Assembly: GCF_034933565.1 (NCBI RefSeq)
Contig: NZ_JAYFNG010000013.1
Location: 6,863 to 70,862 of the forward strand
Direction of reading: 5' to 3'
DNA from: Raineyella sp.
GTDB taxonomy: Bacteria > Actinomycetota > Actinomycetes > Propionibacteriales > Propionibacteriaceae
DNA: 64,000 bases
Shown: positions 1-64,000 of the stretch, piece by piece
Layout: every line of letters begins with the position of its first letter
How positions within the stretch are numbered: the stretch's first letter is position 1
The notes under the pieces: generated by a model
Seen by the model: only the letters and a program-made list of their open reading frames with translations
Database searches by the model: none
Told to the model about the DNA's origin: nothing
Translations under genes and position numbers: made by a program

Positions 1-590
1 TGGTCCAGCGAGCCGGGCCAGCGCTCCGGGTCGGCGTCCGGGCCCAGCTGCGGGCCGGCCGGCTCCACGATGTCGCCGGCGAAGATCAGCCGGGCGTCGG
101 CCACCACGGCGATGGCGTCGTGGTCGGTGTGGGCCCGGCCGACCGAGATCAGTTCCACCACCCGATCGCCGAGATCGACCGCGTGGGCCACCCCGAAGGT
201 GTGTGTCGGCACCGGCAGGTCCGCAGCGCTCGCCCCGTACGGCGCCAGGTCCGCCAGCAGCGCCGGGTCGGTCAGGTGTGCGCCCAGCTGGCGCTGGGCA
301 TGGATCGGCAGGTCGCGGAACGCGGCCAGCCCGCCGACGTGGTCGTAGTGGGCGTGGGTGAGGGCGACGGCAACCACCGGCACCCCAGCGACCGCCTCCG
401 CGGTACGCCGGATCTCGGCGCCCTGGGCGGGGGTGCTCCCGGTGTCGATGACGAGCGCTCCGCCGGTCCCGGCCACCAGCCCGATGGTGACCGATTCCGG
501 TTCGGCGACCGCACGCCACGTACGCTCGCCGATCGCCTCCCAGGGGCCGAGAGCGACGGAAGGAACGGCTGGGGAGGGTCCATGGCTCAT
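1..590 (-). CDS. MBL-fold metallo-hydrolase (3' end runs off the window)
   Basis: The reverse-strand translation from ATG at 590 reads MSHGPSPAVPSVALGPWEAIGERTW...VALTHAHYDHVGGLAAF, which contains the HxHxDH metallo-beta-lactamase motif. The ORF stays open to the window edge. Confidence 0.8.
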   Translation of the reverse strand, partial: MSHGPSPAVPSVALGPWEAIGERTWRAVAEPESVTIGLVAGTGGALVIDTGSTPAQGAEIRRTAEAVAGVPVVAVALTHAHYDHVGGLAAFRDLPIHAQRQLGAHLTDPALLADLAPYGASAADLPVPTHTFGVAHAVDLGDRVVELISVGRAHTDHDAIAVVADARLIFAGDIVEPAGPQLGPDADPERWPGSLD

Positions 591-599
591 GGCGCTAGA

Positions 600-626
600 C
601 TGGCACTCGGAGTGGCGGAGTGCCAA
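600..626. promoter_or_regulatory. CIRCE operator (HrcA binding site)
   Basis: CTGGCACTC-N9-GAGTGCCAA is a perfect 8-bp inverted repeat with a 9-nt spacer. It matches the CIRCE pattern TTAGCACTC-N9-GAGTGCTAA and lies 40 nt upstream of hrcA. Confidence 0.8.
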
Positions 627-665
627 TACCGGCCGGGTGCCACCCCGGAGGGGTGAGGAGGGGAC

Positions 666-1673
666 ATGCTCGACGATCGCAAGCTGACCGTGCTGCGCGC
701 CATCGTCACCGACTACGTCTCCAGTCAGGAACCGGTCGGGTCGAAGGCGCTGGTCGAGCGCTACCGGCTGGGCGTCTCGCCGGCCACGGTGCGCAACGAC
801 ATGGCCGTCCTGGAGGACGAGGGCTACATCACCCAGCCGCACACCAGTGCCGGCCGGATCCCCACCGACAAGGGCTATCGCCTGTTCGTCGACCAGATCG
901 GCGAGATCAAGCCGCTGTCGGTGGCCGAGCGGCGGGCGGTCGAGACGTTCATGTCCGGCGCGGTCGACATGGACGACGTCGTCGCCCGGACCGTCCGGCT
1001 GCTGGCCCGGCTGACCCACCAGGTGGCCATCGTCCAGTACCCGGTGATCTCCTCCACGGTGGTCCGGCACGTCGATCTGATCCGGCTCAGCGCCGACGAT
1101 CTGATGTTGATCGTGGTCAGTTCCAACGGCCGGGTCGAGCAGCACACCCTCACCCTCGTGGTGGACGAGGAGCTGCGGGCCGAGATCCGCACCCGGTTGG
1201 CCGCCGCCGTCGTGGACCGCTCGGCGCAGCGGGCGATCGAGGTGCTGGCGTCGGTCGACGAGGAGTTCCGGCCCGAGGACCGGGCAGCGGCACGGGTCGC
1301 CATCACCACCCTGCTCGAGCTGCTCGGCACCCCGCCCAGCACCCGGGTCGTGGTCGGGGGGGTGCCCAACCTGGCCCGGTTCGCCAGCGAGTTCGAGTCG
1401 ACCGTCGGGCCGGTGCTCGAGGCGCTCGAGGAGCAGGTCGTGCTGCTCAAGCTGCTCGGCGAGGCCGCCACCTCGGACGACGTGTTCGTCCGGATCGGCG
1501 GGGAGAACCCGTACGAGGGGCTGCAGTCGACGTCGATGGTCGCCAGTGCCTACGGCAGCCCGCAGGATGTCTGGGCGACCCTCGGTATTGTCGGACCGAC
1601 CCGGATGGACTATCCGTCGATGATGGCGTCCGTACGCGCTGTTGCACGCTATGTGGGCCGTTTCCTGGCCTGA
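666..1673 (+). CDS. hrcA: heat-inducible transcription repressor HrcA
   Basis: The 335-aa product begins [33 protein letters not shown]...[43 protein letters not shown] precedes it and dnaJ follows. Confidence 0.97.
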
Positions 1674-1686
1674 GGATGACGAGGAC

Positions 1687-2859
1687 ATGAGCAAGGACTA
1701 CTACGAGATCCTGGGTGTCGGCCGCGATGCGGACGGGGAGACGATCAAGAAGGCCTATCGCAAGCGGGCCATGAAGGTGCACCCCGATGTCGCGCAGACC
1801 GACGACGCCGCCGAGCAGTTCAAAGAGCTGAACGAGGCGTACGAGGTGCTGAAGGACCCCCAGAAGCGCGCCGTGTACGACCGCGGTGGTGACCCGATGG
1901 GCCACGGCGGGATGGGTGGCGGCTTCGGCGGCATGGGCGGTTTCGGCGGAGCCGGCGGCTTCGACTTCACCGACCTGATCGGGTCGATGTTCGGCCAGGC
2001 GACCTCGCGGGGCCCGCGCTCCCGGGTGCGCAAGGGCCAGGACGCCCTCGTCGGGATGTCACTCACCCTGGCCGAGGCGGCCTTCGGGACGACCAAGGCA
2101 CTGCAGGTCGACACCGCGGTGCTGTGCTCCCGGTGCGGTGGCTCCGGCTCGGCCGAGGGCAACGCCCCGGTCACCTGCCGGACGTGTCACGGCGCCGGCG
2201 AGGTCACCCAGGTGCAGCGGTCCTTCCTCGGCGACATCCGGACCTCCTCGCCGTGCCCGACCTGCCGCGGCTACGGCACGGTCATCCCTGACCCCTGCCC
2301 GGAGTGCTCCGGGGAGGGACGGGTGCGCACCACCCGGACGCTCAATGTCAAGGTGCCCGCCGGGGTGGACACCGGCAACCGGATCCACCTGTCCGCCCAG
2401 GGCGAGGTCGGCCCCGGCGGCGGCCCCGCCGGTGACCTCTATGTCGAGCTGCGGGTCGAGCAGCACGAGAACTTCACCCGCAAGGGTGCCGATCTGGAGA
2501 CCGTCGTCCGGGTCCCGATGACCGCCGCCGCGCTCGGCACGTCGGTGCAGGTGCCCACGCTGGACGCGGAGAAGGAGGGGGCCACGGCCGAGGAGTCCCT
2601 CGTCGACGTGGAGATCCCCGCCGGCACCCAGTCCGGCACCCGGATCAGCGTCCGGGGTAAGGGCATCCCGAAGCTGCGGTCCAACGGTCGCGGCGACATG
2701 GGCGTCACCTTCCTGGTGCAGACCCCCACCAAGCTGGATCCGGAACAGCGCGAGCTGCTGCGTCAGCTGGCCGACCTCCGCGGCGAGCACGAGGTCAAGC
2801 TCGGCCACGCCAAGGAGAAGGGCTTCTTCGGCAAGCTGCGCGACGCCTTCGAGGGCTGA
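1687..2859 (+). CDS. dnaJ: molecular chaperone DnaJ
   Basis: It has a J domain ([11 protein letters not shown]...HPD), a G/F-rich linker and four CxxCxGxG zinc-finger motifs. I took the internal ATG at 1687 rather than the ORF-track start at 1642. Confidence 0.95.
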
Positions 2860-2920
2860 GGCGGAGCGGTGACCGAAAGCTGCACGCCCTCGAAAGTTGC
2901 GAGGCCCTCGAAGGTTGAGG
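2845..2920. repeat. three copies of the dnaJ 3' terminus including the stop codon
   Basis: Copy 1 is GCCTTCGAGGGCTGAGG (2845-2861), which holds the real stop. Copy 2 is GCCCTCGAAAGTTGCGAGG (2886-2903) and copy 3 is GCCCTCGAAGGTTGAGG (2904-2920). Confidence 0.7.
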
Positions 2921-2927
2921 TGGACCG

Positions 2928-3674
2928 ATGACCGATCCGGTCTTCCTGCATGAGTTCGCGGGCGCCCCCGCCCTCGGTGACGTCGTCACCCTGGCGGGGG
3001 AGGAGGGCCGCCACGCCGCCGTCGTCCGGCGGATCCGGGTCGGCGAGGTCGTCGTCCTCACCGATGGGGCCGGCAGCGGGATCCGCGGCGAGGTCGTCGC
3101 GGTCGGCAAGAAGAGCATCGACGTACGCGCCGACGAGCTGCTGCACGCTCCCCGGCCGGCGATCCGCTGGGTGATCGCCCAGGCACTGGCCAAGGGCGGC
3201 CACGACGAGCAGGCCATCGACATGATGACCCAGGCCGGCGTCGACGAGGTCGTGCCGTGGCAGTCGGCCCGGGCGATCGTCCGGTGGACCGGCGAGAAGG
3301 CCGCCAAGGGCACCGAGAAGTGGCGCCGTACGGTCCGCGAGGCCGCCAAGCAGTCACGTCGGCTCCGGATGCCCACGGTCCACGACGTCGTCGACACCGC
3401 CGGTCTGGCCGCGCTGGTGCCGACCGCCGACGCCGCGTACGTGTTGCACGAGTCCGCCGAGCACTGGCTGGCGGGGCTCGACCTGCCCCGGGTCGGCACC
3501 GTCCTGCTGATCGTCGGGCCCGAGGGCGGGATCGCTCCCGAGGAGCTCGCCGTCCTCGTCGCGGCCGGGGCTGTCCCGGTGCTGGTCAACGACGGGGTGC
3601 TGCGCAGCTCCAGCGCCGGGATCGTCGGCCTCGCCCAGGCTCAGGCGTTGGTGCACCCTTCGCATCGGGTCTGA
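2928..3674 (+). CDS. rsmE: 16S rRNA (uracil1498-N3)-methyltransferase RsmE
   Basis: The 248-aa product has a PUA-like N-terminus and a SPOUT-type C-terminus (LIVGPEGGIAPEE). It sits in the conserved position after hrcA-dnaJ. Confidence 0.9.
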   Translation: MTDPVFLHEFAGAPALGDVVTLAGEEGRHAAVVRRIRVGEVVVLTDGAGSGIRGEVVAVGKKSIDVRADELLHAPRPAIRWVIAQALAKGGHDEQAIDMMTQAGVDEVVPWQSARAIVRWTGEKAAKGTEKWRRTVREAAKQSRRLRMPTVHDVVDTAGLAALVPTADAAYVLHESAEHWLAGLDLPRVGTVLLIVGPEGGIAPEELAVLVAAGAVPVLVNDGVLRSSSAGIVGLAQAQALVHPSHRV

Positions 3675-3708
3675 CAGGCCTCCAGGTGCATGGGGTCTGA
3701 CAGGCCTC
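3667..3708. repeat. 16-bp direct repeat containing the rsmE stop codon
   Basis: GGGTCTGACAGGCCTC occurs at 3667-3682 (containing the rsmE TGA) and again exactly at 3693-3708. Confidence 0.8.
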
Positions 3709-3716
3709 GCTGCGGT

Positions 3717-3874
3717 TCCATTCAGCCGTGCTTGGCGTCGTCGCTGCGGTTTGCGTCGCCAGCCGCGGCCGCCCCCCATATTCAGCCGCGGCCGCTTCAT
3801 TCAGCCGCGCTTGTCGTTGCCAGCCGCGGCCGTTTCATTCAGCCGCGGCGCGCCGGCGGGCGGCAGCTGAATGG
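3717..3874. repeat. intergenic TTCAGCCG repeat cluster (4 direct copies + 1 inverted)
   Basis: TTCAGCCG occurs at 3721, 3781, 3800 and 3838. An inverted copy, CAGCTGAATGG, is at 3864-3874, and CAGCCGCGGCCG occurs twice. The cluster lies between convergent genes. Confidence 0.7.
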
Positions 3875-3930
3875 AACTGAGGCGGCTCCGTGAAAGCGCG
3901 GCGGCTGAGGGACGATGGAGCCACGGGGAG

Positions 3931-4458
3931 TCATCGACCGACCGCCACCCCGATGATCGCGCGGGATGAGACGTACGGCTGCCGCCACACCCGCGAATCG
4001 TCGGACTCGGCGAGATTGTCGCCGACGACGAACCAGTGCTCGGCGGGGACCCGCCAGGTCTCGACGTGGGCGCCCTCGGGCCGCGGGCCGTTGACGCTCA
4101 GCCGACCCGCGCCCATCCGGACCAGGGCACCGGGACCGGCGACCAGCCGCTTGACCAGCCGGCCGCCGTCGGGTGCCGCGATCACCACGATGTCGCCGAC
4201 CCTCAGCCGCCCGCTCACCGGCCGGGTGAGAAGCACCCGACCCGGCCGGAGGGTCGGCAGCATTGAGCGTCCTTCCACCCGGACCAGCGGCGACCAGCGC
4301 GGCTTGCGGCGTGCGCCGGTCCCGGGCCGGTGTGGCGTGGTCGCGGGCCGGTGTGGCGTGCTCCCGGGGCCGAGTGCGGTGGCACCGGGTCGGTGTGCGC
4401 CGGCCCCGTACCGATACGCGGTGGATCCGAGCTCAGTGCGCGTGTCCGGCAGGGACAT
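3931..4458 (-). CDS. cytoplasmic S26-family peptidase, SodX-like (NiSOD-maturation-protease-like)
   Basis: The C-terminal 110 aa carry GRSMLPT (catalytic Ser), VKRL (Lys) and GDNLAESDDSR motifs, and I see no TM segment. The ATG at 4458 overlaps the upstream gene's stop by 26 nt; GTG at 4278 is an alternative start. An in-frame 21-bp duplication lies in the N-terminal extension. Confidence 0.75.
   Translation of the reverse strand: MSLPDTRTELGSTAYRYGAGAHRPGATALGPGSTPHRPATTPHRPGTGARRKPRWSPLVRVEGRSMLPTLRPGRVLLTRPVSGRLRVGDIVVIAAPDGGRLVKRLVAGPGALVRMGAGRLSVNGPRPEGAHVETWRVPAEHWFVVGDNLAESDDSRVWRQPYVSSRAIIGVAVGR
4324..4360. repeat. in-frame 21-bp tandem duplication inside the peptidase N-terminal extension
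   Basis: GGGCCGGTGTGGCGTG occurs at 4324-4339 and 4345-4360. The 21-bp period encodes TPHRPAT/TPHRPGT. Confidence 0.8.
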
Positions 4459-5107
4459 GGTGCTCGTGTTCCGGCCCGCTGTGCTCATGCCTGTCGTGTT
4501 CCGACCCGCCGTCCCCATGCCCACCGTGCTCATGCCCGTGGGCGTGCTCGTGTTCCTCGCCCTCGGCGTACTTGAAGAAGCTGACGTACGCGGCGACGAA
4601 GTCCCGGGCGGCGTCGACGTCGTCGATGTCGAAGTCCCGCTTGGCCAGGGCGACGCTGAACCGGCGGTGCAGTTCGGCGCTGCGCTCGGCCGGGACGAGG
4701 GCGCGCACCTCGGTGTCGTCACCGGTCTCGAGGGCCCGGTCGGCCGCCACGACGACGGCCGGGATCCGGGTGCCGGTGGGCTGGATGCCGGTGAACCCGA
4801 CGCCCTCACCCATCCGGTGCAGGCGCACCAGGGTCTCGAGGAACAGCCGGTCGGCCACCCAGCGGGCGTCCTCCCCGAGGGTACGCACGGCCAGGCTCCG
4901 GGTGAACACCTCGGCCAGCTCGGCCTCGGCGGCCGGATCGGCCTGGAGCCACTTGTAGGCGTAGTTGATGTCGCCGGTCTCCAGGGCGCGGCGCCCGTCG
5001 GTGACCGCAGGGCCCTGGGCGGTGTCACAGTGCGCCCGGGCAACCGGGACGACGGCCTCGACGGCGGAGCGCAGGAAAGCGCGGATGGACGATGTACGGA
5101 TGGACAT
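4433..5107 (-). CDS. HCD-motif protein with His-rich C-terminal tail (NiSOD-like N-terminus; uncharacterised family)
   Basis: A GGAGGG RBS precedes the ATG at 5107. The product reads MSIRTSSIRAFLRSAVEAVVPVARA followed by HCDTAQGPAVTDGRRALETGDINYAYKWL. It ends in a tail with 14 His (EEHEHAHGHEHGGHGDGGSEHDRHEHSGPEHEHHVPAGHAH). Confidence 0.8.
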   Translation of the reverse strand: MSIRTSSIRAFLRSAVEAVVPVARAHCDTAQGPAVTDGRRALETGDINYAYKWLQADPAAEAELAEVFTRSLAVRTLGEDARWVADRLFLETLVRLHRMGEGVGFTGIQPTGTRIPAVVVAADRALETGDDTEVRALVPAERSAELHRRFSVALAKRDFDIDDVDAARDFVAAYVSFFKYAEGEEHEHAHGHEHGGHGDGGSEHDRHEHSGPEHEHHVPAGHAH

Positions 5108-5190
5108 GGTGAAGATCCCTCCCCGTTCGGGATGTCCGATGGTTGATGTCTTCGACCGTACGGTGGGCGCCCGTCGGAATCCTTGACGTC

Positions 5191-5244
5191 GGTCAAGCCG
5201 GTCAAGCCGGTCAAGTCGATCGGGCCGATCGGGCCGATCGGGCT
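5191..5244. repeat. two different 9-mers, each repeated three times in tandem
   Basis: The sequence is GGTCAAGCC GGTCAAGCC GGTCAAGTC GATCGGGCC GATCGGGCC GATCGGGCT. It lies in the divergent promoter region between the HCD-protein gene and tgt. Confidence 0.9.
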
Positions 5245-5277
5245 GTACGGGAAGCGACCCGGCCAACAGGCCGCTCG

Positions 5278-6768
5278 GTGGATCCGCCGAGCCCGCCCGG
5301 TCGTCCGGGGACCGGCCCGCCTGCCCGGGTATCCTGGGGCGGCCGCATCCGACGTCGTACGCTCTCACCGGGAGGAACCCTGACCAGTCAGCCCGCCAGT
5401 CCAGTCGCCGACGTCGCGCGGGAGCGCGCGGCGGAGTCCGCCCCAGGGCCCGTCCGGGCTGACCACGTTCGGGAGCGCGTCCCGGAAGAGCCCGCCCGGG
5501 GGCGAGGCTGCGGGGCGCGCTCGCCGGGAGGTCCGTCGGCGTTCGGTTTCCGTCGCGAGGTCGAGCTGGACAACGGGCGGGGGCGTACGGGGGTGATCAG
5601 CACCCCGCACGGGCAGATCCGGACCCCGGCGTTCGTGGCGGTCGGTACCAAGGCCACGGTGAAGGCGGTCACGCCCGGCCAGGTCGAGCAGCTCGGTGCC
5701 CAGGCGGTGCTGGCGAACGCGTACCACCTGTATCTGCAGCCGGGCTCCGACATCGTCGACGAGGCCGGTGGACTCGGCGCCTTCATGAACTGGCCGGGGC
5801 CGACCTTCACCGATTCCGGGGGCTTCCAGGTGATGAGCCTCGGTGCCGGGTTCAAGAAGGTCCTGGCGATGGACACCACCGGCCTGCAGAACGACGACGT
5901 GATCGCCGAGGGCAAGACGCGGCGGGCGTTCGTCGACGAGGACGGGGTGACCTTCTTCTCCCACCTCAACGGCGATCAGCTCCGCTTCACCCCCGAGGTG
6001 TCGATGCGGATCCAGCACCAGCTGGGCGCCGACATCATGTTCGCCTTCGACGAGCTGACGACGCTGATGAACACCCGGGCGTACCAGGTGGAGTCGGTCG
6101 AGCGCACCCGGCGCTGGGCCCGGCGTTGCCTGGTCGAGCATCGACGGCTGACCGAGGAGCGGGTCGGCCGGCCGTACCAGGCGCTGTTCGGGGTGGTCCA
6201 GGGCGCCCAGTACGAGGACCTGCGCCGGTCCGCCGCCCGCGGCCTGGCCGAGATGACGGTCGACGGGTGCGGATTCGACGGGTTCGGCATCGGTGGGGCG
6301 CTGGAGAAGGCGAACTTGGGCACCATCGTCGGCTGGGTCAGCGACGAGCTGCCGGCCGACAAGCCGCGGCACCTGCTCGGCATCTCCGAGCCGGACGACT
6401 TCTTCACCGCGATCGAGAACGGGGCCGACACCTTCGACTGCGTCCAGCCCTCCCGGGTCGCGCGCAACGCCGCCCTCTACACGCGCGACGGCCGGTTCAA
6501 CATCACCCGGGCCGAGAACCGGCGCGATTTCGGCCCGATCGACCCCTCGTGCGACTGCTACACCTGCACGCACTACTCGCGCGCCTACCTGCACCACCTG
6601 TTCAAGGCCAAGGAGATGCTGTCGGCCACACTGGCGACGATCCACAACGAGCGGTTCACCGTCCGGCTGGTCGACGACATCCGTACGTCGCTGGAGGAGG
6701 GCCGGTTCGAGGACTGCCGCGACGAGGTGCTCGGCCGCTTCTACTCCGGGCACCACCGGCGGTCCTGA
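5278..6768 (+). CDS. tgt: tRNA-guanine transglycosylase (queuine tRNA-ribosyltransferase)
   Basis: The core reads GRTGVISTPHGQIRTPAFVAVGTKATVKAV...FTDSGGFQVMSL...CDCYTCTHYSRAYLHHL. The start is uncertain: no ATG/GTG/TTG lies close to the conserved N-terminus, and the candidates are GTG 5278, or CTG 5380 with a GGAGG RBS. Confidence 0.85.
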   Translation: MDPPSPPGRPGTGPPARVSWGGRIRRRTLSPGGTLTSQPASPVADVARERAAESAPGPVRADHVRERVPEEPARGRGCGARSPGGPSAFGFRREVELDNGRGRTGVISTPHGQIRTPAFVAVGTKATVKAVTPGQVEQLGAQAVLANAYHLYLQPGSDIVDEAGGLGAFMNWPGPTFTDSGGFQVMSLGAGFKKVLAMDTTGLQNDDVIAEGKTRRAFVDEDGVTFFSHLNGDQLRFTPEVSMRIQHQLGADIMFAFDELTTLMNTRAYQVESVERTRRWARRCLVEHRRLTEERVGRPYQALFGVVQGAQYEDLRRSAARGLAEMTVDGCGFDGFGIGGALEKANLGTIVGWVSDELPADKPRHLLGISEPDDFFTAIENGADTFDCVQPSRVARNAALYTRDGRFNITRAENRRDFGPIDPSCDCYTCTHYSRAYLHHLFKAKEMLSATLATIHNERFTVRLVDDIRTSLEEGRFEDCRDEVLGRFYSGHHRRS

Positions 6769-6877
6769 GGCGTCAGGCCGCTGGTGGTGAGGCATGAGGC
6801 GTCAGGCCGCTGGTGGTGAGGCATGAGCCGTCAGGCCGCTGGTGGTGAGCGTCAGGACCGCCGGTACTGAGCCGTCA
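6754..6877. repeat. 29-bp tandem repeat array between tgt and the convergent dehydrogenase gene
   Basis: The unit TGAGGCGTCAGGCCGCTGGTGGTGAGGCA starts at 6766 and 6795, with a partial copy at 6824. CGTCAGG units continue to the stop of the minus-strand gene at 6875. The arms are reverse-complementary to the tgt 3' end. Confidence 0.85.
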
Positions 6878-9694
6878 GGGCCGGGTCGCCAGGTCGAGCA
6901 GCTCCAGGATGTGGTGGTAGGTCTGCCCGGTGGCCCGGGTCATTCCCACTTCGCAGGTCCGGTTGGCCGAGGCGTACGCCGTCCGTCCGGTGTCCCGGCC
7001 GGTCCGGGCCGCCACCTCGGTGGCCTCGCCCTTCGTCGCCGAGGCGGTCAGTTCCGGGTGCAGCATGCCGCGGTCGCCGGCGAAGGCACAACAGCCCGTC
7101 GCCACCGGGACGATGACCGACGAGGCGATCTTCTCGGCGATCGCCCGTGCCGCGGCATTGAGGCCGAGGTGGGTCATCGAGCAGGTGTTGTGCAGCACCA
7201 CCGTGTCGTACGGGTGGGTGACGACCAGGTCGTCGAGGAGCCGGTCGGCGACGAACTCGACCGCGTCGATGATGGTCAGCTCCCCGTACCTCGGGTCGGG
7301 GTCCGTGTGCTGGAACTTCAGCACACCCTCGGTGCAGGAGGCGCCGTCGACGACGACGGGCAGCCGGCCGTGGCCGGTGGCCTCCCACAGGATCGGCAGC
7401 GCCTTCTCCCGCATCGTGGCGTGGCCACGGGTGAAGCCCTTCGAGGACCAGGGCGTGCCGCAGCACAGCCCGTTGATCCCCTCCGGGATGTCGACCGTCG
7501 TGCCGGTCCGGGCCAGCAGGGCGTCGAGGGCCGGGCCGACGCCGGGCCCGCCCTCGGCGGCGCCGAACAGGTTGTGGATGCACGCGGGGAACCAGACCGC
7601 CACCGGTCCGGCGGGGTGCCGCGGTGCCCGGCGGCTGCCACCGCGCGGCAGGTCGGAGGTCCAGCGCTGCAGGTTGTCGTGGCCGAGCACCGCACGGCCG
7701 ATGTCGGTCGCCGCGGTGGCGAGTGGTGGGACGGCGGCGGCGACGTTCATCGCCACCCCGCCGGCCGCGGTGAGCCCGCCCCAGTTGCGGGCCAGGGCGT
7801 CCCAGACGGCCTGTGAGGCGTTGCCGTGGCCCTCGGCGCGCAGCCGGCGCACCAGGTCGCCGGTGTTGATGTCGAGCGGGCAGTTCACCGAGCACAGGCC
7901 GTCGACCGCGCAGGTCTCGATGCCCTGGTAGCGGTAGGCCTTCGTCAGCTCGTCGGCGAGTGCGGTGTTGCCGGCCTGCTGGGCGGCGGTGATCTCGCGG
8001 CGCAGGGCGATCCGTTTGCGCGGGGTGAGGGTGAGGTCACGGCTGGGGCAGATCGGCTCGCAGTAGCCGCACTCGACGCAGCGATCGACCTCCTCCTCGA
8101 CCGTCGGGGACTGCTTGAGGTCCTGGACGTACGAGCGGGGGGTCTCCGAGAGCACGACGCCCGGGTTGAGCAGTGCGTCGGGGTCGCACAGCTGCTTGAC
8201 CGCGACCATCACCTCGTACAGCTCCTGGCCGTACTGGCGGGCGACGAACGGCGCCATGATCCGGCCGGTGCCGTGCTCGGCCTTCAGCGAGCCGTGGTGG
8301 CCGAGGACGACATCGACCATGTCGTCGGTGAACGCCTCGTAGCGGGCCGTCTGCGACCCGCCGGCGAACTGCTCGTTGAGCATGAAGTGGATGTTGCCGT
8401 CCTTGGCGTGGCCGAAGATCACCGAGTCCTGGTAGCCGTGCCTGACGAACAGCTCGGCGAGCTCGGAACAGGTCCGGCCCAGCGCGCCGACCGGCACCAC
8501 GACGTCCTCGAGCAGAGCGGTCGTGCCACTCGGCCGGTTGCCGGCGACGGCCGCGTACAGACCCTTGCGGACGGTCCACAGCTCGGCGGCCCGGCGGGCG
8601 TCCTCGGCCATCCCGAAGGGCACCGCCAACGGCAGCTGGTCGGTCACCGGCCGGGCGGAGGCGATCCGGTCGGCCAGCTCCTCGGTGGTGTGCCCGTGGA
8701 ACTCGACCAGCAGTGCCGCGTGGTCCTTGACCTGCAGGTCGGTGATCGCCCGGGGGCTGCCGGACAGTGTCCGGGCGACCCGCAGGCTGACCGAGTCCAT
8801 CAGCTCGACCGTCGCGAACCCGGCCGCCACCAGGTCGGGCAGTGCCGCCATCGCCGTGTCGATGGTCCCGAACACCATCAGGCCGGTGGTGATCGCCGGC
8901 AGCACCTCGACGGTGCGCAGGGTCGCCTCCGCGACGAAGCCGAGCGTGCCCTCCGAACCGATCATCAGGTGGGCCAGGATCTCGACCGGGCGGTCGTGGT
9001 CGAGGAACGAGTTCAGCCCGTAGCCCATGGTGTTCTTCATCGAGAACTGCTGGCGGATCGTGTCGACCGAGTCCCGGCGGGACCGGACCCGGTCGCGCAG
9101 GCCGTCCAGCCCGGCGTAGAGGGTGGGCTCGAGCCGGCGCAGCTTCTCGTCGGCGTCCGGGACGCCGGTGTCGATCACCGTGCCCGAGGGCAGCACCAGC
9201 ACCATGGACTCGAGCGTCCGGTAGGTGTTGAACTCGGTGCCGCAGGCCATCCCGGAGGAGTTGTTGGCGACCACGCCACCGATCGTGCAGGCGACCTCGG
9301 AAGCCGGGTCGGGACCGATCTTGCGACCGTACGGGCGCAGCGCCAGGTTCACCGCGCGGACGGTCGCGCCCGGCTGCACCCGGACCCGGACCCCGTCGTC
9401 GAGGACCTCGATGCCGCGGAAGTTCGCCCGGGTGTCGGCGAGGATGCCGCGGCCCTGGGCCTGTCCGGACAGGCTGGTGCCGCCGGAGCGGAAGGTCAGT
9501 GGCAGGCCGCTGCTGCGGGCCGCACGGAACAGCGTGCCGATGTCGTCGGCGGACCGGGGGGTGGCCACGATCTGCGGGACGACGAGGTAGTGGGAGGCGT
9601 CATGGGCCAGGGAACGCCGGTCGAACTCACTCGCGGAGTACATCCCGGCCGAACCGAGGAGGGTGGTGTGGTCGTGCGCCGTCGACGTGGCCAT
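6875..9694 (-). CDS. FAD-binding and (Fe-S)-binding oxidoreductase (YdiJ/Dld-like D-2-hydroxyacid or D-lactate dehydrogenase)
   Basis: The 939-aa product has an FAD-linked oxidase N-terminus (RSGGTSLSGQ), a CxxCGxCxxxCP ferredoxin-type motif and C-terminal CCG-type Cys-rich domains. I preferred the ATG at 9694 (AGGAG RBS) over 9715. Confidence 0.9.
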   Translation of the reverse strand: MATSTAHDHTTLLGSAGMYSASEFDRRSLAHDASHYLVVPQIVATPRSADDIGTLFRAARSSGLPLTFRSGGTSLSGQAQGRGILADTRANFRGIEVLDDGVRVRVQPGATVRAVNLALRPYGRKIGPDPASEVACTIGGVVANNSSGMACGTEFNTYRTLESMVLVLPSGTVIDTGVPDADEKLRRLEPTLYAGLDGLRDRVRSRRDSVDTIRQQFSMKNTMGYGLNSFLDHDRPVEILAHLMIGSEGTLGFVAEATLRTVEVLPAITTGLMVFGTIDTAMAALPDLVAAGFATVELMDSVSLRVARTLSGSPRAITDLQVKDHAALLVEFHGHTTEELADRIASARPVTDQLPLAVPFGMAEDARRAAELWTVRKGLYAAVAGNRPSGTTALLEDVVVPVGALGRTCSELAELFVRHGYQDSVIFGHAKDGNIHFMLNEQFAGGSQTARYEAFTDDMVDVVLGHHGSLKAEHGTGRIMAPFVARQYGQELYEVMVAVKQLCDPDALLNPGVVLSETPRSYVQDLKQSPTVEEEVDRCVECGYCEPICPSRDLTLTPRKRIALRREITAAQQAGNTALADELTKAYRYQGIETCAVDGLCSVNCPLDINTGDLVRRLRAEGHGNASQAVWDALARNWGGLTAAGGVAMNVAAAVPPLATAATDIGRAVLGHDNLQRWTSDLPRGGSRRAPRHPAGPVAVWFPACIHNLFGAAEGGPGVGPALDALLARTGTTVDIPEGINGLCCGTPWSSKGFTRGHATMREKALPILWEATGHGRLPVVVDGASCTEGVLKFQHTDPDPRYGELTIIDAVEFVADRLLDDLVVTHPYDTVVLHNTCSMTHLGLNAAARAIAEKIASSVIVPVATGCCAFAGDRGMLHPELTASATKGEATEVAARTGRDTGRTAYASANRTCEVGMTRATGQTYHHILELLDLATRP

Positions 9695-9741
9695 GGGGAG
9701 ACTCCTGATCGTCATTGACTGTCGGAACGACAGTACCTCTA

Positions 9742-9770
9742 TGGTCTGACCAAATTGAATGGTCTGACCA
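9742..9770. promoter_or_regulatory. two FadR/GntR-type operators, TGGTCTGACCA
   Basis: TGGTCTGACCA occurs at 9742-9752 and 9760-9770, 48-76 nt upstream of the dehydrogenase start. The same 11-mer recurs at 24796-24806, and in a variant form at 24826-24836, next to the lldR-like gene. Confidence 0.7.
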
Positions 9771-9794
9771 TTTGGGGGAGGTGGCCTTGTTTTT

Positions 9795-9832
9795 CACGTG
9801 ACGTCACGTCTCATCCACGTGACGCCCACGTC
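9795..9832. promoter_or_regulatory. CACGTGAC palindrome/repeat cluster
   Basis: ACGTGACGTCACGT is a perfect 14-bp palindrome at 9796-9809. It is followed by CCACGTGACG (9815-9824) and CCACGTC (9826-9832), all upstream of the DUF5709 gene. Confidence 0.45.
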
Positions 9833-9912
9833 CCATCCATGTGGCGCGACACCTCCCCGGTCTCCTACCCGGACGACGCACGATCCGGGTCCGGACGAGG
9901 CACACTGTGGGT

Positions 9913-10347
9913 ATGACCACCTACAACGACGAAGCCAACACGGACCCGTCGGAGGTCGTCGACCAGCTCGACCCGGAGCAGAGTCTCGTCGAGCGTGGGG
10001 TCGAGGATCCTCTCGATGAGGGGATCATCGCCCCCGACGACTGGTCGGGCGCCATGACCGAGGTTCTGGAGGGTCCCGTCGGGCTGCAACAGCGGATCAA
10101 GCGCGAGGACCCGGGGCGCGAGCGCTTCGAGGAGCCGGACTGGAACGGCACCGGTGACGACGAACGGGACTACCGGCGCGCCGGTCGACTGGTCGACGAC
10201 AACGCCGGCTACGACGGCGAGGACCGGGAGGCGGGGCTGATCGGCCACGACGTGGGCATCTCCGGCGGCGCCGCGAGCGCCGAGGAGGCCGCCGTCCAGA
10301 TCCTCGACGAGGACCAGGTCGAGGAAGCGGAACGCCGCGACGACTGA
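9913..10347 (+). CDS. acidic DUF5709-like protein
   Basis: The product reads MTTYNDEANTDPSEVVDQLDPEQSLVERGVEDPLDEGIIAPDDW...SAEEAAVQILDE. It is very acidic, and the pattern resembles actinobacterial DUF5709 proteins. Confidence 0.65.
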   Translation: MTTYNDEANTDPSEVVDQLDPEQSLVERGVEDPLDEGIIAPDDWSGAMTEVLEGPVGLQQRIKREDPGRERFEEPDWNGTGDDERDYRRAGRLVDDNAGYDGEDREAGLIGHDVGISGGAASAEEAAVQILDEDQVEEAERRDD

Positions 10348-10428
10348 GAGTCCGACTACGATGGAGCCATCCGGTCCTCCCGCCCCGGGAGGCCCTGTCC
10401 CGCGACATTCGGAGGCATCCTGTCCAGC

Positions 10429-11454
10429 GTGCGCACCGTCGACGTGATCGATGACGACAAGGGCCGAGGGGTCCGTACGCTCATCGTGCCCGCCTCGATC
10501 GACATGGTGTCGGTCCTCGGCCCGCGCGACGAGTTCCTGCGGATCCTCGAACGGGTCCTCGACGCCGACATCCACGTCCGGGGCAACGAGATCCATCTGT
10601 CCGGCGACGAGGCCGCCCTGCGGGCGGGCACCGAGGCGCTGACCGAGATGGTCACCATCATCCGCACCGGCCAGGGCCTGACCGGTGACGCCGTCGAGCG
10701 GCTGGTCGGGATGCTGGCGGGGGAGGCCGAGGTGCGCCCCGCCGACGTGCTCACCCACTCGATCCTGTCCAACCGCGGCCGGACCATCCGACCGAAGACG
10801 CTCAACCAGAAGCACTACGTCGACGCCATCGACCGGCACACGGTCGTCTTCGGCATCGGTCCGGCGGGCACCGGCAAGACGTACCTCGCTGTGGCGAAGG
10901 CGGTCCAGGCGCTGCAGCGCAAGGAGGTCAACCGGCTGATCCTCACCCGCCCCGCGGTGGAGGCCGGCGAACACCTCGGCTACCTGCCCGGCACACTGAG
11001 CGACAAGATCGACCCGTACGTCCGGCCGCTGTACGACGCGCTGCACGACATGGTCGACCCGGACTCCATCCCGCGGCTGCTCACCGCCGGCACCATCGAG
11101 GTGGCCCCGCTGGCGTACATGCGCGGCCGTACGCTCAACGATGCGTTCATCATCCTCGACGAGGCGCAGAACACCACCGCCGAGCAGATGAAGATGTTCC
11201 TCACCCGTCTCGGCTTCGGGTCGAAGATGGTCGTCACCGGTGATGTCACCCAGGTCGACCTGCCGGGCGGCCAGCGCTCCGGCCTGCGCGTCGTCCCGGA
11301 GATCCTGGGTGACGTCGAGGACATCGCGTTCTGCCAGCTGACCAGCAAGGATGTCGTCCGGCACCGGCTGGTGGGGCGGATCGTCGCCGCGTACGACCGG
11401 TTCGAGTCGGCCCGCGGTCAGGACAACCAGGAGAAGGGGACCAAGCGCCGGTGA
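10429..11454 (+). CDS. phoH: PhoH-family ATPase
   Basis: It has a Walker A motif (GIGPAGTGKTYLAVA) and the segment ILTRPAVEAGEHLGYLPGTL...IILDEAQNTT. It occupies the conserved position before ybeY. Confidence 0.93.
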   Translation: MRTVDVIDDDKGRGVRTLIVPASIDMVSVLGPRDEFLRILERVLDADIHVRGNEIHLSGDEAALRAGTEALTEMVTIIRTGQGLTGDAVERLVGMLAGEAEVRPADVLTHSILSNRGRTIRPKTLNQKHYVDAIDRHTVVFGIGPAGTGKTYLAVAKAVQALQRKEVNRLILTRPAVEAGEHLGYLPGTLSDKIDPYVRPLYDALHDMVDPDSIPRLLTAGTIEVAPLAYMRGRTLNDAFIILDEAQNTTAEQMKMFLTRLGFGSKMVVTGDVTQVDLPGGQRSGLRVVPEILGDVEDIAFCQLTSKDVVRHRLVGRIVAAYDRFESARGQDNQEKGTKRR

Positions 11455-11924
11455 GCGTCGAACTGAACAACGAGTCGGGGGACGAGGCCGACGAGAAGGG
11501 CCTGACCGCGCTGGCCACCTGGGTGCTCGGCGAGCTGCGGATCCACCCGCAGGCCGAGTTGTCGATCGTGCTGGTCGACGAGGAGACGATGGCGGCCTAC
11601 CACGTCAAGTACATGGATCTGCCCGGCCCGACCGACGTGTTGTCCTTCCCGATGGACGAGCTGCGGATCCCGGAGCCGGACGAGCCGGAGCCGGCCGGCC
11701 TGCTCGGTGACATCGTGCTCTGCCCGGCGGTGACCGCACGGCAGGCCGCCGAGAACGCCCGTACCCCGGACCAGGAGGCGGAGTACCTGCTGGTGCACGG
11801 CATCCTGCACCTGCTCGGCTACGACCATGCCACCCCTGAGGAGCACGCCGAGATGTTCGGCCTGCACGATCGCCTGATGGCGGCGTACGAGGCCCATCGG
11901 GCGAGCGCGGGCGGGAAGGCATGA
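11451..11924 (+). CDS. ybeY: rRNA maturation RNase YbeY
   Basis: It carries the HGILHLLGYDH zinc motif, and its GTGA start overlaps the phoH stop. Confidence 0.95.
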   Translation: MSVELNNESGDEADEKGLTALATWVLGELRIHPQAELSIVLVDEETMAAYHVKYMDLPGPTDVLSFPMDELRIPEPDEPEPAGLLGDIVLCPAVTARQAAENARTPDQEAEYLLVHGILHLLGYDHATPEEHAEMFGLHDRLMAAYEAHRASAGGKA

Positions 11925-13254
11925 GCGAGCCGGACATCGTCCAGCTGGTCATTGCTTTCGTCCTCGCCGTCGCCGCCGGGTTCCTCGCGGCCATCGAGTC
12001 GGCGCTGCACTCGTTCTCCCACGCCCGGGCGCAGAACCTGGTGGAGGAGGGGGCGCCCGGCGCCCGGCGCCTGGAGCTGATCACCGAGGACCCCGCCCCC
12101 ACGCTGAACGCGGTGCTGTTCATCCGGACCATCCTCGAGGTCACCGCCATCGTCCTGGTCACCCGGGTCGTGATGGGCCTGGACCTGCGCGACTGGGCGG
12201 AGCTGTTGCTCGCCATCGGGTCGATGGTGATCGTCTCGTTCATCGCCTGGGGGGTCGCGCCGCGGACGCTGGGTCGCCAGCGCGCCGATGGGATCGCCAC
12301 CCGCACCTCGGGCCTGGTGACGGGCCTGACCACCGTGCTGGGGCCGATCCCGCAGCTGCTGATCGCGCTCGGCAACATCCTCACCCCCGGCCGGGGCTTC
12401 GACGACGGGCCGTTCTCCTCCGAGGCGGAACTGCGCGAGCTGGTCGACAAGGCGGAGGAGTCGGACGTGATCGAGGCCGGCGAGCGTCGGATGATCCACT
12501 CCGTCTTCGAGCTGGGCGACACCATGGTCAAGGAGGTCATGGTGCCGCGGACCGACATCGTCTCGATCGATGACACCAAGACGCTGCGCCAGGCCACCTC
12601 GCTGGCGCTGCGGTCGGGCTTCAGCCGGATCCCGGTGGTCGGGGAGGGCGGTCTGGACAATGTCGTCGGCATCGTGTTCCTCAAGGACCTGATGAAGCGG
12701 ACGTACGACAACCCGCAGGCGCAGACCACCGAGAAGGTCTCCTCGCTGATGCGCCCGCCCGTCTGGTGCCCCGACTCCAAGCCGGTCGACGACCTGCTGC
12801 GGGACATGCAGGCCACCCACTCGCATCTGGTGATGGTGGTCGACGAATTCGGCGGCACCGCCGGCCTGGCGACGATCGAGGACATCCTCGAGGAGATCGT
12901 CGGGGAGATCGTCGACGAGTACGACGCGGGCGAGGTGGCCCCGATCACCCAGCTCGGCGGGGGTCGATACCGGGTCTCGGCGCGTCTCGCGGTCGACGAG
13001 CTGGGGGAGCTGTTCGGGCGCAGGCTCGACGATGAGGACGTCGACACGGTCGGCGGCCTGATGGCCAAGCTGCTCAACATGGTGCCCATCGCCGGCTCGG
13101 TGGTGCGCTGGGAGGGCCTCGAACTGGTGGCCGAGCGGGCCCAGGGCCGGCGCAACCAGATCGGCACCGTCCTGGTCACCCGGACCGGGGACGAGGAGAC
13201 CGGCGACGAACGCGGCCACTCGGCGCCACGGACGGCCGACGACACGGAGGAGAA

Positions 13255-13258
<4 letters not shown>
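11921..13258 (+). CDS. hemolysin-family protein (DUF21 + CBS pair + CorC_HlyC)
   Basis: It has an N-terminal TM region, CBS domains (VMVPRTDIVSID...) and a CorC C-terminus. It sits in the conserved ybeY-corC-era context. Confidence 0.9.
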
Positions 13259-15766
<2,508 letters not shown>

Positions 15767-15806
15767 GAAGCGGCCCGCGGGGGTGAACCCGTGGGCCGTT
15801 CGCCGT

Positions 15807-15828
15807 TCCGCTGCCCCCCAACAGCGGA
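15807..15828. terminator. short hairpin between convergent argG and DUF4352 genes
   Basis: TCCGCTG-ccccccaa-CAGCGGA forms a 7-bp stem. There is no U tract, so it is weak. Confidence 0.35.
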
Positions 15829-15838
15829 GGCGTGGTGG

Positions 15839-16549
15839 TCAGGACAGTGAGATCTTCTTCTCCGACCCGAAGAGACCGCCGCGTACGCCGAGCTGGGTGG
15901 GCTGGACATCCTTGGGGATGTCGAAGACGAGCACGCCCTTGGCGGTGTTGCCCGGATTGACCTGCTGCAGGAACGTCGTGTTCTGCTTGTTCGCGTAGAT
16001 CTCGGCAGTGGTGTCGGTGCTGTACTGGGCGGCGTTCTTGTCGTAGAGCTTCACCAGGCTGGAGTCGAACGTCGTGGCCGACTTCCCGGTGTTCTTGACG
16101 CTCACGGTCACCAGGACGTACTGGCCCTGGGGCTGCTGGTTGACGTACTGGTCACCGACCGTGCTGACACCGGTCTGGACCTTGGTCACGGTGTACTGCA
16201 GGTCTCCGGCGTCGACCGCCTCGTTCATGCCGGCGGCCTTCTCGGCCTGGGGAGCGGCCTGGGGGCTGGTGGTGGCCCGGGTCTGGGTGGCGGCCTCGGT
16301 CTGCTGGGTCGCAGTGGTGGCCTGTGAGCCCGCCTCGGTGCCCGACCCGGCGGTGCGATTGGCGCCCTTGCTGCCGTTGACACCGATGATGATGACCACG
16401 ACGGCCACCAGGATCCAGAACCACGGGCGCTTGTACCACGCCTTCCTGGGCTTGATCGGCTGCTGCGGCGGGTAGGGCTGGCCGGGGACCTGCTGGAACC
16501 GGGGGCCGGGCTGTTGGGGCCCGGGCTGGGGGTAGGGCGCCTGGGACAT
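15839..16549 (-). CDS. DUF4352 domain membrane-anchored protein
   Basis: It has a P/Q-rich N-terminus, one TM segment (WFWILVAVVVIIIGV) and a C-terminal beta-rich domain (QYVLVTVSVKNTGKSATTFDSS...GVLVFDIPKD). I preferred the ATG at 16549, which has an AGGAGA RBS. Confidence 0.75.
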   Translation of the reverse strand: MSQAPYPQPGPQQPGPRFQQVPGQPYPPQQPIKPRKAWYKRPWFWILVAVVVIIIGVNGSKGANRTAGSGTEAGSQATTATQQTEAATQTRATTSPQAAPQAEKAAGMNEAVDAGDLQYTVTKVQTGVSTVGDQYVNQQPQGQYVLVTVSVKNTGKSATTFDSSLVKLYDKNAAQYSTDTTAEIYANKQNTTFLQQVNPGNTAKGVLVFDIPKDVQPTQLGVRGGLFGSEKKISLS

Positions 16550-16705
16550 CTGCGTCTCCTGTCTGGTGCGGCTGACAGGTTCCATGGAACCGGCAGGGGC
16601 ACCTGCGCCACATCGGCCGACCGGCTCGCCATGGTCATCATTTCGGGTGGCCGGCGGCCGTCGGGGTCACCCGAACGGCTGATGTACACGCCAGGAATCG
16701 AACAT

Positions 16706-17359
16706 ATGATCAACCCCATGCTGGAACGACCTGGAGTGAGCGCTGCATCGGTGCTCGCCCGCCGAGTGACCGGGGCGACCGCACGCCGACTGGCCCGGAT
16801 GATCCGGGGAGAGGTACTCCCGGGCAGCGACCACCGCTCGCTGGAGGACCTCCGCGACCCGGTCGTCGCGCTCCGCGGGCCGGCCTCGGTGCGGTCGTCG
16901 GCTGCGGCGGACGGCCCCGAGGTCCTGCCTGCGATCGGACTGCTGGCCCTGCCCGAGCTGGTCGGGTCCGCGCGGGCCTACGGTGTCCGTCTCGAGGCCA
17001 CGATCCTGGTCCAGGATGCCGACCGGGCGAGTGACCTGCTCGACCGGGCCACCTACCGGATCCTCCAGGAGGCCCTCACCAACACGGTCAAGCACGCACC
17101 CGGGCAGCCGGTGCGGGTCGACGTGACCGCCGCACCGGCCGCCGGGGTCCATCTGGTGGTGGACAATCCGCTCGGCCACGGGGGTGCGTCGAGTGGGCCG
17201 GCCGGGCCGGGATCGATGCTGTCGGGGCCGGGGAGTGGGCTGATCGGCATGCAGGAGCGAGCCGCCCTGCTGGGCGGGATCCTGACTGCCGGGCCGGATG
17301 AGCGAGGGCACTTCATGGTCGAGGCATCCCTACCCTGGCAAGGGGAGACATCCGGCTGA
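16706..17359 (+). CDS. histidine-kinase-like protein lacking sensor/TM domain and the phospho-acceptor His
   Basis: The HATPase_c domain is present (YRILQEALTNTVKHA...GSGLIGMQERAALLGGIL). The DHp box reads ARMIRGEV where ARELHDxV is expected. The start is uncertain (16631, 16682 or 16706). Confidence 0.6.
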   Translation: MINPMLERPGVSAASVLARRVTGATARRLARMIRGEVLPGSDHRSLEDLRDPVVALRGPASVRSSAAADGPEVLPAIGLLALPELVGSARAYGVRLEATILVQDADRASDLLDRATYRILQEALTNTVKHAPGQPVRVDVTAAPAAGVHLVVDNPLGHGGASSGPAGPGSMLSGPGSGLIGMQERAALLGGILTAGPDERGHFMVEASLPWQGETSG

Positions 17360-17365
17360 CCGGAA

Positions 17366-18106
17366 TTGTCACAGGTGTCTCCTAGGGTCGTTGGCGTGAC
17401 ACAGACAGAAGCAGGGGGCGCCCGGCCGGTCCGGGTGATGCTGGTCGACGATGACGCGATGGCGCGTAACGGAGTCCGGATGATCCTCGGGGCCGATCCG
17501 GGCCTCGTGGTGGTCGCCGAGGTGTCGGACGGCCGTGACGTGATCGGTGCCGTGCACGCCCATCACCCGGATGTCGTCCTGATGGACCTCCACATGCCGG
17601 GGATGAACGGCATCGTCGTCACCGCGCGCCTGCAGCGCGAGGTCAACCCGCCGCGGGTCATCGCGCTGACCTCGGCAGCCCTCGACAGCCACGTGTTCGA
17701 GGCCCTGGAGGCCGGCGCCGCCGGCTTCCTGCTCAAGGACGATCCGCCCGAGCAGATCCGGGCCGGGGTGCGGACGGTGCAGCGGGGCGACTCGGTGCTG
17801 TCACCGCGCGCCACCACGTATGTGATCCGGCGGTTCGTCGATTCCGGGCACCGCGAGGAGACAGAGCGGGCCCTCGGGCTCCTCTCCCTGCTCACCGACC
17901 GGGAGACCGAGGTCGTCCGGCTCGTCCACGAGGGGCTGAGCAACGACCAGATCGCGCGTCGGCTGGGCTGCAGCGCCGCCACCGTCAAGACGCACCTCAG
18001 CCATGCGATGGCCAAGCTCGACGTGCCGAGCCGGGTCCAGGTGGCACTGCTGGTGGAACGGGCGACCCTCGTCGTGGCGCCGATGGCGGTCTCCGGGGTG
18101 GGATGA
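17366..18106 (+). CDS. NarL/LuxR-family response regulator
   Basis: The receiver domain reads VRVMLVDDD...DVVLMDLHMPGMNG and the LuxR HTH reads LTDRETEVVRLVHEGLSNDQIARRLGCSAATVKTHL. The start may instead be GTG at 17396. Confidence 0.9.
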   Translation: MSQVSPRVVGVTQTEAGGARPVRVMLVDDDAMARNGVRMILGADPGLVVVAEVSDGRDVIGAVHAHHPDVVLMDLHMPGMNGIVVTARLQREVNPPRVIALTSAALDSHVFEALEAGAAGFLLKDDPPEQIRAGVRTVQRGDSVLSPRATTYVIRRFVDSGHREETERALGLLSLLTDRETEVVRLVHEGLSNDQIARRLGCSAATVKTHLSHAMAKLDVPSRVQVALLVERATLVVAPMAVSGVG

Positions 18107-18109
18107 CGG

Positions 18110-18137
18110 TTGACAGCTCGGATCCTTCGGCTAAAGT
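18110..18137 (+). promoter_or_regulatory. candidate sigma-70-type promoter for the leuA leader
   Basis: TTGACA (18110-18115), a 16-nt spacer and TAAAGT (18132-18137). This places the predicted TSS at about 18144-18145, right at the leader-peptide GTG. Confidence 0.5.
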
Positions 18138-18144
18138 CACTGAC

Positions 18145-20044
<1,900 letters not shown>

Positions 20045-20100
20045 CGGCACCGCACCCCCGGACCCCGGGCCGTCGCCACACCTGACCCCGCCCGGAACAC

Positions 20101-20135
20101 GAAGCCCTGCCTCCCACGAGGAGAAGCAGGGCTTC
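20101..20135. terminator. bidirectional hairpin terminator between leuA and hmp
   Basis: GAAGCCCTGC-ctcccacgaggagaa-GCAGGGCTTC forms a perfect 10-bp stem. Confidence 0.7.
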
Positions 20136-20225
20136 GTGGCGTTCCGGACCCGGCCGAGCCGGCCGGTCCGGACGAGATGCCCCGGTCCGAGCCGGACGGT
20201 CAGGGCCGGAACGGTCCGGCCGTGA

Positions 20226-21398
20226 TCAGGACTCGGTGCCCTGGACCAGCCACAGGTCAGGACCGAAGATCTCGTAGAAGACCTTCTCCGCCGGATGCCC
20301 GGAGGCGATGACCTGCGAGCGGACGGCCTTCAGGAACGGGAGCGGGCCACACATCACCACGTTGGCGTCGGCCGGGATCCCCACACCGGAGACGTCCATG
20401 AGGCCCTGGTGGTCACCATCGGTGCCCTCCTCGAACCAGGTCTCGATCCGGGCGTTCGGCAGCTGCGCGACGAGCTTCTTCATCTCCTCGGCGAGCGGCC
20501 AGCTGGCCGAGGAGCGGTCGGCGTGCAGGACGACGACCTCTCGCTCGGACCCGCGCTGGACCAGTGCCTCGAGCAGCGAGAGCACCGGGGTGACGCCGAT
20601 GCCGGCGGAGGCGAGCACCAGCGGCACCTGGGTGTCGCGCAGGACGAGGTCGCCGTACGGGTTGGACAGCTGGTAGACGTCGCCGATCGAGAGCTTCTCG
20701 TGGATCAGCGGGGTCACCTCGCCCGCCGGGTCGAGCTTGACGGCGATCCGCCGAGTGCCGGCGGGGGAGGGGATCAGGGTGAACTGTCGCGGCTGGCGGA
20801 TCCCGTCGGGGGTCGGGACCAGGATGGAGACGTACTGGCCCGGGCGGGCGTCGGACACCGCGGTGTCGTCGGCCGGCTCGAAGCTGATCACCGCGACGTC
20901 CCCGCCGGAGATCTCCTTGCCGGTGACCCGCCACGGCGCGAACGGCTTGTCGTTGGGCTGCGAGGCGTAGAGGTTCTTCTCCATGTTGATCAGCGCGTGG
21001 GCCATCAGCCAGTAGACCTCGGTCCAGGCCTCGACCACCTCGGGGGTGGCGGCGTCACCGAGGTCGGCGGCAATGGCGCCGAAGAGGTGCTCGTAGACGG
21101 TCGGGTACTCGTCCTCCTGCAGCCCCAGCGAAGCGTGCTTGTGTGCGATCCGCGACAGCACCGTCTCCGGGTAGGAGTCCGGGTGCTGCAGCAGCCAGGT
21201 CGCGAAAGCGACGATCGAGCCGGCCAGCGCCTTGGGCTGCTCACCGGTGATCTGGTTGGAGCGGCTGAACATGCCGTCCAGCAGGTCGGGACGCGCCCCG
21301 AACATCCGGCGGTAGAACTCCGGGGTGATGAAGGGAATGCGCTCGGCGACGACCGGTGCGGTGGCCGCGATGATCGGGCGGGAGGTGTCCGACAGCAT
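20226..21398 (-). CDS. hmp: flavohemoprotein (NO dioxygenase)
   Basis: An N-terminal globin domain is followed by an FAD/NAD(P)-binding reductase domain (RQFTLIPS...ASAGIGVTPVLS). An AAGGAG RBS precedes it. Confidence 0.92.
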   Translation of the reverse strand: MLSDTSRPIIAATAPVVAERIPFITPEFYRRMFGARPDLLDGMFSRSNQITGEQPKALAGSIVAFATWLLQHPDSYPETVLSRIAHKHASLGLQEDEYPTVYEHLFGAIAADLGDAATPEVVEAWTEVYWLMAHALINMEKNLYASQPNDKPFAPWRVTGKEISGGDVAVISFEPADDTAVSDARPGQYVSILVPTPDGIRQPRQFTLIPSPAGTRRIAVKLDPAGEVTPLIHEKLSIGDVYQLSNPYGDLVLRDTQVPLVLASAGIGVTPVLSLLEALVQRGSEREVVVLHADRSSASWPLAEEMKKLVAQLPNARIETWFEEGTDGDHQGLMDVSGVGIPADANVVMCGPLPFLKAVRSQVIASGHPAEKVFYEIFGPDLWLVQGTES

Positions 21399-21510
21399 GG
21401 GGGTGATCTCCTTCGTTAGGGATGCGGGAACCCTAATCGATTGATACGGGTGGCCCGTTCAAATTGCGTATGATCCGGATCACCCACCCGCGCGCGTTAG
21501 TCTCACGTCC

Positions 21511-22026
21511 ATGGATGTCAATGACCTGCTGACAGATGCAATCGAACGCAGCCGGGAGGTCTGTCACGCGGTATTGCGCGGGTTGACCGCCGACCAGGCG
21601 AACCGACGCCCGGGTGGCGACCACAACTCGATCACCTGGCTGGTGTGGCACATCGCGCGTGAACAGGATGTCCAGATCGCACCACTGGGCGGCACACCGC
21701 AGGTCTGGACCGGACAGGGTTGGTACGAGCGGTTCGGTCTCGACCTGCCGGCCCGGTCGATGGGCTACGGCCACGACACCGAGGCCGTCGGCAAGGTCAT
21801 CGTCGACGACACCTCACTGCTGACCGGCTACCTGGACGCCACGGTCGAGGCCACCAAGGCCTATCTGGCGTCGGTGACACCCGCAACGCTCGACGAGATC
21901 GTCGACGAGCGGTGGGACCCGCCGGTGACCCGCGGCGTCCGGCTGGTCAGCGTCGTCGACGACGCCGCCCAGCACGCCGGCCAGGCCGCGTACGTCCGCG
22001 GCCTGCTCTTCGGTCAGGTGCACTGA
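21511..22026 (+). CDS. DinB-family (DUF664-like) protein
   Basis: The 171-aa product contains NSITWLVWHIAREQD...DDAAQHAGQAAYVRG, which fits the four-helix DinB His-triad pattern. Confidence 0.8.
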   Translation: MDVNDLLTDAIERSREVCHAVLRGLTADQANRRPGGDHNSITWLVWHIAREQDVQIAPLGGTPQVWTGQGWYERFGLDLPARSMGYGHDTEAVGKVIVDDTSLLTGYLDATVEATKAYLASVTPATLDEIVDERWDPPVTRGVRLVSVVDDAAQHAGQAAYVRGLLFGQVH

Positions 22027-22069
22027 CCGGAGGCCGGTCGGCGGGGTCCCGGCCTGGGAGAGGGATCCT

Positions 22070-22103
22070 CGGGCGGGCATTCCTGTCGGGCGGGCATTCC
22101 TGT
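22070..22103. repeat. 17-bp x2 tandem repeat
   Basis: CGGGCGGGCATTCCTGT occurs at 22070-22086 and 22087-22103, followed by a degenerate third copy. Confidence 0.85.
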
Positions 22104-22170
22104 CGGGCGAGAGTCCCGGTCGGATGGACACCTCGGCCGGGGCCGGATCCCGACCTGGTGGGATCCTCGG

Positions 22171-23103
22171 TCAGGCGAGGGCCCCGTCGTCCGGCTCTGC
22201 CTCCTCCTCGTCGGGGATGACGTCCGTACGGACCCCCGGGGCCACCGGCTCGGCCAGTTCGTACGGGGTCTTCGTGACGTGCAGGGCGTTGGGTCGGTGC
22301 ACGTCGGCCGCTTCGGTGTGGCCCTCGAGGTTCGGCACCGCACCACCCATCCGGCGGTCCCGGCCGGCGTACGACTCGATCGCGGCCCACAGGTCGCGCC
22401 GGTCGAAGTCGGGCCACAGCGTGTCGAGGAAGACCATCTCCGCGTACGCGGACTGCCAGACCAGGAAGTTCGACGTGCGCTGCTCGCCCGAGGAGCGGAT
22501 GAACAGGTCGACGTCGGGGATGTCCGGCTCGTCCAGGAACCGGTGGAACGACGACTCGGTGATGTCCTCGGGACGCAGCCTGCCGTCCCGGGCCAGCCGG
22601 GCGATCTGACGGGCGGCGTCGACGATCTCGGCCCGCCCGCCGTAGTTCATGCAGAACTGCAGTGTCAGGGTGTCGTTGTCGCGGGTCCGTTCCTCGGCGG
22701 TCTCCAGCTCCCGGATCACCGACCGCCACAGCCGCGGCCGGCGACCGGCCCAGCGGATCCGTACGCCCATCGCGCCGAGCTCGTCGCGACGCCGGCCGAT
22801 GACGTTGCGGTTGAACCCCATCAGCCAGCGGACCTCATCGGGGGAGCGCTTCCAGTTCTCGGTCGAGAAGGCGTACGCGGAGACGTACTTCACACCGATC
22901 TCGATCGCACCGGCGAGCACGTCCATCAGCACCGCCTCGCCCCGGGCGTGCCCCTCGATCCGCTTCAGGCCGCGCTCCTTGGCCCAACGCCCGTTGCCGT
23001 CCATCACGATCGCCACGTGTCGGGGCACCTTGCCGGCCGGGATCTGCGGCGGACGGGCCCCGGAGGGGTGCGGCGGGGGCGGGACCGGCGTGCTGGGCGA
23101 CAT
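22171..23103 (-). CDS. uppS: isoprenyl (undecaprenyl/decaprenyl) diphosphate synthase with C-terminal extension
   Basis: The core reads [19 protein letters not shown]...[15 protein letters not shown]...[20 protein letters not shown]. About 50 extra acidic residues follow the core. Confidence 0.95.
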
Positions 23104-23162
23104 GGGACCAGCCTAATGGGGCGCACCCCGGCCCGGCCGCGGGAGACGCCTAGACTGAGCGC

Positions 23163-23903
23163 GTGCCGACCTACCGCGACCAAGCCGTGGTGCTGCGGAC
23201 GCACAAGCTCGGCGAGGCCGACCGCATCATCACGCTGCTGACCCGCGCCCACGGCAAGGTCCGTGCGGTGGCCCGCGGCGTGCGGCGCACCGGGTCCAGG
23301 TTCGGCGCTCGGCTCGAGCCGTTCAGCCACGTCGACCTGCAGCTCGCGACCGGGCGCAACCTGCACTACGTCGACCAGGTCGAGACGATCCAGGCGTACG
23401 GTGCCCGGCTGGCCTGCGACTACCCGGCCTGGACGGCGGGTGAGGCGATGGTGGAGACCGCCGACAAACTGGTCGGCGAGGAACACCAGCCGGCCCTCCA
23501 GCAGTACCGGCTGCTCGTCGGTGCCCTGGCGGTGCTGGTGCGCGGCACCAGCGACGGCCCCCGGCCCGCCGCGATGGTGCTCGACTCCTACCTGCTGCGC
23601 TCGATGGCCGTCGCCGGCTATGCCCCGACCTTCACCGACTGCGCCTCCTGCGGAGCCCCCGGGCCGCACACCGCCTTCTCACCGGCGGCGGGCGGAGTGG
23701 TGTGCCGCTTCTGCCGGCCGCCGGCCAGCGCGCACCCCCAGGTGGCGACGCTCGACCTGCTCAGTGCCCTGTTGGTGGGGGACTGGGCGGCCACCAGTGC
23801 CGTGGAGGCAACCGTCCAGCGGGAGGCGAGTGGCCTCACCGCGGCGTTCGTCAACTGGCACATGGAGCGCGGACTGCGGTCCCTCTCCCTGGTCGAGCGG
23901 TAG
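23163..23903 (+). CDS. recO: DNA repair protein RecO
   Basis: The product begins (GTG start) PTYRDQAVVLRTHKLGEADRIITLLTRAHGKVRAVARGVRR and has a C-terminal CxxC...CxxC zinc motif. Confidence 0.95.
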   Translation: MPTYRDQAVVLRTHKLGEADRIITLLTRAHGKVRAVARGVRRTGSRFGARLEPFSHVDLQLATGRNLHYVDQVETIQAYGARLACDYPAWTAGEAMVETADKLVGEEHQPALQQYRLLVGALAVLVRGTSDGPRPAAMVLDSYLLRSMAVAGYAPTFTDCASCGAPGPHTAFSPAAGGVVCRFCRPPASAHPQVATLDLLSALLVGDWAATSAVEATVQREASGLTAAFVNWHMERGLRSLSLVER

Positions 23904-23960
23904 TCCGGGGACCGATGCGGTAGCCGGGGGGAACGATGTGGTAGCCCGGGAACGATGCGG
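23901..23960. repeat. about 20-bp x3 tandem repeat beginning with the recO stop codon
   Basis: The three units are TAGTCCGGGGACCGATGCGG, TAGCCGGGGGGAACGATGTGG and TAGCCCGGGAACGATGCGG. Confidence 0.85.
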
Positions 23961-23972
23961 TCGGGGACCGCT

Positions 23973-24740
23973 TCAGCGACCGACCGGGTCGGCCGGACCA
24001 GGAACCACCGACTGTGCCGCCCGGGCCGCAGCGGCCCGTGCGGTGGCCTCGTCGATCGGCAGGATCGCGTACGCGGCCCGGATGTGGGCCTCCATCTCCG
24101 CGGCGGCCTGCTCGGGGTCGCGAGCGGCGAGCGCTGCGTAGACCGCCTCGTGGGCGGTCATCGCACTGTGCCGGAAGCTGGGCCAGTCGTCCATGCGCTT
24201 CTCGGCCGTCACGATCGGGCGGCGGAGCGACTCGCGGATGGCGATCGTCATGTCGGTGGCGAGGGTGTTGTGGCCGGTGTTCGCGATCGCCACGTGGTAC
24301 TTGGTGTCCAGGTCGTTGAAGACGTCGGGGTCCTCGGTGGTCGCCATCTGATCGAGGATCCCCCGCAACTCGGTGAGGTCCTCGTCGGTGATGTCATGGC
24401 AGGCAGCCATGATCGTGGTCCGTTCCAGGGCGATCCGGACCTCGGTGACGTCCTCCACCGGGAAGTCCGCGAGGGCCACCTGGAGCCGCAGCACCTTCTT
24501 GAGTGCCTCGGTGCGAAGGGCAGCGACCCGGGTCCCGCCACGGGGGCCGACCGAGGCGGTGAGCACGCCCTGGGCGACCAGTGCGTGGATCGCCTCCCGC
24601 ACCGCGGCGCGGCTGACGCCGAGCTGGAGTGCGAGGTCCCGCTCGGGGGGCAGTTGCTGGCCGATCACCAGCGATCCGTCGAGGATCGCCTCCTCGACGT
24701 GGGAGAGGACGACTTCGTAGGCGCGGCTGCCTGCGGTCAT
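23973..24740 (-). CDS. GntR/FadR-family regulator (LldR-like, FCD domain)
   Basis: The winged-helix N-terminus reads LPPERDLALQLGVSRAAVREAIHALVAQGVL, followed by an FCD C-terminus. The gene is divergent from the lactate permease-lutABC operon. I preferred the ATG at 24740, which has a GGAAGG RBS. Confidence 0.88.
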   Translation of the reverse strand: MTAGSRAYEVVLSHVEEAILDGSLVIGQQLPPERDLALQLGVSRAAVREAIHALVAQGVLTASVGPRGGTRVAALRTEALKKVLRLQVALADFPVEDVTEVRIALERTTIMAACHDITDEDLTELRGILDQMATTEDPDVFNDLDTKYHVAIANTGHNTLATDMTIAIRESLRRPIVTAEKRMDDWPSFRHSAMTAHEAVYAALAARDPEQAAAEMEAHIRAAYAILPIDEATARAAAARAAQSVVPGPADPVGR

Positions 24741-24792
24741 GTCACTGCCTTCCGATAGGGTCACCGGATCAGTCTAATCGGACACTCTTGAC

Positions 24793-24836
24793 CATTGGTC
24801 TGACCAATGATTACTCTATCGCTGTTGGTCAGACCA
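24793..24836. promoter_or_regulatory. two FadR-type operators in the lldR/lctP divergent region
   Basis: CATTGGTCTGACCAATG is a 17-bp perfect palindrome at 24793-24809. TGGTCAGACCA is at 24826-24836. Confidence 0.75.
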
Positions 24837-24893
24837 TTGCTGACTTCCGGATGATCGTAGAAGACAGCCGATCGTAGAAGACAGAGGACAAAG

Positions 24894-26573
24894 GTGTTCC
24901 CGATGACTACCTTCCAGCCGACGCTCGACCCATTGGGCAGCGTCACGGCCTCCGCACTGGTGGCGCTGGTCCCCATTCTGGTGATGCTCATCACGCTCGG
25001 TGTGCTGAAGTGGAAGGCGTACCTGGCCGGTCTCGCCTCCTTGCTCGCCGCGTTGCTGGTGGCCGTCCTCGCCTTCCGGATGCCGGTCGGCATGGCCGGT
25101 CTGTCGGCCCTGCAGGGCGCTGCCTTCGGCATCTTCCCGATCACCTGGATCCTGCTCGCGGCCATCTGGATGTACGACATCACCGTGGTCAGCGGCCGGT
25201 TCGAGGACCTGCGCTCGACGTTCTCGCTGATCACCGACGATCCGCGCGTGCTCGGCATCCTGGTGGCGTTCTGCTTCGGCGGCCTGCTGGAGGCCCTCGC
25301 CGGCTTCGGCGCCCCGGTCGCGATCACCTCGGTGATGCTGGTGGCGATCGGATACTCCCCGCTGCGCTCGGCCCTCACCGTGCTGCTCGCCAACACCGCC
25401 CCGGTCGCGTTCGGCGCCATCGCCACCCCGATCATCATGGCCGGCAACGTGTCCGGACTGGACTACAACCGGATCGGTGCCTTCGTCGGCCGCCAGACCG
25501 CCATCCTCGCCTTCATCGTGCCGTTCCTGATGCTGCTGCTGATCGACGGCCGCAAGGGCCTGAAAGAGGTCTGGCCGGCCGCGCTGGTCATCGGCGGGGT
25601 GTTCTCCGTGGCCAAGTGGGTCACCTCGACGTACGTGTCGGTCGAGCTCACCGACGTCATCGCGTCCCTGCTGGGCATCGCCGCCGGCGTGGTGCTGATG
25701 CGGTTCTGGAAGCCCACCGGCTCCGCCGAGGCCCGGGACCGGATCTCCCGGCTGATGCACGGTGAGCCCGAGTCGAGCCTGGACCGCGACGCCCACACCC
25801 CGGCCGACCCGAAGAGCCTGACCGCCGGCCGGATCACCATGGCGCTGCTGCCGTACATCCTCGTCGTCGCGCTGTTCTCGATCGTCAACCTGATCCCGGC
25901 GATCCAGCACGGGCTGGCCGCCACCGACATCAAGTTCGGCTGGCCCGGACTGTCCGGCAACATCATGGACGCCGCCGGCCACAAGGTCACCCGCACCACC
26001 TTCAAGCTCGCCCTGCTGTCCTCGCCCGGCACCCTGCTGGCCGTCATCGCGATCATCACCTCGGTGATCTACCGGGTGCACCCCCGGGCGATGGTCGGCT
26101 CGCTGGGCCGCAACGCCCACAAGCTCCGGTTCACCGCCCTCACCATCGCCTCGGTCGTCGCCCTGGCGTACGTGATGGACTTCTCCGGCCAGACCGTCAC
26201 GATCGGCACCTGGATCGCCGGCACCGGTGCCCTGTTCGCCTTCCTCTCGCCGATCCTCGGCTGGATCGGCACCTACGTCACCGGCTCCGACACCACCGCG
26301 AACGCGCTGTTCAGCGGACTCCAGGCCACCGTCGGCAAGCAGATCGGCCTCGACCCGTACCTCACCGTCTCGGCGAACGCCTCCGGCGGTGTCCTCGGCA
26401 AGATGATCAGCCCGCAGAACCTCGCGATCGCCGCCACCTCGGTCGGCCTGATCGGCCAGGAGTCCCTCATCCTGCGCCGGATCGTCGGCTGGAGCTTCGG
26501 CCTGCTGGCCTTCCTCTGCGTCCTGGTCGGCCTGATGTCGACGCCGGTCCTCGGCTGGCTGCTCCCCGCCTGA
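24894..26573 (+). CDS. lctP: L-lactate permease (LctP family)
   Basis: The 559-aa polytopic protein contains FGIFPITWILLAAIWMY...GGLLEALAGFGAPVAIT. Confidence 0.94.
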   Translation: MFPMTTFQPTLDPLGSVTASALVALVPILVMLITLGVLKWKAYLAGLASLLAALLVAVLAFRMPVGMAGLSALQGAAFGIFPITWILLAAIWMYDITVVSGRFEDLRSTFSLITDDPRVLGILVAFCFGGLLEALAGFGAPVAITSVMLVAIGYSPLRSALTVLLANTAPVAFGAIATPIIMAGNVSGLDYNRIGAFVGRQTAILAFIVPFLMLLLIDGRKGLKEVWPAALVIGGVFSVAKWVTSTYVSVELTDVIASLLGIAAGVVLMRFWKPTGSAEARDRISRLMHGEPESSLDRDAHTPADPKSLTAGRITMALLPYILVVALFSIVNLIPAIQHGLAATDIKFGWPGLSGNIMDAAGHKVTRTTFKLALLSSPGTLLAVIAIITSVIYRVHPRAMVGSLGRNAHKLRFTALTIASVVALAYVMDFSGQTVTIGTWIAGTGALFAFLSPILGWIGTYVTGSDTTANALFSGLQATVGKQIGLDPYLTVSANASGGVLGKMISPQNLAIAATSVGLIGQESLILRRIVGWSFGLLAFLCVLVGLMSTPVLGWLLPA

Positions 26574-26612
26574 TTTCCTCCCCAACCCCCATCCCCTGCT
26601 GAAGGAGAGACA

Positions 26613-27395
26613 ATGACGTCCCCATCCTCCGTTGGCCTTCCCGGTTCCGGGAAGACGGTGGCGTTGTTCGCCACCTGCGCCAACGACGTGATGTTTCCCG
26701 ACACGCCCAAGGCGGTGGTGAGTCTCCTCGAGCGACTCGGCTGCACGGTCGTGTTCCCCGAGGAACAGACCTGCTGCGGCCAGGTGTTCACCAACACCGG
26801 CTACTACCCTGAGGCCCTGCCGAGCGTGAAGACGTACGTCAAGGCGTTCTCGGACTACGAGTACATCGTCGGACCGTCCGGGTCCTGCGTCGGCGCCGTA
26901 CGTCACCAGCACGCGATGCTCGCGGAGGAGGCCGGGGACCACCGGCTGGCCGGCCAGGCCGCCGATGTCGCCTCGCGGACCTTCGACATCTCCGAGTTCC
27001 TGGTCAACGTCCTCGGCGTGACCGATGTGGGTGCCTACTTCCCGCACCGGGTGACCTACCACCCGACCTGTCACTCGGTCCGGGTCGCCAAGGTCGGTGA
27101 CGCCCCGCTGCAACTGTTGCGGGCCGTCCGGGGTCTGCAGCTGATCGAGCTGGAGTTCGCCGAGCAGTGCTGCGGCTTCGGCGGCACCTTCTCGCTGAAG
27201 AACCCCGACGTGTCCCGGGCGATGGTCAACGACAAGGCCCGCCACGTGATGGACACCGGCGCCGAGTATCTCGTCACCGGCGACAACCTGTGCGCCCTCA
27301 ACATCTCCGGCGTCATCCACCGCAACCGCGGCGGCGTGAAGCCGATCCACCTGGCCGAGATCCTCGCCCACACCGAAGGAGGCGACGGCAAGTGA
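26613..27395 (+). CDS. lutA: lactate utilization protein A ((Fe-S)-binding, CCG domains)
   Basis: It contains TCANDVMFPDTPKAVVSLLERLGCTVVFPEEQTCCGQ and a second CCG motif (EQCCGFGGTF). Confidence 0.93.
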   Translation: MTSPSSVGLPGSGKTVALFATCANDVMFPDTPKAVVSLLERLGCTVVFPEEQTCCGQVFTNTGYYPEALPSVKTYVKAFSDYEYIVGPSGSCVGAVRHQHAMLAEEAGDHRLAGQAADVASRTFDISEFLVNVLGVTDVGAYFPHRVTYHPTCHSVRVAKVGDAPLQLLRAVRGLQLIELEFAEQCCGFGGTFSLKNPDVSRAMVNDKARHVMDTGAEYLVTGDNLCALNISGVIHRNRGGVKPIHLAEILAHTEGGDGK

Positions 27396-28897
27396 CCGCC
27401 ACCGAGCAGCCGCGCCGCGACAAGGACGGACGGCTCACCCCCGCACCGCCGGAATGGACCACCCGCCCGGCACTGCCGTTCCCCGAGGCCGCCGTGAAGG
27501 GCCTGGAGAACCAGGTCCAGCGGGCCAACCTGCGCCATGCCACCGGCACCATCCGGGCCAAGCGGGCCCGGGTCGTCGCCGAAGTGGAGAACTGGCAGGA
27601 CCTGCGCTCCGCCGGCGAGGCGATCAAGAACCGCACCCTGCGCCACCTCGACCAGCACCTGGAGACCCTCGAGGCATCCCTGACGAAGGCCGGCGCCACC
27701 GTGCACTGGGCCCGGGACGCCGCCGACGCCAACCGCATCATCGTCGACCTGGTCAGGGCGACGGGGGAGCGCGAGGTGACCAAGGTGAAGTCCATGGTCA
27801 CCCAGGAGATCGGCATGAACGAGGCGCTCGAGGAGGCCGGGATCGCCGCCTGGGAGACCGACCTCGCCGAGCTGATCGTCCAGCTCGGCCACGACTTCCC
27901 GAGCCACATCCTCGTCCCCGCCATCCACCGCAACCGCGGCGAGATCCGCGAGATCTTCCGCGAGGAGATGGGCGTGTACGGCACGCCGGCTCCCGAGGGG
28001 CTGTCCGAGCAGCCGGTGGAACTGGCCGGCGCGGCCCGTACGCACCTGCGCAACAAGTTCCTCCGCACCAAGGTCGCCATCTCCGGGGCCAACTTCGCCG
28101 TCGCCGAGACCGGCACCCTGGTGGTCGTCGAGTCCGAGGGCAACGGCCGGATGAACCTCACCCTCCCCGAGACGCTGATCTCGGTGGTGGGCATCGAGAA
28201 GGTGCTGCCGACCGTGGCGGACCTCGAGGTCTTCCTGTGCCTGTTGCCGCGCTCCTCGACCGGGGAGCGGATGAACCCGTACACCTCGATGTGGTCCGGG
28301 CCGACGCCCGGCGACGGGCCCCAGAACGTGCACGTCATCCTGCTCGACAACGGCCGCACCAATGCGCTGGCCGACCCCAAGGGCCGCGAGGCGCTGCGCT
28401 GCATCCGTTGCTCGGCCTGCCTCAACATCTGCCCGGTGTACGAGCGGGTCGGCGGCCACGCGTACGGTTCGGTCTACCCCGGCCCGATCGGGGCGATCCT
28501 CAACCCGCAGCTGCGCGGGGTGGACAACCCGATCGACAAGTCGCTGCCGTTCGCCTCGTCGCTGTGCGGTGCCTGCACAGAGGTGTGCCCGGTGAAGATC
28601 CCGATCGCCGACCTGCTCGTCCACGAGCGGCACCGGGTGGTGGAGGAGAAGAAGCGCCACCAGCTCAACCAGTTCGAGCCGGCCATGATGAAGGCCGCCA
28701 GCTGGGTGATGGCCGACCACAAGCACCTCGAGGCGGCCGGTGCCGCCAGCTCGCTGGCCGGCAAGCTGCTCCCGATCAGGACGATCGGCCCGCTGCCCGG
28801 GCCGCTGTCGCGGTGGACCCAGAACCGCGACGTCCCGATGGTCCCTGCCCAGACGTTCCGCCAGTGGTGGAAGGAGAATCATGATGAGCGCGCGTGA
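27392..28897 (+). CDS. lutB: lactate utilization protein B (4Fe-4S, LUD domain)
   Basis: Its GTGA start overlaps the lutA stop. It carries two Cys clusters, CIRCSACLNICP and CGACTEVCP. Confidence 0.93.
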   Translation: MTATEQPRRDKDGRLTPAPPEWTTRPALPFPEAAVKGLENQVQRANLRHATGTIRAKRARVVAEVENWQDLRSAGEAIKNRTLRHLDQHLETLEASLTKAGATVHWARDAADANRIIVDLVRATGEREVTKVKSMVTQEIGMNEALEEAGIAAWETDLAELIVQLGHDFPSHILVPAIHRNRGEIREIFREEMGVYGTPAPEGLSEQPVELAGAARTHLRNKFLRTKVAISGANFAVAETGTLVVVESEGNGRMNLTLPETLISVVGIEKVLPTVADLEVFLCLLPRSSTGERMNPYTSMWSGPTPGDGPQNVHVILLDNGRTNALADPKGREALRCIRCSACLNICPVYERVGGHAYGSVYPGPIGAILNPQLRGVDNPIDKSLPFASSLCGACTEVCPVKIPIADLLVHERHRVVEEKKRHQLNQFEPAMMKAASWVMADHKHLEAAGAASSLAGKLLPIRTIGPLPGPLSRWTQNRDVPMVPAQTFRQWWKENHDERA

Positions 28898-29528
28898 GGA
28901 CGTCCTGGCCCGGGTGCGGGCCTCGCTGACCGACGTGACCGAGCCGGACTGGCCGGTCGCCTGGGCGTACGGAGCGCCGACCCCGATGACCGACGTGGTC
29001 GACCGCTTCGAAGAGACCGTCACTGACTACAAGGCGACGGTGGTGCGCTGTTCCGCCGCCCAGGTGCCCGGCCAGGTCGTCCGCGGCCTGACCGGGACGG
29101 GGGCCCGTACGGTCGTGCTGCCGGCCGGCGCCGACGAACAGCTGCGCCGGGCCCTCGAGATGGCCGCGGACCTGTCCGTCCGCGTCGACGACGGGTCGCT
29201 GACCGCTGCGGACCTCGATGCCACCGATGCCGTGGTCACCGCCAGCTCGGTCGGCATCGCCGAGACGGGCACCATCGTGCTCGACCACGGCCCGGGCCAG
29301 GGGCGTCGCGCGCTCTCCTTGGTGCCCGACCGGCACATCTGCCTGGTCCGGGCCGCTGACGTGGTGTCCGACGTGCCCGAGGCGGTCACCCGGCTGGCCG
29401 ACTCGGTACGCGCCGGCAGCCCGCTGACCTGGATCAGTGGGCCGTCGGCCACCTCCGACATCGAGCTGAGCCGGGTCGAGGGCGTGCACGGCCCGCGGCA
29501 CCTGTGGGTGATCCTGATCGACGAGTGA
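28881..29528 (+). CDS. lutC: lactate utilization protein C
   Basis: The ATG at 28881 follows an AAGGAG RBS and overlaps the lutB stop. The LUD domain reads VTASSVGIAETGTIVLDHG. Confidence 0.9.
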   Translation: MMSAREDVLARVRASLTDVTEPDWPVAWAYGAPTPMTDVVDRFEETVTDYKATVVRCSAAQVPGQVVRGLTGTGARTVVLPAGADEQLRRALEMAADLSVRVDDGSLTAADLDATDAVVTASSVGIAETGTIVLDHGPGQGRRALSLVPDRHICLVRAADVVSDVPEAVTRLADSVRAGSPLTWISGPSATSDIELSRVEGVHGPRHLWVILIDE

Positions 29529-29550
29529 GTGCGTCGCACCGGGAGGTGAC

Positions 29551-29952
29551 TCAGGGGCGGGCGGCCCAGCACTGCGCACAGACGCCGTAGATCTCCAGAT
29601 CGTGGCGGACGTCGTGGAAGCCGTGCTGGGCCCCCACCCGCTGGGTCCAGGAGTGCACGTCGGGGTCCTCGATCTCGACCGTGCGCCCGCACCGGGTGCA
29701 GACCAGATGGTGGTGGTGGTGCTCGGTGACGCAGCGACGGTAGGCGAGTTCCCCGTCAGCGGTGCGCAGGGCGTCGATCTCCCCGGCGTCGGCCATCGCC
29801 TGCAGCGCCCGGTAGACCGTCGTCAGCCCGACCTGGTCGCCCCGCTCGCGCAGCAGGTCGTGCACCTGCTGCGCGGTCCGGAACTCCTCGGCCTCGTCCA
29901 TCGCCCGGCGCACCGCCTCACGCTGCCGGGTCGTCCGCTGGCCCACGGTCAT
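29551..29952 (-). CDS. zur: Fur-family zinc uptake regulator
   Basis: It contains TTVYRALQAMADAGEID...HHHHHLVCTRCGRTVEI...CAQC. It is the last gene of the znuACB operon. Confidence 0.88.
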   Translation of the reverse strand: MTVGQRTTRQREAVRRAMDEAEEFRTAQQVHDLLRERGDQVGLTTVYRALQAMADAGEIDALRTADGELAYRRCVTEHHHHHLVCTRCGRTVEIEDPDVHSWTQRVGAQHGFHDVRHDLEIYGVCAQCWAARP

Positions 29953-29976
29953 CCCGCCACCTCCTGTCCCGTTGTT

Positions 29977-30043
29977 CGTGGCGCTCGCTGTCGTGGCGCT
30001 CGATGTCCGTCGTGCGCTCAGTGTTCGTCGTGCGCTCAGTGTT
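29977..30043. repeat. 15-18-bp tandem repeats copying the znuB 3' end with its stop
   Basis: CGTCGTGCGCTCAGTGTT occurs at 30008-30025 and 30026-30043; the second copy holds the real stop, TCA on the plus strand at 30036-30038. Degenerate copies are at 29977-30007. Confidence 0.85.
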
Positions 30044-31028
30044 CGTCGTAGTGGTCGCCGTGCATCGCGTGGCGGTGGCCGTCGTGCACGTAGTCGACAT
30101 GGTCGCCGTGACGCACCGCGGGGTGGTGGCAGTCGGGTCCGCCGTGGACGTGGGCGTGGCCCTCCGCGTGGTCGTGCGGCGCCGGGACGATCTCGTCGAC
30201 GACCGGGACGGCGCGGTCGGCGTGGCGCCGCCGGGTCAGCGCGCCGCCGATCGGCAGCGAGACGATGAAGACCGCGATCGCGATCAGCACGATCAGTGCC
30301 CCGGGCGGGGCGTTCCAGTAGAACGAGCCGACGATGCCGCCGGTCGCGGAGAGCACCCCGATGGCCATCCCCAGCACCATCGTCAGCCAGAAGCCGGTGA
30401 CCAGGTTGCGGCTCGCCGCGATCGGCACCACCATCAGGGCGCTGACCAGCAGCAGGCCGACGGTCCGCATCGACAGCGAGATCGCCACCGCCGCAAGGAT
30501 GACGGTGAGGTAGTTGTAGAACCGGATCGGCAGGCCCAGGGTGCGGGCGTACTCCTCGTCGGTCGCCACCGCGAACAGCCGGTCGGCCAGCCCGACCGAC
30601 ACCACCAGGGCGACGACGGTGAGCACCACGATCATCAGCAGGTCGCCGTCGCTGATCGTGGTGATCGACCCGAAGAGGTACTGGTTCAGGCCGCCGGCGC
30701 CGGCCAGGCCGGACATGAAGACACCGCCGGCCAGACCGCCGTAGAACAGGATCGCCAGCCCGACGTCGCCCGAGGCGCGCTGGTGCTGGCGCAGGTACTC
30801 GATCAGCACGGCACCGAGAATCGCCACGGTGATCGCCACCGGCAGCGGAGAGGTGCCGGTGAGCAACGCCAGGCCGACCCCGGCGAGGGCCACGTGACCC
30901 AGGCCGTCGCCCAGCAGGCTGAGCCGCTTCTGGACGATGTAGATGCCGATCGTCGGCGCGATCAGGCCGGTGAGCAGCGCCCCGATCAGGGCGCGCACCA
31001 TGAACGGGTAGCTGAGGATCGTCGTCAT
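30036..31028 (-). CDS. znuB: metal (Zn/Mn) ABC transporter permease with His-rich C-terminal tail
   Basis: The ABC-3 family polytopic core is followed by a 50-aa tail with 15 His (PHDHAEGHAHVHGGPDCHHPAVRHGDHVDYVHDGHRHAMHGDHYDEH). Confidence 0.9.
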   Translation of the reverse strand: MTTILSYPFMVRALIGALLTGLIAPTIGIYIVQKRLSLLGDGLGHVALAGVGLALLTGTSPLPVAITVAILGAVLIEYLRQHQRASGDVGLAILFYGGLAGGVFMSGLAGAGGLNQYLFGSITTISDGDLLMIVVLTVVALVVSVGLADRLFAVATDEEYARTLGLPIRFYNYLTVILAAVAISLSMRTVGLLLVSALMVVPIAASRNLVTGFWLTMVLGMAIGVLSATGGIVGSFYWNAPPGALIVLIAIAVFIVSLPIGGALTRRRHADRAVPVVDEIVPAPHDHAEGHAHVHGGPDCHHPAVRHGDHVDYVHDGHRHAMHGDHYDEH

Positions 31029-31837
31029 GCGTCCTCCTGTTCGGGCTCGGGGAAGGACGGGTACGCCGGCACCCAGTCGTTGTGGGAGGAGACGTGCTCC
31101 GGCGGCAGGTGGTGCTCGTGCGGGAGGTCGGGGTCGAAGCCCACTCCGTCGAACACCAGTCGGCCGTCCTGCAGCAGCAGACTGCGCCGGACCAGGTCGG
31201 CGAACGGACCGTGCTCGTGCAGCACGACCAGGACGGTGAGTCGGCGGTCGGCGGTGAGCGTACGCAGCAGGTCGGCCAGCGACTGCTGGGTGGCCACGTC
31301 GACCCCGGCCAACGGCTCGTCCATCACCAGCAGCTCCGGGTCGGTGGCCAGCGCCCGGGCGATCAGCGCCCGGCGCCGTTGCCCACCGGAGAGGTGCGCC
31401 AGCTGGGTGCCGGCCTTCGCCGTCAGTCCCACCTCGCGGATGGCCCGGTCGACCGCTTCCCGGTCGGCCCGGCGCGGCGGCATGAACGGACGTCGCAGCG
31501 GCAGCCGCCCGGCGGCGACGATCTCGCGTACGGTCGCGGTGAGCAGCCCCGGATCGACGTGCTGGGGGACGTAGCCGATCCGGCGCCAGTCGTGGAACTC
31601 GTGCTGCGGCACGCCGAACAGCTCGATCCGGCCGCGCTGGTGCGGGACCAGCCGCAGGACGGCCCGCAGCAGGGTGGTCTTGCCCGATCCGTTGGCGCCC
31701 AGCAGGGCGACGAACTCACCCGGGCCGATGTCGGCCGAGACGCCACGGACGATGGGCAGTCCGCCCAGGGTGACCGAGACGTCGCGCAGGCTGACCACTG
31801 CTGCATCGGTGCCGGGCGGCGTCGGGCTCCCGGGCAT
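31025..31837 (-). CDS. znuC: metal ABC transporter ATP-binding protein
   Basis: It has Walker A (GANGSGKTT), the signature LSGGQRRR and Walker B (LLVMDEP). A TGATG overlap with the znuA stop favours a start at 31837; the alternative is 31846. Confidence 0.9.
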   Translation of the reverse strand: MPGSPTPPGTDAAVVSLRDVSVTLGGLPIVRGVSADIGPGEFVALLGANGSGKTTLLRAVLRLVPHQRGRIELFGVPQHEFHDWRRIGYVPQHVDPGLLTATVREIVAAGRLPLRRPFMPPRRADREAVDRAIREVGLTAKAGTQLAHLSGGQRRRALIARALATDPELLVMDEPLAGVDVATQQSLADLLRTLTADRRLTVLVVLHEHGPFADLVRRSLLLQDGRLVFDGVGFDPDLPHEHHLPPEHVSSHNDWVPAYPSFPEPEQEDA

Positions 31838-32781
31838 CACCGGCATCCGTTGGCGGTCCGGAGGGACTGCAGGTTCGCGCGCATCACCCCAAGGTAGTCG
31901 GCGCCGCGCGAGGTGTCCGTCGGCCTGGCCTCGAGCGGGTCGAGGACGTCGGTCCGCAGGCCGACATCCTGGGCGATGGACCGGGAGACCGCGGGGGAGA
32001 CGGCGGTCTCGTAGAAGATCGTGGTGATCCCCTCGCGCTTGGCCAGGTCCTGCACCTCGGCGATCCGGGCAGCGGTCGGCTCGACCGTCGCGTCCAGGCC
32101 GCGGATGGAGATCTGCTGCAGGTTGTAGCGCTGGGCCAGGTAGCCGAACGCCTCGTGGGAGGTGACGAACCCGCGGCGCTCGCAGGTGGCCAGGCCGGCG
32201 GAGTAGTCGCCGTCCAGGGCCTTGAGCTCAGCGGTGACCGTGTCGGTGTTCGCCCGGTAGCTGTCGGTGCCCGCGGGGTCGAGGGCGACCAGCTCGTCGC
32301 GGACCGCCGTCGCCATGGTGACCATGTTGGTGGGATCGAGCCACACGTGCGGGTCGGCCGCGTGGTCGTGGGCGGAGGTGGGAGTCTCGAGGTCGTGGCC
32401 GGCGGCCGTCTCGGTGGTGTCGAGGTTCTGCACCAGGGTGCGGGTGTCCAGGGCCCGGCCCCGGGTGCCCTGACCGACCGCGTTGTCGACGGCGGCCTGG
32501 AAGGCGGACTCGTAGATGATCAGGTCGCCCCGGGTCGTCACATCGGCGACCTGCTGGGGGGTCAGCTCGAGGTCGTGCGCCTCGCCGCCGGGTGGCAGCA
32601 GGCCCTCCACCGTGACGCGATCGCCACCGATCTGGCGGGCCAGCCACTCGTACGGATAGATCGCGGCGACGACCCGCTTCGGCCCGGACGACGGGGCGGA
32701 CGAGGGGGAACCAGCACAGGCGCCCAGCAGAGCGACGGCGGCCAGGGCGGAGACACCGGCGAGGACACGTGAACCGTTCAT
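31837..32781 (-). CDS. znuA: metal ABC transporter substrate-binding lipoprotein
   Basis: The product begins MNGSRVLAGVSALAAVALLGAC, which contains a lipobox. A ZnuA/TroA-type domain follows (HDHAADPHVWLDP). Confidence 0.88.
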   Translation of the reverse strand: MNGSRVLAGVSALAAVALLGACAGSPSSAPSSGPKRVVAAIYPYEWLARQIGGDRVTVEGLLPPGGEAHDLELTPQQVADVTTRGDLIIYESAFQAAVDNAVGQGTRGRALDTRTLVQNLDTTETAAGHDLETPTSAHDHAADPHVWLDPTNMVTMATAVRDELVALDPAGTDSYRANTDTVTAELKALDGDYSAGLATCERRGFVTSHEAFGYLAQRYNLQQISIRGLDATVEPTAARIAEVQDLAKREGITTIFYETAVSPAVSRSIAQDVGLRTDVLDPLEARPTDTSRGADYLGVMRANLQSLRTANGCR

Positions 32782-32795
32782 GAAAATCATTCTCA
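32781..32795. promoter_or_regulatory. Zur box
   Basis: TGAAAATCATTCTCA is a near-perfect palindrome like the actinobacterial Zur box TGAAAATGATTTTCA. It overlaps the -10 element and the znuA start codon. Confidence 0.8.
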
Positions 32796-32817
32796 ACAAG
32801 ATGGGAATGAATGTCAA
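32789..32817 (-). promoter_or_regulatory. znuA promoter predicting a leaderless transcript
   Basis: On the minus strand: TTGACA (32817-32812), a 17-nt spacer and GAGAAT (32794-32789). The ATG at 32781 begins 7 nt after the -10 element. Confidence 0.6.
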
Positions 32818-32862
32818 TATCGGGTGGTCGAGGCAGCAGGTGGCCGGGGTAGTCTGCTTCCC

Positions 32863-33174
32863 GTGCTGGTGATCCATCGCTTCCGGGTCCCCGCGGATCG
32901 TACGGCGGAGTTCGCCGCGGCCGCCGACGTGGCCGTCGACCACTTCCGGGCCCGCCCCGGGGTGGCCGGCGTCGACCTGGTCCGCAACCTCGACGACCCC
33001 CTGCTCTGGGCCCTGGTGACCCGGTGGGACGACCCGCTCAGCTACCGGCGGGCGATCGGCGGCGCGGTCGCCACGTATGCGCTGATGCCGGTGATGGCGT
33101 ACGCCCTGGACGAGCCGAGTGCCTACCTGCCGGCCGACGAGCTGGGGGACAACGTCCCCCGGGGCACCGTCTGA
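32863..33174 (+). CDS. antibiotic-biosynthesis-monooxygenase (ABM) domain protein
   Basis: The product begins (GTG start) LVIHRFRVPADRTAEFAAAADVAVDHFRARPGVAGVDLVRNLDDPLLWALVTRWDD, which fits the ferredoxin-like ABM pattern. Confidence 0.65.
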   Translation: MLVIHRFRVPADRTAEFAAAADVAVDHFRARPGVAGVDLVRNLDDPLLWALVTRWDDPLSYRRAIGGAVATYALMPVMAYALDEPSAYLPADELGDNVPRGTV

Positions 33175-33257
33175 CGCTGTGGCGGGGGTGGTCGGCTAGG
33201 CTGGCCGCCGGTGGCATCAGCCGGATGCCCCCGGACAGACAGACGGAGTGAAAACAC

Positions 33258-34646
33258 GTGGCCCCGAGCAAGCTCGACAATGTCATTTCCCTCGCCAAGC
33301 GGCGCGGCTTCGTTTTCCCCAGCGGCGAGATCTACGGTGGCACGAGGTCGGCCTGGGACTACGGACCCTACGGCGTCGAGCTGAAGGAGAACATCAAGCG
33401 CCAGTGGTGGAAGTGGATGGTCACCGGGCGCGAGGACATCGTCGGCCTGGACTCTTCGATCATCCTGCCCCGTGAGGTCTGGGTGGCCTCCGGTCACGTG
33501 GGGGTGTTCACCGACCCGCTCACCGAGTGCCTCTCCTGCCACAAGCGGCTGCGGGCCGACCACCTGCAGGAGGACTACGCCGCCAAGCATGACGTCGCCG
33601 ATCCCGACCAGGTGGCACTGTCCGAGGTCAACTGCCCCAACTGCGGGGTCAAGGGCCAGTGGACCGAGCCGCGGGACTTCAACATGATGCTGAAGACCTA
33701 TCTCGGCCCGGTCGAGGATGAGTCCGGCCTGCACTACCTGCGCCCCGAGACCGCCCAGGGCATCTTCGTCACCTTCAAGAACGTGATGACCGCGGCGCGC
33801 AAGAAGCCGCCGTTCGGTATCGGCCAGGTGGGCAAGTCCGTCCGCAACGAGATCACCCCCGGCAACTTCATCTTCCGCACCCGCGAGTTCGAGCAGATGG
33901 AGATGGAGTTCTTCGTCGAGCCGGGGACCGACGAGGAGTGGCACCAGTACTGGATCGACAACCGCCACCAGTGGTACGTCGAGCTCGGCATCGACCCGGC
34001 CAACCTGCGGTTCTACGAGCACCCCAAGGAGAAGCTCTCCCACTACTCGAAGCGCACCGTCGACATCGAGTACCGGTTCGGTTTCCAGGGCTCCGACTGG
34101 GGCGAGCTGGAGGGCGTGGCCAACCGCACCGACTTCGACCTGGGCACCCACTCCGAGCACTCCGGCACCGTCCTGGAGTACTTCGACCAGGCCAAGGGTG
34201 AGCACTACACGCCGTACGTCATCGAGCCGGCGGCCGGCCTGACCCGCTCGCTGATGGCCTTCCTCACCGACGCGTACGTCGAGGACGAGGCGCCCAATGC
34301 CAAGGGTGGCGTCGACAAGCGTACGGTGCTGAAGCTCGACCCGCGCCTCGCGCCGGTGAAGGCCGCGGTGCTGCCGCTGTCGCGCAACGAGGACCTCACC
34401 CCGAAGGCCAAGGAGCTGGCGGCGCAGCTGCGCAAGCACTGGAACGTGGACTTCGACGACGCACAGGCGATCGGCAAGCGCTACCGTCGTCAGGACGAGA
34501 TCGGCACCCCGTACTGCGTGACCGTCGACTTCGACACCCTCCAGGACCAGGCCGTCACCGTGCGCGAGCGTGACACAATGACCCAGGAGCGGGTCGCGAT
34601 CGCCCAGGTCGAGTCGTACCTGGCCGGCAAGCTCATCGGCTGCTGA
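33258..34646 (+). CDS. glyQS: glycine--tRNA ligase (alpha2 type)
   Basis: The 462-aa product contains [17 protein letters not shown]...[17 protein letters not shown]...[14 protein letters not shown]. Confidence 0.97.
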
Positions 34647-34682
34647 GCCCTGCGGGCCGGCACTGCGCGAGGGAGGACTGGG

Positions 34683-34973
34683 ATGGCCAAGTCGTCGGAT
34701 CCCGATGCCGAGGCGGAGAAGATGCGCCGGATGGGTGAATGGCTGGACACGGTGGTCGCTGAGCTGGGCATCGCCCCGGAGGTGCTCGACCGGATCCGTA
34801 CGCCGATGCTCGACATGATCGCGGAGGTGGCGCACGGGCCCAGCCGTCCCGGAGCGCCGCTGACCGCGATGCTCGTCGGCCTGGTCTCCGATCCCACCGA
34901 CACCGAGGCGATCCTCGCCCGGGTCGCCCGGGTCCGTGCCCTGGCCGCCGACTGGTCCAGCGCCGAGGCCTGA
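34683..34973 (+). CDS. DUF6457-like small protein
   Basis: The 96-aa product contains MGEWLDTVVAELGIAPEVLDRIRTPMLDMIAEVAHGPSRPGAPLTAML. Confidence 0.65.
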   Translation: MAKSSDPDAEAEKMRRMGEWLDTVVAELGIAPEVLDRIRTPMLDMIAEVAHGPSRPGAPLTAMLVGLVSDPTDTEAILARVARVRALAADWSSAEA

Positions 34974-35105
34974 CCTCTTCCCCCGGGCAGAGGACTGGTC
35001 TCTTCTCCGGGCCGGTCGGGCCGCGTACGGCTCAGGTCGTGTCGTTCAGGCGGTGCGGTGCGGGCGGTGCGGTTCGGACCATGTGTCGGCGTCAGGCCGT
35101 GCCGG

Positions 35106-35594
35106 TCAGGCGACGTACGGTCCGAGCCGGGTCTCGGGTCGGTCCTCCAGGACCACCCGGACCCGGCTCGTGTGCACCGGGTCCATCGGTGGCAGCCGGT
35201 CGATCGGGAAGAACCGTGCCTCGGTGGTCTCCTCCAGGTCCGGGCGTGGTTCACCGGACAGCCAGCGGCACCGGAAGATGTGGTCGATGTACTGGGTCTG
35301 GTCGCCGTTCTCGTAGGTGACCACATCGGTCACGGTGACCCAGGCCAGCCGCTCGACCTCGGCCACCACCCCCGCTTCCTCGTGCACCTCCCGGACCGCC
35401 GCGGCGTACGGTTCCTCGCCGGGATCGATGATGCCGGCGACGGGCGTCCACATGCTGTTGTCGGCCCGCCGGACCAGCAGGGTCTCGGGGCCCCGCGACC
35501 CGTCGCGGAGCACGACGGCCGTGCAGCCGGACAGCCACAGCAGTTCGTGGCCGAGCTTCGCCCGCTGGCGCAGGATGAACTCCGGGGTGGCCAT
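35106..35594 (-). CDS. NUDIX hydrolase
   Basis: The Nudix box is GIIDPGEEPYAAAVREVHEEAGV. Its ATGA start overlaps the stop of the upstream HAD gene. Confidence 0.88.
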   Translation of the reverse strand: MATPEFILRQRAKLGHELLWLSGCTAVVLRDGSRGPETLLVRRADNSMWTPVAGIIDPGEEPYAAAVREVHEEAGVVAEVERLAWVTVTDVVTYENGDQTQYIDHIFRCRWLSGEPRPDLEETTEARFFPIDRLPPMDPVHTSRVRVVLEDRPETRLGPYVA

Positions 35595-36250
35595 CAGCGC
35601 AGCCCCTCCACCAGGTCGAGGGTGACATCGTCGAGGTGGGGGACCACGGCGTCGGCCAGCTCCAGGGCGCCCGGCGCGGGCGGGAAGTCGGGCCGGGGCA
35701 CCGCGATCACCGCCATCCCCGCGGCTGCGGCGGCGCGCAGGCCGTTGCTGGAGTCCTCGATCGCCACGCACTGCGCGGGATCGGCACCGAGCAGCTCGCA
35801 GGCACGCAGGTAGCCGTCCGGGGCCGGCTTGCCCCGGCCCACCTCCTCGGTCGAGACGGTGACCCGGAACTCCGCAGCGATCCCCAGGATGGTCAGGCTG
35901 ACGTCGATCAGCCGCCGGGGCGAGGAGGACGCGAGCCCCAGCGGCCACCGTGCGGCGAGTCGCCGGACCGCGTCGACGGCGCCCGGCAGAGCCGGCAGGT
36001 CCACCGCGTAGCGCTGTGCCAGCGCGTCGATCGTGCGGCGGGCGGCCTCCTCGGCGGTGCCGCTCAGGCCCACCGTGCCGACCAGGTAGCCACTCCACTC
36101 CTGGGTGCTCATCCCCATCATCGCCCGGGTGGCCCCGGCCGGCCAGGGCAGGCCCTCTTCAGCCGCCAGGCCGCGGCGCACCTCGTCCCAGACGCTCTCG
36201 GTGTCGGTGAGGACACCGTCCATGTCGAAGACGACTGCGCGGGGGGTCAT
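35594..36250 (-). CDS. HAD-family hydrolase
   Basis: The HAD motifs are AVVFDMDGVLTDTE (motif I), the Ser/Thr motif and EDSSNGLRAA (motif IV). Confidence 0.88.
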   Translation of the reverse strand: MTPRAVVFDMDGVLTDTESVWDEVRRGLAAEEGLPWPAGATRAMMGMSTQEWSGYLVGTVGLSGTAEEAARRTIDALAQRYAVDLPALPGAVDAVRRLAARWPLGLASSSPRRLIDVSLTILGIAAEFRVTVSTEEVGRGKPAPDGYLRACELLGADPAQCVAIEDSSNGLRAAAAAGMAVIAVPRPDFPPAPGALELADAVVPHLDDVTLDLVEGLR

Positions 36251-36310
36251 GGTGCCATCCTGTCACGTCGCGACTGTCGGGGGCGTGGGCACTCCGCGTA
36301 CAATCGCCCG

Positions 36311-37492
36311 GTGCTCCTGACCGCTCCGCCCGCCCCGCTCGGCGTGCCCGCCCCGCTGGCCCTTTCGGCTCCGTCCCGGCCGGACGCGGTGGTCGTCGAC
36401 ACCCCGGTCGTGCTCGCACCGATGGCCGGGGTGACCAATGCCGCCTTCCGGGAGCTGTGCGCCGAGCAGGGCGCCGGCCTGTACGTCTGCGAGATGATCA
36501 CCTCCCGCGGCCTGGTCGAGCGCGACCGCAAGTCGCTGGAGATGCTGGCGTTCTCGCCCGCCGAGAAGGTCCGGTCGGTGCAGCTCTACGGCGTCGACCC
36601 GGCGGTGATGGGAGCCGCGACGGAGATCCTCTGTGCCGAGTTCGGGGTGGACCATGTCGACCTCAACTTCGGCTGCCCGGTGCCCAAGGTCACCCGGAAG
36701 GGCGGCGGCGGGGTGCTGCCCTGGAAGCGTGATCTGCTCGGCGAGATCCTCCGGTCGACCGTGCGGGCCGCCGACCGCCACGGTGTCCCGGTGACGATGA
36801 AGACCCGGGTCGGCATCGACGACGACCACCGGTACTTCCTGGACGCCGGTCGGATCGCCGAGGACGCCGGGATCGCCGCGATCTGCCTGCACGGGCGTAC
36901 GGTCGCCCAGGCCTACTCCTCCGACGCCGACCGGGACGCGATGGCCGAGCTCGTCGGGCACGTCTCGATCCCGGTGCTCGGCAACGGGGACATCTGGGAG
37001 GCTGCCGACGCCCTGGAGATGGTCCGGCAGACCGGGGTCGCCGGGGTCGAGATCGGCCGCGGCTGCCTCGGCCGGCCCTGGCTGTTCCGTGATCTCGCCG
37101 ACGCGTTCGCCGGCCGGGCGACCCGCACCCTGCCGACCCTCGGCGAGGTCGCGGCGATGTTCCGTCGCCACGGTGAACTGCTCGCCGGGTTGATGGGGGA
37201 GCGGCGCGGCCTGACCGACCTGCGCAAGCATGTCGCCTGGTACTTCAAGGGCTTCCCGGTCGGGGGTGATGTCCGACGCGGTCTGGCGATGGTCTCCTCG
37301 TTCGCCGAGCTCGACGATCTGCTGGGTCGGCTCGACCCGACAGTGGCCTTCCCGGACACCGCCGTCGGGGTGGCCCGGGGCCGGCAGGGGTCGCCACGGG
37401 ACCGCGTCGCCATGCCGGAGGGCTGGCTGGCCGACACCTGCGGGCTCGGCGAGGACCTGTCCGCCGCGGAGCTCGGCGTCTCCGGCGGCTGA
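36311..37492 (+). CDS. dus: tRNA dihydrouridine synthase
   Basis: It starts at GTG 36311 and contains VLAPMAGVTNAAFRELC...VDLNFGCPVPKV...ICLHGRTVAQAYS. Confidence 0.92.
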   Translation: MLLTAPPAPLGVPAPLALSAPSRPDAVVVDTPVVLAPMAGVTNAAFRELCAEQGAGLYVCEMITSRGLVERDRKSLEMLAFSPAEKVRSVQLYGVDPAVMGAATEILCAEFGVDHVDLNFGCPVPKVTRKGGGGVLPWKRDLLGEILRSTVRAADRHGVPVTMKTRVGIDDDHRYFLDAGRIAEDAGIAAICLHGRTVAQAYSSDADRDAMAELVGHVSIPVLGNGDIWEAADALEMVRQTGVAGVEIGRGCLGRPWLFRDLADAFAGRATRTLPTLGEVAAMFRRHGELLAGLMGERRGLTDLRKHVAWYFKGFPVGGDVRRGLAMVSSFAELDDLLGRLDPTVAFPDTAVGVARGRQGSPRDRVAMPEGWLADTCGLGEDLSAAELGVSGG

Positions 37493-37510
37493 GTCCTTCG
37501 CTCGGGGCCG

Positions 37511-38728
37511 ATGTCAGGGGCTGCTGGCAGGATGGAGGGCATGGACGTCCATGACGTGTCCGCAGATCCGGCCCTGTCGACCGACCCGGTCGTGTCTGAC
37601 AGTACGACCGACCCGCTGCCGCGTGCCCGGCAGTGGGCCCGCACCATGGGTGGACACCGCCACGGGGACCGGATCGTCCGCGCGCACGCTGATTCGTCGG
37701 CGCCGATCGGCCCCGGTGAGGTGATCGGCCGACAGGCCCGGGAGGCTCTTGAGCGAGCGACCCTGCGGCCGGGGGCGGCGTTCTCGTACGGTGCCGGCGA
37801 CCGACCCCGCGAGGAGGAGCCCGACCCGGAGCGGACCTGCTTCGAGCGTGACCGCGATCGCATCGTGCACGCCACCGCCTTCCGCCGCCTGGCCGGCAAG
37901 ACCCAGGTCGTGGTCCACCCCACCGACCACCAGCGGACCCGGCTGACCCACGCCCTCGAGGTGATGCAGGTCGCGTCGTCGATCGCCCGCGGCGTCGGAG
38001 CCAACGTGGCGCTGACCGAGGCCATCGCGCTCGGCCACGACTGCGGACACGGCCCCGGCGGCCACGCCTCGGAGGACGCCTTCGATCCGTACCTGCCGGA
38101 AGGGTATGACCATGGCCCGTGGGGCGCCGACGTCGCGCTCGTCGACCTCAACCTGTGTGCCCAGACCACCGACGGCATCCGCAACCACTCCTGGTCCCGG
38201 CCGGCACCGGCCACCATCGAGGGGGAGATCGTCTCCTGGGCCGACCGGATCGCCTATTGTGCCCACGACCTGGAGGACGCCACCCGGGCCGGCATCGTCA
38301 CCCTGGACGAGCTCCCGGAGGCGGTGGCCGAGGGGTGCGGCCGGGACCGGCGGACCCAGATCCGCACCTTCGTCCGGGCCGTCGTCCGGACCGTCGGGGC
38401 GTACGGGGAGGTCGGCATGGGGCCCGACGAAGCGGCCGCGCTGGCCGGGCTGCGGTCCTTCAACTACGAACGGATCTACACCCGACCGGAGTCGGTGGCC
38501 CAGTCCCGGGCGGTCGTCGACCTGCTCCGGGCGCTGGTCGAGCACTACTCGCACCGGCCGGAGCGGCTGCCCGGAGCCCCGGACGCCCCGGCGGACTCGC
38601 CGGAGACGGTCCGTGCCGCGATCACCTGGATCGGCGGGATGACCGACCGCTACGCCTTCGACATCGCCACTCGGGAGTTGCACTGGGACCCGGCAAGACT
38701 GCCGAAAGCGATCCGGGAATTCGCCTAG
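37511..38728 (+). CDS. dgt: dGTP triphosphohydrolase-like HD-domain protein
   Basis: It contains FERDRDRIVHATAFRRLAGKTQV...RLTHALEVMQVA...GHDCGHGPGGH. It lies at the conserved dgt position of the dgt-dnaG backbone, although dnaG is about 9 kb further on in this window. Confidence 0.9.
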   Translation: MSGAAGRMEGMDVHDVSADPALSTDPVVSDSTTDPLPRARQWARTMGGHRHGDRIVRAHADSSAPIGPGEVIGRQAREALERATLRPGAAFSYGAGDRPREEEPDPERTCFERDRDRIVHATAFRRLAGKTQVVVHPTDHQRTRLTHALEVMQVASSIARGVGANVALTEAIALGHDCGHGPGGHASEDAFDPYLPEGYDHGPWGADVALVDLNLCAQTTDGIRNHSWSRPAPATIEGEIVSWADRIAYCAHDLEDATRAGIVTLDELPEAVAEGCGRDRRTQIRTFVRAVVRTVGAYGEVGMGPDEAAALAGLRSFNYERIYTRPESVAQSRAVVDLLRALVEHYSHRPERLPGAPDAPADSPETVRAAITWIGGMTDRYAFDIATRELHWDPARLPKAIREFA

Positions 38729-38887
38729 GTCCGGCGCAGCGGCGCAGCGGGTAACGTTCCAGCTGGGCGAACCCCGTTCCGCATCGAGGAACGAATGTGG
38801 TGGGGGCCACACGTCTGCAGGAAAGTTCTGGGTATCGCACGACGAGCCGCCCGCGGACGGCCCGAGGCACTGACGCGAAGGAGCGCC

Positions 38888-39253
38888 ATGACGAAGGTGA
38901 CTGTGCACCCGACCGGGGAAGTGGTCGAGGTGCGTGACGGTGAGACCATCATGGGCGCCTTCTACCGCACCGGATATGCGATGCGCATCGGCTGCAAGCG
39001 CGGGGGCTGCGGCTTCTGCAAGATCGACGTCCACGACGGATCGTTCACCTACGAGCGTCCGGTCTCCGACGAGGTCGTCACCCCCGAGGAGGCCGCCCAC
39101 GGTGTCTGCCTGCCCTGCCGGGCGGTGCCGACGCAGGACATGGTCGTCGAGTTCCGGGAGAACTCGCTGCGCCTGGTCAACCCCCTGATGCGCTACATGC
39201 TGTCCGCCAAGGAAGTCCCGACGAAAACGCCGCGGATCAGTACCCCGGTGTGA
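38888..39253 (+). CDS. plant-type [2Fe-2S] ferredoxin, XylT/DmpQ-like
   Basis: It contains CKRGGCGFCKIDV...CLPC and lies directly upstream of the extradiol dioxygenase. A GAAGGAG RBS precedes it. Confidence 0.8.
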   Translation: MTKVTVHPTGEVVEVRDGETIMGAFYRTGYAMRIGCKRGGCGFCKIDVHDGSFTYERPVSDEVVTPEEAAHGVCLPCRAVPTQDMVVEFRENSLRLVNPLMRYMLSAKEVPTKTPRISTPV

Positions 39254-39350
39254 CGTACCTCTCGTCAGCCACCGGATCCCGTCCATCCACCTAGCATCCG
39301 ATTCAGTACCGCCACGACAACAACCGCCACGACAACAAAGGAGTTCCCTC

Positions 39351-40268
39351 ATGGCGATCATGCGAATGGGCTACACCCACGTCCGGGTCACCGACCTGGC
39401 CGAGGCCCGTCAGCACTACACCCAGACGATGGGTCTGGACGAGGTTGCCGCCACCGACAACAAGGTGTACCTCAAGGGCTGGGACGAGTGGGACCACCAC
39501 TCCGTCGTGCTCGAGGAGGGTGGCGTCGGCCTGGTGAAGTTCGGCTTCAAGGCCCAGTACGAGGACGATCTGGCCGACATCGAGAACAAGGCCCACGCGT
39601 TCGGTGCGACCACTGAGCGCATCTCCAAGGGCGAGGAGCTCGAGGTCGGGGAGATCCTCCGGATCCACACCCCCTCCGGCCACCTGTTCGACGTCTACCA
39701 CGAGATGACCTCCGGTCAGGCCGCCGTCGGCAACGTCAACCCGGAGGCCTTCCCGCGTGACCTGCGCGGCGTCGGTGCCCCTGCCCTCGACCATGCGCTG
39801 ATCACCGCGGAGGACTGCGGGCTGATGGAGCGCTTCCTGCACGACTGCTTCGGCTACTGGACCGCGGAGAAGGTCGCCACCTCGCTCGATCCGGCCGACC
39901 AGCACACCATCGCCGTCTGGATGACCGCCACCACCCAGATCCACCAGCTCGCCGTCCTCGAGGGCCCGCAGTCCAAGCTGCACCACTTCGCCTTCCGTTT
40001 GGAGGAGGGCTGGGAGGTCACCCGCGCCGCCGACCTGTTCTCGATGGACGACGTGCCGATCGACGTCGGCCCGACCCGCCACGGCATCACCCGCGGCAAG
40101 ACGGTCTACTTCTTCGACCCGGCAGGCAACCGCAACGAGGTCTTCGCCGGCGGCTACCTGTCGTTCCCGGACCGCCCGATGGTGACCTGGACCCCGGATG
40201 TGCTCGGCAAGGCGATCTTCTACCACGCCCGCGAGCTCAACGAGCGCTTCACCACCGTCCTCACCTAG
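39351..40268 (+). CDS. catechol 2,3-dioxygenase (extradiol, two VOC modules)
   Basis: The 305-aa product reads MAIMRMGYTHVRVTDLAEARQHYTQTMGLDEV...LDHALI...HHFAF...GNRNEVF. Confidence 0.9.
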   Translation: MAIMRMGYTHVRVTDLAEARQHYTQTMGLDEVAATDNKVYLKGWDEWDHHSVVLEEGGVGLVKFGFKAQYEDDLADIENKAHAFGATTERISKGEELEVGEILRIHTPSGHLFDVYHEMTSGQAAVGNVNPEAFPRDLRGVGAPALDHALITAEDCGLMERFLHDCFGYWTAEKVATSLDPADQHTIAVWMTATTQIHQLAVLEGPQSKLHHFAFRLEEGWEVTRAADLFSMDDVPIDVGPTRHGITRGKTVYFFDPAGNRNEVFAGGYLSFPDRPMVTWTPDVLGKAIFYHARELNERFTTVLT

Positions 40269-40380
40269 TCCGATCAACCGTCGCGGTCCGGGGATCCTCC
40301 ACCCGGGTCCCCGGACCGCCGGCGAAACCGCCCACCCAGCCCCGTACGCCGACCCGTACGCCTCGGAAGGAGTCACCCCC

Positions 40381-40812
40381 GTGTCCATCACCCGCCCGCA
40401 GACCGTCATCTCGCTCGATGGAGCCCGGACAGCGATCGCCGGGGCGGTCGCCCGGGCCACCGAGCTGGGCGTCGCCGTCAACATCGCCGTCGCGGACGCC
40501 GGGGGCAACCTGGTCAGCTTCGACCGGATGGACGGGGCGGCCCTGATGTCGGCCTCCATCGCGCAGGACAAAGCCATCTCGGTGGTCTCCTTCAAGGGGC
40601 TGCCCACCCACCAGTGGTCGGAGCTCTTCGCGGGTGACGACGCTTCGGTCGGCCAGGGCATCCCGCACCGTCCCGGCCTGGTGATCTTCGGCGGCGGCAT
40701 CCCGATCGTGATCGACGGCGAACTGGTCGGTGCCGTCGGCTGCTCCGGCGGCACCTCGGAGGAGGACCGGCAGATCGCCGAGGCAGGCGCCGCGGCGGTG
40801 CTCGGTCGATGA
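40381..40812 (+). CDS. GlcG/HbpS-like heme-binding protein (DUF336)
   Basis: It starts at GTG after a GGAAGGAG RBS and contains VNIAVADAGGNLVSFDRMDGA...GGIPIVIDGELVGAVGCSGGTSEEDRQIA. Confidence 0.85.
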   Translation: MSITRPQTVISLDGARTAIAGAVARATELGVAVNIAVADAGGNLVSFDRMDGAALMSASIAQDKAISVVSFKGLPTHQWSELFAGDDASVGQGIPHRPGLVIFGGGIPIVIDGELVGAVGCSGGTSEEDRQIAEAGAAAVLGR

Positions 40813-41672
40813 CGGCCGTGGCAGCGGGCAAACAGACCGAGAGCAGAACGGCGTCGACAACGACCGGGCCGAGCAGGACCTGGGAGGTCACCACGACGGC
40901 GCGCTCCCGCAGCGACCGCCAGGAGCCCCGCAGCGGTGAGCTGAAGTCCGTCGGCACCGCCCTCGACGTCCTGGAGTGCTTCTCCGTCGACGGGGAGCTC
41001 GGCGTCTCCGACATCGCCCGCCGCCTCGACATCGCCAAGAGCACCGCACACCGGCTGCTCACCACCATGGCCTCGCGACGGATCGTCGAGCAGAACCCGC
41101 ACACCGGGCGCTACCGCCTCGGCATCCACCTGTTCGAGCTGGGGCACCTGGCCCAGGCGCGGTTCGACCTGCGCCAGGTCGCGATGCCGACCATGCTCGA
41201 GCTGAGCCGGCAGACCGGCTACGTGGTCAACCTCTCGGTCCCCGACGGCGCCGACGTCGTCTACATCGAACGGCTGGAGATCGGCGCGGGGGCGAAGCTG
41301 CTCGCCAAGTCCGGGCGCCGGCTGCCCAGCCACGTCACCAGCTCCGGCAAGGTGATGGCGGCGTACAACCCGGACGCGGCCCGGGCCCGGACCGAGGCGG
41401 GCTTCCCGCCCCGGGTCAGCCACACCATCCGCAGTCGTACGGAGTGGGAGGCGACCCTCGACGAGGTGCGCCGGCTCGGCTACGCCCATGCCGACCACGA
41501 GTCGTACGAGGGCATCTCGACGGTGGCGGTGCCGCTGCTGGACCTCCAGCAGCACGCGTACGCTGCGCTGTCCCTGCTCGGGCCCAACGAACGACTGGCC
41601 CCCCAGGTGCCGACGCTGGCCCGCCTGCTGCACACCGCGGCCCAGCGGATCAGTCGTTCCCTCGGGCGCTGA
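40809..41672 (+). CDS. IclR-family transcriptional regulator
   Basis: It contains LKSVGTALDVLECFSVDGELGVSDIARRLDIAKSTAHRLLTTM followed by an IclR effector domain. Confidence 0.9.
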   Translation: MTAVAAGKQTESRTASTTTGPSRTWEVTTTARSRSDRQEPRSGELKSVGTALDVLECFSVDGELGVSDIARRLDIAKSTAHRLLTTMASRRIVEQNPHTGRYRLGIHLFELGHLAQARFDLRQVAMPTMLELSRQTGYVVNLSVPDGADVVYIERLEIGAGAKLLAKSGRRLPSHVTSSGKVMAAYNPDAARARTEAGFPPRVSHTIRSRTEWEATLDEVRRLGYAHADHESYEGISTVAVPLLDLQQHAYAALSLLGPNERLAPQVPTLARLLHTAAQRISRSLGR

Positions 41673-41716
41673 CCCGCCCACCTCGCAAGACCGACAACCG
41701 ACGGAAGGAGAAGAAC

Positions 41717-42517
41717 GTGGATTCGATCAGCCGGACCAGCGCCGCGGAGGCGCTGCTCGAGGCCAACCGCAGTGGGGTGTCGATCCCGCCGTTGCGGGAG
41801 ACCTACCCCGACCTCAGCATCGAGGACGCCTACGAGATCCAGATGCTGACCGTGCGCAGCTGGCTGGCCGAGGGCCGCACCGTGGGCGGCTACAAGGTGG
41901 GGCTGACCTCTCCGGCGATGCAGAAGCAGCTGGGGGTCGCCCAGCCGGACTTCGGCCACATCTTCACCGACCAGTTCTACCTCGAGAACATGCCGATGGA
42001 CCTCAGCGGGCACATCCTGCCCCGGGTCGAGCCGGAGATCGCCTTCGTGCTCAAGGAGGACCTGCAGGGCCCCGGGGTGACGGTCGTCGACGCGATCCGC
42101 GCCATCGACTACGTGCTGCCGGCCCTGGAGGTCGTCGACTCGCGCGTGCGTGACTGGGACATCCGGATCGGTGACACCGTCGCCGACAACGCCTCCGGCG
42201 GCGGCGTCGTGCTGGGCTCCACGCCCAGCTACCTCGGCGACCTCGATCTGCGGCTGGCCGGCTGCACCATGCACAAGAACGGCAAGGTCGTCGGCACCGG
42301 TGCCGGCGGCGCCGTCCTCGGCTCGCCGATCAACGCACTGGTCTGGCTCGCCAACACCGTCGGCCCGCTCGGCACCACCCTGGAGGCCGGCAAGGTCGTG
42401 CTGCCCGGCTCGGTGACGAAGATGGTCCCGGTCGGCCCGGGTGACCGGGTGACCGCCAACTTCGGCGGACTCGGTTCGGTGACCGCCCTGATCGCCAACA
42501 CCCCGAAGGAGAACTGA
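41717..42517 (+). CDS. 2-keto-4-pentenoate hydratase (XylJ/DmpE/MhpD type)
   Basis: It starts at GTG after an AAGGAG RBS and contains GYKVGLTSPAMQKQLGVAQPDFGHIF. Confidence 0.88.
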   Translation: MDSISRTSAAEALLEANRSGVSIPPLRETYPDLSIEDAYEIQMLTVRSWLAEGRTVGGYKVGLTSPAMQKQLGVAQPDFGHIFTDQFYLENMPMDLSGHILPRVEPEIAFVLKEDLQGPGVTVVDAIRAIDYVLPALEVVDSRVRDWDIRIGDTVADNASGGGVVLGSTPSYLGDLDLRLAGCTMHKNGKVVGTGAGGAVLGSPINALVWLANTVGPLGTTLEAGKVVLPGSVTKMVPVGPGDRVTANFGGLGSVTALIANTPKEN

Positions 42518-42520
42518 CCC

Positions 42521-43312
42521 ATGGCCTGGGATTACGAGAGCGTCGCCGCGGAGCTGCTCGCCTGCGAGGACGAGGTCCGCGACCGCGAACCGATCAGCGA
42601 CGAGTGGCCCGAGCTGGCGAGCGACGTCGCCGGGGCGTACGGCATCCAGGACGCCAACCTGGCCAAGCGCCTCGCCCGCGGGGAGAAGCTGATCGGCGTG
42701 AAGCTGGGGCTGACCTCCCGCGCGAAGCAGCAGCGGATGGGCGTCGACATGCCCTTCGTCGCCTGGCTGACCGATGCGATGATCCTGCCCGCCGGCGACC
42801 CGGTGCCGCAGGACCGGCTGATCCACCCCCGGATCGAGCCCGAGCTGGTCTTCGTGATGAAGGACCGGCTCGAGGGGCCGGGCGTCACCGCCGCCCAGGC
42901 GATGGCCGCTGTCGGCCAGGTCCAGGGCGGTGGCGAGGTGATCGACTCCCGCTACAAGAACTTCCGCTTCACCGCAGGTGACGTGATCGCCGACAACGCC
43001 TCGTCCGGGGCCTTCTCCACCGGCCCGATCGCGGTCCGGCCCGAGGACGTCGATCTGTCCACCGAGGCGGTCCTGGTCGAGGTCAACGGCGAGATCGTCG
43101 ACTCCGCCACCGGCGCCGCGGTGCAGGGCCACCCCGGCGAGGCGCTGGCGCTGGCCGCCAACGACCTCGCCAAGCGCGGCCTGGCGATCGAGGCCGGCTG
43201 GATCGTGCTCACCGGCGGCATCACCGACGCCTACTTCGCCACCCCCGGCACCTCCATCGCCTTCCACTTCACCAACCTCGGGTCGGTGCACTTCCACAGT
43301 GGTGATGAGTGA
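42521..43312 (+). CDS. 4-oxalocrotonate decarboxylase (XylI/DmpH type)
   Basis: It contains IGVKLGLTSRAKQQRMGVDMPFVAWLTD, a paralogue of the preceding hydratase. Confidence 0.85.
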   Translation: MAWDYESVAAELLACEDEVRDREPISDEWPELASDVAGAYGIQDANLAKRLARGEKLIGVKLGLTSRAKQQRMGVDMPFVAWLTDAMILPAGDPVPQDRLIHPRIEPELVFVMKDRLEGPGVTAAQAMAAVGQVQGGGEVIDSRYKNFRFTAGDVIADNASSGAFSTGPIAVRPEDVDLSTEAVLVEVNGEIVDSATGAAVQGHPGEALALAANDLAKRGLAIEAGWIVLTGGITDAYFATPGTSIAFHFTNLGSVHFHSGDE

Positions 43313-43524
43313 TGCCGCTGATCGAATGCACCCTCACCGAGGGACGGACCCCCGAGCAGCTCCGGGCCCTGATCACCCAGCTCACCGAGGCCGCGGTGAC
43401 GGCGGTGGCGGCTCCCAAGGAGAGCATCCGCGTCGTCATCCGGGAGATCCCGAAGACCCACTTCGCGGCCGGTGACGAGACGATCGCCGAGCGACAGGCC
43501 CGGCGGGCGGCCGCGCAGGGCTAG
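43309..43524 (+). CDS. 4-oxalocrotonate tautomerase family enzyme
   Basis: It has an N-terminal Pro after Met (MPLIECTL...) and is 71 aa long. Confidence 0.88.
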   Translation: MMPLIECTLTEGRTPEQLRALITQLTEAAVTAVAAPKESIRVVIREIPKTHFAAGDETIAERQARRAAAQG

Positions 43525-43564
43525 CACCCCACAGACCAGCAGCACAGACAGGAAACAGGCACCC

Positions 43565-45034
43565 ATGCACAAGGTCATCACGCCGCGCAACGTGGCCAAC
43601 TTCATCAACGGCCAGTACGTCGAGACCGGCGACACGTTCGATGTCCTCTACCCGGTCACCGGCGAGGTCACCGCGCACGTCCACACTGCCGGCCAGGCCG
43701 AGGTGGACGCCGCGGTGGCGGCCGCCCGGGCCGCGCTGAGCGGTCCGTGGGGCCAGCTCACCACCGATCAGCGGATCGAGCTCGTCCTCGACATCGCCAA
43801 CGGCATCACCAAGCGGTTCGACGACTTCCTCGAGCTCGAGGTCCTCGACACCGGCAAGCCGTACTCGGTCGCCTCCCACGTGGACATCCCGCGTGGCGCC
43901 GCGAACTTCAAGGCCTTCGCGCACACCCTCAAGGAGCACGCGACCGAGACCTTCCGGATGGACACCCCCGACGGCAACGGTGCCTGGAACTTCGGCGTCC
44001 GCCGCCCCCGTGGCGTCATCGGCATCATCTCGCCGTGGAACCTGCCGCTGCTGCTGATGACCTGGAAGGCCGGCCCCGCCCTGGCCATGGGCAACACCGT
44101 CGTGGTGAAGCCTTCCGAGGTCACCCCGTCCACCGCCTCGCTGCTCGGCGAGGTGATGAACGAGGTGGGCGTGCCGGCCGGTGTCTACAACGTGGTGAAC
44201 GGTTTCGGCAGGACCGGCGCGATGATCACCTCGCACCCGGACGTCGACGGGATCACCTTCACCGGTGAGACCGTGACCGGCTCGATCATCATCAAGGCGA
44301 CCGCCGACACGCTGAAGGCCACCTCGATGGAGATGGGCGGCAAGAACGCCGGCATCGTCTTCGAGGACGCCGACCTCGACCTGGCGGTCAAGGAGCTGGG
44401 CCGGTCCTGCTTCCTCAACACCGGCCAGGTCTGCCTCGGCACCGAGCGGGTCTACGTCCACGAGTCGATCTTCGGTCAGGTCCGTGACCGGCTGAAGGAC
44501 TACGCCGAGAACGAGCTGACGTACGGCTACCCCGACGACGACGCGATGAACTTCGGCCCGGTGGTCTCCGATGAGCACCGCGACAAGGTGCTGTCGTACT
44601 ACCGTCTCGCCGAGGAGGAGGGCGCCACGGTGGTCACCGGTGGCGGCGCCCCGACGTTCGGCGACGAGCGTGACGGTGGCTCCTGGGTCGAGCCGACCAT
44701 CTGGACCGGTCTGGCGCACGACTCGCGCGTCGCCACCGAGGAGATCTTCGGCCCGGCCGTCGCGCTGATCCCGTTCACCGACGAGGACGAGGTGATCAGG
44801 CTCGCCAACGACACCAAGTACGGTCTGTCGGCGACCTTCTTCACCAAGGACATGTCGCGTGCGCTGCGGGTCGCCCCGCAGCTCGAGGCCGGCATCGTCT
44901 GGGTGAACTCCTGGTTCCTCCGCGACCTGCGCACCTCGTTCGGCGGCATGAAGCACTCCGGCATCGGCCGCGAGGGCGGCGTGCACGGCCTGGAGTTCTA
45001 CACCGAGATCTCCAACGTCTGCATCAAGATCTGA
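43565..45034 (+). CDS. 2-hydroxymuconic semialdehyde dehydrogenase (NAD+ aldehyde dehydrogenase)
   Basis: It contains FINGQYV...VVVKPSEVTP...MEMGGKNAGIVF...LNTGQVCLGTERVYV. Confidence 0.92.
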   Translation: MHKVITPRNVANFINGQYVETGDTFDVLYPVTGEVTAHVHTAGQAEVDAAVAAARAALSGPWGQLTTDQRIELVLDIANGITKRFDDFLELEVLDTGKPYSVASHVDIPRGAANFKAFAHTLKEHATETFRMDTPDGNGAWNFGVRRPRGVIGIISPWNLPLLLMTWKAGPALAMGNTVVVKPSEVTPSTASLLGEVMNEVGVPAGVYNVVNGFGRTGAMITSHPDVDGITFTGETVTGSIIIKATADTLKATSMEMGGKNAGIVFEDADLDLAVKELGRSCFLNTGQVCLGTERVYVHESIFGQVRDRLKDYAENELTYGYPDDDAMNFGPVVSDEHRDKVLSYYRLAEEEGATVVTGGGAPTFGDERDGGSWVEPTIWTGLAHDSRVATEEIFGPAVALIPFTDEDEVIRLANDTKYGLSATFFTKDMSRALRVAPQLEAGIVWVNSWFLRDLRTSFGGMKHSGIGREGGVHGLEFYTEISNVCIKI

Positions 45035-45055
45035 CCCTTGACCGAGATCTGACCC
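45027..45055. repeat. 11-bp direct repeat (period 18) including the dehydrogenase stop codon
   Basis: AGATCTGACCC occurs at 45027-45037 (the real TGA is at 45032-45034) and at 45045-45055. Confidence 0.8.
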
Positions 45056-45087
45056 CGATCGCCGGACCCGGTCCGGTGTTCGCCAGG

Positions 45088-45116
45088 AGGGCGACCCGCT
45101 GCGGCGAGGTCGCCCT
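45088..45116. terminator. hairpin between convergent genes
   Basis: AGGGCGACC-cgctgcggcga-GGTCGCCCT forms a 9-bp stem. Confidence 0.5.
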
Positions 45117-45204
45117 TCTGGCGTCTGGGGCGCGTCCGGGATGACAGGTCCGGGGCGCAGGTCGCGGGTCTCGGGTCGGGGGCAAGCAGGGCCAGGCGTG
45201 CCGG

Positions 45205-45963
45205 TCAGGGACGCAGGCTCGCCTTCAGGTCGGGCGGCAGCAACTTCCCGGCGGCGGCCAGCCGTTCCACCAGCACCGCGACGCCGGCGTTGGCGGCCAT
45301 GATGCCGATCAGCACCAGCAGCTGGGAGGCGCCTGCCTGGATGGGGGAGCCGCCGCCGAGCAGAACACCGATGAACGCGCCCGGCAGGGTCACCAGCCCG
45401 ACCGTACGGGTGGTGTCGATGTTGGGCATCAGGGCCTCGGCCGTCCCCGGGTGGATGATCTGACGGATGGCCCAGGGCCGTTCGAAACCGAGCGCGAGGG
45501 CGGCCTCGTACTGCCCGCGTTGCTCCCGCAGCGCCGGGAAGGCGCGGCGGGTGACCAAGGTGTGCGCGTTCATCGCGTTGCCGACGATGATACCCACGAT
45601 CGGGATGATCGCCGCACCGTTCCACGGCGATGCGCCGGACAGGAAGATCACCGCGGCGACCGGCACGATGCCGCCCGCGATCGCCACCGCTACCCAGCCG
45701 ATCGCGTTGCGGACCCCGGCCCGGCCCGCGGCCGTCCAGGTGGCGATGCAGAACATCAGCAACACGAACAGCAGCGCCGACCAGACGTACCGTACGGCGG
45801 CCACGATGATGAACGAGACCACGGCCAGCTGCAGGACCGCCCGCACTGCGGCGATCACCTGCTGGCGGGCCAGGCCCAGCTCACCGAGGCGGGACAGCAG
45901 CACCGACAGGGCGACGAGCGCCACCAGGGCGATGGCCAGCCCCCAGCCCAGATCGACAGTCAC
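45205..45963 (-). CDS. fetB: FetB/YbbM-family (UPF0014) ABC-type permease
   Basis: The 252-aa polytopic protein contains LLSRLGELGLARQQVIAAVRAVLQLAVVSFII. No partner ATPase gene is adjacent. Confidence 0.8.
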   Translation of the reverse strand: MTVDLGWGLAIALVALVALSVLLSRLGELGLARQQVIAAVRAVLQLAVVSFIIVAAVRYVWSALLFVLLMFCIATWTAAGRAGVRNAIGWVAVAIAGGIVPVAAVIFLSGASPWNGAAIIPIVGIIVGNAMNAHTLVTRRAFPALREQRGQYEAALALGFERPWAIRQIIHPGTAEALMPNIDTTRTVGLVTLPGAFIGVLLGGGSPIQAGASQLLVLIGIMAANAGVAVLVERLAAAGKLLPPDLKASLRP

Positions 45964-46043
45964 GCTGTCACCCTACTCACGCGGGTGGGCAGGGTGACGC
46001 GGCGGCCACGGCGCACCGGTCACCTCTGCCGACAGGGCTCCTG

Positions 46044-46159
46044 TCGGTGAGGGTCATGTGCCGGTGAGGGTGACCCTGTGGCCGAGGATCACGTGCCGGT
46101 GAGGATGACCCTGTGGCCGAGGATCACGTGCCGGTGAGGGTGACCCTGCCGGTGAGGGG
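46044..46159. repeat. 35-bp x about 3 tandem repeats derived from the htrA 3' end
   Basis: GTGCCGGTGAGG(G/A)TGACCCTGTGGCCGAGGATCAC occurs at 46058-46092 and 46093-46127. A third copy runs into the htrA stop (GGTGAGGGGTCACTTGCCGGCGAGGGTCACC). Confidence 0.9.
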
Positions 46160-47581
46160 TCACTTGCCGGCGAGGGTCACCTTGATCTGCTGGGTGGTGG
46201 CGTCGCGGCTGACGTCGAGGGTGACGGTGTCGCCGACCTGTTGGCTGCGGACCCGGGCGGCCAGGCTGACCGATCCGGTGATCGGCACCCCGTCCATGCC
46301 GGTGATGACGTCGCCCGTCCGGACGCCGCCCTTGGCGGCCGGTGACCCTGAGCTGACCGATTTGACCTCGGCGCCGACGACCTGCTGGCCACCGACGGTG
46401 CTGACCCCGTCAGTGGTGGAGACCCCGAGCAGGGGCGTGGTGGCGCTGCCCTTGTTGATCAGCTCGTTGGTGACCGCCCGCACCTGGTCGGCACGGATCG
46501 CGAAGCCGATGCCGATGTTGCCGGACTGGCTGTTGGAGGAGCTGCCGAGCGTGGCGATCGACGAGGTGAGGCCGATCAGCTGGCCCGAGGCGTTGACCAG
46601 GGCACCGCCCGAGTTGCCCGGGTTGATCGCGGCGGAGGTCTGGATCGCGTCGGTGACCACGGTGGTGTCGGCCGACTGGGTCTGCCCCTGGGAGAACGGG
46701 GACTGCTGCTGGTTCTCGCTCGACGACGACCTGACCGGCCGGTGCAGGGCCGAGACGATGCCGGTGGTCACGCTGCCGGACAGCCCCAGTGGATTGCCGA
46801 TCGCCATCACCGGGTCGCCCACCGCCACCTTGTTGACGTCGCCGAAGGCGATCGGGGTGAGGTCGCTCGGCGGATCGGTGAGCTTGATCACCGCCAGGTC
46901 GGTGCCCGGGTCGGTGCCGACGATGGTGGCCTTGTGGATGGTGTTGTTGTTCAGGGTGACGCTGATCTGTCCGTTTTGGCCGCCGCTCACCACGTGGTTG
47001 TTGGTGGCGATGTGGCCCTGCGTGTCGAGGATGACCCCCGACCCCTCCGCCCCGTTGTTGCCGGACGTGACGGTGATCGAGACCACGGCCGGTTCGACGG
47101 ACTTCGCGACCGTCGCCCAGTCGACGGCCGTGCCGTTGCCCTGGACCACCGGGGTGGTCGTGCCGCCCGTCACCACCTGGTTGTTCATGCCGGTGGCGGC
47201 CAGGGTGGCCGCCGAGCCGACGCCGCCGCCGAGCAGCGCGCCGACCAGGACGAGGGCGACCAGCCGGCCGGATCCGCTCCGCGGCTTGTGGGGCGGCTGC
47301 AGCTGGCCGGGGCCCGGCGTCGGGGCGGCCGCCTGACCGCTGGCCGGCCACTGCGGCGAGGACTGCCACGGCGGGCCGTACGGGGCCTGGGGCTGTCCGT
47401 AGGGGGTCTGCGGTTGTCCGTACGTGGTCTGTCCGTACGGGGCCTGTCCGCGCCCGGCTGCGTGGGTCTGGTCCTGGGCACTCTCGGGGGCGGGTGCGGG
47501 CCGCTCGCCCGGGGTCTGACCGGGCGTCGGTGACCCGCCGGCGGGCTGTTCGAACGATGGGGGACCGGGGTGCTCCGACAT
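46160..47581 (-). CDS. htrA: HtrA-family serine protease (trypsin domain + PDZ)
   Basis: The ATG at 47581 follows a GGAGGAG RBS. The product has a P/Q/Y-rich N-terminus, one TM segment, the catalytic motifs HIATNNHVV and GNSGGALV, and a PDZ domain. Only the 3' third of the 1229-aa track ORF is real. Confidence 0.92.
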   Translation of the reverse strand: MSEHPGPPSFEQPAGGSPTPGQTPGERPAPAPESAQDQTHAAGRGQAPYGQTTYGQPQTPYGQPQAPYGPPWQSSPQWPASGQAAAPTPGPGQLQPPHKPRSGSGRLVALVLVGALLGGGVGSAATLAATGMNNQVVTGGTTTPVVQGNGTAVDWATVAKSVEPAVVSITVTSGNNGAEGSGVILDTQGHIATNNHVVSGGQNGQISVTLNNNTIHKATIVGTDPGTDLAVIKLTDPPSDLTPIAFGDVNKVAVGDPVMAIGNPLGLSGSVTTGIVSALHRPVRSSSSENQQQSPFSQGQTQSADTTVVTDAIQTSAAINPGNSGGALVNASGQLIGLTSSIATLGSSSNSQSGNIGIGFAIRADQVRAVTNELINKGSATTPLLGVSTTDGVSTVGGQQVVGAEVKSVSSGSPAAKGGVRTGDVITGMDGVPITGSVSLAARVRSQQVGDTVTLDVSRDATTQQIKVTLAGK

Positions 47582-47710
47582 TGTTCTCCTCCAAGATCGC
47601 AGGACGCTTGCTCTGACCACCATGTTCGCCGCTGATTCAAGGAAGCTGATGGTTTCCTGTGCGCTGCTTGAGAACGGCGGCGGTGGACCGGCCACGTACA
47701 CTGACACCTT

Positions 47711-49711
47711 GTGGCAGGCCGGATCAATGAGGAGGATATCGCCCTGGTGCGGGAGCGCGCCCGGATCGATGACGTGGTGAGTCCGTACGTGACGCTGCGG
47801 CGTGCCGGCGCCGGGTCGCTCAAGGGGTTGTGTCCCTTCCACGACGAGAAGACCCCGAGCTTCCAGGTGACCCCCGCGCGCGGGCTCTACTACTGCTTCG
47901 GCTGCGGCGAGGGCGGGGACGCCATCACCTTCCTGCAGAAGAAGGAGAACCTGTCCTTCGTCGAGGCGGTCGAGCGGCTGGCCGACCAGTTCAACGTGCA
48001 GCTCCGCTACGTCGACGACGGTGGCCGCACCTCCGACTCCGGCAATCGGCGCCGACTCACCGAGGCGAACCGGCTCGCGGCGGAGTTCTTCGCCCACCAG
48101 CTGACCACCCCGGACGCGCTCGAGGGGCGGCGTTTCCTCGACGGCCGCGGCTTCGATCGGCAGGCGGCCGAGCATTTCGGGATCGGCTTCGCGCCGCGCG
48201 GCGGCCGCGACCTGCACAGCTTCCTGCGGCAGCGGGGGTTCCGCGACGAGGAACTGGTGCGGGCCGGCCTGGTCCGGGAGAACGGCGGCTGGGACTTCTT
48301 CCAGGGCCGCCTGATCTGGCCGATCCGCGACGCCGGCGGCGTGGTGCTCGGGTTCGGGGGCCGGCGGCTGTTCGACGACGACCGGTTGCCGGCGAAGTAC
48401 ATCAACACCCCCGAGACCACCGTCTACAAGAAGTCGCACGTGCTGTACGGCCTCGACCTGGCCCGCCAGCCGATCGCGAAGAAGTCCCAGGCGGTGGTCG
48501 TGGAGGGCTACACCGATGTGATGGCGGCGCACCTGTCCGGGGTCGACACCGCGGTCGCGTCCTGCGGCACGGCGTTCGGCGACGACCACGCCCGGATCCT
48601 GCAGCGGTTGATCGGTCAGACCTCGGCCACCCAGGGCGAGGTGGTCTTCACCTTCGACGGCGATGCGGCCGGGCAGGCAGCGGCGCTGAAGGTCTTCCGG
48701 GGCGACGAGAATTTCATCACCCAGACGTACGTCGCGGTGGAGCCGCACGGCTGGGACCCGTGCGACCTGCGGATCAACGAGGGTGATGCGGCGGTGCGGG
48801 AGCTGATCGGCCGCCGGGTGCCGCTGTACCGCTTCGTGATGGACAACGTGATCGCCGAGTACGACCTGGATCGCGCCGACGGGCGGCTGGCGGCGCTGCG
48901 GGCCGCGGCCCCGCTGGTCGCCGCCATCCGGGACCGTTCCCTGGTGGCGGCGTACGTCCACGAGCTGGCCGGGCTGCTCGGGATGGACGTCGAGGAGGTC
49001 CGCCGGGAGGTCGCCCGGGCCGAACGCGGCGGGCAGGGCGCTCGGGGTGGCCGCGGTGACCAGGGCAGCCCCGGCGGTAGGGCCCAGCAGGGCGGCCGGG
49101 CCCAGCAGGGCGGCCGCGGCGGGGCGCGCGATGCCGGCCCCGCCGAGCCGGCGGTCGGCGCCGACCAGCTCCAGCCGGCCCCCGCGGCGGCGACGCTGCT
49201 GCCGCTGCCCGACCCGCGCGACCCGGCGCTGGTGATCGAGCGGGGCACGGTCCAGTTGCTGGTCCAGGTGCCGTGGACGTTCAGCGTCGACTGGGGCGGG
49301 CTGGAGTCGGACGATTTCGTGCACCCGGCCTATCGGCGGATCGCCCAGACCGCGCGCCTGGTGTTCGCGATGTACGGGGAGCCGGCCGGGGTGCTGCCGG
49401 AGGGCTTCGACACGACCACCTGGATGCAGCTGATCCGGGAGGGCTGCGACGACGCCAACGCCGAGCAGGTGCTGATCGCCCTGTCGGTCGAGCCGCTGTT
49501 GCGTGATCCGGATCCTCTCTATGCCGACGCGTACGCGGCCCGGCTGCAGCTGCAGCGGGTGAACGAGGCGATCGCCACCCTCAAGGGCCGGATGCAGCGC
49601 ACCAACCCGCTCGAGCACGCCGAGGAGCACCGGCAGATGTTCACCGACCTGCTGGCCTGGGAGACGGCCCGCAAGGACCTGCAGGCGCGATCGGTGGCCG
49701 TGCCGGACTGA
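47711..49711 (+). CDS. dnaG: DNA primase
   Basis: It has a zinc-finger region (CPFHDEKTPSFQV...YYCFGCGEGGD) and a TOPRIM domain (VVVEGYTDV). Confidence 0.96.
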   Translation: MAGRINEEDIALVRERARIDDVVSPYVTLRRAGAGSLKGLCPFHDEKTPSFQVTPARGLYYCFGCGEGGDAITFLQKKENLSFVEAVERLADQFNVQLRYVDDGGRTSDSGNRRRLTEANRLAAEFFAHQLTTPDALEGRRFLDGRGFDRQAAEHFGIGFAPRGGRDLHSFLRQRGFRDEELVRAGLVRENGGWDFFQGRLIWPIRDAGGVVLGFGGRRLFDDDRLPAKYINTPETTVYKKSHVLYGLDLARQPIAKKSQAVVVEGYTDVMAAHLSGVDTAVASCGTAFGDDHARILQRLIGQTSATQGEVVFTFDGDAAGQAAALKVFRGDENFITQTYVAVEPHGWDPCDLRINEGDAAVRELIGRRVPLYRFVMDNVIAEYDLDRADGRLAALRAAAPLVAAIRDRSLVAAYVHELAGLLGMDVEEVRREVARAERGGQGARGGRGDQGSPGGRAQQGGRAQQGGRGGARDAGPAEPAVGADQLQPAPAAATLLPLPDPRDPALVIERGTVQLLVQVPWTFSVDWGGLESDDFVHPAYRRIAQTARLVFAMYGEPAGVLPEGFDTTTWMQLIREGCDDANAEQVLIALSVEPLLRDPDPLYADAYAARLQLQRVNEAIATLKGRMQRTNPLEHAEEHRQMFTDLLAWETARKDLQARSVAVPD

Positions 49712-49771
49712 GTGGTCCTGCCGGACTGATCCGTCCACAGGGGGAATGGGCCCGGCCCGATCCGTCCACAG
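49701..49771. repeat. two pairs of direct repeats immediately after dnaG, the first containing its stop
   Basis: TGCCGGACTGA occurs at 49701-49711 (real stop) and 49719-49729. GATCCGTCCACAG occurs at 49728-49740 and 49759-49771. Confidence 0.85.
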
Positions 49772-49821
49772 CCGACGGTCGAGCGGGGACGACACGCCGG
49801 GCACGGCCGGAGGCTGGGGCC

Positions 49822-50559
49822 ATGAGCTACCTGCGCACCGACGAACCACGACTCTCCGCCGACGAGGAACGCGACCTGGCCCGCGCGATCGAGGCCGGGG
49901 TGATCGCCCGCCATCTGCTCGACGCCGGCGGGCCGTGCCTGCAGGCCGGGCCGGACGAGCTCCGGGCCGTGGTCGACCTGGGCACTCGGGCCCGCGCCCG
50001 CTTCCTGGCCGCCAACATCGGACTGGTGGTGCACCTCGTCCGCCGTGACGCCGGCCCCTCGGTCGCGGAGCGGGACGACCTGGTCCAGGAGGGATGTCTC
50101 GGTCTGGCGGAGGCGCTCGAGACCTTCGACTGGGCCAGGGGGACGCGGTTCTCGACCTGGGCCGTGCCGTACGTCCGGCACCGCATCGCCGAGGCCCGTC
50201 GGCTCGAACGGGGCGGCATCCGGATCCCGGTCCGGCGTCTGCGGGCGGCCGCGGCCGCAGGCGAGCAGGTGGTGAGCACCGCGTCCATCCATGGGGACGA
50301 GGAGCTGGAGGCGACCTGGTGGCGCGACGACACGACCGACCCCGACGACGGTCCCGGCCGCGAGGAGCTGGTCCAGGGCTGGCGGGGGCTCAGCCGCGAG
50401 CAGCAGGCCGTGCTGGCCCACCGGTACGGCCTGGTCGATGACGCCGCCAGGACCCAGGTCGCCACTGCGGCCGCGCTGGGGCTGCCGGTGAAACGGGTCC
50501 GGGCCACCGAGGAGGCGGCCCTGGCCCACCTGCGCGAGGTCTGCCTGGCGGGGCGCTGA
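49822..50559 (+). CDS. sigma-70 family RNA polymerase sigma factor
   Basis: Region 2 reads DLVQEGCLGLAEALETFDWARGTRFSTWAVPYVRHRI. Region 4 reads LSREQQAVLAHRYGL...TQVATAAALGLPVKRVRATE. Confidence 0.85.
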   Translation: MSYLRTDEPRLSADEERDLARAIEAGVIARHLLDAGGPCLQAGPDELRAVVDLGTRARARFLAANIGLVVHLVRRDAGPSVAERDDLVQEGCLGLAEALETFDWARGTRFSTWAVPYVRHRIAEARRLERGGIRIPVRRLRAAAAAGEQVVSTASIHGDEELEATWWRDDTTDPDDGPGREELVQGWRGLSREQQAVLAHRYGLVDDAARTQVATAAALGLPVKRVRATEEAALAHLREVCLAGR

Positions 50560-50709
50560 CCGCCCGGCTCGGTGGCGTGGGCGGGTCGGGCTCGGTGGCC
50601 GGTGCTGATCCGCTCCTGTTCGTCGTTCCCGACGCTGCGCGTAGGTTGCGCGCGCTGGAAACGAAGAACGCCCCGACAGGGTGTTCACCCTTGTCAGAGC
50701 GTGTTTTCG

Positions 50710-50785
50710 TGGCTCCCCCGACTGGACTCGAACCAGTAACCCTTCGATTAACAGTCGAATGCTCTGCCAATTGAGCTACGGAGGA
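50710..50785 (-). tRNA. tRNA-Asn (GTT)
   Basis: I folded the cloverleaf by hand. The acceptor stem is TCCTCCG/CGGGGGA, the D stem GCTC/GAGC, the anticodon stem TTCGA/TCGAA with loop CTGTTAA, and the T stem ACTGG/CCAGT. The CCA end is encoded. Confidence 0.93.
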
Positions 50786-50946
50786 TCAGGCACCTGCAGG
50801 CGCTGGCGCCGAGAAAGAACATTAGCATCGGATGCCCGAGGCACCAAATCGAGGCCGTCCGCCGCAGGGTCGTTACCCGCGTACGGGTCGTTCATCGACG
50901 ATGCACCCGGTGACCGGCGAGGTGCTCAGTCGTCCCCCCACGGCGT

Positions 50947-51531
50947 TCACCCACCGTACGGGTCATAGTCGGCCTTCAGCTCGGCGAGCGCGGCTTCCGC
51001 GGCCTCCCGCGCACCGGGGTCGGACCAGCGGGTGCCCTTGTTGAGTGAGGCATGCCACTCGAGCACGGCCCCGCCGGTGCCGAGGACGCGGCGTCCCACG
51101 ACGATCACGCCGTTCTTCGTACCGGGCACCGGCACCTGGCGGCGGACCATGATGCTGGCCTCGACCCGTTCCCTGAACAGCTCGGGCAGGCTGCCCGGCT
51201 CCTCGAGGGGCAGCGCGCCCCGACCACCGTCGTAGTCGATCCAGGTCAGGCGGCGCTCGTCCTTGTCCCAGCCGCCGCGGACGATGCGGTGCCAGGCCAG
51301 CACCTGCCAGCCGGTGCCGTCGTCGTACACGAGGTGGCCGGGGAAGCCGAGCGCATAGTGCTCACCGCGCCGTCCCCAGGCCAGCATCCGCGTGCCGTCC
51401 GGGCCCACCGGGCTGACCGTGCCGTCCGGACCCAGCGGGCCGCTCTGCTCCGACACTCCGGCGGAGGCCACCAGCGCTTCGGCGGCGGCCCGACGCACCT
51501 GTGCGGGGAGCGTCTCGCGTCGCCACTTCAT
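50947..51531 (-). CDS. conserved hypothetical protein (translationally coupled to otsA)
   Basis: The 194-aa product has coding-like composition and overlaps the otsA stop by 4 nt. I recognise no motif. Confidence 0.7.
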   Translation of the reverse strand: MKWRRETLPAQVRRAAAEALVASAGVSEQSGPLGPDGTVSPVGPDGTRMLAWGRRGEHYALGFPGHLVYDDGTGWQVLAWHRIVRGGWDKDERRLTWIDYDGGRGALPLEEPGSLPELFRERVEASIMVRRQVPVPGTKNGVIVVGRRVLGTGGAVLEWHASLNKGTRWSDPGAREAAEAALAELKADYDPYGG

Positions 51532-52973
51532 GCCTGGGGGTCCGTCGAGGTCGTCTGCGGGGCCGGCACCGCGGCCAGATCGTCGAGGAACGACGCGGCC
51601 CAGGCCTCGATGTCGTGGGTGAAGACCTGCCGGCGCAGGGCGCGCATCCGTCGGCGCTTGTTCTGGACGGTGTCGTTCATCGCCAGGGTCATCCCGTGTT
51701 TCATGCTGTTGATGTCGTACGGGTTGATCATGTACGCCTGCCGCAGCTCACCCGCCGCGCCGGCGAACTCGCTGAGCACCAGCGCCCCGTCGGTGCCGCT
51801 GCGGCAGGCCACGTACTCCTTGCAGACCAGGTTCATCCCGTCCCGCAGCGGGGTCACCACGCACACGTCCGCGGTCGTGTACATGGCGGCCATCTCGGTC
51901 CGGGGGACGGAGGTGTGCAGGTAGGTGATCGCCGGGCGGCGCAGGTCGCCCAGGTCGCCGTTGATCCGCCCGACGAGCATGTTGACCTCGTCGCGCAGCC
52001 GCTTGTACTCCTCGACCCGCTCCCGCGACGGGGTGGCCACCTGCAGGAAGGCGGCCTTGCGCGGATCGATGACGCCCTCGGCGAGCAGCTCGCCGTAGGC
52101 CCGCAGCCGGTGGTAGATGCCCTTGGTGTAGTCCAGCCGGTCGACGCCGAGGAAGAGCACCTCCGGGTCGCCCAGCTCGTGACGCAGCTCGCGGGCCCGG
52201 TCCTGCACCGGCCGGGAGCGGGCGAGGGCCTCGAACCCCTTGGCGTCGATGGAGATCGGATACGCCTTCGCCCGGGTGGAGCGTCCGCTGGGCAGGGTGA
52301 CGACCTCGCGGTGGGTCTCCATCTTCATCCGGTGCCGGCAGATCCGGGTGAAGTTCTGCGCCCCGCCGGGGGTCTGGAACCCGATGATGTCGGCCCCGAG
52401 CAGACCCTCGATGATCTGCCGGCGCCAGGGCAGCTGCTGGAACAGCTCGACCGGGGGGAACGGGATGTGCAGGAAGAACCCGATCCGCAGGTCCGGTCGG
52501 CGCCGGCGGAGCATCTGCGGCACCAACTGGAGCTGGTAGTCCTGCACCCAGACGGTGGCCCCCGGCGCGGCCACCTGCGCCGCTGCCTCGGCGAACCGCT
52601 CGTTGACGGCGTGGTACGCGTCCCACCACTCCCGGTGGTACTCCGGCTTGGCCACCACGTCGTGGTACAGCGGCCACAGGGTGCCGTTGGAGAAGCCCTC
52701 GTAGTAGTCCTCGATCTCCGCGGCGCTGAGCGGCACCGGGACGAGGTGGTAGCTGTCGTAGTCGAACGGGTCGAGCGTCTCGTCGGGCGCGCCGACCCAG
52801 CCGACCCAGGCGCCGTGCCGCTCCTGCATGACCGGCTCCATGGCGGTGACCAGACCGCCGGGTGATGTACGCCATGATGTGGTGCCGTCAGCGTCGGTCG
52901 TCCGGTCGACCGGGAGCCGGTTCGCGACGACGACGAAATCGGCCTGATCGTACTGCGGTGCTTCTTCTGACAT
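51528..52973 (-). CDS. otsA: alpha,alpha-trehalose-phosphate synthase
   Basis: It contains FVVVANRLPVD...GGLVTAM...VWVQDYQLQLVP...FFLHIPFPP, the GT20 family pattern. Confidence 0.96.
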   Translation of the reverse strand: MSEEAPQYDQADFVVVANRLPVDRTTDADGTTSWRTSPGGLVTAMEPVMQERHGAWVGWVGAPDETLDPFDYDSYHLVPVPLSAAEIEDYYEGFSNGTLWPLYHDVVAKPEYHREWWDAYHAVNERFAEAAAQVAAPGATVWVQDYQLQLVPQMLRRRRPDLRIGFFLHIPFPPVELFQQLPWRRQIIEGLLGADIIGFQTPGGAQNFTRICRHRMKMETHREVVTLPSGRSTRAKAYPISIDAKGFEALARSRPVQDRARELRHELGDPEVLFLGVDRLDYTKGIYHRLRAYGELLAEGVIDPRKAAFLQVATPSRERVEEYKRLRDEVNMLVGRINGDLGDLRRPAITYLHTSVPRTEMAAMYTTADVCVVTPLRDGMNLVCKEYVACRSGTDGALVLSEFAGAAGELRQAYMINPYDINSMKHGMTLAMNDTVQNKRRRMRALRRQVFTHDIEAWAASFLDDLAAVPAPQTTSTDPQA

Positions 52974-53028
52974 GTGCGATCAACCTCCCGTCTGTGCCCC
53001 CAATCTATCCCGTGCCACAGTGGGGCCC

Positions 53029-53853
53029 ATGGACAAGCTGGACGCGGTGCTCGCTGCCCCGGACCGTACGGTCCTCGCTCTCGACTTCGACGGCACGCTC
53101 TCGCCGATCGTTCCCGACCCCGACCGGGCGTACGCCCATCCGGCCTCGATCGCCGCACTGCGGCGGATCGCGCCGCATCTGCTGCAGGTTGCGGTGGTCA
53201 CCGGCCGGCCCGTGGCCAAGGCGATCGAACTGGGCGGGCTGGCCGCCGGTGCGGGCCTGGAGCACCTGGTCGTGATGGGCCAGTACGGCATCGAGGTGTG
53301 GGCGGCGGCCAGCGGTGAGGTCGTCGCGCCGCCGGTGCCCGCCGCGATCGTGTCGGTGAAGGCGGCCCTGCCGGCCCTGCTGGCCCGTGCCGGCCACCCC
53401 GACGCCTGGCTCGAGGACAAGGGACGGGCGGTCGCGGTGCACACCCGGCGGCTGGCCGACCCGGAGGGGGCCTTCGCGGACCTGGCCGGCCCGGTGCAGG
53501 CACTCGCCGCGGAGTACGGGCTGCAGTTGGAGCCGGGCAAGAACGTGCTGGAGATCCGGGCGGGCGGCTTCGACAAGGGGGATGCGGTGCGGGCCCTGGC
53601 GGCCCGGCTCGATCCCGCGATCTTCGTCTATGCGGGCGACGACCTGGGCGACATCGCCGCGTACGACGCCGTGGCCGCGCTCCGGGACCGGGGCTGCACG
53701 CCGGTGCTGGTCTTCCCCCGGATGCCCGGCGAGGACAGTCCGCTCGCGCAGCGCGCGGACATCATCCTGGCCGGGACCGACGGGATGGCCGAGTGGCTGA
53801 CCGCGCTGGCCGATCGGCTGGAGGCCGCCGGGACGCCGTCCTCGACCCCCTAG
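53029..53853 (+). CDS. otsB: trehalose-phosphatase
   Basis: It has the HAD motif I (LALDFDGTLSPIV) and YAGDDLGD. The gene is divergent from otsA. Confidence 0.9.
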   Translation: MDKLDAVLAAPDRTVLALDFDGTLSPIVPDPDRAYAHPASIAALRRIAPHLLQVAVVTGRPVAKAIELGGLAAGAGLEHLVVMGQYGIEVWAAASGEVVAPPVPAAIVSVKAALPALLARAGHPDAWLEDKGRAVAVHTRRLADPEGAFADLAGPVQALAAEYGLQLEPGKNVLEIRAGGFDKGDAVRALAARLDPAIFVYAGDDLGDIAAYDAVAALRDRGCTPVLVFPRMPGEDSPLAQRADIILAGTDGMAEWLTALADRLEAAGTPSSTP

Positions 53854-53865
53854 AATCGTGGGGAC

Positions 53866-53942
53866 GTGCCAGTAGCTCAGCCGGTCAGAGCAGCGGACTC
53901 ATAATCCGTCGGTCGTGGGTTCAAGCCCCACCTGGCGCACCA
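53866..53942 (+). tRNA. tRNA with CAT anticodon (elongator Met, or Ile2 if lysidine-modified)
   Basis: I folded the cloverleaf by hand. The acceptor stem is GTGCCAG/CTGGCGC, the D stem GCTC/GAGC, the anticodon loop CTCATAA and the T stem GTGGG/CCCAC. The CCA end is encoded. It lacks the initiator features. Confidence 0.9.
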
Positions 53943-54278
53943 TCGTCCGGTCAGGACAGGTCGCTGCACCTCGTCGCTGCGGCGGCCCGGGGCCCTCGGA
54001 GGTCAGTGCTGCGTTAGCGCTGGAAGCAGGAGGGGGCTTTCTTGGTGAGCAGATACCTTGAGCAGTTCCAGTCTGTTCCAGCCAACCTCGGGAGACACTC
54101 CCTTCATGTCACAGATCAGACAGATCAGCTCGTGGCGTCACACTGAACTTGTCTGGTCTGTACACCTAGCAGTCACCAACGACCCCGTCAATGTCTTGAC
54201 CTCGACGGGAATTTCGGCTGGGGCAGTGTCTGGAACGCCACCAAGAACTTCGTCAAAGACAACTGGCAAGGGATCCTG

Positions 54279-54731
54279 GTGGGTGTTGCGGTTGGCGCAG
54301 TTTGTGGAGCAACCATGGGGATCGATTGTGCAGTCGTCGCTGGTGCATTATTTGGGGCGGCTCTTGGTGGAGCTGTCTATGCCGTGAGCGTGCGGGGCAA
54401 AGTTACTTCGAGCGGGATGCTTCGGGCTATGACTGGTGGGGCAGTCAGTGGCGCCTTGACCCGATCTGGAATTGGAAGGGTCGGAGGCAGTCTCAGCCGC
54501 GCTGTAAACAGGAGATTCACTAAAAACGCTCTGGAAAAGGTTTCTGAAAGGGGCGGTTCGAGGGTGCATGCCTTAATTGCTCGACGTTTTGGGAGATATG
54601 AGGGCTTGAGGGTTGACGATAAGCGAAGGTGGTCATACGTACGTTCCACGCGGCATACAACTTTTGCAATAAATAGTCAAAATAAGATAATCACCTATGT
54701 AAGGAAGGTGAAGAAGCGGTGGAGACTGTAG
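54279..54731 (+). CDS. putative polymorphic-toxin C-terminal module (Gly-zipper hydrophobic region + basic C-terminal domain)
   Basis: The region is lower in G+C than the backbone. The product reads GVAVGAVCGATMGIDCAVVAGALFGAALGGAVYAV...RRFTKNALEKVSERGGSRVHALIARRFG...YVRKVKKRWRL. The same frame stays open upstream to 54018 apart from one TGA at 54144. Confidence 0.45.
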   Translation: MGVAVGAVCGATMGIDCAVVAGALFGAALGGAVYAVSVRGKVTSSGMLRAMTGGAVSGALTRSGIGRVGGSLSRAVNRRFTKNALEKVSERGGSRVHALIARRFGRYEGLRVDDKRRWSYVRSTRHTTFAINSQNKIITYVRKVKKRWRL

Positions 54732-55000
54732 GCGGCTGCGTAAAGATGGTGTCTGAAATCCTTTACAATGGGATATTGGGTGAGACTTGTCCGGAGTACC
54801 CCCGCGACGAGTATGATGGTGAGGCTCGCCTGCTTGTCGATGAAGTGCTCCGCCGAAGCGTCGCAGGCAGAGTTTCCACAATGGATATATCCGATATACT
54901 GGCCTCCATTTTCACAGATAGCTTTGATGTGAAATATGAGGCCTATGAATTCGAGGATCTGGCACGGTTGATCCATTTGGCTTTACATGCATGTACTTGA
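54719..55000 (+). CDS. putative cognate immunity protein (small, acidic)
   Basis: The gene overlaps or abuts the toxin-like ORF stop. Its 84-93-aa acidic product reads MVSEILYNGILGETCPEYPRDEYDGEARLLVDEVL. The G+C content is low, and the start is either 54719 or 54746. Confidence 0.45.
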   Translation: METVGGCVKMVSEILYNGILGETCPEYPRDEYDGEARLLVDEVLRRSVAGRVSTMDISDILASIFTDSFDVKYEAYEFEDLARLIHLALHACT

Positions 55001-55043
55001 CACCGCCGCGGCGCGCTGATGCGGATTTCACTCTTTATATGAC

Positions 55044-55199
55044 GCCTGCCGGGGGACGGAGACGGCTGATGTTGCGCAGTACATCAGGCCCGGCTACGGC
55101 CTGACCACCAGTGCGACCGGCTACGACGCTCAGGCGGGCAACGTCACGAGCACGACGCAGTATGCGAATCCGGCGTACGGGCAGGTCACCAGCACCTGA
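55044..55199 (+). pseudogene. YD/Rhs-repeat-like gene fragment truncated by IS insertion
   Basis: The translation is ...YIRPGYGLTTSATGYDAQAGNVTSTTQYANPAYGQVTST, ending at the TGA that begins the IS3-type end. Confidence 0.4.
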
Positions 55200-55808
55200 A
55201 CCGTCCCGGGTTTGATGCCGCTTCCTTTCGAGTTGGAAGGATGGCGTTCTGCCGAAGAAGATTGATCCTGAGGTGCGTGAGCGGGCTGTGAGGCTGGTGC
55301 TGGAGCATCGGGCGGAGTATCCGTCGATGGCGAAGGTGATCGCGGCCGTCGCCTGTCAGGAGGGCGTGGGGGCGGAGTTGTTGCGGCGGTGGGTTGTGCA
55401 GGCCGAGATCGATGCGGAGGATGACCCCGGAGGGCTTGTACGGGCGTAAGAAGATGACTGCGTTGATCCGCCGCACTACGATCGCCGACGCGTCCCGTGG
55501 CGCGGTGGACCGGGCGATGCGGGCCCTGGGACGTGTCCGGGATCCCCCGCGCCAAGGCGATCCGCACGGCCATCCGGCCAAAGATGGGATCCGTGCCGGG
55601 GATCTGCTGAATCGGGACTTCACTGCGCCGCGCCCGGATCACACCGGGGTGACCGACTTCACCTACGTCCGCACGTGGGCGGGCTGGGTGTATGTCGCGT
55701 TCATCCTCGACGTGTACTCCCAACGCATCGTGGCCTGGCACGCCCACACCAGCAAACACGTCGGCCTGGTCATGATCCCACTTCGGATGGCACTGTGGGG
55801 GCGCGACC
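55197..55808 (+). mobile_element. IS3-family element remnant (internally deleted, frameshifted, 3'-truncated)
   Basis: The end begins with TGAACCGTCCCGGG. The OrfA-like segment reads LPKKIDPEVRERAVRLVLEHRAEYPS...LLRRWVVQAEIDAE. The OrfB-like segment reads YGRKKMTALIRR...AGDLLNRDFTAPRPDHTGVTDFTYVRTWAGWVYVAFILDVYSQRIVAW and breaks off after LRMALWGRDR. Confidence 0.75.
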
Positions 55809-55904
55809 GAAAACATCAACGGCCTACTGCGCCAGTACTTCCCCAAGGCACCGACCTGTCCCGGTGGTCCGCCGACGACCTCGAAGCCGTCGCCCTGGCA
55901 CTAA
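55809..55904 (+). pseudogene. IS30-family transposase C-terminal remnant, part 1
   Basis: The translation is ENINGLLRQYFPK(frameshift)GTDLSRWSADDLEAVALAL, interrupted at the CTAA target site. Confidence 0.7.
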
Positions 55905-57561
55905 CCCCGGTCTTTCATGAGTGTCGGTGAGGCGAGGTCATGCGATGTCGTCGTCCCCGCCGGTGGTCGGTGTGGTGTGGGGGCATGGTGAAGGGCCGGC
56001 TGGCGCTGCCGGGCTGCGGTTCTCCGGGGTCCTCGTGTCGTGGTTGCTCGTGGTCAGGCAGATTGTGGGATCGCGCTGATCTTCGCGAACACGGCCACGA
56101 CAGCGCCGGCCCATGGCCAGGTTTCCGGGATCCGTAGGTGGCGTCGTCGGGCGCCGTGAGTGAGTCGGGCCGGGACGTGCAGCAGCCGGTAGCGCAACGC
56201 TTTCGGCTCGCAGCCGGCCAGCGCGGCGGCCTCGCCGGTGAGAGCAAGCAGGCGGGTCCAGGCGATCAGGTCCGCAGCGATCTGGACCAGTACCAGCCAG
56301 GCCTGGTTGATACCGAACTCCCTGGACGGGAAGCGCCCCAGGCCGGAGTCCTTGGCATGACGGATCCGGTCCTCGACCCGGGCATGGGCGCGGTGACGCG
56401 CCTCCAGGAACGCGAGCTGACCGCTACCGGTGTTGGTGACGAACGCCTGGTAGCGCCACCCGTCATGGGTCTCGAACAACGACAGCTGCGCCCCCGGGTG
56501 CGGGCGCTCGCGGCGCACGATCACCCGCATCCGGTCCGGCCACCCCGACAGATCCAACAGTCCGGTCAGCTCGGCCACGTCCCCGCCCTCCCGGATGGCC
56601 CCGTCGGCATCCAGCGCCGACGACCACGCCTGGTCAGGCAGCAGGGTGATGGCGTCCTGGACCTGACCGGTGAGTGCGAACCCGACCGAGTACTCCAGCT
56701 GACGGCCGCGGACCTGTCCCTGGGCGGTGAGCCAGTCCAGCAGGGCGTGGGAGGCGCCGGCCCCGTCGGATCGCACCAGCAGTCGCTTGCGACGGGCGGC
56801 GGGGACCTGAGCGATCGCCTCGGTCAGCACCTCGATGTGGTCGACGGCAGTGTTCGAGCCGGCGTTGCCGGGACGCAGCTTGGCGGCGAGGAACTCGGTG
56901 GTGTTGTCGCACCAGACACCGATCGGATGGAACCCGAACGTCCGCTTGAACGTCGGCGCCGCCTGCTCCTTCTCGCTGTGAGCGATCACGACGGTCGCAT
57001 CCACGTCCAACACCACCACCTCGCCCAGGTCGGCTCCCGCTACCCGGCTCGCCGGCACCCTCTCGAGCTGGGACCACACCTGGCGACGGACCCTGGCCCG
57101 AGCGGCCTGGATCTTCTTGCGCCGGCCCGCGGTGATCTCGTCCAGTGCCCGCCACACCGTCGCCGGTGAGGCCACCGGCCCCAGCACCCCGGACTGGTGA
57201 CGCAGTACATCGATGTCAGCGATCGCCTCCCCGCCATCGGCCAGCATCACCGCCACATCGGCCAGCACTCGGCCCCGGTCATGAACGGGCAGGAACGACC
57301 GCCTCGCCATCGCCATCGACAGGGCCCGGGTCAGACCGGTCCGGTCCGTCAACAGCCGTAGCGCGATGCTGCCCGCATGGGCCACCACGCCCACACCATC
57401 GCCGGAGACCGTCAGGCCGGTGGACCATCCAGTACCCTTCACCTACGGAGTGCCTTCCGCTGGGAGATCTTGAGTCGTCGCAAACCCAAGTTTCCCCTAG
57501 TGGACAGGCACTCCTCTGCATCTACCAGTCGGCGGACCCACCGTCCCATGAATGATCCGGG
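55905..57561 (-). mobile_element. intact IS1380-family insertion sequence
   Basis: The 1657-bp element is flanked by a 4-bp direct duplication, CTAA (55901-55904 and 57562-57565). It has imperfect terminal inverted repeats, CCCCGGTCTTTCATGAG and the reverse complement CCCGGATCATTCATGGG, and carries a single transposase ORF. Confidence 0.85.
56054..57442 (-). CDS. IS1380-family transposase
   Basis: The 462-aa product begins MKGTGWSTGLTVSGDGVGVVAHAGSIALRLLTDRTGLTRAL and contains IADIDVLRHQ. Overall it fits the IS1380 transposase pattern. Confidence 0.9.
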   Translation of the reverse strand: MKGTGWSTGLTVSGDGVGVVAHAGSIALRLLTDRTGLTRALSMAMARRSFLPVHDRGRVLADVAVMLADGGEAIADIDVLRHQSGVLGPVASPATVWRALDEITAGRRKKIQAARARVRRQVWSQLERVPASRVAGADLGEVVVLDVDATVVIAHSEKEQAAPTFKRTFGFHPIGVWCDNTTEFLAAKLRPGNAGSNTAVDHIEVLTEAIAQVPAARRKRLLVRSDGAGASHALLDWLTAQGQVRGRQLEYSVGFALTGQVQDAITLLPDQAWSSALDADGAIREGGDVAELTGLLDLSGWPDRMRVIVRRERPHPGAQLSLFETHDGWRYQAFVTNTGSGQLAFLEARHRAHARVEDRIRHAKDSGLGRFPSREFGINQAWLVLVQIAADLIAWTRLLALTGEAAALAGCEPKALRYRLLHVPARLTHGARRRHLRIPETWPWAGAVVAVFAKISAIPQSA

Positions 57562-57665
57562 CTAACAACAGACCCCGCAAGACCCTCGGCTGGAAAGCCC
57601 CGGCCGAGGTGTTCAACGAGCAGCTACGCTCACTTCAACAACCCCGTGTTGCACCGACCGGTTGA
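57562..57665 (+). pseudogene. IS30-family transposase C-terminal remnant, part 2
   Basis: The translation is NNRPRKTLGWKAPAEVFNEQLRSLQQPRVAPTG followed by a stop. It continues part 1 across the IS1380 insertion. Confidence 0.7.
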
Positions 57666-57711
57666 ACTCGCCCGATGACCGCATGTCAGATTGATTTCAA
57701 GTAGGAGATAC

Positions 57712-58089
57712 ATGCTGGTGCAGCCTGTAGAAGATTACATCGAAACAAGAGGAACAAATGTTCCCATAAAGGCATTGGGTAAAGAAAGGAAATATGAAGT
57801 CATCATAGAATCAAAGTCGATATTCGGCAGGACATCTTTCTGTATTATTGATGACATGTTCCCAAATTTTCCGATGGAGTGGCCTGGGAAACTCTTTCGA
57901 ACTGTAGATCAAAGGAGGGACGGTTGGGCGACGAGCAGGCATGTTCCAGGCTTCTCCGGAACTGTTTCATGCAAAGTGGAACTACTGCGTATCCTGAAGA
58001 AGGACCGTGGATACTTTGAACATCTGGTGGACGGTGAAAGTGAAGCGGTTGCGAAGTTTAAGGAGATATTTCCGAATAAAATTGGCTGA
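57712..58089 (+). CDS. hypothetical protein in the lowest-G+C segment (possible orphan immunity protein)
   Basis: An AGGAG RBS precedes it. The 125-aa product reads MLVQPVEDYIETRGTNVPIKALGKERKYEVIIESKSIFGRTSF. I recognise no motif. Confidence 0.55.
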   Translation: MLVQPVEDYIETRGTNVPIKALGKERKYEVIIESKSIFGRTSFCIIDDMFPNFPMEWPGKLFRTVDQRRDGWATSRHVPGFSGTVSCKVELLRILKKDRGYFEHLVDGESEAVAKFKEIFPNKIG

Positions 58090-58351
58090 TGATTGATGTG
58101 CTGGTGATTAATTCGGCCTTGATGTGGCGAATCTGTGGATCGTTGGGTGTGGCTTCCGGAGGGTGCGACGGATTCCTGGCGAGGTTGCGGCGCGAGTGAC
58201 AGCCTCCTGTCGGGTTGTACTGGTCGAAGCGACCGTCCAGCGGTGGCGTTCTTTTTTTCGCCAGGCTTTCCGATGCACCGATCATCAGATATGGGTCAAC
58301 CGAATGGGGTGCTCCTATGAGTGGCCCACTCATTTCAGAGGAAGTTGGAGA

Positions 58352-58984
58352 ATGCAGCAGAGACAGAACGGATCCGATCTGCGGGCGATTGCAGTTCCAG
58401 TGGCCCTTGCGGTCACAGGGATCGTCTTCGGAGCGCTCACCTCGGCGATCAACCATGGTTTCGGCCCGGGCCAAGAATATGTATCGAAAGTCTTGGGGTC
58501 CGCTTGGTGCTGGCTGCTCGCAGCATATGCAGCCTGTCTGACCGGCCGGAATTTCCGGATGTCCGTTCGCCGCGGCCTGGCCTTCCTGATCCCCGCCATC
58601 CTCGCCTACGAGATCGGCGATCTCGTAGGCGGCTCTTACGACACGGCGCTTCCGGGGCTGCCTCGTCAGTTCGACCTGCTCAACTTCACCATCTGGACCG
58701 CCTACTACATCATCCTCAGCCTCATCACGGCGGTGGTGCTGTCTACGATCCTCGTCGCCACCCGATCGGGCGGCCTCGTCGGCTTCTTCGGCACCATCGT
58801 GGTGCCGGGCCTGGTCGCCTACCTCGCCCTGGACACCTACCGAGGGCTGATCGTCCAGCCCGGGTTCGACCCGATCGGCCAGGTCGTCAACCTGACCGCG
58901 GGCACAGTGGCGGCAGTGGTCACCGGCGCAGTGGGACTGATTGCCCTGATACGGTCCCTGACCCGGCGTGCCGGCATCAACTGA
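58352..58984 (+). CDS. hypothetical integral membrane protein (5-6 predicted TM segments)
   Basis: The 210-aa product reads MQQRQNGSDLRAIAVPVALAVTGIVFGAL...WCWLLAAYAACL...LAFLIPAILAYEIGDL. A GAGGAAG RBS precedes it. Confidence 0.6.
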   Translation: MQQRQNGSDLRAIAVPVALAVTGIVFGALTSAINHGFGPGQEYVSKVLGSAWCWLLAAYAACLTGRNFRMSVRRGLAFLIPAILAYEIGDLVGGSYDTALPGLPRQFDLLNFTIWTAYYIILSLITAVVLSTILVATRSGGLVGFFGTIVVPGLVAYLALDTYRGLIVQPGFDPIGQVVNLTAGTVAAVVTGAVGLIALIRSLTRRAGIN

Positions 58985-59116
58985 TCACGGCCAGGATCTC
59001 CAGGTCCCGGGGGCGCTCAGGTTCGCTCGTCGGCTCCGAGCGGGGAGCTCGCGTACGCCCCCGGCGGCGCATCTCCTGAGACGGTGCGCCACCGGGGCAG
59101 CACCGAGGCAGAGGGG

Positions 59117-60316
59117 CTACTCCTGCCCGGCGGCGGTCCCGGCGTCAGCTTCGCCGGTCCAGGCGGCCGGGGCGTACGCGCAGGTCGGGTCGGAGGCGAG
59201 CGGGTCACCCAGCATCGCGTAGGCACGCGCCCGCGAGCCGCCGCAGATCCAGTTGAACTCGCACACCCCGCACTTGCCGGCGTATTCCGACGGCCTGCGC
59301 AGCGCCTGCATCATCGGCGCCTCGGCATAGATCTTGTGGAACGGCCGGTCGCGTACGTTGCCGCAGTCGAACGGGAGGAAGCCGCTCGGGTACACGTCAC
59401 CGATGTGGTCGATGAAGGCGAAGCCGTTGCCGGAGTTCACCCCGATGGCGGGGCGGGGCGGTCGGCGGTCACCGCCGGCGCCGAGCAGTTCGACGGTGCG
59501 CTCCATCAGCCGCGCGTGCAGCGGGCCGGTCGCCGGGAGCGGTAGGCCCGCCTCGAGCGCGTCGTCACGCTGGATGGCGACCCGCCGATAGGTCTGCCCC
59601 TCGGTGGTCTTGATCGCGATCCGGTCGGAGATGTCGTGCAGCCAGTGCATGACGTCCTCCATCTCCGCGGGGGAGAGACCCTCGAGGTCGGAGCCCCGCC
59701 CCATCGGCACCAGGAAGAGCAGGTACCACAGGTGCGCCCCCATGTCCATCACGGTCCGGACGATCTCGGGCAGTTCGTGCAGGTTGTTGCGGCAGATCGT
59801 CGTGTTCACCTGGAACCGGAAGCCGTGCCTGACCACCAGCTTCGCCGCCTCGACCGTCGCGTCGAAGGTGCCGTCGATGCCGCGGAACGCGTCGTGGGTC
59901 GCCGCGGTCGCGCCGTCCAGGGACAGCGAGAAGGCCTTGACCCCGGCCCGGCGGACCGAAGCCAGCCGCTCGTCGGTCAGCAACGGCGTGACCGAGGGGG
60001 ACAGGGCGATCGGCAGGCCGATGGAGGTGCCGTACGCGATGAGTTCCTCGAGATCGGGGCGTTCGAACGCGTCGCCACCCGACAGGATGACGATCGGTCG
60101 CGGCGTCCCGTAGGCGGCGAAATCGTCCAGCAACGCCTTGCCCTCGGCCGTCGTCAACTGGCGAGGATCGGGTCGGGGGAAGGCGTCCGCCCGGCAGTGC
60201 CGACAGGCGAGCTGGCAGGCCCGGGTCACCTCCCAGACCAGGACGTGGGGTCGCTCCCCGGCATCGTGGTGGAGCGTCCGGACGACGCCCGGATGTGCGG
60301 CCGTGTGCATCGACAT
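59117..60316 (-). CDS. radical SAM/SPASM domain protein
   Basis: The radical SAM cluster motif is CQLACRHC (CxxxCxxC), and GGDAFERPD is also present. The C-terminal SPASM Cys cluster is GKCGVCEFNWICGGSRARAY. Confidence 0.9.
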   Translation of the reverse strand: MSMHTAAHPGVVRTLHHDAGERPHVLVWEVTRACQLACRHCRADAFPRPDPRQLTTAEGKALLDDFAAYGTPRPIVILSGGDAFERPDLEELIAYGTSIGLPIALSPSVTPLLTDERLASVRRAGVKAFSLSLDGATAATHDAFRGIDGTFDATVEAAKLVVRHGFRFQVNTTICRNNLHELPEIVRTVMDMGAHLWYLLFLVPMGRGSDLEGLSPAEMEDVMHWLHDISDRIAIKTTEGQTYRRVAIQRDDALEAGLPLPATGPLHARLMERTVELLGAGGDRRPPRPAIGVNSGNGFAFIDHIGDVYPSGFLPFDCGNVRDRPFHKIYAEAPMMQALRRPSEYAGKCGVCEFNWICGGSRARAYAMLGDPLASDPTCAYAPAAWTGEADAGTAAGQE

Positions 60317-60376
60317 ACGACTACGGTACAGGTAGTACGTCGTCGACCGTCGATGCCGTCCGGGCCGGCGCGGGTG

Positions 60377-60865
60377 TCAGCCGTCCAGGTCGTGCAGCGG
60401 TTCGTGCGCGGCGGAGATCCGCTCCGGCACGTGCGGCTCGGGCCGGGGGATGGGCTTCATTCGGTGCGGGATCCGGTCCCGGGCGTAGGTGATGTCGGAG
60501 TAACCGTGCTCCAGTGGCCGGCCCTGGTCGTCCAGGGAAACCATCACGATCTTGTCGACGGTGATGATCGATTCGCGCGTCACCATGTTGCGGACGTTGC
60601 AGCGCAGCGTCAGGGAGGTCCGCCCGAACTTCACCGGGAAGATCCCCAGCTCGATGATGTCGCCCTGCCACGCCGACGACACGAAGTTGATCTCGGACAT
60701 GTACTTGGTCACGACGCGCTCATTGCCCAGCTGGACGATCGAGTAGAGCGCCACCTGCTCGTCGATCCAGGAGAGCAGATGCCCCCCGAAGAGCGTCCCG
60801 TTCGCATTCAGATTCTCGGGTCGCACCCACAGTCGGGAGTGATAACGCATCCGCGGCTCGTCCAT
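60377..60865 (-). CDS. acyl-CoA thioesterase (hotdog fold, YciA-like)
   Basis: The product contains VRPENLNANGTLFGGHLLSWIDEQVALYSIV. Confidence 0.88.
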   Translation of the reverse strand: MDEPRMRYHSRLWVRPENLNANGTLFGGHLLSWIDEQVALYSIVQLGNERVVTKYMSEINFVSSAWQGDIIELGIFPVKFGRTSLTLRCNVRNMVTRESIITVDKIVMVSLDDQGRPLEHGYSDITYARDRIPHRMKPIPRPEPHVPERISAAHEPLHDLDG

Positions 60866-60931
60866 GACCCACAGTCTAGGGACGCGCCGACCGGCTCACC
60901 TCCGGTGGACCATCCCCCTGCAGGGCGCCAC

Positions 60932-60976
60932 GCCGTGTCAGCCCACGCCGGGTCAGGCTGTGCGGCCGGGTCAGGC
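60932..60976. repeat. three direct copies of the Cof-HAD gene 3' end with its stop
   Basis: GCCGGGTCAGGC occurs at 60947-60958 and at 60965-60976; the latter holds the real stop, TCA at 60971-60973. A degenerate copy, GCCGTGTCAGCC, is at 60932-60943. Confidence 0.85.
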
Positions 60977-61801
60977 GTCGCGGCCGGACCCCGGGAACCA
61001 CTGCAGGATCGTCCGGCCCACCCCGTCGTCGGCGCACGGGTGCGCGACCGCCCGGCCGACCTCGGCGAGCAACGGATGGCGCGGCGGCATCACGTACGCC
61101 CGGCCGGCCCAGCTGAGCATCGCCAGGTCGTTCGGCATGTCACCGAACGCCGCCACCTCCTCGGCGCCGATCCCCAGGGAAGCGCAGTAGCGGGCCAGCA
61201 TCGCGGCCTTGTCCACGCCGCGGGCGCCGACCTCCACCAGCACTCGGTCGCCGGCCGCCACCCCGGCGGTGGACCAGGTCAGGCTCAGCTCGTCGGCGGC
61301 GACCTCACGCAGTGCGGTGAGCAGGTCATCCAGCGGCGTGCGGTAGCTCTGCACCAGCACCTTCAGCACCGGGCCCCCGGCGAGCAGGAGGTCCTCCAAC
61401 GGGGCACACCGATAGCCCGGCGCATCGGGCGGGGAGTCCAGGTAGCCCGGCTCGTAGCCGAACGAGTCGGCCCACTGCAGCCCCAGCGTCGCCCCCGGCA
61501 GCACCTCACGGACATGGGTACCCAGCGCCGAGATCAGCTCGGGGGCGATGTCGACCAGCTCGGTGATCTCACCGGTCGCCGCGTCGTAGCGGATCGCCCC
61601 GTTGCAGCCGATCACCGGGGCACTCGGCAGCTGCAGGTCGACGATCGGCTGCATCCAGGTCGGCGGGCGGCCGGTCGCGAACACGACGTGGACGCCCTCG
61701 TCGAGGGCTGTCCGGACGGCGCGGGCGTTGAGCGCCGAGACCTCGCCGCGCGGGTGCAGGAAGGTGCCGTCGAGGTCGGTCGCGATGAGCCGGGGGATCA
61801 C
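60971..61801 (-). CDS. Cof-type HAD-IIB phosphatase
   Basis: It starts at GTG 61801, with a GTGA overlap onto the upstream stop. It contains LIATDLDGTFLHPRGEVSALNARAV...FATGRPP...AFGDMPNDLAML. Confidence 0.88.
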   Translation of the reverse strand: MIPRLIATDLDGTFLHPRGEVSALNARAVRTALDEGVHVVFATGRPPTWMQPIVDLQLPSAPVIGCNGAIRYDAATGEITELVDIAPELISALGTHVREVLPGATLGLQWADSFGYEPGYLDSPPDAPGYRCAPLEDLLLAGGPVLKVLVQSYRTPLDDLLTALREVAADELSLTWSTAGVAAGDRVLVEVGARGVDKAAMLARYCASLGIGAEEVAAFGDMPNDLAMLSWAGRAYVMPPRHPLLAEVGRAVAHPCADDGVGRTILQWFPGSGRDA

Positions 61802-62694
61802 AGTCTGGACCTTTCGGGGATGCCCGATCCGCTCGCCGTCGGCGACGGTGAGGGCGAGACCGGCGACGGGGACGCCGATGACGGCGACGGTGAGGCCGAC
61901 CGGGGGGACGGCGACGGAGTGGGGGTCGGGGACGCTGAGGAGGGGGACGGCGACGCCGACTGTGGCTGGGGTGGCGGAGGCGTCTGCGGCGGTTCGTGGC
62001 GGAACAGCAGGATCGCCACCAGCACCGCGACGGCGGCGACCAGGATCATCAGCAGCCAGGAGACGAACAGTGACAGCCACCCGGCGCGGTCGAACCGCCC
62101 GGGCCAGGGCAGCGGCCACACCGACGTACGCCCCGGCGCGGTGTCATCGGCCCAGGGCAGGCGGTAGTCCGGGCCGGCGGGCGGCGGGCCGGTCGATGGC
62201 AGGACGAGGGCCACGTCGGCCAGGATCGAGGTCGCGAGGGGGAGCTGGTCGGCCGTCAGGGCGACCCATGGCGCGTCGGGCTCGGCGTTCGCGACCGGGG
62301 TCTGCATCGCCCGGTGGCGAGAGCTCAGCCGGCCGGTGTCCTGTCCCCACCCGCCCCGGGCGAGGACGAGGTCGACGTGCAGCCGGTCGACGCGCCCGGT
62401 GAACCGGTCCCGGGCCACCCGATCGGCGGCCGCGCCGCGGGACAGCAGCACCAGCACGGCGTCGGGCTCCGCGAGGGGCCCGGTGCCGCGCTCCTCGACG
62501 GCCGGTGTGTCGATGGCCGGTGTGTCGACGGTCGGTACGCCCGGTGCGTCGGCGGAACGGGCGGCGTACGCCACCCCGGCGGGCCCCGCCACCAACCGGG
62601 CGTCCAGCCAGAACCCGTCGACCCGGGGCGGGTCCTCGGGCCGGAGGGGCCGGGCGATCGGCTCGGGGTCGGCGGCTGCAGTCATCGCTCCCAT
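61798..62694 (-). CDS. single-pass membrane protein with degenerate kinase-like N-terminus and Ser/Pro-rich C-terminal tail
   Basis: The TM segment is WLSLFVSWLLMILVAAVAVLVAILLF, followed by PPQTPPPPQPQSASPSPSSASPTPTPSPSP.... The N-terminus resembles a protein-kinase N-lobe (GFWLDARLVAGPAGVAYAA), but I see no VAxK lysine. Confidence 0.6.
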   Translation of the reverse strand: MGAMTAAADPEPIARPLRPEDPPRVDGFWLDARLVAGPAGVAYAARSADAPGVPTVDTPAIDTPAVEERGTGPLAEPDAVLVLLSRGAAADRVARDRFTGRVDRLHVDLVLARGGWGQDTGRLSSRHRAMQTPVANAEPDAPWVALTADQLPLATSILADVALVLPSTGPPPAGPDYRLPWADDTAPGRTSVWPLPWPGRFDRAGWLSLFVSWLLMILVAAVAVLVAILLFRHEPPQTPPPPQPQSASPSPSSASPTPTPSPSPRSASPSPSSASPSPVSPSPSPTASGSGIPERSRL

Positions 62695-62900
62695 CTCACC
62701 ACACCCCACCAAGGCCAAGAGCGGCGTGGTCGAGGCCGAAGGGGGCACGCCCTGGAGCCGAGGGGGCGTTCGGTCCAAATCAGAATCAGGATCGTCACGC
62801 TGAGGGCACGCCCTGGAGCCGAGGGGTCGTTTGAGTGGTGGCCGATGATGGACGTGCGGTCTGCGAGGATGGTCCGGATCGCAGGACGGGAGGGGCAGAG

Positions 62901-63959
62901 GTGGACAACCAGGAGGCGGCCCGACTGATCGACATGGCCCTGACGCAGGTGCGTCGGGTCATCGTCGGCCAGGAGCACATGGTGGAGCGGCTGATGGTCG
63001 CCCTGCTCGCCCGCGGACACTGTCTCCTGGAGGGGGTGCCCGGCACGGCCAAGACCCTGGCCGTACGGACCTTCGCCACCGTCGTGGGCGGTGATTTCGC
63101 CCGGGTGCAGTTCACCCCCGACCTGGTGCCCTCCGACATCGTCGGCACCCGCATCTACAAGCAGTCCCAGGAGGGCTTCGACGTCGAGCTGGGGCCGATC
63201 TTCGTGAACTTCCTGCTCGCCGACGAGATCAACCGGGCCCCGGCCAAGGTGCAGTCGGCGATGCTCGAGGTGATGGCCGAGCGGCAGGTGTCCATCGGCG
63301 GCACGACGTACCCGGCCCCCTCCCCGTACATCGTCATCGCCACCCAGAACCCGATCGAGTCCGAGGGCGTCTACCCGCTGCCCGAGGCGCAGCGGGACCG
63401 GTTCCTGCTCAAGGTGGACGTCCCGTACCCGCACGGGGACGAGGAGTTCGAGATCCTGCGCCGGATGAGTGTCGACGTCCCGGTGGCCGAGCCGGTGCTG
63501 GACAACGCCTCCGTGCTCGCGCTGCAGGAGCGGACCAACCACGTCTTCGTGCACCAGCTGGTCGCCGAGTACATCGTCCGGCTGGTGCTGGCGACCCGGG
63601 CGCCGGCCGACTTCGGGATGCCGGATCTGGCCGACGTGATCGCCATCGGCTGTTCGCCGCGTGCCACCCTCGGCCTGGTGGGCGCGTCCCGCGCCCTCGC
63701 CCTGATCAACGGTCGCGACTACGTGCTGCCCGCCGACGTGCAGGCCATCGCCCGCGACGTGATGTCCCATCGTCTCCAGCTGGGGTTCGACGCCGTCGCC
63801 GACAACATCGACCCGGTCGAGGTGATCGACCGCGTCGTGGCGATGGTGCCGGCCCCGACTCCGGTGTGGAACCAGCCCGCCCAGCCGGCCCCGACGACCC
63901 AGCCGGCCCCGCCCGTCGCGGCGCCGGCACCGTACCCGCAACCGGAGTTCCATGGTTGA
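62901..63959 (+). CDS. MoxR-family AAA+ ATPase
   Basis: It starts at GTG 62901 and contains VIVGQEHMVERLMVALLARGHCLLEGVPGTAKTL...LLADEINRAPAKVQSAMLEVMAERQV. A Pro-rich tail follows. Confidence 0.93.
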   Translation: MDNQEAARLIDMALTQVRRVIVGQEHMVERLMVALLARGHCLLEGVPGTAKTLAVRTFATVVGGDFARVQFTPDLVPSDIVGTRIYKQSQEGFDVELGPIFVNFLLADEINRAPAKVQSAMLEVMAERQVSIGGTTYPAPSPYIVIATQNPIESEGVYPLPEAQRDRFLLKVDVPYPHGDEEFEILRRMSVDVPVAEPVLDNASVLALQERTNHVFVHQLVAEYIVRLVLATRAPADFGMPDLADVIAIGCSPRATLGLVGASRALALINGRDYVLPADVQAIARDVMSHRLQLGFDAVADNIDPVEVIDRVVAMVPAPTPVWNQPAQPAPTTQPAPPVAAPAPYPQPEFHG

Positions 63960-64000
63960 CGGCCCCGCCTCCTCACTGGTCCGGCCCCCGGACCGACCGA
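63952..64000 (+). CDS. start of next gene (probably the DUF58 partner of MoxR), partial
   Basis: The ATG overlaps the moxR stop (ATGGTTGA). Only 16 codons are visible, and the call rests on the usual moxR-DUF58 gene order. Confidence 0.3.
   Translation, partial: MVDGPASSLVRPPDRP

Follow-up and report, generated by a model that had tools for sequence, protein, structure and literature searches.

Across the 64-kb stretch of Raineyella DNA analysed here (the window), about 15% of genes, or about one in six, have their last codons and stop codon copied head-to-tail directly downstream. Each affected gene end carries one to four extra copies, in units of 14-35 bp (about 18 bp being the commonest length) with identities of about 75% to 100% within arrays. 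Repeats were detected with TRF and by direct reading of the sequence, genes were called with an in-house codon-bias caller, and the portion of the genome covered is the window plus about 6 kb (6.4 kb upstream). Stop codons lie inside TRF arrays of period 10-45 in 8/58 cases in the window, compared with 1/132 at eight loci of other Raineyella (Fisher p = 4e-4) and 9/1141 at 75 other actinobacterial loci (Fisher p = 3e-7). A 16-nt segment at the stop recurs 10-45 nt downstream (at least 12/16 matches) at 8/58 stops, versus 3.1% of all positions. The 6.4 kb upstream, kept as a hold-out, shows the same pattern at one of five stops, where caggccgagTGA appears again at +29 and +44. The stop-spanning duplications are thus confirmed as real and as exceeding chance.

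The first-pass annotation had listed twelve gene ends repeated together with their stop, of which ten are clear, with the stop codon lying inside a local repeat, and two, at a NUDIX gene and an otsA-linked gene, are weak. At the dnaJ tail (2845..2927, plus strand), the copies at 2845, 2886 and 2904 were located by TRF (18 nt x 2.5) and by reading, and are degenerate. The spacer between the dnaJ stop and the rsmE start measures 68 nt in the window versus 9 nt in Raineyella sp. LH-20; the approximately 59 nt inserted are decayed copies of a unit that took in the stop of dnaJ, the start codon of rsmE and the 9 nt between them, and the array is unchanged in a 99.4% strain. The rsmE tail (3662..3708, plus strand) holds the 21-nt core GCATCGGGTCTGACAGGCCTC twice, at 3662 and 3688 (period 26). 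These quasi-palindromic copies pair as a hairpin (fold z = -3.55), and strain L089 has the array also, with a 2-nt indel. The array assigned to the end of an FAD/Fe-S dehydrogenase is present (6766-6879, 29 nt x 3), but the gene that ends there, at 6768, encodes queuine tRNA-ribosyltransferase (TGT), and the FAD/Fe-S gene is its convergent neighbour. The spacer between TGT (plus strand) and the FAD-oxidase gene (minus strand), at 6755..6879, consists wholly of 29-nt units (x 3, TRF score 161, 98% matches) with TGA on both strands, so that both gene stops fall within the array. The TGT end has an inverted copy (ACCGGCGGTCCTGA at 6755-6768 and 6852-6865), and the array folds with z = -3.9. LH-20 also has an array at this TGT stop, one of 26 nt that is different and independent.

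Five further plus-strand genes end in such arrays. The argG tail (15702..15764) is a 19-nt unit x 3.3, with copies at 15702, 15721 and 15740 and TGA in each; it shows no RNA structure relative to shuffles (z = 0.36). A conserved terminator-like hairpin lies farther downstream than the array, and in R. antarctica an unrelated single-copy sequence separates the argG stop from it. At recO (23897..23961) a 20-21-nt unit x 3.3 containing TAG (copies at 23897, 23917 and 23938) occupies the entire spacer to the convergent GntR gene, which measures 69 nt in the window versus a 4-nt gene overlap in the relative L092. An additional case, missed earlier, is the tail of a DUF6457 gene (34965..35013; TRF, Pfam), a 25-nt unit x 2 whose second copy has TGG at the stop position. 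The aldehyde dehydrogenase tail (45020..45055) contains an 18-nt duplication including TGA (45027/45045), with the copy in frame; it is an insertion of 18 nt when compared with L084, the closest relative, and is missing from L081 and L082. In the dnaG tail (49694..49729) the last 15 nt and TGA are duplicated once (49694/49712, 18 nt), 16/18 identical and in frame, and this too is an 18-nt insertion relative to L084, which is single-copy.

On the minus strand, the ABC-3 (znuB-like) tail (29968..30047) has five copies of an 18-nt unit. Those at 30030 and 30012 are followed by decayed ones, the youngest copies adjoining the CDS and decay growing with distance (TGA, TGA, CGA, CGA, GGA). This array sits between the stop and the fur/zur ribosome-binding site, in a spacer of 83 nt versus 16 nt in Raineyella W15-4, a 67-nt insertion. 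The htrA tail (46040..46181, TRF score 177) comprises four 35-nt units, themselves composed of 17-18-nt subunits that stem from the final 18 nt of the coding sequence. Most of the 196-nt spacer is taken up by this array; the spacer measures 16-53 nt in relatives, in which the C-terminus is conserved. The array amounts to a 156-nt insertion relative to L084 and folds with z = -4.2. The tail of a Cof-type HAD hydrolase (60935..60985) has units of 18, 18 and 15 nt at 60968, 60950 and 60935 with TGA in each, in a spacer of 105 nt to the next gene versus 4-25 nt in relatives, where the site of the array is still a variable C-terminal coding tail.

The two remaining listed cases are weak. At the NUDIX tail (35085..35111, minus strand) the 7-mer GCCTGAC alone is repeated, at a spacing of 14 nt, and may be a chance product; the 10-mer motif is no commoner than in shuffles. 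The otsA-linked hypothetical gene (50871..50964, minus strand) has two copies of its end, about 19 nt long with stops TGA and TAA, lying 74 nt apart and not in tandem, with unrepeated DNA between them, and it is the downstream copy that matches the gene end of relatives. These loci bear on the idea that the repeats did not arise as local duplications but belong to a dispersed mini-element, mobile or repetitive and of MIRU, REP or MITE type, that inserts at gene boundaries. The NUDIX tail has an exact 16-mer, CGGCACGGCCTGACGC, in common with the argG array, and position 33162 carries a similar insertion of 22 nt that is specific to the window. A 10-nt direct repeat, GACCCGTACG, flanks the insertion at the tail of the otsA-linked gene. 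However, beyond that 16-mer the loci share only short GC-rich words such as GCCTGAC, 29 exact 16-mer pairs occur between distant loci in the window, and the motif is no commoner than in shuffles (9 vs 5.3 and 16 vs 18.5). Every unit is locus-specific and matches the conserved end of its own gene, and we regard such an element as very improbable.

Comparison of orthologous intergenic regions in relatives, a check proposed with the first-pass annotation, indicates that the duplications are recent and that copy number varies among strains. In relatives the orthologous gene tails occur as single copies, and the spacers measure -4 to 50 nt versus 68-196 nt in the window; the C-termini are conserved, and the 18 to 156 nt inserted in the window consist of copies of the CDS end. 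Hence each copy is a recent derivative of the adjoining CDS end and not an ancient conserved element, a possibility that had also been raised. Strains differ in turn: one 18-nt stop-bearing unit of the znuB-like array is present in contigs 99.98-100% identical and missing in five contigs of about 99% identity. Together these comparisons show the local origin, recency, lineage specificity and strain polymorphism of the stop-spanning arrays. Short-read contigs do break within some arrays, for example at window position 4352, as an assembly or sequencing artefact might produce. Nevertheless, the first 4352 nt, arrays included, occur at 100% identity in two independent short-read metagenome assemblies, assemblies from several runs give the arrays base for base, substitutions distinguish the copies, and a 99% strain has the same arrays with small differences. 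This independent reproduction rules out misassembly, and we consider the probability of any such artefact to be practically nil.

It is conceivable that the copies are selected for a function, as back-up stops against read-through or frameshifting, as new terminator hairpins or as insulating spacing. The dnaJ, rsmE, htrA and TGT/FAD-oxidase arrays have far better folds than shuffled sequences (z = -2.8 to -4.2), with pairing between quasi-palindromic units at the stop, and direct reading finds a second in-frame stop within 6-12 codons in five arrays. The spacers that became enlarged are extremely short or overlapping in relatives. Young copies tend to retain the stop triplet (changes at 1/36 positions versus 29/241 elsewhere), although this is a trend only (p = 0.15) and is biased by how copies were recognised. 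Against these points, the 5/11 stop copies that are in frame are no different from the one third expected by chance, and older copies have lost the stop (CGA/GGA at znuB, TCG at recO, TGG at DUF6457, TGC at dnaJ). Eight of 12 arrays are unstructured (z -0.8 to +1.9 versus shuffles), none has a U-tract, and at argG the conserved hairpin persists beyond the array. Near-identical strains can dispense with one unit, and congeners do without the copies altogether. Back-up stops and multiplied terminator arms, one of two readings first offered, are not supported as general explanations, and we think selection for function quite unlikely to account for the arrays.

The same kind of duplication is found away from stops. 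A perfect 15-nt duplication lies in a 5' UTR at 39308..39338 (plus strand), directly upstream of the Shine-Dalgarno sequence; it is specific to the window lineage and missing from L081, L082 and L091. The stop-free repeat reported near 22070 lies in a convergent spacer (22069..22109, plus strand), where a 17-nt unit is repeated perfectly 2.4 times; it too is window-specific. Inside dnaG, the linker region (49032..49116, plus strand) has in-frame insertions of 39+12+9 = 60 nt with an 18-nt repeat (L084 alignment, TRF), and the protein is 666 aa long versus 647-656 aa in relatives. Since such cases occur in a 5' UTR, a convergent spacer and a CDS, and since the dnaJ array copied a stop and a start together, the process of duplication is not stop-specific. 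Microhomology is seen at the junctions of the 22069 array (7 nt, TCGGGCG), argG (GGCAC) and znuB (CAC), and is absent or at most 1 nt at those of dnaG and 39308.

The data also show a frame filter inside CDSs and an insertion bias in non-coding DNA. The period is divisible by 3 in 12/12 genic arrays and in 7/16 non-genic ones. One genic repeat had been described as an in-frame 21-bp duplication; the 21-nt repeat was recovered (4318-4397), and its host is a minus-strand S26-peptidase-like ORF (3931-5214). Non-coding gains and losses relative to four relatives are 256/11, 212/30, 419/55 and 412/0 nt, a gain 5-20 times the loss against most of them, whereas CDS indels in the window are balanced against the three closest relatives. 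In the relatives, too, insertions gather just past stops, in keeping with such a filter. Less in keeping with a general excess of duplication, the density of CDS-internal arrays is only about 1.5-1.8 times that of relatives, in contrast to about 17 times for stop arrays.

A high rate of tandem duplication with neutral survivors, the other reading first offered, fits most of this evidence, but not in its uniform form. A simulation of uniform duplication on congener gene maps predicts a stop in only 18% of non-genic duplications, a start in 13% and neither in 68%, compared with an observed stop-spanning share of 8/14 to 9/15, or about 60% (p about 1e-3 to 4e-4). Simple neutrality therefore needs an extra ingredient: either the sieve is strong or something else favours gene ends. 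The remaining excess, approximately threefold, may stem from a permissive zone that is narrow, from arrays being anchored by the conserved CDS copy, or from a mutational hotspot at gene ends. A hotspot would have duplications arise preferentially where translation stops, with selection only adding to the bias; RNA polymerase without a trailing ribosome might, for example, backtrack or form R-loops and collide with replication, leaving breaks or stalled forks to be mended with short duplications. Besides the threefold excess, the ratio of stop arrays to other intergenic arrays (8:8 or 9:5 in the window versus 9:61 in other actinobacteria, p = 2e-3 to 1e-4) would fit such a hotspot. The znuB-like and Cof arrays show a gradient, with young copies beside the gene and old ones farther off; at znuB the stop-containing unit was duplicated repeatedly, and its newest, strain-polymorphic copy adjoins the CDS. 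LH-20 has a 27-nt insertion directly after its DUF5709 stop, and the TGT stop has independent arrays in two species. Yet no fixed break point is evident, the stop lying anywhere from the first to the last base of the unit, and identical duplications occur in the 5' UTR, in mid-spacer and within dnaG. By an arithmetic estimate, a permissive zone of about 30 nt past the stop would alone give roughly 60% stop-containing survivors. On balance, we think a gene-end hotspot unlikely.

We consider it probable that the arrays reflect a lineage-specific excess of short tandem duplication, of slippage or microhomology type, filtered by selection. We infer a molecular mutational mechanism, a permissive-zone width and a master-copy effect as follows. 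The window lineage, and LH-20 to a lesser degree, would accumulate head-to-tail duplications of 14-35 bp, probably through replication slippage or through microhomology-mediated tandem duplication, with further slippage once an array exists. A duplication wholly within a CDS would survive only if the frame is kept and the change tolerated, and one in promoter, ribosome-binding-site or terminator DNA would usually be harmful. A duplication straddling the gene end, however, would keep the gene whole in the first copy, original stop included, and merely lengthen the 3' spacer. Given ancestral spacers of only -4 to about 50 nt, the permissive zone may comprise little more than the stop and a few tens of nucleotides, so that most surviving duplications would include the stop. 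The CDS copy, being held constant by selection, may stay a good slippage partner for its neighbour, which could prolong stop-anchored arrays and spawn new copies beside the gene while distal ones decay. Microhomology-mediated tandem duplications are a known class of mutation subject to the same filters (PMC8639346).

Several known systems share features with these arrays. As with tandem in-frame stops, several genes gain an in-frame second stop 6-12 codons downstream, but over half of the copies are out of frame, the copies decay, and they are whole-unit duplications and not point-selected codons. Like intrinsic terminators and REP-like palindromes, the arrays lie directly 3' of genes, and four fold into strong hairpins through the pairing of two quasi-palindromic unit copies; unlike them, the repeats are direct rather than inverted, mostly unstructured, and without U-tracts or a dispersed consensus. 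MIRUs, too, are tandem repeats of actinobacteria that sit at gene boundaries, leave the flanking ORFs intact and couple to the start or stop of the neighbouring gene (PMC12548453), and the dnaJ-rsmE array holds both a stop and a start. MIRUs, however, are one dispersed, apparently mobile family with 40-100-bp units inserting at start codons, whereas each Raineyella locus has a unit peculiar to it, taken from the local gene end, and there is no family. Portiera, from Bemisia tabaci, underwent a lineage-specific proliferation of short tandem repeats between genes, in which spacers grew and the usual deletion bias was lost relative to a sister lineage (PMC3673631); the burst, the enlarged spacers and the missing deletion bias of the window are similar. 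There, however, the repeats are 7-bp microsatellites in a reduced endosymbiont whose loss of replication and repair genes is documented, whereas the units here are 14-35 bp long and stop-anchored, in a Raineyella that appears to be free-living, its matching contigs coming from public metagenome sequencing runs.

The earlier view that no feature class explains the pattern was overstated, as the arrays behave like minisatellites derived by microhomology or slippage. They differ from VNTR-type minisatellites in being concentrated on stops, at about 15% of genes in one lineage, and in having up to 4-8 units, which have visibly enlarged the intergenic DNA; we found no report in the literature of a stop-anchored distribution of tandem duplications. 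In other respects they are alike: the copies are local, head-to-tail and tens of bp long, some junctions have short microhomology, single units are gained or lost reversibly between close strains, and, as in microhomology-mediated duplication, frame-breaking events are strongly depleted in genes (PMC8639346). The arrays thus represent a young, strain-variable and lineage-specific growth of intergenic DNA.

Reading every gene tail in the window in the gene's own orientation, and then locating each copy, bore out the repeat coordinates of the first-pass annotation, which had listed 12 genes whose 3' ends recur in tandem downstream, usually with the stop codon. Ten of these cases are clear. Head-to-tail repeats with the stop inside the unit are found in the tails of rsmE (3662/3688), argG (15702/15721/15740), recO (23897/23917/23938), the aldehyde dehydrogenase gene (45027/45045), htrA (46040-46181), dnaG (49694/49712) and the Cof-type HAD gene (60968/60950/60935), in the spacer between the queuine tRNA-ribosyltransferase gene (TGT) and its convergent neighbour, the FAD-oxidase gene (6766-6879), and in the tail of the ABC-3 znuB-like gene (30030/30012, with decayed copies besides). 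The dnaJ repeat (2845/2886/2904) also includes the stop, in a degenerate form, and a stop-region repeat at 34965-35013, in the tail of a DUF6457 gene, had escaped the list. The two remaining cases are weak: the NUDIX tail offers nothing but GCCTGAC occurring twice, and the gene-end copies of the otsA-linked gene are spaced 74 nt apart, and the DNA in between is unrelated. That tail (50871-50964, minus strand) carries a 74-nt insertion between 10-nt direct repeats (GACCCGTACG); the present stop, TGA, is within the insertion, and the ancestral end with TAA persists downstream. A tRNA-Asn gene (50710-50785, minus strand), conserved in position in all Raineyella relatives examined, separates the otsA-linked gene from a sigma-factor gene.

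Pfam confirmed most of the gene names proposed earlier and corrected two. TGT, not an FAD/Fe-S dehydrogenase, is the gene that ends at 6768. Its last 14 nt including the stop (ACCGGCGGTCCTGA, 6755-6768) reappear in inverted orientation at the opposite end of the array (6852-6865), yielding a 14-bp outer stem that encloses the direct repeats. Besides direct duplications, the array records an inversion-type (template-switch) event. The in-frame 21-nt repeat described previously inside a coding sequence is real (4318-4397), and Pfam places it in a minus-strand ORF resembling S26 signal peptidases (3931-5214). Many repeats that keep the frame (21 nt x 3.8, 30 nt x 1.9 and 9/18 nt x 3) fill the long N-terminal region of this ORF, and short-read assemblies break within them. 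Raineyella sp. LH-20 lacks the gene at this place, between rsmE and TGT.

Tandem-repeat detection, tail reading and orthologue comparison agree that the unit of each array corresponds to the conserved end of the gene it belongs to, and that the copies are arranged head-to-tail and derive from adjoining local sequence. The DnaG of the closest relative (L084, a MAG) is 97% identical to that of the window; the values for Raineyella sp. W15-4, R. fluvialis and R. antarctica are 88%, 85% and 84%, and the FAD-oxidase is 93% identical to that of LH-20. In the orthologous tails of relatives the sequence is single-copy and the C-termini are conserved, so the copies in the window represent inserted CDS-end sequence. 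A single copy is the ancestral state for the aldehyde dehydrogenase gene, htrA, dnaG, dnaJ, argG, znuB, recO, Cof and the locus at 39308 (tails of eight relatives' loci, L081-L086, L091 and L092), with polarity taken from several relatives rather than from a formal phylogeny. The conserved C-termini also led us to reject the reading that genes had come to end inside older arrays. An assembly artefact is excluded by short-read metagenome contigs from several runs that match the window at 99-100% identity.

The insertions have considerably enlarged the spacers. At the aldehyde dehydrogenase and dnaG stops, 18-nt insertions stand against a single copy in the closest relative. The htrA tail has gained 156 nt, giving a 196-nt spacer compared with 16-53 nt in relatives; dnaJ to rsmE has gained 59 nt (68 nt versus 9 nt in LH-20); and znuB to fur has gained 67 nt (83 nt versus 16 nt in W15-4 and 2 nt in the relative L092). 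Likewise, the recO and GntR genes, which in L092 share a 4-nt overlap, are 69 nt apart in the window, and 105 nt separate Cof from the next gene, compared with 4-25 nt in relatives. Together these describe a lineage-specific burst of repeats: spacers measure 68-196 nt in the window and -4 to 53 nt in relatives. The original dnaJ unit ran from the stop across the 9-nt spacer to include the rsmE start, which shows that any duplication over a gene boundary preserves both genes. Stop-spanning duplication extends beyond the window strain. In LH-20 an independent array of three 26-nt units, unrelated to that of the window, begins at the TGT stop (L085, 12910-12989), and a 27-nt insertion with two TGA-bearing copies directly follows the DUF5709 stop (L085, about 5440-5466), indicating that the process is also active, more weakly, in this sister lineage.

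Some of this change is recent. The first-pass annotation had suggested looking for copy-number variation among close relatives, and we see it at znuB: exactly one 18-nt unit (GCGCACGACGAACACTGA) is missing from five contigs about 99% identical to the window and kept in three that are 99.98-100% identical, so that among contigs at 99-100% identity the spacer measures either 83 or 65 nt. Three arrays could be compared across strains; in a 99.4% identical strain the dnaJ array is unchanged and the rsmE duplication differs by a 2-nt indel. For the TGT and argG arrays, two gapped-pattern scans of JGI metagenomes returned no variants in copy number. Identity between copies ranges from about 75% to 100%, and at znuB perfect copies beside the CDS give way to strongly decayed ones towards the fur ribosome-binding site. 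When indels of at least 6 nt were tallied against each relative, non-coding gains and losses in the window were 256/11 nt for the closest relative, 212/30 for L091, 419/55 for L081, 391/78 for L082 and 412/0 for L083, and 59/113 nt for LH-20. Indels in coding sequence were balanced against the three closest relatives.

The concentration of arrays at stops exceeds background. By TRF, the window (70% G+C) contains about 27 merged arrays of period 10-45 and score at least 50, thresholds that were chosen arbitrarily; genes were called by a codon-bias model trained on the window, which places stops exactly and starts approximately. Eight arrays include a stop, none a start only, eight are otherwise non-genic and 11 are genic; Pfam correction, and assigning dnaJ to the stop-derived class, bring these to 9 with a stop, 5-6 other non-genic and 12 genic. 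With the same in-house gene caller, the pipeline found 9 arrays with a stop, 3 with a start, 61 others and 163 genic ones in 75 actinobacterial dnaG loci (1.41 Mb, 1141 stops), which are loci of DnaG relatives at or below 61-71% identity among the matches listed, not orthologues, and 1 stop, 0 start, 4 other and 18 genic in eight loci of other Raineyella genomes (153 kb, 132 stops). Stops in arrays therefore number 8/58 in the window versus 1/132 in other Raineyella (Fisher p = 3.6e-4) and 9/1141 in other actinobacteria (Fisher p = 3e-7). A second measure, the recurrence of the 16-nt stop window 10-45 nt downstream, gives 8/58 stops versus 3.1% of all positions at a match of at least 12/16, and 5/58 versus 1.1% at 13/16 or better. 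The pattern is repeated at 1/5 stops in 6.4 kb upstream of the window; with this stretch, and another 118 nt past the right edge, the genome examined comes to about 70 kb.

The same process operates away from stops. Window-specific duplications of similar size occur in the 5' UTR at 39308 (a perfect 15-mer x 2), in the convergent spacer at 22069 (a perfect 17-mer with 7 nt of microhomology) and, keeping the frame, within dnaG (60 nt). At other junctions the microhomology measures about 5 nt (argG), 3 nt (znuB and the aldehyde dehydrogenase gene) or 0-1 nt (dnaG and 39308), values that later substitutions may mask. Genic arrays have periods of 12, 15, 18, 21, 24 or 30, all divisible by 3, and non-genic periods include 14, 17, 19, 22, 25, 26, 29 and 35. 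Of the repair and replication genes, recO and dnaG are present in the 64-kb window, and dnaG carries a 60-nt (20-aa) in-frame, partly tandem insertion in its linker region (49032-49116, plus strand) relative to the closest relative; DnaG is 666 aa long here and 647-656 aa in other Raineyella. Stop-free non-genic arrays lie at 3780-3849, 9795-9847, 35049-35077, 45145-45183 and 50563-50605, with units of 13-14, 14, 19 and 22 nt and two copies about 23 nt apart; several are less than 100 nt from a stop, and those at 45145 and 50563 fall within sequence inserted in the window. No tandem arrays occur in the roughly 5 kb (53950-58500) that follows a tRNA-Met gene (53866-53942) directly after otsB. 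Its G+C content is lower (0.65), confident gene calls are sparse, and the stretch probably represents an integrated element; in W15-4 a phage-type integrase sits at this tRNA.

Could the arrays be copies of a dispersed mobile element? An all-against-all k-mer comparison of 17 arrays found no MIRU-like family consensus: the sole 16-mer match joins two loci, other shared words are GC-rich and 8-10 nt long, and the units are specific to their locus. As k-mer and motif searches otherwise did not rise above shuffles, we rejected this reading. The exact 16-mer, CGGCACGGCCTGACGC, is common to the argG array (15720-15735, plus strand) and the NUDIX tail (35089-35104, minus strand), and a window-specific 22-nt insertion at 33162-33183 (GGGCACCGTCTGACGCTGTGGC) resembles it. 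The match is one of 29 distant exact 16-mer pairs in the window, whose composition is biased, and a degenerate form of the motif is not enriched over shuffles; the match may be compositional. That both copies lie in gene tails is odd even so.

The first-pass annotation had offered two readings, one of which gave the copies a function as back-up stops or multiplied terminator arms. As regards back-up stops, the copied stop is in frame in 5/11 arrays (dnaG, aldehyde dehydrogenase, znuB, Cof and htrA), no different from one third, older copies have lost it, and the stop triplet is changed at 1/36 positions in young copies versus 29/241 elsewhere, a non-significant difference that is subject to ascertainment bias (Fisher p = 0.15). 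Terminator arms find some support in the strong RNA structure at dnaJ, rsmE, htrA and TGT/FAD-oxidase (z = -2.8 to -4.2), where quasi-palindromic units pair together, but these four lack U-tracts, the other 8/12 folded arrays show no structure (z between -0.8 and +1.9), and argG retains a conserved hairpin beyond its array. Function may have been gained at individual loci, which does not explain the arrays as a class.

The other reading was of a high duplication rate whose survivors are neutral, and the local, lineage-specific insertions fit it well. Its simplest form falls short, however. When duplications of the observed lengths were scattered with uniform probability over gene maps from five congener loci, 18% of non-genic events contained a stop, 13% a start only and 68% neither; the observed stop-containing share is 8/14 to 9/15 (p = 1e-3 to 4e-4), and so the simplest neutral model under-predicts stop-spanning arrays about threefold. 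The apparent insertion exactly after the stop, striking at dnaG, znuB and recO, is no evidence here, because rotation rewrites any stop-containing tandem unit in that way. Three non-exclusive explanations of the excess remain. In very compact spacers, insertions might be tolerated solely in a narrow zone after the stop; relatives' insertions also cluster there, and by our arithmetic a zone of about 30 nt would leave roughly 60% stop-containing survivors. A constrained CDS copy could also keep stop-anchored arrays slippage-competent, and detectable, for longer. Finally, gene ends may be truly prone to duplication. On a less probable reading, stops or the first untranslated nucleotides after them would be true hotspots in this lineage through coupling of translation end to DNA instability, with the frozen CDS end acting as a master copy that would keep spawning units beside the gene while older units decay downstream, in the manner of a conveyor belt. 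If so, a stop excess arising before selection would link translation termination to genome instability, and the process as a whole would provide a previously undescribed bacterial route to 3' UTR and intergenic DNA and, occasionally, to new terminator hairpins.

The usual picture of bacterial genomes is one of deletion bias, in which spacers stay compact and stable. The apparently free-living actinobacterium described here runs against that bias: small gene-end duplications have recently lengthened many of its spacers several-fold, and strains still differ in at least one unit. This offers a natural system for watching the creation of intergenic DNA, including hairpins at stop codons, and for learning how short tandem duplications arise and are filtered and which replication or repair change drives the insertion bias. 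On the practical side, stop-spanning arrays break short-read assemblies and can mislead the annotation of gene ends and terminators, and they could act as strain-typing markers. Nowhere in the literature searched are stop-anchored tandem duplications described as a recurring feature of bacterial genomes, an absence that is not proof of novelty.

Among known systems, MIRUs form a single dispersed family whose members insert at start codons (PMC12548453), and the window arrays differ in that their units are locus-specific. MIRU ORFs are coupled to the flanking stop and start, whereas only the dnaJ-rsmE array holds a start and most arrays lie in convergent spacers or distant from the next start. 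Nor do the arrays show the G+C-rich hairpin and U-tract after a gene that mark an intrinsic terminator. In lineage-specific repeat proliferation and spacer growth they recall the case of Portiera of Bemisia tabaci (PMC3673631). With slippage- or microhomology-derived minisatellites (PMC8639346) they share head-to-tail local copies, single-copy ancestry, unit-number polymorphism and a frame filter, and it is as such minisatellites, under a filter of frame and essentiality, that the arrays behave.

Follow-up and report, generated by a model that had tools for sequence, protein, structure and literature searches.

Genes and features of the locus

The locus lies in a 64-kb stretch of Raineyella DNA (hereafter, the window). 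It consists of two overlapping genes behind an operator-like palindrome, and its features are as follows:

5183–5196, no strand assigned: FNR/CRP-family operator-like palindrome TTGAC-CGAC-GTCAA, centered approximately 82 nt 5' of the DUF6448 start codon
4433–5107, minus strand: coding sequence of the DUF6448 precursor, 224 aa, comprising leader, all-alpha core and His-rich tail
5033–5107, minus strand: leader or propeptide, residues 1–25, MSIRTSSIRAFLRSAVEAVVPVARA, weakly hydrophobic and ending in A-R-A (signal peptidase motif A-x-A)
5024–5032, minus strand: codons of His26-Cys27-Asp28, the predicted mature N-terminus, invariant in 132 family members (His26 codon starting at 5032)
4805–4837, minus strand: E91...H97...E101 (FLETLVRLHRxGEG), invariant columns that may supply the second half of a metal site
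4436–4567, minus strand: C-terminal tail rich in His (14 of 44 residues) and predicted to be disordered (pLDDT 55–63)
3931–4458, minus strand: coding sequence of an S26 (signal peptidase I-type) peptidase without a transmembrane (TM) segment, 175 aa, overlapping the DUF6448 gene by 26 nt (4433–4458)
4264–4266, minus strand: codon for Ser65 in GRSMLPT, predicted to act as nucleophile and conserved throughout (25/25 paired peptidases)
4150–4152, minus strand: codon for Lys103 in VKRL, predicted to act as general base and conserved throughout (25/25 paired peptidases)
3991–4023, minus strand: S26 box E, G146-D-N...S152-x-D-S-R156

Translation of the longer gene yields MSIRTSSIRAFLRSAVEAVVPVARA followed by HCDTAQGP, which upholds the original prediction of a leader standing directly before HCD, and a GGAGG Shine-Dalgarno sequence precedes its start codon (ATG 5107) by approximately 11 nt. 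The HCD..GP protein had been guessed to belong to a DUF family; the Pfam search identified this family as DUF6448 (PF20046; 163.3 bits versus a cutoff of 27, aligned to profile positions 1–147 of 147), while the product of the adjoining gene was assigned to the S26 peptidases. At least 2678 homologs of the DUF6448 protein were obtained at E ≤ 1e-3 among the candidates scored, and at least 1206 clusters at 50% identity were counted. No mention of DUF6448 was found in the literature searched, in which papers on NiSOD homologs, on DUF438 and NO and on soluble S26 peptidases supplied background only.

Among 132 aligned DUF6448 sequences, including the one in the window, H26, C27, D28, P33, E91, H97, E101 and G107 are invariant. 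In the numbering of the predicted mature protein, H26-C27-D28 correspond to H1-C2-D3 and E91/H97/E101 to E66/H72/E76. Of the best 150 DUF6448 cluster representatives, 137 have the HCD motif right behind the predicted cleavage site, nearly always preceded directly by a classical signal peptide ending in AXA. Counting the His residues bore out the tail described in the original prediction, and tails of this kind occur in nearly all close homologs, with shorter ones in many Sec-type relatives; as judged from these sequences, the tail is a DUF6448 family trait and not peculiar to the gene in the window.

The adjoining peptidase matches PF10502 (Peptidase_S26) with 72.8 bits and the signal peptidase I model TIGR02227 with 66.8 bits (cutoff 47), and its best PDB sequence matches are signal peptidases I, e.g., 4NV4 and 1B12; in addition, there is a weak match to Peptidase_S24 (26.6 bits). 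Both the Ser/Lys dyad and the GDN...SDDSR box noted earlier are present and conserved: within box E, all 25 paired peptidases have G146, D147, S152, D154, S155 and R156, and 24 of the 25 have N148, so that the enzyme looks active. ATG 4458 is the sole start codon 5' of the catalytic core in this frame, and starting there adds a low-complexity extension of approximately 55 aa, which is the His-tail DNA read in another frame. The maximum Kyte-Doolittle value over 19 residues (KD19) is 1.08, i.e., there is no hydrophobic segment, as compared to 1.95–2.45 in LepB controls. The enzyme is therefore not a membrane LepB, in agreement with the original prediction. Likewise, 25 paired orthologs remain at or below 1.78 (all but one at or below 1.35) and lack a TM-like segment.

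The peptidase had also been called SodX-like, and this description stands insofar as an anchor-less S26 enzyme lies beside a single putative substrate. It does not stand as a statement of SodX orthology, since the match to TIGR02754 (SodX) reaches 36 bits, below the cutoff of 63.25, in an alignment that spans only half of the model. Furthermore, an HMM of the paired-clade peptidases scored LepB at 66–86 bits and genuine SodX at 44 bits. By these scores, SodX-like denotes an analogy, the peptidase being nearer to housekeeping LepB than to SodX. With LepB/SipS (MEROPS S26A), it shares the full set of boxes (SMxP, a KRxxGxPGD-like box and GDNxxxSxDSR) and a TIGR02227 score above cutoff. It differs from them in lacking the N-terminal membrane anchor and in that its gene adjoins and translationally overlaps that of a single putative substrate, whereas the difference from SodX includes the box C/D hairpin, which is kept in the window-type peptidase and missing from SodX.

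Co-occurrence, leaders and regulatory context

An S26 gene lies immediately 3' of the DUF6448 gene on the same strand in 25 of the 29 genome loci. A TM-less S26 gene follows DUF6448 in all 36 members of the window's clade, and in a neighbor-joining tree these 36 TM-less-paired members form one exclusive clade. After dereplication, an S26 neighbor was found at 32/32 loci with the HCD...GPA signature versus 2/59 other loci. The original prediction had linked the absence of a Sec leader to a TM-less S26 partner, and grouping the loci by leader class substantiated this: S26 is adjacent at 32/37 weak-leader versus 2/54 Sec-leader loci (Fisher p = 5.6e-17), a count that reflects retention and not repeated gain, as the loci have essentially one evolutionary origin instead of being independent events. 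Since the flanking genes differ among Raineyella, Ramlibacter and Cellulomonas, the pair moves as a module, and the peptidase has been retained across phyla (36/36 clade members) while the flanks changed. A reciprocal word-index search with the peptidase, comprising few cases (13 matches), returned a 56%-identical homolog that again adjoins a DUF6448 gene, while its nearest non-paired relatives, at only 38–39% identity, are lepA- or rnc-linked housekeeping LepB proteins with TM segments. One outlier locus (L041) pairs a truly hydrophobic signal peptide with an S26 protein bearing an N-terminal TM segment (KD19 2.54). This covariation argues that hydrophobicity was lost in both partners in a coordinated manner.

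The leaders of the paired clade have Ala at position −1 (128/130), Ala or Val at −3 (129/130) and Pro at −5 or −6, which implies Ala-x-Ala specificity of the paired peptidase and is consistent with cleavage at this site. Their median length amounts to 20 aa and their longest stretch of uncharged residues to 8, compared to 27 aa and 20 in Sec-type members; the c-region of a signal peptide has thus been kept, while the h-region is shortened and charged. In the window's leader, the longest uncharged run does not exceed 6 residues, and Arg and Glu stand in its center. Leaders of the actinobacterial sub-branch (MFINR-IVTLLAAL-KP..VQA) contain an 8-residue hydrophobic run that might still be a weak export signal. 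A Tat signal was ruled out by the lack of a twin-arginine motif in the DUF6448 leaders, and a lipoprotein signal by the residue before Cys, which is His instead of Gly, Ala or Ser.

Apart from the palindrome upstream of the DUF6448 gene, nothing in the 64-kb window matches TTGAYNNNNRTCAA, and 0.00 matches are expected from shuffled sequences. The same box, with at most one mismatch, is located 32–97 nt (mostly 68–81 nt) 5' of the start codon at 27 of the 36 paired-clade loci, and its core corresponds to the FNR-like HcpR motif wyTTGACnnnnGTCAArw (PMC1274295). A Crp/Fnr regulator gene abuts the pair at 18 of 29 genome loci and on several metagenome contigs; within the 64-kb window, neither a Crp/Fnr gene nor a second S26 gene was found. 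In the window, the pair is surrounded by housekeeping genes, namely rsmE, dnaJ, hrcA, a tgt-like gene and one for an FAD/Fe-S oxidase; these genes and phoH accompany the pair only in Raineyella. A search for a conserved third operon gene yielded only a lineage-specific 224-aa ORF at two loci (L118 and L036), and other apparently conserved neighbors turned out to be high-GC shadow ORFs, leaving the Crp/Fnr gene as the only real one. Exported DUF6448 relatives, by comparison, are found beside genes for qNOR, a flavodiiron protein, ScdA/RIC and a DUF438-hemerythrin-PAS protein at 15 of the 41 loci that span 4 kb or more. These Sec-exported members, which make up the bulk of PF20046, share with the window's protein the domain, the invariant H-C-D and E/H/E residues, a His-containing tail and, in part, FNR-type boxes and Crp/Fnr neighbors. 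They differ in having classical signal peptides, no adjacent peptidase and the frequent proximity to qNOR, flavodiiron, RIC or hemerythrin genes.

Structure model and comparison with nickel superoxide dismutase

According to two reports (PMC3919588 and PMC8346466, citing Eitinger 2004), SodN, the nickel superoxide dismutase (NiSOD), requires its cognate peptidase SodX, and its metal site requires a free N-terminus. The same reports describe a short non-export leader ending in V/A-x-A, which the window's leader resembles, and an anchor-less adjacent S26 peptidase that cuts SodN to expose His1-Cys2-Asp3, as we infer for DUF6448 (PMC3919588, PMC8346466).

The likeness does not extend to the hook or the fold. 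Whereas the Ni hook reads H-C-x-x-P-C-G-x-Y, with Cys2 and Cys6 thiolates and Tyr9, DUF6448 shares only H-C-D. Mature residue 6 is Gln in the window's protein, as originally predicted, and varies among its relatives (D/E/Q/G); Tyr9 is absent, and with only one Cys in the protein, a monomer cannot form an N2S2 site of the NiSOD type. In place of the 117-aa four-helix bundle of NiSOD, AlphaFold2 predicts for DUF6448 a core of 157 aa with 8 helices (pLDDT 96.8, pTM 0.90), and the invariant E/H/E motif and the His-rich tail are additional to what NiSOD has. The gene order differs as well, being a co-directional overlapping operon for DUF6448 and its peptidase and divergent for sodX-sodN. The sole beta-bridge in both AlphaFold2 models connects T29 (mature T4) with I109 and thereby puts the HCDT segment next to the loop after the E/H/E motif; on the basis of this single DSSP bridge, HCD is modeled close to E/H/E.

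The original prediction had stated that the substrate is not SodN, and the searches agree, as do all other computational tests suggested along with that prediction. Sod_Ni (PF09055) gave no Pfam match at E ≤ 1, and neither phmmer nor the DUF6448 profile retrieved a NiSOD chain from the PDB sequences. Aligning DUF6448 with an alignment of 26 NiSODs by hhalign resulted in a probability of 5% over 46 columns (E = 0.0075). Foldseek searches of the PDB with the precursor and mature-core models returned no NiSOD (best E 0.6, with the mature core) and only a weak, non-significant similarity to FCD/GntR ligand-binding domains with TM scores of at most 0.3.

Proposed maturation, alternative explanations and role

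Taken together with the two-gene arrangement, these data make it probable, in our estimation, that the DUF6448 pre-protein is cut in the cytoplasm by the adjacent soluble peptidase, creating an HCD N-terminus that takes part in a metal centre. The operon behind the FNR/CRP-type operator would encode first the pre-protein and then the soluble type-I signal peptidase paralog, which would cleave after the A-x-A closing the 25-aa leader, so that the mature protein would start with His1-Cys2-Asp3. Because methionine aminopeptidase cannot expose His, endoproteolysis would be the sole cytoplasmic route to a free His1 alpha-amine. The protein is probably metal-binding; its centre would combine the invariant Glu66/His72/Glu76 in the all-alpha core with the free N-terminus, which would contribute its amine and imidazole as well as the Cys2 thiolate and/or amide. 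The His-rich tail would aid metal capture. The ancestral DUF6448 protein would have been Sec-exported, with the general signal peptidase making the same cut. The window's clade would then have lost export and its LepB-derived peptidase the anchor, thereby converging on the SodX/NiSOD logic. Since, in most of DUF6448, exposure of His1 would fall to the general Sec signal peptidase, a protease-matured His-Cys N-terminus would be a family-wide principle, of which the dedicated soluble protease would be a derived cytoplasmic variant.

Several other explanations have to be weighed against this one. The protein might still be exported by a minimal Sec signal, in which case the S26 enzyme would be just a signal peptidase paralog that serves this one substrate at the membrane, comparable to SipW and TasA in Bacillus. 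This fits the secreted ancestry of DUF6448, the A-x-A site and the Pro at −5/−6 that have been kept, the 8-residue hydrophobic run in actinobacterial leaders, and locus L041, which shows that dedicated membrane-anchored S26 partners exist. We nevertheless regard it as unlikely, as none of the 25 paired peptidases, nor that of the window, has a TM segment or a signal peptide, so that their active site has no access to the trans side. Furthermore, the charged center and short uncharged run of the window's leader speak against export, as do the 20-aa leaders, which are short for Actinobacteria, organisms that normally need long signals. The covariation at L041 also argues for coordinated loss of hydrophobicity in both partners. 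Very improbable, in turn, is another role of the S26/S24-like protein, e.g., as a LexA-like self-cleaving regulator or an inactive SipA-like chaperone, such that the adjacency has nothing to do with processing, HCD then being internal. The weak S24 match and the existence of catalytically dead signal peptidase-like proteins (Streptococcus pyogenes SipA is reportedly one) could be read in this way, but the paired peptidases have kept the catalytic Ser and Lys as well as box E, a DNA-binding domain is absent, the peptidase has been retained in 36/36 clade members across phyla despite changing flanks, and both the conserved A-x-A|H junction and the L041 covariation count against it.

Equally hard to credit is that DUF6448 represents a highly divergent true NiSOD homolog, a long-form SodN with SodX alongside. 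Both proteins do have an A|HCD leader junction followed by a helix as well as an adjacent TM-less S26 gene, the peptidase matches TIGR02754 weakly (36 bits), and hhalign aligns the leader end and HCD with E = 0.0075. However, that alignment covers 46 columns at 5% probability, Sod_Ni and Foldseek (either model) return nothing of the kind, Cys6 and Tyr9 are missing from a core of 157 aa and 8 helices, and the peptidase scores nearer to LepB than to SodX. The remaining alternative accepts maturation as proposed and differs in the product, which would be a metallochaperone, metal buffer or sensor that binds and hands over Ni, Co, Cu, Zn or Fe through the His-rich tail and the N-terminal His-Cys. 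We consider this possible but less likely than not. The disordered tail with its 14 His, the occurrence of such tails throughout DUF6448 and the position of exported members directly 5' of qNOR, a metalloenzyme needing iron insertion, are in its favor. On the other hand, the buried, invariant E/H/E motif together with the H-C-D N-terminus in a rigid, very confidently modeled core (pLDDT 96.8) is more suggestive of a fixed catalytic or redox site, and the paired clade has neither a metal transporter nor a target enzyme as a consistent neighbor.

For the protein matured in the cytoplasm as proposed, the most likely role, by analogy, is redox or nitrosative/oxidative-stress defense or associated metal handling; the assignment to stress defense is borrowed from the exported relatives, the window's own neighbors being housekeeping genes. 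Going further, it is conceivable, though rather doubtful, that DUF6448, widespread among bacteria, is a hitherto unrecognized redox metalloenzyme detoxifying superoxide, NO or peroxynitrite by means of a His-Cys plus Glu/His/Glu site in a fold new to the PDB, for which SodX-type maturation was independently re-invented in the cytoplasmic branch when a housekeeping signal peptidase was recruited and made soluble.

To our knowledge, NiSOD with SodX is so far the only textbook example of a metalloprotein in the cytoplasm whose metal-binding N-terminus has to be generated by an anchor-less signal peptidase homolog of its own. If true, the proposed maturation would add a second one, its substrate being non-homologous and its peptidase independently derived, and would point to a general solution for obtaining an N-terminal His in the cytoplasm. 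A large DUF family would gain its first testable hypothesis, comprising an N-terminal His-Cys metal site, FNR-type regulation and a link to NO or oxidative stress, for which the directly comparable exported and cytoplasmic versions offer a natural control; for bioinorganic chemistry, the Ni hook would acquire a new relative with one thiolate. A related use of a proteolytically made N-terminus is known from the histidine-brace Cu proteins (LPMOs, CopC), whose metal site employs an N-terminal His produced by signal peptidase. As would be the case for DUF6448, their function needs exposure of His1, so that neither the cleavage site nor residue 1 varies. They differ from DUF6448 in binding Cu, in having a second His and no Cys2, in being always extracytoplasmic and in their unrelated folds.

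The DUF6448 gene and its family

The features discussed here lie in actinobacterial DNA (GC of the window ~0.72) and are as follows:

4433-5107, minus strand: DUF6448 precursor ORF, 224 aa, starting MSIRTSSIRAFLRSAVEAVVPVARA followed at the predicted cut by HCDTAQGPAVTD
5032, minus strand: first nucleotide of the His26 codon of the DUF6448 protein
3931-4458, minus strand: S26 peptidase ORF, 175 aa, overlapping the DUF6448 gene by 26 nt
5183-5196: perfect palindrome TTGAC-CGAC-GTCAA, ~82 nt upstream of the DUF6448 start

Checks of ORFs, protein family, His-rich tail and hydrophobicity bore out the original prediction's description of both genes, as all features were found where it had placed them. 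The upstream gene, ORF 4433-5107, is preceded by a GGAGG Shine-Dalgarno sequence, and its product carries 14 His among the final 44 residues. The suggestion that the HCD core belongs to a DUF family was confirmed by Pfam (PF20046, DUF6448, 163 bits). Among named relatives, Raineyella fluvialis is nearest (84% identity for DUF6448, 82% for S26), and its locus (FAD/Fe-S oxidase, DUF6448, S26, rsmE, dnaJ, hrcA) shows synteny with the window. All 120 close homologs share a ~20-aa leader ending in P-x-[AV]-x-A and followed at once by HCDT[AT][DE]GPAV, and nearly all have the His-rich tail.

An exhaustive HMMER search (E<=1e-3) yielded 1206 clusters of DUF6448 homologs at 50% identity. HCD is present in 137 of the best 150 of these, in nearly all 137 immediately following a Sec signal peptide of the classical type (basic n-region, long hydrophobic core, AXA). 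Furthermore, H26, C27, D28, P33, E91, H97, E101 and G107 are invariant in an alignment of 132 members. From these columns and the Sec-peptide/HCD junction, we predict that an H1-C2-D3 mature N-terminus, generated by a signal-peptidase-type cut, and a Glu/His/Glu motif (FLETLVRLHRxGEG) are common to the family.

Tandem DUF6448 genes were seen at five homolog loci (L078, L089, L095, L103 and L107; e.g., L089:4164-5540), one copy having a normal signal peptide and the other a long hydrophobic or Gly-rich region before HCD, ending LAWALG before HCDG. The second copy may be anchored in the membrane, in which case HCD would be N-terminal only if cut. A paired-type copy from a Burkholderiaceae MAG (L029:5917-6396) diverges past residue ~119 and stops early; no peptidase follows in the 436 nt that remain, and the copy is probably a disrupted pseudogene.

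Pairing with a TM-less S26 peptidase

Leaders of the paired clade, in which a TM-less S26 gene lies directly downstream, are shorter than those of Sec-type members with a classical signal peptide (median 20 vs 27 aa), as is their longest uncharged run (median 8 vs 20); in the window leader, uncharged runs do not exceed 6 residues, and neither a twin-arginine motif nor a lipobox was found. Paired-clade leaders have Ala at -1 (128/130), Ala or Val at -3 (129/130) and Pro at -5 or -6, corresponding to a signal-peptide c-region.

The co-occurrence of weak-leader HCD members with TM-less S26 peptidases was assessed in 29 loci of species-representative genomes plus 80 from metagenomes; each leader was classed, and S26 genes were sought with an HMM of the paired peptidases. 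After dereplication, and among loci with enough downstream sequence, an S26 gene adjoined 32/37 weak-leader loci (5 without) vs 2/54 Sec-type loci (52 without; Fisher p = 5.6e-17), as the original prediction would have it. The 5 exceptions carry a borderline Sec signal or are multi-TM, and a mis-called start explains 1 of the 2 Sec-type loci with S26. A motif split separates the loci even better, the peptidase being present at 32/32 'HCD...GPA' loci vs 2/59 others. An NJ tree of 112 mature domains groups all 36 members whose partner is a TM-less peptidase into a single exclusive clade, which covers Actinomycetota, Betaproteobacteria (Ramlibacter, Castellaniella) and one Phycisphaerales MAG. 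Since the flanking genes differ completely among these lineages, the two genes travel together, and their co-occurrence reflects a single origin followed by retention rather than many independent gains. That the adjacency is unrelated to processing is highly improbable.

When window 3931-5107 was set against L001-L006 and L007-L024, the Raineyella pair was nearer to betaproteobacterial pairs (Castellaniella, Ramlibacter; 68-74% identity), with which it shares an RW.P.VR..GRSM-type peptidase N-terminus, than to other Propionibacteriaceae/Cellulomonas (56-66%). This sequence proximity suggests horizontal transfer of the two-gene module between phyla.

The window peptidase matches Peptidase_S26 (72.8 bits, Pfam) and, above cutoff, the signal peptidase I model TIGR02227 (66.8 bits, NCBIfam). 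Its description as SodX-like, after the maturation protease of nickel superoxide dismutase (NiSOD, SodN), holds for the lack of a TM segment, the Ser/Lys dyad and box E, but not for the SodX model TIGR02754 (36 bits, cutoff 63.25). Nor is it a membrane LepB, the housekeeping signal peptidase I, as no hydrophobic segment was found in it (maximum KD19, the 19-residue Kyte-Doolittle value, 1.08). No TM-like segment was found across the paired peptidases, many of which begin only ~8 residues ahead of the GxSMxPT box. S65, K103, G146, D147 and S152-x-D-S-R156 are invariant among them (N148 in 24/25), so the enzymes should be active, unlike SipA-type pseudo-peptidases.

Among PDB sequences, bacterial signal peptidases I are the top matches. 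A genuine SodX, taken beside a Streptomyces sodN, is 33% identical over the core and lacks a ~22-residue segment (box C/D hairpin) of the window enzyme. The paired-peptidase HMM scored paired enzymes at 142-214 bits, the TM-anchored partner at metagenome locus L041 at 95, TM-bearing lepA- or rnc-linked LepB at 85 and 66, and SodX at 44. Because LepB ranks above SodX, the enzyme is classified as a putative solubilised LepB-type peptidase, analogous rather than orthologous to SodX. Its first ~55 codons (4296-4458) form a Pro/Thr/Gly/Arg-rich low-complexity stretch, the first 26 nt being His-tail codons in another frame; in this frame, the catalytic core has no start codon ahead of it other than ATG 4458.

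Locus L041, outside the cytoplasmic clade in the NJ tree, serves as a natural control: its DUF6448 has a truly hydrophobic signal peptide (MVIFKIMGILIVSLLITFIWVRKASA before HCD), and the product of the adjoining S26 gene has an N-terminal TM helix (KD19 2.54). Leader hydrophobicity and peptidase anchoring thus change together, as expected of a protease-substrate pair sharing one compartment. This 'secreted version' of the pair (L041:4866-6155) lies on a low-GC contig that also encodes a flavodiiron protein, ~1 kb downstream of DUF6448.

Maturation model and comparison with NiSOD

Methionine aminopeptidase leaves Met in place before His. Endoproteolysis is therefore the sole way to His1 in the cytoplasm, which would account for the retention of a private peptidase once this clade had lost export. 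In the best-supported model, which we consider probable, an FNR-type-regulated operon would supply the DUF6448 pre-protein together with a soluble peptidase, derived from LepB, that cuts off the 25-aa leader in the cytoplasm, exposing H1-C2-D3; this N-terminus and E66/H72/E76 (precursor E91/H97/E101) would hold a metal, its acquisition aided by the His-rich tail. Continued export via a minimal signal would fit the retained c-region, but sits poorly with the short uncharged runs and the anchor-less peptidase, and we regard it as unlikely. Our confidence in any function is markedly lower than in the maturation step, and a non-enzymatic role as chaperone or buffer, to which the His-rich tail would be suited and for which the invariant Glu/His/Glu motif is less obviously needed, is a real if minority possibility.

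A true but very divergent NiSOD, suggested by the HCD terminus, is very hard to credit, and the original view that the substrate is not SodN was upheld: Pfam gave no Sod_Ni match in the window protein (E<=1), and hhalign against a 26-sequence NiSOD alignment gave a probability of 5%, the aligned part being limited to the end of the leader, HCD and helix 1. Neither Cys6 nor Tyr9 of the NiSOD Ni hook is present; the protein has one Cys in total, and position 6 varies across DUF6448 (D/E/Q/G). A DUF6448 profile matched no PDB sequence. AlphaFold2 predicted a very confident all-alpha precursor (pLDDT 86.8, core 97-99) and 157-aa mature core (pLDDT 96.8, pTM 0.90), and Foldseek found no PDB neighbor for either model (best E 0.6-0.8, TM <=0.33), NiSOD not being among the matches. 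In both models the sole beta-bridge, T29 (mature T4) to I109, positions HCDT alongside the loop after H97...E101, providing indirect support for a joint site.

PMC3919588 and PMC8346466 describe the maturation principle for SodN/SodX, and the literature searched yielded no mention of DUF6448. Three points are new: a substrate unrelated to NiSOD, with a fold lacking a solved relative; an anchor-less peptidase derived independently from LepB; and the link between exported and cytoplasmic DUF6448, which shows how such maturation systems arise.

Regulation and genomic context

The palindrome at 5183-5196 is the lone TTGAYNNNNRTCAA site in 64 kb (expected 0.00), and the same box recurs at 27/36 paired-clade loci, 32-97 nt ahead of the start (68-81 nt in most). 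Its core equals that of the HcpR FNR-like motif wyTTGACnnnnGTCAArw of nitrosative-stress regulons (PMC1274295), a shared core not specific to HcpR. Adjoining and partly overlapping the box, two perfect tandem arrays of 9-bp units (5190-5243; CGGTCAAGC x2.9 and CGATCGGGC x3.0) place the TTGAC half-site upstream of the operon three times at 9-bp spacing. A Crp/Fnr regulator gene abuts the pair at 18/29 genome loci and on several metagenome contigs; it matched no specific equivalog (nearest FtrB, Fnr, FnrL and FixK), and none was found in the window. The divergent ORF 5143-6768 (plus strand), for which the Raineyella gene table lists no gene, has a clear tRNA-guanine transglycosylase-like core and, from its first start codon, an implausibly long Arg/Pro-rich N-terminal extension.

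Recurrent, Pfam-confirmed neighbors of exported relatives are a DUF438-hemerythrin-PAS_10 protein (14 loci), qNOR nitric-oxide reductase (7), flavodiiron protein (6) and ScdA/RIC (5), at least one of which occurs at 15/41 Sec-type loci of >=4 kb; cupins and AraC, TetR and Crp/Fnr regulators likewise recur. By association in these relatives, this points to NO/oxidative-stress defence, or linked metal handling; the window's own neighborhood holds none of these stress genes. At L025-L027, L052, L076, L086, L099 and others, exported DUF6448 genes lie directly upstream of a quinol-type NO reductase and also adjoin flavodiiron, ScdA/RIC, DUF438-hemerythrin-PAS and membrane-bound AraC-type regulator genes, an arrangement that resembles an NO-stress gene cluster.
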